A stretch of DNA of 20,000 bases from an uncultured virus (IMG/VR IMGVR_UViG_3300031673_000018) (lineage: Duplodnaviria > Heunggongvirae > Uroviricota > Caudoviricetes), in IMG/VR virus record IMGVR_UViG_3300031673_000018. One strand, 5' to 3'. Made by a program: the position numbers and the translations under genes. Positions 1 through 20,000 of this stretch are shown here, one piece after another. The first letter of the stretch is position 1. Each line of letters begins with the position of its first letter. Under the pieces are notes generated by a model. That model worked only from the letters and a program-made list of their open reading frames with translations. It had not been told where the DNA came from and made no database searches.

Positions 1-24
1 TAACGGTAACTCTTCTGCATAGGT

Positions 25-291
25 TCACTCTTCTTGTATCTCTGTCTCATAGTAATTTGGATCATATTCGTGTATGACGTCAGCCATGTCTATGAGCTCA
101 GGGTCCAGTTCCTGTGCCTTGGCTAAAACGATCTCAGGCTCTCCGCCTTGGGTGGATTCGTCGAGCCACCACTCTCTTATTCCCTCCGCTTCGGTTACCT
201 CGAACCAGAAACCTAGCCGCGCCAGTTGCTTCTCAACAGCCACGGCTCTCTCCCTTAGGCTCGAGACAAACCTGATTGTGACGTCATCCAT
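25..291 (-). CDS. hypothetical protein (88 aa, acidic)
   Basis: ORF in the tightly packed minus-strand array; its ATG overlaps the stop of the upstream gene. Confidence 0.7.
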   Translation of the reverse strand: MDDVTIRFVSSLRERAVAVEKQLARLGFWFEVTEAEGIREWWLDESTQGGEPEIVLAKAQELDPELIDMADVIHEYDPNYYETEIQEE

Positions 292-872
292 TAGACGTTT
301 CCTATCCTTGCTCTCACGTATTCGGCTAACGCCTGTTTCTCGGTGTCGTCTAGGTCTGAGGAGTAGAACTCCTTCTCGAGGCCGATTAGCTCCTTCTCAC
401 TCATGGCTGCCAGGATCCTCTTCTTGAACTCGTCGTAGTCGTTGGTTGACGTCCACCAGTGGATTAGCGGTAAGTCGCTGTGTCTTCGTTTAAAGATCCT
501 CCTCAGCTTACCGTCCTCGTAGACTAGATGGAATGCTCCGTGGTATGTGTCTACGATTATGGTGGTTGGGTTCTCTCTCCAGCAGAGGCCTCCGCATTGC
601 TCGCAGACATAGGAGAGCTCAGCCTGGGCTTTCTCGATCGACCAGTTGACGTTTACTTCGTGTTCTCCCTCGCCTCCGAGGACTATGTTCCTATCCCCGC
701 TGCGCTGCATCTTGATGAGCTCGACGACTGGGTTGCCCTCCTTATAGTTACGGTAGGCGAACCGCCCATCTTCGAGTTCCGGTGTGAGGCAGCCTTCGCA
801 GTTCTTTCGGATAAGGCCGTTGATGCATTTCCTGCAGTCACCAGCGATCTCAAGGACGTGGATATCAACCAT
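291..872 (-). CDS. hypothetical protein with CxxC motifs (193 aa)
   Basis: ORF with CRKC, CEGC and CEQC motifs; GGTGA RBS upstream; overlaps neighbours. Confidence 0.75.
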   Translation of the reverse strand: MVDIHVLEIAGDCRKCINGLIRKNCEGCLTPELEDGRFAYRNYKEGNPVVELIKMQRSGDRNIVLGGEGEHEVNVNWSIEKAQAELSYVCEQCGGLCWRENPTTIIVDTYHGAFHLVYEDGKLRRIFKRRHSDLPLIHWWTSTNDYDEFKKRILAAMSEKELIGLEKEFYSSDLDDTEKQALAEYVRARIGNV

Positions 873-1308
873 TCACTTCATCTCCGTAGTTGTAGACCGT
901 TGCACCATATTCTCTGGCGAGTAAGCAGTATTCTTCAACTGAAACAAAGCTGAGATTCCCTAGAAGCGCTGCGGCTTTTATGGATGGGTGCATATACTCG
1001 ACGAGCTGGAACTCCTCTACGCCGAAGGAACCTACATCCCGCTCCACCTTGGCGCCCCTGATCCCTTTTATGTCAGGGTCTACCATCGGGGACTGGAAGG
1101 CCCACCTTACTATCTTGTCCTCCGGGATGGATCTTATATTAACCACCGGTGTACCTGGTTGGATGTATTTCTTCCATCCATCCCCGTATCCTTGGATGGT
1201 TCCTTTTGATGCGATTGATCCATCTGCTCTGTGTTCGTTGGGTTTTATGACGGTCCACCCGTTTTTGTGTATTCTTACAAGGACTCCGTCGATTTTTTCT
1301 TCTCTCAT
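865..1308 (-). CDS. hypothetical protein (147 aa, MREEKIDG...)
   Basis: ATG at 1308 with GGAGGA RBS; ATGA overlap with the stop of the frame-corrected RHH gene. The 199-aa ORF in the track is a fusion caused by the frameshift. Confidence 0.7.
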   Translation of the reverse strand: MREEKIDGVLVRIHKNGWTVIKPNEHRADGSIASKGTIQGYGDGWKKYIQPGTPVVNIRSIPEDKIVRWAFQSPMVDPDIKGIRGAKVERDVGSFGVEEFQLVEYMHPSIKAAALLGNLSFVSVEEYCLLAREYGATVYNYGDEVNG

Positions 1309-1464
1309 TGCTCTTCCTCCCCAGCGGTGCGCTCCATGCGCAGCTTCTCGATGAGGGCTTCCCGGGCAAACGCGCTGATACTCGGGCCAATATCCAACTT
1401 CCTCCATGAGCTTGGTGACATCATCAGCTAGGCCCTTCGGGATGCTAACCGTCGTGTACTTCAT
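1305..1464 (-). pseudogene. ribbon-helix-helix (CopG/Arc/MetJ-like) regulator with a +1 frameshift
   Basis: MKYTTVSIPKGLADDVTKLMEEVGYWP continues as SISAFAREALIEKLRMERTAGEEEQ* if one C is removed from TGGCCCGAGT (minus strand, about 1384-1386); typical archaeal RHH pattern. Confidence 0.75.
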
Positions 1465-1494
1465 TGCTCTGCCCCCACTCGGGTCATCAGGTCT

Positions 1495-1686
1495 TTAAGG
1501 AAGCTCAACTGTCTTTACCTTCTGTGCATCCAATTGCCGTAGAAGTTCCTCTGTTGAATCTGCGAACTCTTTTCGGCTTGGGAAGGTGAGAAGTATAAGG
1601 CAGTTCTCGCAGTCGTTATCACAAGCTGTTAGATGTTCTTGGCAATTCTCTTTCTTTGGTTTTGACATAGTCACTATATCATCCAT
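1495..1686 (-). CDS. hypothetical Cys-containing protein (63 aa)
   Basis: ATG at 1686 follows the CAGGTGA RBS in repeat copy A; the MRAGE extension in the track comes from the repeat loop. Confidence 0.65.
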   Translation of the reverse strand: MDDIVTMSKPKKENCQEHLTACDNDCENCLILLTFPSRKEFADSTEELLRQLDAQKVKTVELP

Positions 1687-1694
1687 TTGTTTTT

Positions 1695-1734
1695 CACCTG
1701 CACGCATTCATCAGGTGCTCAGTAGTGAACTGAG
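1695..1734 (-). repeat. two-hairpin element copy A
   Basis: minus strand: CTCAGT-TCACT-ACTGAG + CACCTG-ATGAATGCGTG-CAGGTG. Confidence 0.9.
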
Positions 1735-1735
1735 A

Positions 1736-1960
1736 TTAAACCGGCTGGTTTAACTCCCGAATGGATTCTTTAAAGCATAGTGGGCATTCTATACGCCCCT
1801 CGTATCCCTTCTTGTAGTTCTCCACTGAGCCGTGGATTGGGCAGTCAAAGCGGTAGAATGGTTCGAAGCCTCTCCAGCCGGGGAATTTCCTGTGCTCAAC
1901 ATATCCAGTAAACAAGAAGAATAGCTTCATCTTCCAGTCCACATAAGATTGGTATTTCAT
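1736..1960 (-). CDS. zinc-ribbon protein (74 aa)
   Basis: CPIH...CPLC motif. Confidence 0.7.
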   Translation of the reverse strand: MKYQSYVDWKMKLFFLFTGYVEHRKFPGWRGFEPFYRFDCPIHGSVENYKKGYEGRIECPLCFKESIRELNQPV

Positions 1961-2220
1961 TATGTATCCCTACTTGTATCCAGATGTTTATCAATTTCGT
2001 TGATGCCTTCATCGAGAAATTTGAATTGGTCTTTTCCCTCGAGTAGCATGAGGCTGCTACCGCTGTCCCACTTGATGCTGTGCTGAGGAATGGAAACTGG
2101 TATAGTGTATGACTGCTGTAGGAAATCGTATGTGCCTCTGTCTCCGGGTTTGAGCTTGGTGTAGGGATCGTCGGTGTGTATTAGTTCTACTCGTCTTCCA
2201 TGGTTCCTGTAATCCATCAT
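1960..2220 (-). CDS. DUF4314-like protein (86 aa)
   Basis: GRRVELIHTDDPYTKLKPGDRGT...IKWDSGSSLMLLEGKDQF resembles the DUF4314 pattern. Confidence 0.75.
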   Translation of the reverse strand: MMDYRNHGRRVELIHTDDPYTKLKPGDRGTYDFLQQSYTIPVSIPQHSIKWDSGSSLMLLEGKDQFKFLDEGINEIDKHLDTSRDT

Positions 2221-2227
2221 TTTATTT

Positions 2228-2267
2228 CACCTGCACGCATTCACCAGGTGTCTGCCTCTCGGTCAGA
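2228..2267 (-). repeat. two-hairpin element copy B
   Basis: minus strand: TCTG-A-CC-GAGA-GG-CAGA + CACCTG-GTGAATGCGTG-CAGGTG; preceded by CCCCATTTTTT. Confidence 0.9.
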
Positions 2268-2277
2268 AAAAATGGGG

Positions 2278-2454
2278 TTATGTTATTTCTATTAGATTGT
2301 AGATTATATGGAATCCATAAGCTAGAAGTATCATGGAGCCCGATACGATGGCGGTTGGTATGTCTCGTTTCCTAGTGTAGACTAGACAGATTATGCCTCT
2401 CTCGAAACACACTCCGCAGGCCATTAGGAACAGGACGATGATTAACTTCTTCAT
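2278..2454 (-). CDS. small hydrophobic, probably membrane protein (58 aa)
   Basis: hand-translated MKKLIIVLFLMACGVCFERGIICLVYTRKRDIPTAIVSGSMILLAYGFHIIYNLIEIT*; ATGA overlap with the upstream stop. Confidence 0.65.
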   Translation of the reverse strand: MKKLIIVLFLMACGVCFERGIICLVYTRKRDIPTAIVSGSMILLAYGFHIIYNLIEIT

Positions 2455-2789
2455 TGCAGCAGACCACAGACCTCGTCTATCAGGTCGTATGTCTCGTCTT
2501 CCACGATGTTACGCCGGTTGAGGGCATGGAAAAACTCTTGGACGAAAAGCTTCCGGACGTTCATATCTACATCCTTGAGTTCGCTGTTCATCGCGTAAGC
2601 GAGGGATGTCGCCAGTCCCCGGGCTGTTCCCCAGCCTAGCTTAGTGCCCCTGTTGAGGGTGCCAGTGACTTCCATCAAGGTCTCAAGTGTCTCCTTGAAT
2701 TCGTTGACTCCGTCGTCGAGCATCTTCTCATGGTCTCTTAGCACAGTGATCAAGAGATCGATGATGTCCATCTTCTCAAGATTGTACAT
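2451..2789 (-). CDS. hypothetical protein (112 aa)
   Basis: ORF in array, overlaps neighbours. Confidence 0.7.
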   Translation of the reverse strand: MYNLEKMDIIDLLITVLRDHEKMLDDGVNEFKETLETLMEVTGTLNRGTKLGWGTARGLATSLAYAMNSELKDVDMNVRKLFVQEFFHALNRRNIVEDETYDLIDEVCGLLQ

Positions 2790-3045
2790 CTAGGTGGGTC
2801 CCCACAAACTCTGTCAGGCTCATCGTGCGATCATCTTTTGCGCTCCAGTGTGCTACAGTGTTCTCGCAGAATGGGCATTGGAGATCAGCTTCCTTCTCAG
2901 TTCCTTCGACCTGTTCTGAAGCTGACCAGTCGATGCATTCTCCGCCGTATCTCTTCTCGCTCTTGTATGCAGTGTACTTGTTTTCCTCGGTTACGTAGAC
3001 AGTTACTTCCTCGTAGTCTTTTTCGCATTTGTTACATGTAGGCAT
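2776..3045 (-). CDS. zinc-ribbon protein (89 aa)
   Basis: CNKC...CPFC; RBS within repeat copy C. Confidence 0.75.
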   Translation of the reverse strand: MPTCNKCEKDYEEVTVYVTEENKYTAYKSEKRYGGECIDWSASEQVEGTEKEADLQCPFCENTVAHWSAKDDRTMSLTEFVGTHLDVQS

Positions 3046-3051
3046 TCTTCT

Positions 3052-3492
3052 TCACCTGCTCGCGTGTTTAGGCCAGGTGTCAGGTAGTGAACCTGATTGT
3101 TCTGCCTCGACCATAGCGCTAACTATGTTTGGTGATATCTGGAGACCGTGTATAGTATCCAGAACTGGGGTTAGTTTTCCTTCGGAGATTAGTGAAACGA
3201 TCTGATCGTGTGCCTTTACGATGTCCTCGGATTCATTGGCTCTGTAATACCCGAAACTGCTGGCCCCTAATTTGGTTGTCTTGAATCTGCTTTCATCCTC
3301 AATCTTGAATATCATGGTTTCATATTTCCAATGCACATCATCGATGCGATCTCTAAGGAACCCAAAGAATTCTAGGATGTTCTCTGGATCCTCAATAACT
3401 CTGATGGTGCTGATCTCCCACTTTGCATCTCCGACATCTACGTAATTGCGTTTCAACACTCTTGGGTGCAGATCGGTATCTTCAGTTATCAA
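3052..3492 (-). CDS. hypothetical protein (146 aa); C-terminus DTWPKHASR encoded by the repeat
   Basis: ORF with TTG start (uncertain); terminates at the TGA of the repeat RBS. Confidence 0.65.
   Translation of the reverse strand: MITEDTDLHPRVLKRNYVDVGDAKWEISTIRVIEDPENILEFFGFLRDRIDDVHWKYETMIFKIEDESRFKTTKLGASSFGYYRANESEDIVKAHDQIVSLISEGKLTPVLDTIHGLQISPNIVSAMVEAEQSGSLPDTWPKHASR
3053..3096 (-). repeat. two-hairpin element copy C
   Basis: minus strand: TCAGGT-TCACT-ACCTGA + CACCTG-GCCTAAACACGCGAG-CAGGTG. Confidence 0.9.
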
Positions 3493-3496
3493 GGCT

Positions 3497-3601
3497 TCAT
3501 CGTTTCCTAGCCAGCACTACTCGCATGACCGTCATCTCTATCTCGGTTAGAGGCTTGGCTATCTCTATCTCATCCTTCGATAGTTGATTGTCTGTACTCA
3601 T
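3497..3601 (-). CDS. mini-ORF (34 aa), or frameshifted N-terminus of 3052..3492
   Basis: hand-translated MSTDNQLSKDEIEIAKPLTEIEMTVMRVVLARKR*. Confidence 0.35.
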   Translation of the reverse strand: MSTDNQLSKDEIEIAKPLTEIEMTVMRVVLARKR

Positions 3602-4328
3602 CTTTCTTAACCTTCTTCTTCTCGCGCTTCCTCATCGTCGGGGCGTTGTCGATGAACTTTTGTAGACCTACCTTAGGGGCCTCAAACTTCGGCATGATCT
3701 CCTCGAGGCGCTCCTTAGACAGAGTCTTCCACATAGTCGGGTATCCTAATGGCTGCCACACCACGGTGCCCTCCCAATACTCGAGGGCGATGCTGTTGCA
3801 GTGGACGTTGAGGCTCGGTATGCCGTAGAGTATCGCATTCATGGTCATGTAGACATACATGCGGAAGTCGATGTCCTGGTTAACGTAGATGAAGTTGAGG
3901 CAGCCAACACGCTTGGCGTAGATCTCGGCGGCGCCGATCATGAATCGCCCGCAGCCTGCAGCGGGGTCGTTAAGCCGTTGGGATTCAGCCATCAGTTGTT
4001 CGTCTGTTTGCACGCCGATGGTCATCTCGCACATCATCCTCACGATAGGCATGGGGGTGAAGAACTGTCCTGCCCGGGAGTTGAGTTGCTCTGTCTCTAT
4101 GAGGTATGACCCGAACATGTCATCCCATTCGCCGTGCCTGGGATCCTTCTGGAATTCCTGATGGGCTAACCAGATCTCCCTTATGAGCTCCATGTTCTCT
4201 TTGTAGTCAGCTGCTGTCTCGGGTGTGAAGTCCTGTGCTTCTTTGATGATCTTAGTGTAGATCTGTCTATCCAGTTTCTTGGTTCCGGTTATCGGCTCGA
4301 GGTTCTTCAGTCTCTTTATCCAGCTCAT
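3570..4328 (-). CDS. N-6 DNA methylase (HsdM-like) domain protein lacking catalytic motif IV
   Basis: GQFFTPMPIVRMM, SAM-binding NDPAAGCGRFM and NQDID present; no NPP(F/Y) anywhere in the ORF. Confidence 0.85.
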   Translation of the reverse strand: MSWIKRLKNLEPITGTKKLDRQIYTKIIKEAQDFTPETAADYKENMELIREIWLAHQEFQKDPRHGEWDDMFGSYLIETEQLNSRAGQFFTPMPIVRMMCEMTIGVQTDEQLMAESQRLNDPAAGCGRFMIGAAEIYAKRVGCLNFIYVNQDIDFRMYVYMTMNAILYGIPSLNVHCNSIALEYWEGTVVWQPLGYPTMWKTLSKERLEEIMPKFEAPKVGLQKFIDNAPTMRKREKKKVKKDEYRQSTIEG

Positions 4329-4818
4329 CGTAGTAGCACCATATCTCTGGGTGTCCTGGGTTAGGGCAGTTGCCCCCGTATTCGCATGGGTAAACCTTGC
4401 ACTTTACGGGACAACTTAGACTCCTATTCCATCCATGGTCGCATGGGAGGTCGTCTTCTCGAGTGTAGTCCGGCGTCTTATGCATGAGGTTCCACTCGTT
4501 GTTCCCCCACCTTAAAGCCTCAGCAAAGTCCTTCGTCGTGAAGGCTATCGCTTCTGTTCCTGTCGGCTTATGGGTGATTACTTGCCATGACTCGGCTTCG
4601 ATGTCCTCCCCATAACCGTGCAGCACAACCGTCCTGCTGAAGGTTCGGTAGAGTTCCCATACTTTGTCGACTAGGTTCCTCCGTAGACTCAGCTGGTGGT
4701 TGGGGAGTATGGTTGTTATCTTATCGGCTGGTATCCATGCGTAGTAGTCAACCTCATGCATCGAGTACCCGGGGTTATCCGGGTCATCTCTTTGGAAAGC
4801 GTATTCACATATCCTCAT
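4267..4818 (-). CDS. hypothetical protein with Cys-rich C-terminus (183 aa)
   Basis: ORF in array. Confidence 0.7.
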   Translation of the reverse strand: MRICEYAFQRDDPDNPGYSMHEVDYYAWIPADKITTILPNHQLSLRRNLVDKVWELYRTFSRTVVLHGYGEDIEAESWQVITHKPTGTEAIAFTTKDFAEALRWGNNEWNLMHKTPDYTREDDLPCDHGWNRSLSCPVKCKVYPCEYGGNCPNPGHPEIWCYYDELDKETEEPRADNRNQETG

Positions 4819-4822
4819 TTCG

Positions 4823-5230
4823 TTAATCCTCTGTTGACTCGAATCTATACTCTTTAGCCTCGAAGTCCTTGATCGTTGCGATCACTTCATGGTTGCTGAA
4901 CATGAATAGCTCAGGATACATGAAGGAATCAAACCCATCCCTTTTCAGCATCCTCTCTATCAGCTGGAAATCTTCTTCATCCTCGTAATGATAGCTTAGG
5001 TACATCACGCTATTCGAATAATTGGGATGATTCACCCAGTCTAAGAGTATCTTCTTACCGTCTTTGACTAGATACATCTGTGCATCTAGACCGAAGATCA
5101 TAGCTTGCCAGATGATCTTCAATGGCGTCCATGGAGGATCCTCCCAATTCTTAGGTGCGTATTGTTCTTCATGTGTTTCATCGATCTGATCTCCGCAGAT
5201 TGAACAGGGCTGTCTGATGTATCTTTTCAT
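4823..5230 (-). CDS. hypothetical protein (135 aa)
   Basis: ORF in array with N-terminal CSIC. Confidence 0.7.
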   Translation of the reverse strand: MKRYIRQPCSICGDQIDETHEEQYAPKNWEDPPWTPLKIIWQAMIFGLDAQMYLVKDGKKILLDWVNHPNYSNSVMYLSYHYEDEEDFQLIERMLKRDGFDSFMYPELFMFSNHEVIATIKDFEAKEYRFESTED

Positions 5231-5234
5231 CTTA

Positions 5235-5666
5235 TCACTTCTTCACGAAGGGCCTCCACCACTGGATGGCTTTCTGGTTGGCGAGCTTGTCGCCTTCCTT
5301 ATCCTCTATGCAGTAGTTGAGGACTCCGTTAGGGAGATCTGTGTCTAGTAGGTTGACCTCGAGGTTTCTGAACTGGGCTACTAGGAATCGGTGCTTGTAC
5401 CTGAGGATGGTTTCGATGAGCTTCTCAAGCCCTCTGGAATGCACCCTCACGGTGCCGTTGACGTTGTATTCCTCGTCTATGAACTCGGTGGTATCCTTCA
5501 CTTCGAATAGGTCCTCGAACTCCTCTGGGGAGAAGGCAAGTATCACCGCTTTCTTTCCCTCCTTAAAGGCGGGATGAAAGGCAGGGTCTACCTGGATCTC
5601 CAGTGTGTGGTAGTCGTCGTCAGGACCCCATCTGTGGGTCTTTACTTCTGTCTCTGCTATCTTCAT
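5235..5666 (-). CDS. hypothetical protein (143 aa)
   Basis: ATG 5 nt after CAGGTG of repeat copy D. Confidence 0.75.
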   Translation of the reverse strand: MKIAETEVKTHRWGPDDDYHTLEIQVDPAFHPAFKEGKKAVILAFSPEEFEDLFEVKDTTEFIDEEYNVNGTVRVHSRGLEKLIETILRYKHRFLVAQFRNLEVNLLDTDLPNGVLNYCIEDKEGDKLANQKAIQWWRPFVKK

Positions 5667-5671
5667 CTAAT

Positions 5672-5715
5672 CACCTGCTCGCATGTTTAGGTCAGGTGTC
5701 TGCCTCTCGGTCAGA
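5672..5715 (-). repeat. two-hairpin element copy D
   Basis: minus strand: TCTG-A-CC-GAGA-GG-CAGA + CACCTG-ACCTAAACATGCGAG-CAGGTG. Confidence 0.9.
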
Positions 5716-5729
5716 ATAAATGAGGGGGT

Positions 5730-5939
5730 CTACCGTAGAATCCTTGATCTTGTTTTGATGCCGATTATCTCGAGCTCCCATTCCAGTTCATCTGGTTTCT
5801 GTTTCTTGTATTTATCCCCGGTTACTGGGTCTATGCCCTTGTCTCTAAGGTATTGGTTATTGATCCTGTGCTGCTCGATGATCTTCTCCGCTATCTCAAG
5901 GTAAGCTATGTCCATGGTTTCATGTTTGCGCATTAACAA
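5730..5939 (-). CDS. hypothetical protein (69 aa)
   Basis: ORF in array. Confidence 0.6.
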   Translation of the reverse strand: MLMRKHETMDIAYLEIAEKIIEQHRINNQYLRDKGIDPVTGDKYKKQKPDELEWELEIIGIKTRSRILR

Positions 5940-6321
5940 TCTTTGATATCCCTTCCTGTATTGAATTCAGTTTCTCCATGATCATCACCATCACACGGTT
6001 TTTCTCGCTGAGGGATTCTATCTTTGCCCTCCTGTGTGGGAGGTTGGTGGAGAGGTGATAAGGTCTACCCTCAAGGGAGCATCTTATTAGGTGCGTGTAG
6101 ATGCGAGATATCTCCTCGAGTAGATTGTGGTGGTGTTGACATAATGGAATCTTGGTTTGCTTGATGACTCTTATATCATCTGGTGTGAGGTCTGGTAGAG
6201 TTTTTAGTAAGGTCTGTGCTATAAGATGATGATCCCCATGCGACGGGAGACCACACATTACACATATTACATCCACTGTATCTCCCTCACTAGATCTCTT
6301 CACAGTATAATCCAAGCTCAA
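5920..6321 (-). CDS. HNH-like zinc-binding protein, paralog 1 (start uncertain)
   Basis: CVMCG...DHHLI...IPLCQHHHN; closely similar to 8658..8999. Confidence 0.65.
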   Translation of the reverse strand: MSLDYTVKRSSEGDTVDVICVMCGLPSHGDHHLIAQTLLKTLPDLTPDDIRVIKQTKIPLCQHHHNLLEEISRIYTHLIRCSLEGRPYHLSTNLPHRRAKIESLSEKNRVMVMIMEKLNSIQEGISKIVNAQT

Positions 6322-6637
6322 GCATGGCCTCGACTTTAAATGGACTGTTCATAAGCCTGAACCGTATCACCTGTTTGTTCCAACTATCCTCTGAGCAGTC
6401 TTTCCTACATGCCTTGCAGAGCTCGTCGGCTTTCTTCATACGATCCTCCGGCTCTTTGGCTGGTCGAATAAGCCTGGTGCCCAGCTGTGTGCCGTATTTC
6501 TTGAAGTGTTCTTGGCACATGTAGGCGTGTATTCCGAGTGTGGTTTGGGCGTCATACTCTGCCGGCTCCGGTGGCTCACGGCCCTCTTGTTTGCAGAAGT
6601 CACAATCAGGTAGCTCGGTCATTGGTGTACTTTCCAT
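6290..6637 (-). CDS. zinc-finger viral protein (115 aa)
   Basis: CDFC...YDAQT...AYMCQEHF...G; RBS in repeat copy E. Confidence 0.75.
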   Translation of the reverse strand: MESTPMTELPDCDFCKQEGREPPEPAEYDAQTTLGIHAYMCQEHFKKYGTQLGTRLIRPAKEPEDRMKKADELCKACRKDCSEDSWNKQVIRFRLMNSPFKVEAMLELGLYCEEI

Positions 6638-6643
6638 CTGGTT

Positions 6644-6892
6644 TCACCTGCTCGCATGTTTAGGCCAGGTGTCTGCCTTTCGGTCAGAAAAAGATGGGGC
6701 ATCATCAGCGTATGCTATCTCTGAATGCCCTTGGCTGCAGAACTGAGACTCGAACTTTGCCTCTGTTCCGTCAGTGAACCGAATTGTGAGACGGTCAAAT
6801 ATGTCACCCCAAACTTTAGGCTCTTCGATTGTTTCCTTGGTCACTTTGGCTATGGTTTTACCTTCTAGTTTCTTCATGGTTCCATTCCTCAA
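6644..6892 (-). CDS. hypothetical protein (about 80 aa); C-terminus encoded by the repeat
   Basis: ORF reads through repeat E (…DRKADTWPKHASR); start may be ATG at 6877. Confidence 0.7.
   Translation of the reverse strand: MRNGTMKKLEGKTIAKVTKETIEEPKVWGDIFDRLTIRFTDGTEAKFESQFCSQGHSEIAYADDAPSFSDRKADTWPKHASR
6645..6688 (-). repeat. two-hairpin element copy E
   Basis: minus strand: TCTG-A-CC-GAAA-GG-CAGA + CACCTG-GCCTAAACATGCGAG-CAGGTG; preceded by CCCCATCTTTTT. Confidence 0.9.
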
Positions 6893-7152
6893 ATTGGCTC
6901 CAGTAATAGGAAGCCTCCGTTTTCATCGTAGTTGCACAGGACATGCTTATCCTCTATGATGATCTCGGTTAGGTCCTCTAGCATAAACTCTGGTTCATAG
7001 TAGAAACAGTCTTCGGGTTTGATGCACACCCATAAAGCGGGCGTCGAGTCTGGGTAAGGTGGATCTATGAAGTCGTTTCCTCTGTCCTCTACCTCGAGCT
7101 CCCTGATCTTTTCAAGGGTGGAGAAGCAGCCGTGGGTGCTGTAAACCTTCAT
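6889..7152 (-). CDS. hypothetical acidic protein (87 aa)
   Basis: ORF in array. Confidence 0.7.
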   Translation of the reverse strand: MKVYSTHGCFSTLEKIRELEVEDRGNDFIDPPYPDSTPALWVCIKPEDCFYYEPEFMLEDLTEIIIEDKHVLCNYDENGGFLLLEPI

Positions 7153-7178
7153 GCCGATGCTTCCTATGTTCTCAGTCC

Positions 7179-7490
7179 TCAGTCGTAGATTACTTCGGAT
7201 CCGCGCCTCTTCATCCAGCTTATCTCTTCGTCTTCATCCCAGATAACCGTAGTTGCCTGATCGAAAGCCCCACGCCACTCTTTCATATGGCAGTGCTTCG
7301 TGTAGACTTTGACGCACACCTTGCTGGGCCCGTCGCATGTCTCCATGACCTCTATCTGGGAGTTGCATTTGTCACACCATAGGCCTCCGAATGGGGCCAA
7401 GTATGTGAACCGGGTTCCCCCACATACGGGGCATTTGAAGTAGGGCCTGGTTATCGGGTTGAAGTTTCCTATCATGTGTATGCTTATCAT
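7179..7490 (-). CDS. zinc-ribbon protein (103 aa)
   Basis: CPVC...CDKC; GGTGA RBS. Confidence 0.75.
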   Translation of the reverse strand: MISIHMIGNFNPITRPYFKCPVCGGTRFTYLAPFGGLWCDKCNSQIEVMETCDGPSKVCVKVYTKHCHMKEWRGAFDQATTVIWDEDEEISWMKRRGSEVIYD

Positions 7491-7494
7491 TTTA

Positions 7495-7818
7495 TCACCA
7501 GATGATAGAGTCCACTACGCAATCAACGATCTGATGCCATGTCAGAGTGTCACGATCGATATCGAGTCCATCGCACCAGCTCTGAAGCCTCTTCTCCTCG
7601 TCCTCGTCTTGGAGCTTTATCTGGGCGTCTATGAGGTCCTCCATTGTAAGCGCTGACTTACCGTCCTTGATCATCTGTATATCGGCTTCCAATGCCTTCA
7701 CCCATTTCCGGGCGGTTTCTCTCTGCTCTTCCGTGGTGATGTCGTAGCGGCTCAACCAGGTCCTCCGGATGAATCCGATCTCTCCCTCGAGTGATTCGAT
7801 TACTTCCATCTCTGTCAC
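7495..7818 (-). CDS. hypothetical protein (107 aa)
   Basis: ORF in array. Confidence 0.7.
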   Translation of the reverse strand: MTEMEVIESLEGEIGFIRRTWLSRYDITTEEQRETARKWVKALEADIQMIKDGKSALTMEDLIDAQIKLQDEDEEKRLQSWCDGLDIDRDTLTWHQIVDCVVDSIIW

Positions 7819-8225
7819 CTACGTTTTACCATACCGTGAAACTCGCCTTTGAGGATCTTCTTCAAGTCGTCTCTGAAGCTGTCGACGCTAGACTTGGGGT
7901 GGTACTCCCTCTCTGGGTCTGAACTGACTTGACCATCAACGGAGTGTGACTCGCCTTCTGTCAATATGAACTCGGGTATGTAGTTTTCGATGTTCTCCAG
8001 TGCGACGTCTATCCGTGTCATGAGATCCGTTACAACATCCAGGAGGTTGCCTGAGTCGACGTCATCGATAGGGTTGACACCTGCCCGTGTCAGCATGTAG
8101 TTGTGTCGGACCTCGACCTGTTCCTCGTCGCTCATGTTGCCCCACATCCTGCAGACTACAAGGCTTTCCTTGATTTCCCAATGTAGTTTATCCCACCAGC
8201 TCTGAACTTCTGTGTCATCGACCAT
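7815..8225 (-). CDS. hypothetical protein (136 aa)
   Basis: ORF in array. Confidence 0.7.
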   Translation of the reverse strand: MVDDTEVQSWWDKLHWEIKESLVVCRMWGNMSDEEQVEVRHNYMLTRAGVNPIDDVDSGNLLDVVTDLMTRIDVALENIENYIPEFILTEGESHSVDGQVSSDPEREYHPKSSVDSFRDDLKKILKGEFHGMVKRR

Positions 8226-8229
8226 GCTC

Positions 8230-8616
8230 TCACGATCTGTTGATGATCTCTCTCAGAAGCTCGTTACCTAGTGGTGTTAGCCTGTCGTGAACTTCGTTGT
8301 CGAACTCTGCTAGGATGTCGTTGATCTCCTCCAAGCTGGGTGGATGCCTGTCCTTCTCCTCGAGGAACATCTTCTCGACGTCATCGGAGCCCCAACTGAG
8401 GGTAACTGTCTGCTTCTCCGCCGCGAAGATCGTCCGCCGTAGGAGCTCTAGTTGCTGTGGTAATAAGCGAACAACTTCACCTAGGTTTTGCTGGGTCCTA
8501 AAACACTTGAAAAAACTGTATCCCTTCTCGGATCTGATTTGTTTTTCCTTCACCCATTCCTCAGGGGTGAATCGCCGGTAATGGTTGGTCTCGTATTCTT
8601 CGTATATGTAAATCAT
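8230..8616 (-). CDS. hypothetical protein (128 aa)
   Basis: ATG at 8616 follows the RBS in repeat copy F. Confidence 0.7.
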   Translation of the reverse strand: MIYIYEEYETNHYRRFTPEEWVKEKQIRSEKGYSFFKCFRTQQNLGEVVRLLPQQLELLRRTIFAAEKQTVTLSWGSDDVEKMFLEEKDRHPPSLEEINDILAEFDNEVHDRLTPLGNELLREIINRS

Positions 8617-8622
8617 TTTTTT

Positions 8623-8666
8623 CACCTGCTCGCATTTTTAGGCCAGGTGTCAGGTCGTTAACCTGA
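8623..8666 (-). repeat. two-hairpin element copy F
   Basis: minus strand: TCAGGT-TAACG-ACCTGA + CACCTG-GCCTAAAAATGCGAG-CAGGTG. Confidence 0.9.
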
Positions 8667-8999
8667 TGTCGATACCAGTTTGTATATTGAATCGAGCTTC
8701 TCCATGATCATCACGCGATTATTCTCACTAAAGGACTCTATATTCGCCCTTCTATGTAGAAGAGTTGTTGATAGCCGGTACGGTCTCCCCTCTAGCGCAC
8801 ATCTTATTAAATGTACATACATTCGTGCCACCTCATCGAGAAGGTTGTGATGATGGCGGCATGTAGGAACCGTAAGGTCGTTAATCATCCTCATATCATC
8901 CGGTGTAAGGTTGGGTAGGGTTTTTAGCAAGGTCTTTGCTATAAGATGGTGCTCCCCGTCTGCCGGGAACCCACATATTACGCAGATCATCGGACTCAT
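8658..8999 (-). CDS. HNH-like zinc-binding protein, paralog 2 (113 aa)
   Basis: CVICG...EHHLI...VPTCRHHHN; paralog of 5920..6321. Confidence 0.7.
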   Translation of the reverse strand: MSPMICVICGFPADGEHHLIAKTLLKTLPNLTPDDMRMINDLTVPTCRHHHNLLDEVARMYVHLIRCALEGRPYRLSTTLLHRRANIESFSENNRVMIMEKLDSIYKLVSTSG

Positions 9000-9013
9000 T
9001 TACTCGCCTGCTT

Positions 9014-9322
9014 CTAGTTCGTTGGTTCTACCTCTGCTCCTTTGATAGAACAGTTGCCGTCCTCGTAGTTGCAGCAGATACTAGGCTGCTCATGGTGGAC
9101 GTGTCCTTCTACAAGCTCCTCGCATTTATGGGTGCAGGACGCCATATAACGGCAGTCGACGCAGCACGCCTCACAGGTTGGGAAGTCGTCCAGAAGGTCT
9201 AGGTCGCAGGTGTTGCACACCATGGACGCTACAACCACGGAGCGGTTATAGAAGCCTACTTTAGCATACACTCCGCCGCAGCGGGGGCACGGCTTCTCTA
9301 GCTTCTGAGTTTCAAATCTCAT
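9014..9322 (-). CDS. Cys-rich protein (102 aa)
   Basis: multiple CxxC motifs. Confidence 0.7.
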   Translation of the reverse strand: MRFETQKLEKPCPRCGGVYAKVGFYNRSVVVASMVCNTCDLDLLDDFPTCEACCVDCRYMASCTHKCEELVEGHVHHEQPSICCNYEDGNCSIKGAEVEPTN

Positions 9323-9327
9323 TTTAG

Positions 9328-9633
9328 CTATTCACCCCCAACTAGTTCGTTCGCCAGTCGCCAAGCCACGCAGTAGTGGGGGTCGTTAGGCATCCTTACT
9401 AGCTTTGAGTCTCCTATCTCCGTGGGTCCACCTTCTCCGCAGTGTCCGTCTATGTCTGGGTTATACTCTGGGTCACTGAGGTCGTTGTCGGCTGTGAAGT
9501 GATCGCAGTAGGCACATGACCTCTCTGCAAACTCGCCGCAGAATTCGGCTAGCTCTTCAAGCCAAGCTATCTCCGTCATGTGTTTATGCGCCTTGCAGCT
9601 GTCAATTCTAATGCATAATCCGCAGTCTACCAT
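9328..9633 (-). CDS. Cys-rich protein (101 aa)
   Basis: ATG at 9633 after the RBS in repeat copy G; CGLC and CAYC motifs. Confidence 0.7.
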   Translation of the reverse strand: MVDCGLCIRIDSCKAHKHMTEIAWLEELAEFCGEFAERSCAYCDHFTADNDLSDPEYNPDIDGHCGEGGPTEIGDSKLVRMPNDPHYCVAWRLANELVGGE

Positions 9634-9638
9634 TTTTT

Positions 9639-9678
9639 CACCTGCACGCATTCACCAGGTGTCTGCCTTTCAGTCAGA
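9639..9678 (-). repeat. two-hairpin element copy G
   Basis: minus strand: TCTG-A-CT-GAAA-GG-CAGA + CACCTG-GTGAATGCGTG-CAGGTG; preceded by CCCTTTT. Confidence 0.9.
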
Positions 9679-9684
9679 AAAGGG

Positions 9685-9852
9685 TTAATGCCAGCCAGAT
9701 GTTTCTCTAACCATCTTCACCAGCATAACCGATAGTGTAGGGTACTTTGAAACCGTCTCTTCGTATATTTCACTAGCCTCGTCTTCATCAAAGATGCTCT
9801 TACTGGACACCCAGCTGTTGCTTGATGTCATGGTTAAGACTCTCCATACCAT
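9685..9852 (-). CDS. hypothetical protein (55 aa)
   Basis: hand-translated MVWRVLTMTSSNSWVSSKSIFDEDEASEIYEETVSKYPTLSVMLVKMVRETSGWH*; GAGGG RBS. Confidence 0.6.
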   Translation of the reverse strand: MVWRVLTMTSSNSWVSSKSIFDEDEASEIYEETVSKYPTLSVMLVKMVRETSGWH

Positions 9853-9860
9853 GTAATCCC

Positions 9861-10199
9861 TCACGTTATGACGACGCGCTCAATCATCTTGCATAGTCTG
9901 CGTATTGTGTGAGGTGGTATCCGTGTCGCTGACCAGACCTCATGCTGGGTGATAGGAGGATCCACGTGCTTGCCGGCGATGTAGATTGCACCCGCTATGA
10001 GTGCAGATGGTTTCTTCATCTGCAGTATGTCCGGTTCAGCCTCGTAAACCCTTCTGAGGAGATCCCTGGCCTGCTCTGCAATGACCGCCTCATCCTGGTC
10101 GTTTCTGATCGATCTGTCAGCGTCCAGAATCTCTCCTATGGTTTCCACGAAACCAGATAATGGCAAGCGTCGACCTACTGTTTCCTCGAAACCTTTCAT
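9861..10199 (-). CDS. TFB/TFIIB single cyclin-repeat protein (mini-TFB)
   Basis: AEQARDLLRR...KKPSALIAGAIYIAG...ITQHEVWSATRIPPHTIRRLCK resembles the TFIIB cyclin repeat with its HTH; GGTGA RBS. Confidence 0.75.
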   Translation of the reverse strand: MKGFEETVGRRLPLSGFVETIGEILDADRSIRNDQDEAVIAEQARDLLRRVYEAEPDILQMKKPSALIAGAIYIAGKHVDPPITQHEVWSATRIPPHTIRRLCKMIERVVIT

Positions 10200-10209
10200 G
10201 GACTCTCAC

Positions 10210-10725
10210 CTATCCTGCTTCGATGCCGTCGTAATATGAAGTTCTATCCGCTTCCCACGCCTCTCTGCCGTCGAGGTCGGCGCAGTCTTCACACGCCTCA
10301 TGTCGCTTCGCTGGCTCCAACTGGTTGAAGCATATGCATATTAGGCATGGGTGGATCTGGTTCAAGTCGAGTTCCAGGAGGGCGTGCGGTGCCTTGTATC
10401 TCTTGAGGGTTTCGACGTCCTCTAGTAGACCTGCGATGCTGGCCATTGATGCCTTTAAGACTCTCTCGAGGCGGTTCAGCTGCTCAGTGTGGTCGTTGGT
10501 TCTACTTGCGTGGAATAGCCCGGTCTTCAGAAGGTTGGCGTTGTACTCTATGCTCTCAACTACCTTCCCCAATGGAAGGGGGGTCCCGTCTACACGTCGC
10601 CTCATATCCTCGTGTCTTCGGTGGTATGTGTCTGGTGTTATGTCGCCGATTTCAAGCTGCTTGTTAAGTAGCTCCTTATCCTTTAGGAACTTCTTCAGCC
10701 TAGTTTCTACGCTTATATTACTCAT
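10210..10725 (-). CDS. hypothetical coiled-coil and Cys-motif protein (171 aa)
   Basis: ORF with SHOCT-like GDITPDTY segment and C-terminal CxxC motifs. Confidence 0.7.
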   Translation of the reverse strand: MSNISVETRLKKFLKDKELLNKQLEIGDITPDTYHRRHEDMRRRVDGTPLPLGKVVESIEYNANLLKTGLFHASRTNDHTEQLNRLERVLKASMASIAGLLEDVETLKRYKAPHALLELDLNQIHPCLICICFNQLEPAKRHEACEDCADLDGREAWEADRTSYYDGIEAG

Positions 10726-10744
10726 TTTTCTTCACTTGGGGCTA

Positions 10745-10784
10745 AGCCCCGTCGCATATTCGGGGCTGGAGGGCGCTACCCTCC
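10745..10784 (-). repeat. two-hairpin element copy H (divergent)
   Basis: minus strand: GGAGGG-TAGCG-CCCTCC + AGCCCCG-AATATGCGA-CGGGGCT. Confidence 0.7.
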
Positions 10785-10788
10785 GTGG

Positions 10789-10893
10789 TTAAGCAGCCCT
10801 TTCGCTTCTTAGAATATAGAGGGAAACGGCGCCGAAGGCTGTGACTGAGATGACCGTCATTTTCAAAACGAAGAAGATCATTTCTCGTATCAT
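10789..10893 (-). CDS. small single-TM protein (34 aa)
   Basis: hand-translated MIREMIFFVLKMTVISVTAFGAVSLYILRSERAA*; GGAG upstream. Confidence 0.5.
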   Translation of the reverse strand: MIREMIFFVLKMTVISVTAFGAVSLYILRSERAA

Positions 10894-10898
10894 GGCGC

Positions 10899-11162
10899 TT
10901 ACTCCGTGAGTTGTTCCGGGGTTACTGCCATCATTCGCTCGTAGTAGCCGAGCCAGCGTTTGCCTTCCTTCGTAGTATAGTAGTGTTTGTCACTCTCTAT
11001 GACTAGAAGGCCTCCGCTCACCATCTTCTTCAGGTATTTCTTCGTTAGATCCCAGCTGAGGTTTGCCCCGAACTGGATATGTGTTTTTCTCATGCCGTCC
11101 TTGGCGAGCCGCGCTATGTCGGCCGCTATGTCAAGGTCGTTTCTTCTGTTGTTTTCATTCAT
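10899..11162 (-). CDS. archaeal winged helix-turn-helix regulator (HTH_45-like)
   Basis: RRNDLDIAADI...RKTHIQFGANLSWDLTKKYLKKMVSGGLL...YYTTKEG; RBS in repeat copy I. Confidence 0.85.
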   Translation of the reverse strand: MNENNRRNDLDIAADIARLAKDGMRKTHIQFGANLSWDLTKKYLKKMVSGGLLVIESDKHYYTTKEGKRWLGYYERMMAVTPEQLTE

Positions 11163-11168
11163 ATCCTT

Positions 11169-11208
11169 CACCTGCACGCATTCACCAGGTGCCAGCCTTT
11201 CGGTCTGG
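11169..11208 (-). repeat. two-hairpin element copy I
   Basis: minus strand: CCAG-A-CC-GAAA-GG-CTGG + CACCTG-GTGAATGCGTG-CAGGTG. Confidence 0.9.
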
Positions 11209-11221
11209 TTGGATTATGATC

Positions 11222-11240
11222 AATATAAAAAAAGGGTGGG
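11222..11240 (-). terminator. pyrimidine/U-tract terminator with overlapping TATA-like sequence
   Basis: minus strand CCCACCCTTTTTTTATATT, identical to 13121-13139. Confidence 0.55.
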
Positions 11241-11267
11241 TAATTGTTAGCGATAACGTCTGCCCGG

Positions 11268-11462
11268 CTAGTCGCTCTTGGGCGTTGTGACGTTAATGCT
11301 GAATTTGTTTTTCGTGTCGTCCATCATGGGCATGAAGCCGCCAGTGGTAGCTAGTATCTTGGTTTTACCCGAGTTACTTAGCTTGGGGCTGTCCTGCACA
11401 GGCCAGCGTATTACTACGTGACCGTCCATGATCTTCGCGCCTACGAAGTCAAGGTCTCCCAT
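11268..11462 (-). CDS. small hypothetical viral protein (64 aa)
   Basis: ORF containing SNSGKTKILATTGG. Confidence 0.7.
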   Translation of the reverse strand: MGDLDFVGAKIMDGHVVIRWPVQDSPKLSNSGKTKILATTGGFMPMMDDTKNKFSINVTTPKSD

Positions 11463-11713
11463 TGCTGAGTTACTTCCCTTAGTTTAGCCCGTTTACGCCT
11501 CTCCACTAAAATTCTCCGTCGTGGTTTGGCGATCAAGGATAACGGTTCCGAATCCCTACCTCACCCAGCCGTTTAGCATGTTCGGGCTCGGGTTTCCCCA
11601 CTCTCCACGCCTGCTCACAGTATGGGGCTCGTGATACGAGAAGCGCCGGCGGAGAACCGGATTTTGGTATGGAAACCATGTTCCGCCGGCACTAGTATTC
11701 TCGTGGCTGTGGT

Positions 11714-11890
11714 TTATTTGGTTTGCTGCTTATCTTTTCTATACGGGTTTGCTGGCATATCCAGAGTGAAACCCACTTCATCGGGTTCAAACTTCTCCCC
11801 ACACTCCTTGCATATATAAAAAGGGGTTTTTCGTATGAGCTCGCCTCCGCAGAGTAGGCACGTGTTAGCTGGCCATGTTGGCTTGCTCAT
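11714..11890 (-). CDS. zinc-ribbon protein (58 aa)
   Basis: hand-translated MSKPTWPANTCLLCGGELIRKTPFYICKECGEKFEPDE...; GAGGT RBS. Confidence 0.7.
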   Translation of the reverse strand: MSKPTWPANTCLLCGGELIRKTPFYICKECGEKFEPDEVGFTLDMPANPYRKDKQQTK

Positions 11891-11891
11891 G

Positions 11892-12047
11892 TTACCTCAC
11901 TCTTTCCTGTAGCCATTTAAAGCTCTTATAGCTGATTTGTTTATCACATGATCCGGAGAACTGACACACATCATCGTCAGCGAGGAACCCACAGTGTTTC
12001 CACTCAGTTTCCCTTATCTCCTTCGCTATCCTGCAGCGGTTATTCAT
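11892..12047 (-). CDS. small Cys-containing protein (51 aa)
   Basis: hand-translated MNNRCRIAKEIRETEWKHCGFLADDDVCQFSGSCDKQISYKSFKWLQERVR*; TAATG overlap with the upstream stop. Confidence 0.55.
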   Translation of the reverse strand: MNNRCRIAKEIRETEWKHCGFLADDDVCQFSGSCDKQISYKSFKWLQERVR

Positions 12048-12130
12048 TAACGCCACACTCTAATCTGTTCCCTCATGGCTTCTCTCAGGAGGATAACTAG
12101 AATGTATGCGACTACCTCCTTCTTACCCAT
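12047..12130 (-). CDS. mini-ORF (27 aa)
   Basis: MGKKEVVAYILVILLREAMREQIRVWR*; GAGGT RBS; abuts both neighbours. Confidence 0.4.
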   Translation of the reverse strand: MGKKEVVAYILVILLREAMREQIRVWR

Positions 12131-12289
12131 CTACCTCAAGCCTCTTCCACAGAACCTGCAGAAATTGGCCCCTGGGCGGTTGATCTGCTCACACCCGGGG
12201 CATTGAACTATCACTAGCTTGTCGAGCTGTGGATCTCTCCTGTAAGTCCGAAGTATTTTCCAGTCATGGCTTATTTCGTTTGGTTCCAT
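12131..12289 (-). CDS. zinc-ribbon protein (52 aa)
   Basis: hand-translated ...QCPGCEQINRPGANFCRFCGRGLR*. Confidence 0.7.
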   Translation of the reverse strand: MEPNEISHDWKILRTYRRDPQLDKLVIVQCPGCEQINRPGANFCRFCGRGLR

Positions 12290-12584
12290 GATCACTCATC
12301 CTCTTTATGGGCTTCAGAGTAACCTTGCTCACCCTGAGGTATATCTTGGTCTCAGGTTTCTGCCGTATGAGCTGCTTTACCGCGTCCCTGTCATGCCTGG
12401 TGGCTTTCAGGGATCGGCTGACGTCTGGCGCATCTCTGTGAAAATATTTGCGCCTGTGGGGAAAGGGTACAGATACACGCTCCACCGGATCAGTTAGACT
12501 CGGCTCACGCGGCCTGTGTTTCCGTTTCAGACTACGCTTGGGTCCATACACTAGCTGAAGCCAGCTCTCATGTAATTCAGACAC
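12264..12584 (-). CDS. basic hypothetical protein (106 aa)
   Basis: ORF in array with GGTGA RBS. Confidence 0.6.
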   Translation of the reverse strand: MSELHESWLQLVYGPKRSLKRKHRPREPSLTDPVERVSVPFPHRRKYFHRDAPDVSRSLKATRHDRDAVKQLIRQKPETKIYLRVSKVTLKPIKRMSDHGTKRNKP

Positions 12585-12792
12585 CTAGATCACCGTAAGT
12601 TACCGGTAAGGCTATGAGGGTGTGCAGAAGGCCATCACAGCATTTGCAGTGGACTTCTGTTATTAACCCATCCAGGTCCGTGTTTACGTCGACTTCGACC
12701 TTGCCTTTAGTGCATTTGCACTTGAAGTGGCGTCTGGAGAGTAGCTTTTGCTGTGTTGGGCCCCGTAGCTGTCTAAGGCTCGGTTGCCACAT
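12577..12792 (-). CDS. small Cys-containing protein (71 aa)
   Basis: CKC...CKCC; GAGG RBS. Confidence 0.6.
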   Translation of the reverse strand: MWQPSLRQLRGPTQQKLLSRRHFKCKCTKGKVEVDVNTDLDGLITEVHCKCCDGLLHTLIALPVTYGDLGV

Positions 12793-12811
12793 TTTGTTTC
12801 CTCTGTCGAGC

Positions 12812-12988
12812 TCATCTATGCCTGTACTTCACTGTCGCGTATACACTAATGCTTGCAGGATCCCGGCTCGCGCTCACTATTTCTAGTCCAGGTGCCACAA
12901 AACGACACCAGCTAGTGAACTCGCCCTGATCCTTGAAGGTCTTGGTGTAGACCCCGTCTGAATCCGGCTTTATTTCACAAATCATCAT
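12812..12988 (-). CDS. hypothetical protein (about 58 aa, start uncertain)
   Basis: ATG at 12988 with GAGGG upstream; the track start (13075) lies in the repeat loop. Confidence 0.55.
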   Translation of the reverse strand: MMICEIKPDSDGVYTKTFKDQGEFTSWCRFVAPGLEIVSASRDPASISVYATVKYRHR

Positions 12989-13062
12989 TGGTTTCCCTCT
13001 GGGTCGCCTCGACGGGTTAGTACCCCGTTTCATCGGCGTATGTCTTATCGGCGGGTTAGTAC

Positions 13063-13101
13063 CTCGCCCACGCATTCACGGCGAGCCAGCTTTGACTCTG
13101 G
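13063..13101 (-). repeat. two-hairpin element copy K (covaried stem)
   Basis: minus strand: CCAG-AGTCAAAG-CTGG + CTCGCC-GTGAATGCGTG-GGCGAG. Confidence 0.85.
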
Positions 13102-13120
13102 ATGTCCTCAATCCGCCTTT

Positions 13121-13165
13121 AATATAAAAAAAGGGTGGGCTCCCCTGCTGAAAGAGTCACCCACC
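13121..13165 (-). terminator. hairpin plus U-tract terminator
   Basis: minus strand GGTGACTC...GAGCCCACC followed by CTTTTTTT. Confidence 0.55.
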
Positions 13166-13249
13166 CGTAGGGTTAGTTCTGTCTCTAGTAGTTGTCAGTC
13201 GTAACTGTACATCTGCTTTAACCACCGAGAGTATGCTGCCTAGGAAGCC

Positions 13250-13292
13250 AACCCCCACACATTTTTAGGCGGGGTTTCACGATTTGCACGTG
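13250..13292 (-). repeat. two-hairpin element copy L (covaried stem)
   Basis: minus strand: CACG-TGCAAAT-CGTG-A + AACCCC-GCCTAAAAATGTGTG-GGGGTT; follows CACCCTTTTTT. Confidence 0.8.
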
Positions 13293-13314
13293 TTAAAAAA
13301 GGGTGTAGGTTTCC

Positions 13315-13779
13315 CTACGAAGGCTTGCGCTTAAGGGCCCTATTGGTGATGATGCGCTGGAGAACCTTGGGGTCAAGTTTCTTGGATGCCTTTATGGGGC
13401 CTCCACGAATCTCCTCCCTGATGGTTCTCGCATCTCCCATGTACAAGGCAGCCGCGTCATTGTAGTCTCGCCTAACAGCGCTGTCGCATTTCGCCAGCTT
13501 AACCGCTATGTTAATCTGGGCTGTAAGGGTGGCTCTGTCCTCGAAGAGTTTAACGCAAGCCATTGGGTCTTCTGGGAGCTGCCCAGATTGCCAGAAGGCT
13601 TTGTTTATCTCTGACATGAGCTCATTTACCTTAGCGCGAGCATTCCTCTGAGTCTTGGCTAGGTTGTCTGCCTTGTCCTTGAGGTCCTTAGAGTAATCCG
13701 AAGCAGCCCACGACTTGTCCAGATTTTCCATCAAGGCTTCAATCTGGGCGGGGTCATAGGCTGACTGTGCCGTCTGCAT
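13315..13779 (-). CDS. hypothetical helical protein (154 aa)
   Basis: ORF with GAGGG RBS. Confidence 0.75.
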   Translation of the reverse strand: MQTAQSAYDPAQIEALMENLDKSWAASDYSKDLKDKADNLAKTQRNARAKVNELMSEINKAFWQSGQLPEDPMACVKLFEDRATLTAQINIAVKLAKCDSAVRRDYNDAAALYMGDARTIREEIRGGPIKASKKLDPKVLQRIITNRALKRKPS

Positions 13780-13821
13780 TCTTTTTCCCTCTTTGAGGTC
13801 TAGCTTCCTAGGATTCAGCCT

Positions 13822-13853
13822 ATACCGCCACGCATCAACACCGTATGGAAACC
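13822..13853 (-). repeat. two-hairpin element copy M (divergent)
   Basis: minus strand: GG-TTT-CC + ATACGGT-GTTGATGCGTG-GCGGTAT; follows a C-run and TTTTT. Confidence 0.6.
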
Positions 13854-13922
13854 ATTAGGTCAAAAAGGGGGGGGGGAATATTCCTTTTTAGGGGTCTTTC
13901 CCGGGCATGGCCCTGAGCTCCG

Positions 13923-14135
13923 CTACACTAAGTGTCTTGCGTTTCTGCGTATGTGCCAGTGCCTGGGGTCAGAGCGTCGCCTAAACTGCGCCCCCGATAT
14001 TTTCTGTACCGGAGTGTGCCGTAGGTCGTGGGGATGCGCCTTCATAGCGTGCGCTAGGTGCAACTCTCCAGGCCTGTTTCTCCATGTAGCGTAGAATTCA
14101 AGTCCACAATTCACACATTTACATCTATAAGGCAT
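13923..14135 (-). CDS. small C2H2-like zinc-binding basic protein (70 aa)
   Basis: CVNC...HAMKAH; GGTGA RBS. Confidence 0.65.
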   Translation of the reverse strand: MPYRCKCVNCGLEFYATWRNRPGELHLAHAMKAHPHDLRHTPVQKISGAQFRRRSDPRHWHIRRNARHLV

Positions 14136-14739
14136 ATATAGGTCACCAATCTATATTCTGAGTCTATATTCTGGCTCTATACTCAGCGTAGGGATTCAGC
14201 GTCTATACTCAGAATAGTTAGAAACGATACAGATTCGTGGTATATATTTGGTGTCTATTTGGTGCGTGGTTTCGGTGGATAAAATCCTAGATTTTCAGTG
14301 TAGCCCTTCAAACCACGATTTAAAAAGGGCTTAATTTTTGGGCTTATGTGCGCCGCGTTAGTTAGCGCCGTTATATGGTTAAACCGTGGTTGCCTGTTTA
14401 CCATATTTCGGGATAATCCCCACGGAAATAGCCTATCAGACGTTTCCGGTGGGTTTATTCCTCAATAATACGCACACCGGATTAACCCAAACCCTTGATT
14501 TTAGAGGCAATAACCATTTTTAGGGGTTGTTTACGAAAAACAACCCTTTTTATCAAATCCCCACACACCGAAAATATCGATGAATAACAATGAATTCAGC
14601 TCCCCACATATTGATGTTCATCAATATGGGGACTTTAACATTTTTTCGTAAAAACTTTTTTGTTTATCAATTAATTAATTTCTTTAAGGTGCTGTATTCT
14701 TAAAAGAGGCTTAAAAAAGGGGTGTTTAAAGAAAAGGGG

Positions 14740-14838
14740 TTAATATCTACCCTTTAAGGTGTGCGACATATAATTGATCGCTAAATATGAGAATAAGCAG
14801 AATCCTAAGAATATCCACATAAACCGTATTATGTGCAT
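14740..14838 (-). CDS. small TM peptide (32 aa)
   Basis: MHIIRFMWIFLGFCLFSYLAINYMSHTLKGRY*, directly after the 14839 stop and followed by CCCCTTTT tracts. Confidence 0.45.
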   Translation of the reverse strand: MHIIRFMWIFLGFCLFSYLAINYMSHTLKGRY

Positions 14839-15480
14839 TTAGTGATCAACCTCATAGATGATTTTAGGTATAGATATGTTACCGTCATTTTTGGGGCGTT
14901 TTTTAGTAACCTTTTGGATATACATAACCTGTTTATGTTCTTTACATATTGGGGTCTTACGTTTAGCCTTTAAATCTCTTATCCTCATAGTAACATGGTT
15001 CTTACATAGTGTGCATTTAAACGATATTGTGTAATTGAATTTAGAGTTAAATTTTAGGTTGTTTAAGGTTAAGGGGGGGGATTCTCGTTTCTTTATCCGT
15101 CTAACCCTGATTTTCGCTCTAATTCGATAAGCGAATTGGGATCGCTGTATTGCACAATTTCCGATCCTTATCCTTGTAGGCGTGTATATTTTCAATATGT
15201 TTATTTCAGGTATTGTTTCGGTCTTAAACAGTGAAATAAGACCGTTTCTAGTCTCATTTATGTCATAGACGCTAAACAGTGGTTTCTTTTCCTTCATAAT
15301 CGAGTGTATCTTATCATGGTTACTAACTCGATTATTCGTTTCTTCTAACCGTGGGGGGGATACATACCCCAAATAAATCACGGTTTCGGTTAGGCTTCTA
15401 GTATCCCACACCTTTTCTCTACTTTTCCAAACATTGAAGGGTATCAATATCTGGTGTTCCGATCCTTTCATGGTTTCCAT
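14839..15480 (-). CDS. basic protein with C-terminal zinc ribbon (213 aa), AT-rich gene
   Basis: CTLC...CKEH; Lys/Arg-rich; first gene of the leftward arm. Confidence 0.7.
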   Translation of the reverse strand: METMKGSEHQILIPFNVWKSREKVWDTRSLTETVIYLGYVSPPRLEETNNRVSNHDKIHSIMKEKKPLFSVYDINETRNGLISLFKTETIPEINILKIYTPTRIRIGNCAIQRSQFAYRIRAKIRVRRIKKRESPPLTLNNLKFNSKFNYTISFKCTLCKNHVTMRIRDLKAKRKTPICKEHKQVMYIQKVTKKRPKNDGNISIPKIIYEVDH

Positions 15481-15838
15481 ATTAACCGGCTTAACTCACG
15501 GGAAAACGGTTATAATAATTATGTATCTCAGGGATTATCTAATAACACCCCTTATCCTAAAACAGCCAAATATAGGGGTTAGTACAGACAATATAAACAG
15601 ATATACACATATCCAAGTAACATATTTATCCGGGGTAATACATCATAGATCATAGATAAGTCACTGTATACAAAAACAGCCGGAACAACCGGAACACCGG
15701 AATAAACAAGCTAAACAGAACACCACTACATAACACCAATACCTAACCATCTACCCTAACCCATCAACATAACTCAACAACCAAACAACCAAACACACCC
15801 CAAAAACCCACCCCTTATCCGAACCACTGTTATGGAGC

Positions 15839-15978
15839 TATGTTCTGTATCTGTGTTCGGTAACTGTGTTCCTTAATCGTGTTGACATAGAGCAGTGATA
15901 CGGAACCAAATTACGGAGCCAGGATACGGAACCACGGTAGGGAACCACGATAGGGAACCACGATAGGGAACACAGTTA
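15839..15978. repeat. 13-bp iteron-like repeats (6 tandem copies plus inverted copies)
   Basis: TACGGAACCAAAT/TACGGAGCCAGGA/TACGGAACCACGG/TAGGGAACCACGA x2/TAGGGAACACAGT at 15899-15976; inverted TAACTGTGTTCC at 15861-15872. Confidence 0.8.
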
Positions 15979-16018
15979 GGTATCTATCCTCTATTTTGCG
16001 TGCCGACATATCGTTGTT

Positions 16019-16125
16019 CATCAATACGTCACCCCGGTTGATTCATCGACGCCCATCAATACGTCAGAAACGGGATATTTACACATCAATATCTCAGCTC
16101 CATATTCACGCCCATCAATATATTC
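16019..16125 (+). repeat. CATCAATA repeat x4
   Basis: CATCAATACGTCA twice, then CATCAATATCTCA and CATCAATATATTC, spaced about 30-35 bp. Confidence 0.7.
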
Positions 16126-16777
16126 CGAAACGTTTCAAAACGTTCCATTTATTCCGTATCACCAGTACCTAACACCAATATGGAGGCCAGCTCAGTATCT
16201 AAGCTCCATAACCAGCCTACCTACGCCAGGTACCGACCACAGATACCGACCACAGATCCGTTTTTTTTCCCGGCAAAACTTTTCTACGGTCTAACATTGG
16301 GGTGTGGCGACAAGAAAATTGGAGAATATTATAGAGGCATATACTATGGTAGCTACATGAGTAGCTACGGAGGGCTTCGCCAGCCCTCGAGGGCGGCTCA
16401 GGGGCGCCTCGAGCCCTCGTCAAGGGCCCCACGCCCTCCCCTTCTGGGCCCCAGCGGGGTCATCTGGGTTCGTTCAGGTTCGTTCAGGCGCGCGTTCGGC
16501 GCGCCGCGGTGCCTCCGTTCGTCGACCGGTCGGTCGGCGCCGCCTGTCGACTGGTTGTTGGCTGGTGTACGACCCCTTGCGGTGGCGGCTTGAACGCGCT
16601 GCGCGCGCTGTACGTTGCCTGGTGAGGGTTGTGGGGGCGTTGTGGGGCGGCGGAGGTACGGGGGCGGTGCCTTGGCGCGCTGAACGTGGCGCCATGTGTG
16701 GGGGCGCCTGTACGTGGACAGTGTTTTGGTGCCGCGGACGCGGCGCATTGAAGGTGTGCATAGCTTCTGGTCATCTT

Positions 16778-16804
16778 TATGCCCCGGGGCATAGCCTTTT
16801 ATGG
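16778..16804 (+). promoter_or_regulatory. conserved promoter copy 1 with perfect palindrome TATGCCCCGGGGCATA
   Basis: GGCATAGCCTTTTATGG. Confidence 0.8.
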
Positions 16805-16824
16805 TGTTCATGGAGGTATTTGTT

Positions 16825-16900
16825 GCCCGGAGGCTTGGTGTAGGCCTGCCTCGAGGACGTCTGCGCACCGTCTAGGGGCTTGGGCCACGCATACCGGGCA
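16825..16900 (+). ncRNA. candidate structured small RNA 1 (about 76 nt)
   Basis: starts 28 nt after the first T of TTTTAT; ends pair (GCCCGG/CCGGGC); rod-like hairpin; no credible ORF. Confidence 0.55.
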
Positions 16901-16934
16901 TCTCCTCAAGGTTTCACGCAGTTTTATGCAGTTT

Positions 16935-16961
16935 TATGCCACGGGGCATAGCCTTTTATGG
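16935..16961 (+). promoter_or_regulatory. conserved promoter copy 2
   Basis: TATGCCACGGGGCATAGCCTTTTATGG. Confidence 0.8.
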
Positions 16962-16981
16962 TAGTGAATGGAATCTATACT

Positions 16982-17099
16982 GCCCCGTAGAGCCCGAAAT
17001 CTCGATCGGGGGCTGAGGAGGAGCTCGGGAACCTGCCTCGGCTAAGCGTGGAATGCCCTTCTCCCATGGGATCCCAAGGGAGCTTGGGCCCCTACGCCA
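16982..17099 (+). ncRNA. candidate structured small RNA 2 (about 118 nt)
   Basis: starts at +28; closing stems CGTAG/CTACG and GCCCGA/TTGGGC; internal hairpins GGCTGAGG/CCTCGGCT and CTCCC/GGGAG; ends in CCA. Confidence 0.55.
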
Positions 17100-17105
17100 A
17101 TGCTT

Positions 17106-17122
17106 GGCATAGACTTTTATGG
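17106..17122 (+). promoter_or_regulatory. conserved promoter copy 3
   Basis: GGCATAGACTTTTATGG. Confidence 0.8.
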
Positions 17123-17142
17123 TGTATACCGAGGCTTATGCT

Positions 17143-17340
17143 GTGTCGGTGCACATGAACTCCCTTCTCCTTGGGGACTGGACCTTCTTCGAGGCCTGGG
17201 TTGACGGGTACCAGTATGGTTTCGACGCCTCGAGGAGCGTCGACGGCTGGATTATACTGTACCAGGACCGCGTCGACGTCGACGGCAGCGTCGTGGTTGT
17301 CAGCCAGCTCGCGTGGAAGACAGGTGTGCATGGCCTGTGA
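17143..17340 (+). CDS. hypothetical protein (65 aa, leaderless GTG start)
   Basis: GTG at exactly +28 from the TATA. Confidence 0.6.
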   Translation: MSVHMNSLLLGDWTFFEAWVDGYQYGFDASRSVDGWIILYQDRVDVDGSVVVVSQLAWKTGVHGL

Positions 17341-17347
17341 GCATCTT

Positions 17348-17372
17348 TATGCCCCGAGGCATAGCTTTTAAA
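17348..17372 (+). promoter_or_regulatory. conserved promoter copy 4
   Basis: TATGCCCCGAGGCATAGCTTTTAAA. Confidence 0.7.
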
Positions 17373-17430
17373 GTATAGAGCCCGGTATACACTCATGGAT
17401 AGGAAAGAGATCCCACAGAAGAGGTGCTAG

Positions 17431-17736
17431 TTGGGAAGGTTGCTAATGGAGAGTCATGAAAAAATTATCCGCATGATAATGAAGACTAAAAGGAAAGATG
17501 CACGACGTCTTGTAATAATCCCGCCGGCTCAGCTTGAAAACATTCTTGTTTCGTTAGCGAATAACCAGAATGTTCTCGATGAGAAGTTATCGGACGTAGA
17601 GAACATAGTTTTAGAAACAATCAGAAGCTACTTCGCCTTTCAATACATGGTGAAGAAGGTATGCGATTGGGCTGCAAAGAGTATATCCATCTGGGTTGTG
17701 CTAATGTTAGTTGCTGTCATCTGGACTTTTACATAG
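17431..17736 (+). CDS. protein with C-terminal TM anchor (101 aa)
   Basis: GAGGTG RBS; hydrophobic C-terminus ISIWVVLMLVAVIWTFT. Confidence 0.65.
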   Translation: MGRLLMESHEKIIRMIMKTKRKDARRLVIIPPAQLENILVSLANNQNVLDEKLSDVENIVLETIRSYFAFQYMVKKVCDWAAKSISIWVVLMLVAVIWTFT

Positions 17737-17781
17737 TTTTTTTAAAGTTAAAGGCATAGCATCATTCCGAGGCGGTCCCGG

Positions 17782-17798
17782 GGCATAGGCTTTTATGG
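17782..17798 (+). promoter_or_regulatory. conserved promoter copy 5
   Basis: GGCATAGGCTTTTATGG. Confidence 0.8.
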
Positions 17799-17839
17799 TG
17801 TAGAACAAAGTATACACCAGAGGATTAGGAGGTGAAATA

Positions 17840-18037
17840 ATGGGAACGTGTTGTGCGGCACATCTGGCAGCCATGGTCCGTGACTGCGCTCTGGACGCAG
17901 AGAACAAAGCGGTAACAGTCAAGACCGTTGAGGACTCATTTGAACGGTTTATACCGGGATCTGGAGGCGGATACGTCTGCAAGTATTGCGGTGCGCCGGC
18001 TGAATTTGAGTTGAGTTACCACCCAAAATCTAAGTAG
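17840..18037 (+). CDS. small Cys/His protein (65 aa)
   Basis: GGAGGTGA RBS; CCAAH...CKYC. Confidence 0.75.
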   Translation: MGTCCAAHLAAMVRDCALDAENKAVTVKTVEDSFERFIPGSGGGYVCKYCGAPAEFELSYHPKSK

Positions 18038-18043
18038 CCTGGG

Positions 18044-18060
18044 GGTATACCCTTTTATGG
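18044..18060 (+). promoter_or_regulatory. conserved promoter copy 6 (tRNA promoter)
   Basis: GGTATACCCTTTTATGG. Confidence 0.75.
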
Positions 18061-18080
18061 TATACACCGAGGCTTACACT

Positions 18081-18188
18081 GTCGGGGTGGCGCAGCCGGT
18101 AGCGCGGCGGTCTTGTACCCGGTGCAACGCAATCGTAGCCTATCGAGAAAGCCGCTGGTCGAGGGTTCGACTCCCTCCCCCGACTCCA
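18081..18188 (+). tRNA. tRNA-Thr: tRNA-Thr(UGU) with 32-nt intron at 37/38 (18118-18149) and encoded CCA
   Basis: acceptor GTCGGGG/CCCCGAC; D arm GCGC/GCGC; anticodon stem GCGGT/GCCGC; loop CT-TGT-A^A; T arm GAGGG-TTCGACT-CCCTC; U73; BHB central helix CTTG/CGAG. Confidence 0.93.
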
Positions 18189-18197
18189 ATACTTCTT

Positions 18198-18214
18198 GGC
18201 ATAGGCTTTTATGG
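18198..18214 (+). promoter_or_regulatory. conserved promoter copy 7
   Basis: GGCATAGGCTTTTATGG. Confidence 0.8.
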
Positions 18215-18234
18215 TGTATACCGGAGCTTATACT

Positions 18235-18519
18235 ATGCCAAACGGTCAACAGACGCGGAAAGAAATCCATGATCTGTTATCTAAACATCTCACTACAGAG
18301 GACACCAACAAGGTCTTTGGCCTGATAAATGAGCTATTCGAAATTACCCAGCTCAGTCTCGAAGTCACCGTCAATGATCCTGGCAACGAGAACACACGTG
18401 ATACCATTGAGGGTCGGATGGTAGAGGCCCGGCTCGAGGCTCTGAAGAAGGAGTTTGGGCGTAACGATATACCGGTCAACATAGTGTGGAAATTCAGCAG
18501 TTCGTACCGAGAGGCTTGA
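18235..18519 (+). CDS. hypothetical protein (94 aa, leaderless)
   Basis: ATG at exactly +28 from the TATA. Confidence 0.7.
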   Translation: MPNGQQTRKEIHDLLSKHLTTEDTNKVFGLINELFEITQLSLEVTVNDPGNENTRDTIEGRMVEARLEALKKEFGRNDIPVNIVWKFSSSYREA

Positions 18520-18521
18520 AG

Positions 18522-18800
18522 ATGAAAGATTTTCCAGACTCTGAGACCTATGATTGCCAGGTGTCTGGTGAAATAGAGGACTTCACCGGGTATCCAAAGG
18601 ACGAAGTTGATGCCTGGTTTAAACTGTGTATAGATGATTTCCCGTTAAAGAAAGAGCAGTTGGAAATGGAAATAGCCTTGACCTGGGGGCATGATGCGGT
18701 GACCTCGGAGGTTACAGATGAAGCACTCCGGAGAATTGGGCTGGCTCACATCGAATGGTTCAAGAAATGGTTCAAACCCGAAATACGGGTGAGGCTTTAG
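18522..18800 (+). CDS. hypothetical protein (92 aa)
   Basis: ATG 2 nt after the upstream stop; GAGG RBS. Confidence 0.7.
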   Translation: MKDFPDSETYDCQVSGEIEDFTGYPKDEVDAWFKLCIDDFPLKKEQLEMEIALTWGHDAVTSEVTDEALRRIGLAHIEWFKKWFKPEIRVRL

Positions 18801-18851
18801 TGGACAATAACGCTAATTATAATAAGCTGTGTATGTTATAATTTTCATGAA

Positions 18852-20000
18852 TTGCAACAACTAATCCCTGGCGGATACTATGATCTGTTAAACGCTACAG
18901 TTACTGAGTATAACACATTATCTGGAGGATATCTTTGGACAGATAGCACTAACAAACAGAAACGCTATCAAATAATAAGTACCGACGGAGTCATCAAGGA
19001 GCTCAAGTTTAAACTTACCGGCTCTCCCGGGGCTGGAAAAAAATATACTTTTACTTTTTATCTTAATGGAAACCCTACCGCCCTCACATTTGAAATTAAG
19101 GACTTGGAGACTACTGGTGGCCTAGTGCATGATATCGATGTCACTGGCGGTGATTATGTCTGTATTGAATCTGATCCAGATAATAGTCCGACACCAAGAT
19201 ATGCTACTTGGAGTTCTATATTCGAAGGCGATAATCCAAAAGAGAGCCTCATACTTGGAGTAACACCTACTAATTTAAGCAACACCACTACCGAGTATGG
19301 TCAGCTTGCTACCAGTGCTTGTAGTTTTGGAAGCACTGAAGATGAATATCGGCAGATATGCCCAACAAATGGTACTCTTAAGAAACTTTACGTTAAACTA
19401 AGTGAAGGTCCTGGAAGCATCGCAGAGGCGTATAGATTTACTATCAGGGTAGGTAAAAATAATCCCCTGAATGGGTTGGTAGTTACTATTACAGATCCCT
19501 CGGTAACTGGAAATGATCTCGTCCACACTATAGATGTTTCTGCCGGCCAGGTCCTTACTTGGAAAATTGAACCACTCAATACGCCATCAGCTACGCCTTA
19601 TCTTTGTTGGGGATTAACCTTTGAGGCTGACATTGATGGTGAGAGCATCATGTTAGGGGGCGTATATGATCTTTTGCCTACTCTTACTACGGAATATAAT
19701 CGGCTCCAAATTGGGCTATATTCTTCAAGTTGGAATAGTACCGAAGCTGAACGTCGTCAGCTTGGGCAGAGATGTATTCTAAAAAAGCTCTATATATTGC
19801 TTGATGGTAACCCGGGGGGAGGAGCAAAATATGATCTCACAGTGAGGGCTGGCGGTCAACCCAGTAATGTAATTGCCACTATTGCAGAGGCTGCTACTAC
19901 TGGAAACTCTGGTGTTTTGGAAGATATTGTTCTAGATAATGAATATATATCCCTAGAGTGTGATCCCACGGGAATTGTTACCCCTCGTAACGCTTACTGG
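18852..20000 (+). CDS. protein with three tandem ~130-aa beta-rich (C1q/TNF/BclA-CTD-like) domains; runs off the window
   Basis: hand translation gives 383 stop-free codons from TTG at 18852; repeated T-E-Y...Q...G-x-[IL]-K-[EK]-L...L...PG...Y...TG...P...W motifs. Confidence 0.8.
   Translation, partial: MQQLIPGGYYDLLNATVTEYNTLSGGYLWTDSTNKQKRYQIISTDGVIKELKFKLTGSPGAGKKYTFTFYLNGNPTALTFEIKDLETTGGLVHDIDVTGGDYVCIESDPDNSPTPRYATWSSIFEGDNPKESLILGVTPTNLSNTTTEYGQLATSACSFGSTEDEYRQICPTNGTLKKLYVKLSEGPGSIAEAYRFTIRVGKNNPLNGLVVTITDPSVTGNDLVHTIDVSAGQVLTWKIEPLNTPSATPYLCWGLTFEADIDGESIMLGGVYDLLPTLTTEYNRLQIGLYSSSWNSTEAERRQLGQRCILKKLYILLDGNPGGGAKYDLTVRAGGQPSNVIATIAEAATTGNSGVLEDIVLDNEYISLECDPTGIVTPRNAYW

Follow-up and report, generated by a model that had tools for sequence, protein, structure and literature searches.

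A candidate portable RNA leader that carries the Shine-Dalgarno sequence in a likely archaeal virus gene array

The 20,000-nucleotide stretch of DNA analyzed here (the window), from an uncultured virus of the Caudoviricetes (IMG/VR IMGVR_UViG_3300031673_000018), carries a family of two-hairpin elements on its minus, coding strand. The members show RNA-type covariation, stand at a set position relative to start codons and have edges at which related contigs break. Our preferred reading, to which we give somewhat less than an even chance, is that the element is a portable RNA leader with two roles, as an operator of translation and as a linker for recombination. The factor acting in trans and the direction of control are the parts of this reading that we infer.

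Members of the family and their setting

The pattern CACCTG-N(4-9)-AYGCGWG-CAGGTG, which describes the second hairpin (P2), had eight exact matches in the window, all on the minus strand, with 0 expected from 200 shuffles; their coordinates are exactly those of the original prediction (Table 1). A covariance model built from nine copies, the ninth being that at 13063 with its stem CUCGCC/GGCGAG, scored its own nine copies at 50-69 bits, on the minus strand only, and the next match at 10.6 bits. A further model, trained on 23 copies, gained a full-length match at 13244-13294 (E 0.014) and found the copy at 10745 weakly, through P2 alone (10.4 bits, E 0.68). The latter folds unambiguously into both hairpins as a single sequence (-25.1 kcal/mol) and is conserved in metagenome contig L109 (2596-2646). 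Eleven of the twelve copies originally predicted were verified, eight exact and three divergent, all on the minus strand. The twelfth, at 13822, is a degenerate remnant that was missed by both models and lacks the motif fold, retaining only the loop motif GAUGCGUG and 5/6 of the stem, and a tentative further copy at 11567 was rejected as a member by both models and by folding.

Other details of that prediction match the sequence. The first hairpin (P1) and P2 are separated by 0-1 nt, the stem variants are all present, the two loop classes have AUGCG(U/A)G in common, and the five GNRA loops of P1 are those at 2228, 5672, 6645, 9639 and 11169. A search of Rfam returned no family matching the element, even at E <=10, in keeping with the claim that it is not a known RNA family. 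Fourteen further copies came from five metagenome contigs (L109, L133, L087, L137 and L114), having been retrieved with a pattern in which the common P2 stem is held constant; the copies are non-independent because some are identical through recent exchange.

The motif is ~45 nt in size, with two hairpins, and precedes about ten gene groups. That it punctuates the gene array, as predicted, is supported by its distribution: few of the larger intergenic gaps lack an element, groups of 1-5 tightly packed genes lie between elements, and the elements invariably point the same way as the genes, in the window and in related contigs. The archaeal setting proposed for the window is likely, judging from an intron-bearing tRNA, a TFIIB-repeat protein and a CRISPR spacer of a Bathyarchaeia MAG that is identical at 30/30 positions to 5671-5700, within the copy at 5672.

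Table 1. Copies of the element and neighboring boxes in the window.
Feature	Coordinates	Strand	P1	P2	Start codon	Remarks
Exact P2-pattern matches	1695, 2228, 3053, 5672, 6645, 8623, 9639, 11169	-
c1695	1689..1735	-	1734-1718, CUCAGU/ACUGAG, loop UCACU	1717-1695, CACCUG/CAGGUG, loop AUGAAUGCGUG	1686	linker AAAAACAA; 59-62 bits
c2228	2222..2268	-	GAGA tetraloop	2250-2228	2220, DUF4314 gene
c2228 upstream box	2272-2267 (T6)	-				C-rich + T6, adjoining P1
c3053	3047..3097	-	UCAGGU/ACCUGA	3079-3053, class-2 loop with ACG in place of AUG	3045	upstream ORF extends through element, ending at UGA within GGUGA
c5672	5666..5716	-	GAGA loop	5698-5672, class-2 loop	5666
c6645	6639..6689	-	GAAA loop	6671-6645, class-2 loop	6637
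c6645 upstream box	6692-6688 (T5)	-				C-rich + T5, adjoining P1
c8623	8617..8667	-	UCAGGU/ACCUGA	8649-8623	8616	no T-run; stop codon of upstream gene in P1 loop
c9639	9633..9679	-	GAAA loop	9661-9639, class-1 loop	9633
c10745, divergent	10738..10786	-	10784-10768, GGAGGG/CCCUCC	10767-10745, AGCCCCG/CGGGGCU, 9-nt loop AAUAUGCGA	10725	third segment (to 10738), alternative partner of P2 3' arm
c11169	11163..11209	-	CCAG/CUGG, GAAA loop	11191-11169	11162, winged-helix gene
Promoter-like box (putative function)	11222..11240	-				CCCACCCTTTTTTTATATT; 13 nt upstream of c11169 P1
Promoter-like box, second copy	13121..13139	-				CCCACCCTTTTTTTATATT; 19 nt upstream of c13063 P1
c13063	13056..13102	-	13101-13086	13085-13063, CUCGCC/GGCGAG, class-1 loop	none close behind	48-51 bits; downstream segment, alternative partner of P2 3' arm
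c13250, divergent	13244..13294	-	13292-13278, CACG/CGUG	13276-13250, AACCCC/GGGGUU		T6 (13300-13295) upstream; no ORF behind
13822, degenerate remnant (copy M), unverified member	13822..13846	-		loop GAUGCGUG, 5/6 stem		C10 T5 (13866-13862) upstream

RNA structure and the link to translation start

All 25 copies (11 in the window and 14 outside) fold singly into two abutting hairpins. In an alignment of 23 rows that was fitted to the model, paired cells amounted to 94.5%, a level reached in none of 500 shuffles (73.5% when shuffled); sliding the partner gave 19-36%. Compensatory changes were present at 11 of the 12 modelled pairs. The stems contain six G·U and no A·C, the G·U being confined to the sense strand, which is also the better fold in 17/22 copies (-14.2 vs -12.4 kcal/mol). 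MAFFT with RNAalifold, applied to 22 copies, recovered the outer 4 bp of P1 and nothing else, because the divergent P2 rows misalign. Overall, the compensatory changes, the sense-only G·U pairs and the GNRA loops uphold the original claim of a structured element on the coding strand. The P2 loop is under selection of its own, its AUGCG motif being retained under wholly different stems in the copies at 10745 and 13063, in L133:4272 and in L109:144, and as AUGUG in the copy at 13250.

The next gene has its Shine-Dalgarno sequence in the 3' arm of P2, and the start codon of that gene lies 5-8 nt further downstream. In 8/8 canonical copies AGGUGA is followed by an A-rich linker of 5-8 nt and then by ATG, and related copies have ATG or TTG at an equal distance. 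The element holds the downstream gene's only good Shine-Dalgarno sequence; a GGTGA motif also lies ahead of five genes that have no element. Since this arm is the Shine-Dalgarno sequence and a start codon is nearby, P2 would occlude the ribosome-binding site. Computation places the Shine-Dalgarno sequence in paired form within P2, with -7.0 to -8.9 kcal/mol for P2 by itself and a mean unpaired probability of 0.056 for the AGGUG core. Structure appears to outrank the Shine-Dalgarno sequence in L133:7594, where the stem CGCCUG/CAGGCG weakens the latter and retains the pairing. The start codon is not adjoining in three or four copies (13063, 13250, L133:2354 and L109:144), so occlusion cannot be the sole role of the element. 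Among copies with no adjoining start codon, a third segment can pair with the P2 3' arm in those at 10745 and 13063 and in L133:2354, and the predicted alternative pairing would be switch-like.

We hypothesize that the element acts in cis as an RNA leader, co-transcribed from the minus strand along with the genes and placed immediately ahead of the first gene in each small gene group. P1 would be a sequence-variable hairpin adjoining P2, in which the Shine-Dalgarno 3' arm (CAGGUG, then A) would pair with an internal anti-Shine-Dalgarno 5' arm, CACCUG, and keep the ribosome-binding site closed. The conserved 3' half of the loop, AUGCG(U/A)(G), with the start codon 5-8 nt beyond the hairpin, may be read by a factor, most likely a host or mobile-element protein, that fixes or opens the hairpin. 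Genes with the element would form a single translational regulon, comparable to an MS2-type operator (one gene) or T4 RegA (many early genes), and the 45-nt cassette would serve as a homology patch through which gene groups are exchanged along with their expression signal. The conserved loop suggests recognition by a protein; a Pfam search of 30 window proteins at E up to 0.5 found no RNA-binding domain and no loop-binding protein. Of the mechanisms originally suggested, the translational operator is the sole one to have gained positional evidence, namely the Shine-Dalgarno sequence in P2, 5-8 nt ahead of the start codon. A put-like antiterminator fits poorly because the copies are tied to the start codon, as does a T7-like RNase III site because the stems are just 6-7 bp.

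Known systems have some of these features. Operators of the MS2/PP7 type likewise have a hairpin with a sequence-specific loop over a ribosome-binding site, and T4 RegA, like the factor of the proposed regulon, is a single repressor of many early genes, acting at their initiation regions; however, an MS2-type operator is present just once in a genome, RegA acts at sites that lack structure, and the partner protein of the element is putative. Hairpins (RNase III sites) also punctuate the polycistronic early region of T7, and HK022 put RNAs resemble the element in having two stem-loops with 0-1 nt between them. The T7 sites have roughly 20 bp of double-stranded RNA where the element has stems of 6-7 bp. 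Both systems differ from the element in having one or two sites that follow promoters, against at least ten copies tied to start codons, and in the polymerase, which for the element is likely archaeal.

Upstream boxes and breakpoints

Roughly one copy in two has a C-rich/T-run box ahead of it. The coding strand of 1-14300 contains nine runs of at least T5; five immediately precede verified copies, one more precedes the 13822 remnant, and in related contigs a C-rich box with T5-7 likewise abuts P1. Spacing from the T-run to P2 is 16-22 nt. A CC+TTTTAT box 28 nt upstream of the 5' end of the window tRNA resembles the element-associated box, and two copies are preceded by the identical box CCCACCCTTTTTTTATATT. 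Neither a T-run nor a TATA-like box accompanies the copies at 1695, 3053, 8623 and 10745, nor L109:2019, L133:7594, L133:4272, L137:1181 and the L114 copy, so that P1-P2 is retained even where a transcription signal is lacking. The upstream stop codon is in, or just ahead of, P1 in L133:7594 and the copy at 8623. If the box is a TATA box, transcripts would begin within or just past P1 and miss part of the structure, which counts against the leader reading.

The blocks of homology that the window shares with L109 are interrupted at 11214, 10788 and 9632, all three of them element edges, and for 10 of the 15 contig joints listed an end lies <=7 nt from such an edge. Breakpoints occur at both 5' and 3' edges. 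L087 and L137 are 99.1% identical across 703 nt, ending 6 nt upstream of P1. The element is all that L133 (with MCM, PCNA and ParB genes), L087 and L137 share with the window, and no proteins are common to the window and the compared parts of these three contigs. A 43-nt stretch of the copy at 11169 is identical to the copy in the unrelated L133, and in L109:3372 the 5' part of P1 is chimeric or duplicated. We also noted that many contigs of the same samples have only the element in common. The original prediction had overlooked these breakpoints, the C-rich/T-run box, the CRISPR spacer match and the P2 3' arm as a Shine-Dalgarno sequence.

Alternative readings and comparable cassettes

The filling of nearly all larger gaps around groups of 1-5 genes would also suit punctuation for RNA processing or stability, in which the element would be recognized by an endonuclease, acting for example within the loop of P2 or next to the U-run, or would instead protect 5' ends. 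Long polycistronic transcripts would then become units with P1-P2 as a shield at each 5' end, and cleavage within the loop would in addition release the Shine-Dalgarno sequence. The conserved single-stranded loop motif suits a sequence-specific nuclease, about half of the copies have a U-run immediately ahead of P1, and, as with 5' stem-loop stabilizers, the two stable abutting hairpins would be expected to impede 5'-3' exonucleases when exposed at a new 5' end. We consider this reading unlikely, since a pure stabilizer needs neither a conserved 11-15 nt loop nor a fixed start-codon distance, the stems are much shorter than RNase III substrates, a bulge-helix-bulge geometry was not evident on reading, and no nuclease gene was recognized in the window. 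The boxes raise the possibility of a composite cassette at the level of transcription, an archaeal counterpart of the promoter-early stem-loop (PeSL) elements, with the box as TATA-type promoter and/or oligo-T terminator, the hairpins modulating termination, antitermination or promoter use, and the Shine-Dalgarno sequence as the mere 3' end of the cassette. The T-run positions, the abutting boxes of related contigs, the paired CCCACCCTTTTTTTATATT boxes and the tRNA box would all fit, as would the stem-loops of PeSL, which lie within or beside the promoter (PMC2839356) with a Shine-Dalgarno sequence and start codon at the 3' end. This reading is quite unlikely, given that roughly half of the copies are without T-run or TATA-like box, that T-run to P2 distance varies, that covarying, sequence-variable stems are unlike double-stranded DNA recognition and that an antiterminator has no need of a position 5-8 nt from a start codon.

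Exchange at element edges could also reflect a DNA-level recombination site, one strand of which folds during replication and is used by a recombinase like integron attC, the array being a cassette platform. Small co-oriented genes separated by sites conserved in structure and not sequence, and an element common to unrelated mobile elements, would be expected, and the strand-specific pairs, as G·T, would equally suit a folded single DNA strand. We regard this as very unlikely: no integrase or recombinase was recognized in the window, there are two short hairpins in place of one long imperfect hairpin, breakpoints at both edges better suit homologous exchange across a repeat than a single fixed crossover, and the register with Shine-Dalgarno sequence and start codon is left without a role. 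That the element might be a selfish dispersed repeat (REP- or MITE-like), spread by gene conversion, merely tolerated and conserved through recent spread, is suggested by the 43-nt identity between unrelated genomes, the altered P1 of L109:3372 and the many same-sample contigs with only the element in common. We judge it highly improbable, as gene orientation is always followed, canonical copies hold the start-codon register, the element provides the gene's only good Shine-Dalgarno sequence, and copies that are old and fully diverged still have the pairing and the loop motif.

For the portable leader that we favor, the closest analogues appear to be the phage PeSL and SAS/ESAS cassettes. PeSL, for which PMC4122927 is a further record, are mobile regulatory cassettes of T4-type phages and, as described in PMC2839356, are like the element repeated intergenic composites with stem-loops that end in a Shine-Dalgarno sequence and the next start codon, are concentrated among small genes of unknown function, and lie at insertion, deletion or replacement breakpoints of related genomes as linkers for homologous exchange. 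They differ in being defined by a sigma-70 early promoter, with the stem-loop as terminator (PMC2839356), whereas the element's promoter is putative and absent in about half of the copies, and the element has two hairpins, RNA-type covariation, a conserved loop, the Shine-Dalgarno sequence inside a stem and a likely archaeal host. The start-associated sequences (SAS) and extended SAS (ESAS) of Cluster K mycobacteriophages (PMC3203893) resemble the element as conserved asymmetric repeats with a ribosome-binding site that number 11-19 per genome, all point the same way and stand a few bases before the start codons of some of the genes; an inverted repeat immediately precedes about half of them, and they are suspected of acting in translation initiation (PMC3203893). 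Shine-Dalgarno occlusion is not described for SAS/ESAS in the passages of that source used for the comparison. Their sequence, 5'-GGGATAGGAGCCC, is unrelated and their host is bacterial, and the ESAS half-sites are conserved in sequence, as in a protein-binding DNA or RNA site (PMC3203893), whereas the stems of the element covary.

Copies of the element and their paired structure

The original prediction had placed twelve copies of the two-hairpin element in the window, together with a tentative one at 11567. Eleven of these were verified, whereas the site at 13822 is a remnant and that at 11567 was a false lead. A pattern for the P2 hairpin was found eight times (at 1695, 2228, 3053, 5672, 6645, 8623, 9639 and 11169), with 0 occurrences expected from 200 shuffles, and all eight lie on the minus strand, in keeping with the single orientation that had been claimed. 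A covariance model of the kind suggested with the prediction, built from nine copies (R1), scored these at 50–69 bits, and the next match reached 10.6 bits. A second model built from 23 copies (R2) recovered the copy at 13244–13294 at full length (E 0.014) and picked up the copy at 10745 weakly, through P2 only; the latter has a convincing fold when taken alone, and a related contig has a conserved counterpart. The remnant at 13822 retains the loop motif and an imperfect stem only and does not have the motif fold, and 11567 gave neither a covariance-model match nor a two-hairpin fold. The mostly intergenic stretch containing 11567 (see table) has a long conserved hairpin, GCCGGCGG/CCGCCGGC, extended by CGAGAAU/UUCUCG, with no Rfam match, and may encode a non-coding RNA or serve as an attachment-type site. 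At the left end of the window, contigs of three runs connect 8667 to position 1 with a side of 48 nt, the simplest reading of which is that a further copy, similar to that at 8623, follows the gene at 25–291 just outside the window.

Each of 25 copies, 11 from the window and 14 from outside, folds alone into two abutting hairpins, with stems of 4–7 bp and at most one nucleotide between P1 and P2; the two doubtful sites do not. That the stems change while pairing is kept was borne out by compensatory changes in 11 of 12 pairs in an alignment of 23 copies (A4). In this alignment, which was fitted to the model, whose copies are not independent and for which the search pattern had required the common stem of one or more copies in each contig, paired cells amounted to 94.5%, compared with 73.5% after shuffling (0 of 500 shuffles reached the observed value) and 19–36% when the partners were slid. 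Further P2 stems include CGCCUG/CAGGCG, AUCGCC/GGCGAU and CUCGCCG/CGGUGAG, and the stems contain six G·U pairs and no A·C pairs. The sense strand is more stable than the antisense strand in 17 of 22 copies, and five P1 loops are GNRA loops on the minus strand only, as had been noted originally. A plain MAFFT alignment with RNAalifold recovered only the outer 4 bp of P1, with the divergent P2 rows misaligned.

Copies with entirely different stems, located away from start codons, still have the AUGCG loop motif, and this argues that the loop has a role of its own. Several candidate roles for the loops were considered and rejected. A K-turn or K-loop (L7Ae site) did not fit, as the strand opposite the bulge has no required GA when the loops are read by eye, and a GNRA tetraloop-receptor pair was likewise rejected on reading by eye. 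A kissing pair between the P1 loop UUCAC and the P2 loop GUGAA fits only some combinations of P1 and P2, and mimicry of a tRNA T-arm by P1 fits only one copy. In that copy, upstream of the PCNA gene in L133 (a metagenome contig; 2354–2404, minus strand), P1 is a textbook T-arm sequence with a 5-bp stem and a 7-nt loop, P2 lies 27 nt from a start codon that has its own purine-rich site, and a GC-rich hairpin is found just upstream, after the MCM stop codon.

The absence of a known RNA family, also part of the prediction, agrees with a scan of the window against Rfam 15 (E ≤1), which gave only a tRNA and a weak ylbH match elsewhere, and two single elements had no Rfam match at E ≤10. No dispersed structured RNA family of archaeal viruses was found in Rfam or described in the full-text literature searched, and a term search of a paper on Bathyarchaeia viruses found no mention of hairpins, intergenic repeats or Shine-Dalgarno sequences.

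Ribosome-binding sites and upstream signals

In all eight copies with an exact P2 match, the 3' arm of P2 and the next base form AGGUGA, which is followed by an A-rich linker of 5–8 nt and an ATG; copies outside the window have ATG or TTG at an equal distance. GGTGA is also present ahead of five genes without the element, and therefore represents a local Shine-Dalgarno motif; GGAGGTGA precedes a plus-strand gene. We take AGGUGA to be a Shine-Dalgarno sequence from its position before many window genes and from the general sequence of the 16S 3' end; the two 16S genes found in Bathyarchaeia genomes both end before the 16S 3' end. By computation, the Shine-Dalgarno is paired with an internal anti-Shine-Dalgarno, as in riboregulators that sequester it (thermometers or riboswitch platforms): P2 alone has a predicted energy of -7.0 to -8.9 kcal/mol, with a mean unpaired probability of 0.056 predicted for the AGGUG core (8 copies). 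Such riboregulators also have a ligand aptamer or a heat-labile stem with mismatches; here, the P2 stems are perfect Watson-Crick helices with four G-C pairs, and their loops of 9–15 nt match no known aptamer. The copy at position 7594 of L133 keeps its pairing at the cost of the Shine-Dalgarno, which argues that the hairpin itself is under selection. Three copies located away from start codons have a third segment able to pair with the P2 3' arm, which would give a switch-like layout. The AUG of the loop accounts for several listed ORF starts there, which are artefacts. Use of this AUG as a start codon or uORF was rejected, since its frame is that of the main ORF in 8 of 21 scored copies, about the one-third chance level. 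Stops near the main start are expected from the A-rich linker.

The coding strand of positions 1–14300 has nine runs of five or more T residues, of which five immediately precede verified copies and one precedes the 13822 remnant, usually after a C-rich stretch. This box is also found ahead of copies outside the window; two copies have an identical box, CCCACCCTTTTTTTATATT, ahead of them, and a similar one (CC and TTTTAT) is located 28 nt before the tRNA gene. The box might act as a TATA element, as an oligo-T terminator or as both. It is missing from about half of the copies, and two of these have the stop codon of the preceding gene within or immediately ahead of P1; the existence of copies without a box indicates that P1–P2 is maintained independently of it. 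On the plus strand, a 43-nt promoter-like repeat, GGGGCATAGCC-TTTTATGG-TGT..., occurs in six or seven copies, some after a palindrome, with one located 28 nt before the tRNA 5' end and another ~50 nt ahead of a small ORF that has a GGAGGTGA site.

Relatives, element edges and possible function

A metagenome collection was scanned with a P2 pattern that fixed the common stem, which gave at least 122 stretches, and flanks were fetched for 80 loci. Among the matches listed, at least five contigs (L109, L133, L087, L137 and L114) have high-scoring copies, and the copies are oriented like the genes in each of these contigs. The 6-kb L109 has genes 79–92% identical to those of the window in a different order; the 12 kb of L133, from a 110-kb contig, encode MCM, PCNA, ParB and a C5-methylase. 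In L133, L087 and L137, the element is the sole thing in common with the window, and one stretch of 43 nt is identical. In IMG/VR, the P2 pattern matched only five loci, all single-copy and low-scoring, and protein-based searches with three window proteins gave nothing beyond an unrelated 52-kb virus without the element, which has only a 27-residue N-terminus in common with a window protein. In GTDB genomes, one per prokaryote species, 55 of 56 pattern matches were single chance matches, mostly in bacteria, and the element was not found in five chosen genomes.

Homology between related genomes often ends at the element. L087 and L137 are 99.1% identical over 703 nt, up to 6 nt upstream of P1, and homology between the window and L109 breaks at 11214 (5 nt before the copy at 11169), at 10788 (the 5' edge of the copy at 10745) and at 9632 (the 3' edge of the copy at 9639). 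In L109, the counterpart of the gene at 25–291 adjoins an element like that at 11169, and a single unrelated gene takes the place of three window genes between two elements. Among contigs of four public DNA runs compared with the window, 10 of the 15 joints listed (of 22 in all) had an end within 7 nt of an element edge, three of the ten resting on sides of just 20–24 nt, and many loose contig ends begin at element edges. The excess of breaks at elements is large against a uniform null and modest against a null of any gene boundary. In the positional homologue of the 9639 copy in L109 (3360–3395, plus strand), P1 differs, and ahead of it lies a duplicated 5' fragment, CTGACC, of the window-type P1, which resembles a scar left by exchange between copies.

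The best reading of these data is that the element is a translational operator or leader, read by a putative loop-specific factor, in a cassette that doubles as a recombination linker. The operator is favoured by the fixed start-codon register, the occluded Shine-Dalgarno, the separate conservation of the loop and the alternative hairpins. Punctuation of transcripts for RNA processing or stability is a live rival; the likeness to a T7-type RNase III site proposed originally did not hold, as the stems have only 4–7 bp and the T7 site is a long, approximately two-turn double-stranded stem with an internal loop. Also live is a cassette that acts on transcription, for which the upstream boxes speak at about half of the copies and not at the rest. 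The proposed likeness to HK022 put holds for two stem-loops at most 1 nt apart, but not for 11 copies, eight of them 5–8 nt from a start codon, as put acts on polymerase from one or two sites that lie downstream of early promoters and are untied to start codons. A recombination site at the level of DNA would account for the breaks at element edges and not for the register with Shine-Dalgarno and start codon, and is less likely, as is a selfish repeat, which would account for dispersal among contigs and not for the start-codon register. An integron attC site was rejected: attC has one long, imperfect hairpin, with paired core sites, and an integron integrase nearby, whereas the element has two separate short hairpins and the window has no integrase in Pfam or PHROGs searches.

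The element is a member of none of the systems that resemble it most. MS2-type operators and the RegA regulon are closest in proposed action. PeSL of T4-type phages is the closest analogue in genome role and layout, sharing a repeated intergenic stem-loop motif that ends in a Shine-Dalgarno with a downstream start codon, and a position at the breakpoints where related genomes differ by insertion, deletion or replacement. PeSL has a consensus early promoter; here, about half of the copies follow a C-rich/T-run box and the rest have none, and TTTATATT lies ahead of two copies. In PeSL (PMC2839356), transcription is terminated at the stem-loop, and mini-circles arise between adjacent copies. Closest in position are the SAS/ESAS of Cluster K mycobacteriophages, which are described as a one-orientation repeat with a ribosome-binding site, 3–8 bp before the start codons of a gene subset (PMC3203893). 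The element agrees with this definition in orientation, ribosome-binding site and nearness to start codons, but has neither the 13-bp SAS consensus nor the 17-bp sequence-conserved inverted repeats described there, as its stems vary yet pair. As a dispersed regulatory cassette, it is new in its archaeal setting and in an RNA structure that sequesters the Shine-Dalgarno.

The element suggests that the genome shuffling by mobile regulatory cassettes of T4-type phages operates in archaeal mobile elements too, in a version with RNA structure at its core. To our knowledge, almost nothing is known of post-transcriptional control in viruses of uncultured archaea such as Bathyarchaeia, and the element offers a testable handle: a compact covarying RNA predicted to occlude the ribosome-binding site of about ten genes at once. 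Its covariance model could serve as a marker to retrieve this group of elements from metagenomes and tie them to hosts through CRISPR spacers. A bolder view, which we consider improbable, is that the element is a shared RNA plug of an archaeal mobile-element community, in which acquiring the 45-nt cassette by recombination would at once place any gene group under one translational switch with a single loop-binding factor. This putative factor might be the host's, recognising a ready-made mimic of the Shine-Dalgarno/anti-Shine-Dalgarno helix. If so, the element would be an RNA-level counterpart of the integron, with one sequence serving as cassette-exchange site and expression-timing operator, and, being conserved more strongly than any other sequence of these elements, it would make a natural CRISPR target.

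Genomic setting and host link

Between 14135 and 25, the minus strand of the window is densely packed with ~38 small ORFs at ~50% G+C, beyond which lie a lower-G+C stretch and then a plus-strand region. Six window proteins matched PHROG families of unknown function, and no RNA-binding domain was found among the window proteins (Pfam, even at E ≤0.5). The TFIIB-repeat protein could be a truncated, element-encoded regulator resembling transcription factor B. The two Cys/His-rich paralogues are 71% identical in nucleotides over 285 nt, their products have paired CxxC and HH motifs with a weak DUF968 match (E 0.099) as the sole family hint, and one of the genes terminates within P1 of the 8623 copy. 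ARAGORN reported no tRNA in the window, including the one found with Rfam, whose 34-nt insertion is presumably an archaeal intron. This tRNA points to an archaeal setting. As the window contains no virion gene, it is likely, and only likely, viral, and archaeal mobile element is the safe term. Its sequence is present in six soil-metagenome DNA runs and one small-share run, and in no RNA run among those listed; a phage collection gave no nucleotide match and one weak methyltransferase match.

Features of the window
Feature	Position	Strand	Remarks
N6-methyltransferase-like protein	3570–4328		
Cys/His-rich paralogue	5920–6321	minus	
Cys/His-rich paralogue	8658–8999	minus	
TFIIB-repeat protein	9861–10199	minus	112 residues; TFIIB cyclin repeat match, E 7e-6
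Winged-helix protein	10899–11177		
Stretch with long hairpin	11580–11727	minus	
43-nt promoter-like repeats	16785–18237	plus	
tRNA gene	18081–18185	plus	Rfam, 54.6 bits; 34-nt insertion after anticodon stem
DUF4314 protein			
Several zinc ribbons			

The sole archaeal match in the species genomes was on a contig of a Bathyarchaeia MAG, where a CRISPR spacer is identical to the copy at 5672 in 30 of 30 bases. It is spacer 2 of an array with 37-nt repeats and a period of 72–73, located between RAMP genes and a Csm6 gene, and by the usual repeat orientation its polarity is that of the mRNA. Related repeats form ordinary arrays in other Bathyarchaeia genomes. Except as this spacer, the element was not found in the 151 Bathyarchaeia genomes searched; other short matches to these genomes had no flanking repeats and were treated as chance. 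The window stretch with the long hairpin is 82–86% identical over 100–146 nt to three Bathyarchaeia genomes (L194, L195 and L196).

The array itself (6336–7171, minus strand, of contig L071, G005:C1) has unusually degenerate repeats, with 0–8 mismatches. Seven of its ten spacers end in an A-rich stretch and ATG(A), with a purine-rich, Shine-Dalgarno-like motif 4–8 nt upstream, and thus resemble translation-initiation regions whose register follows that of the repeat; spacer ends of this kind are absent from a related array (L233) of a different Bathyarchaeia genome.
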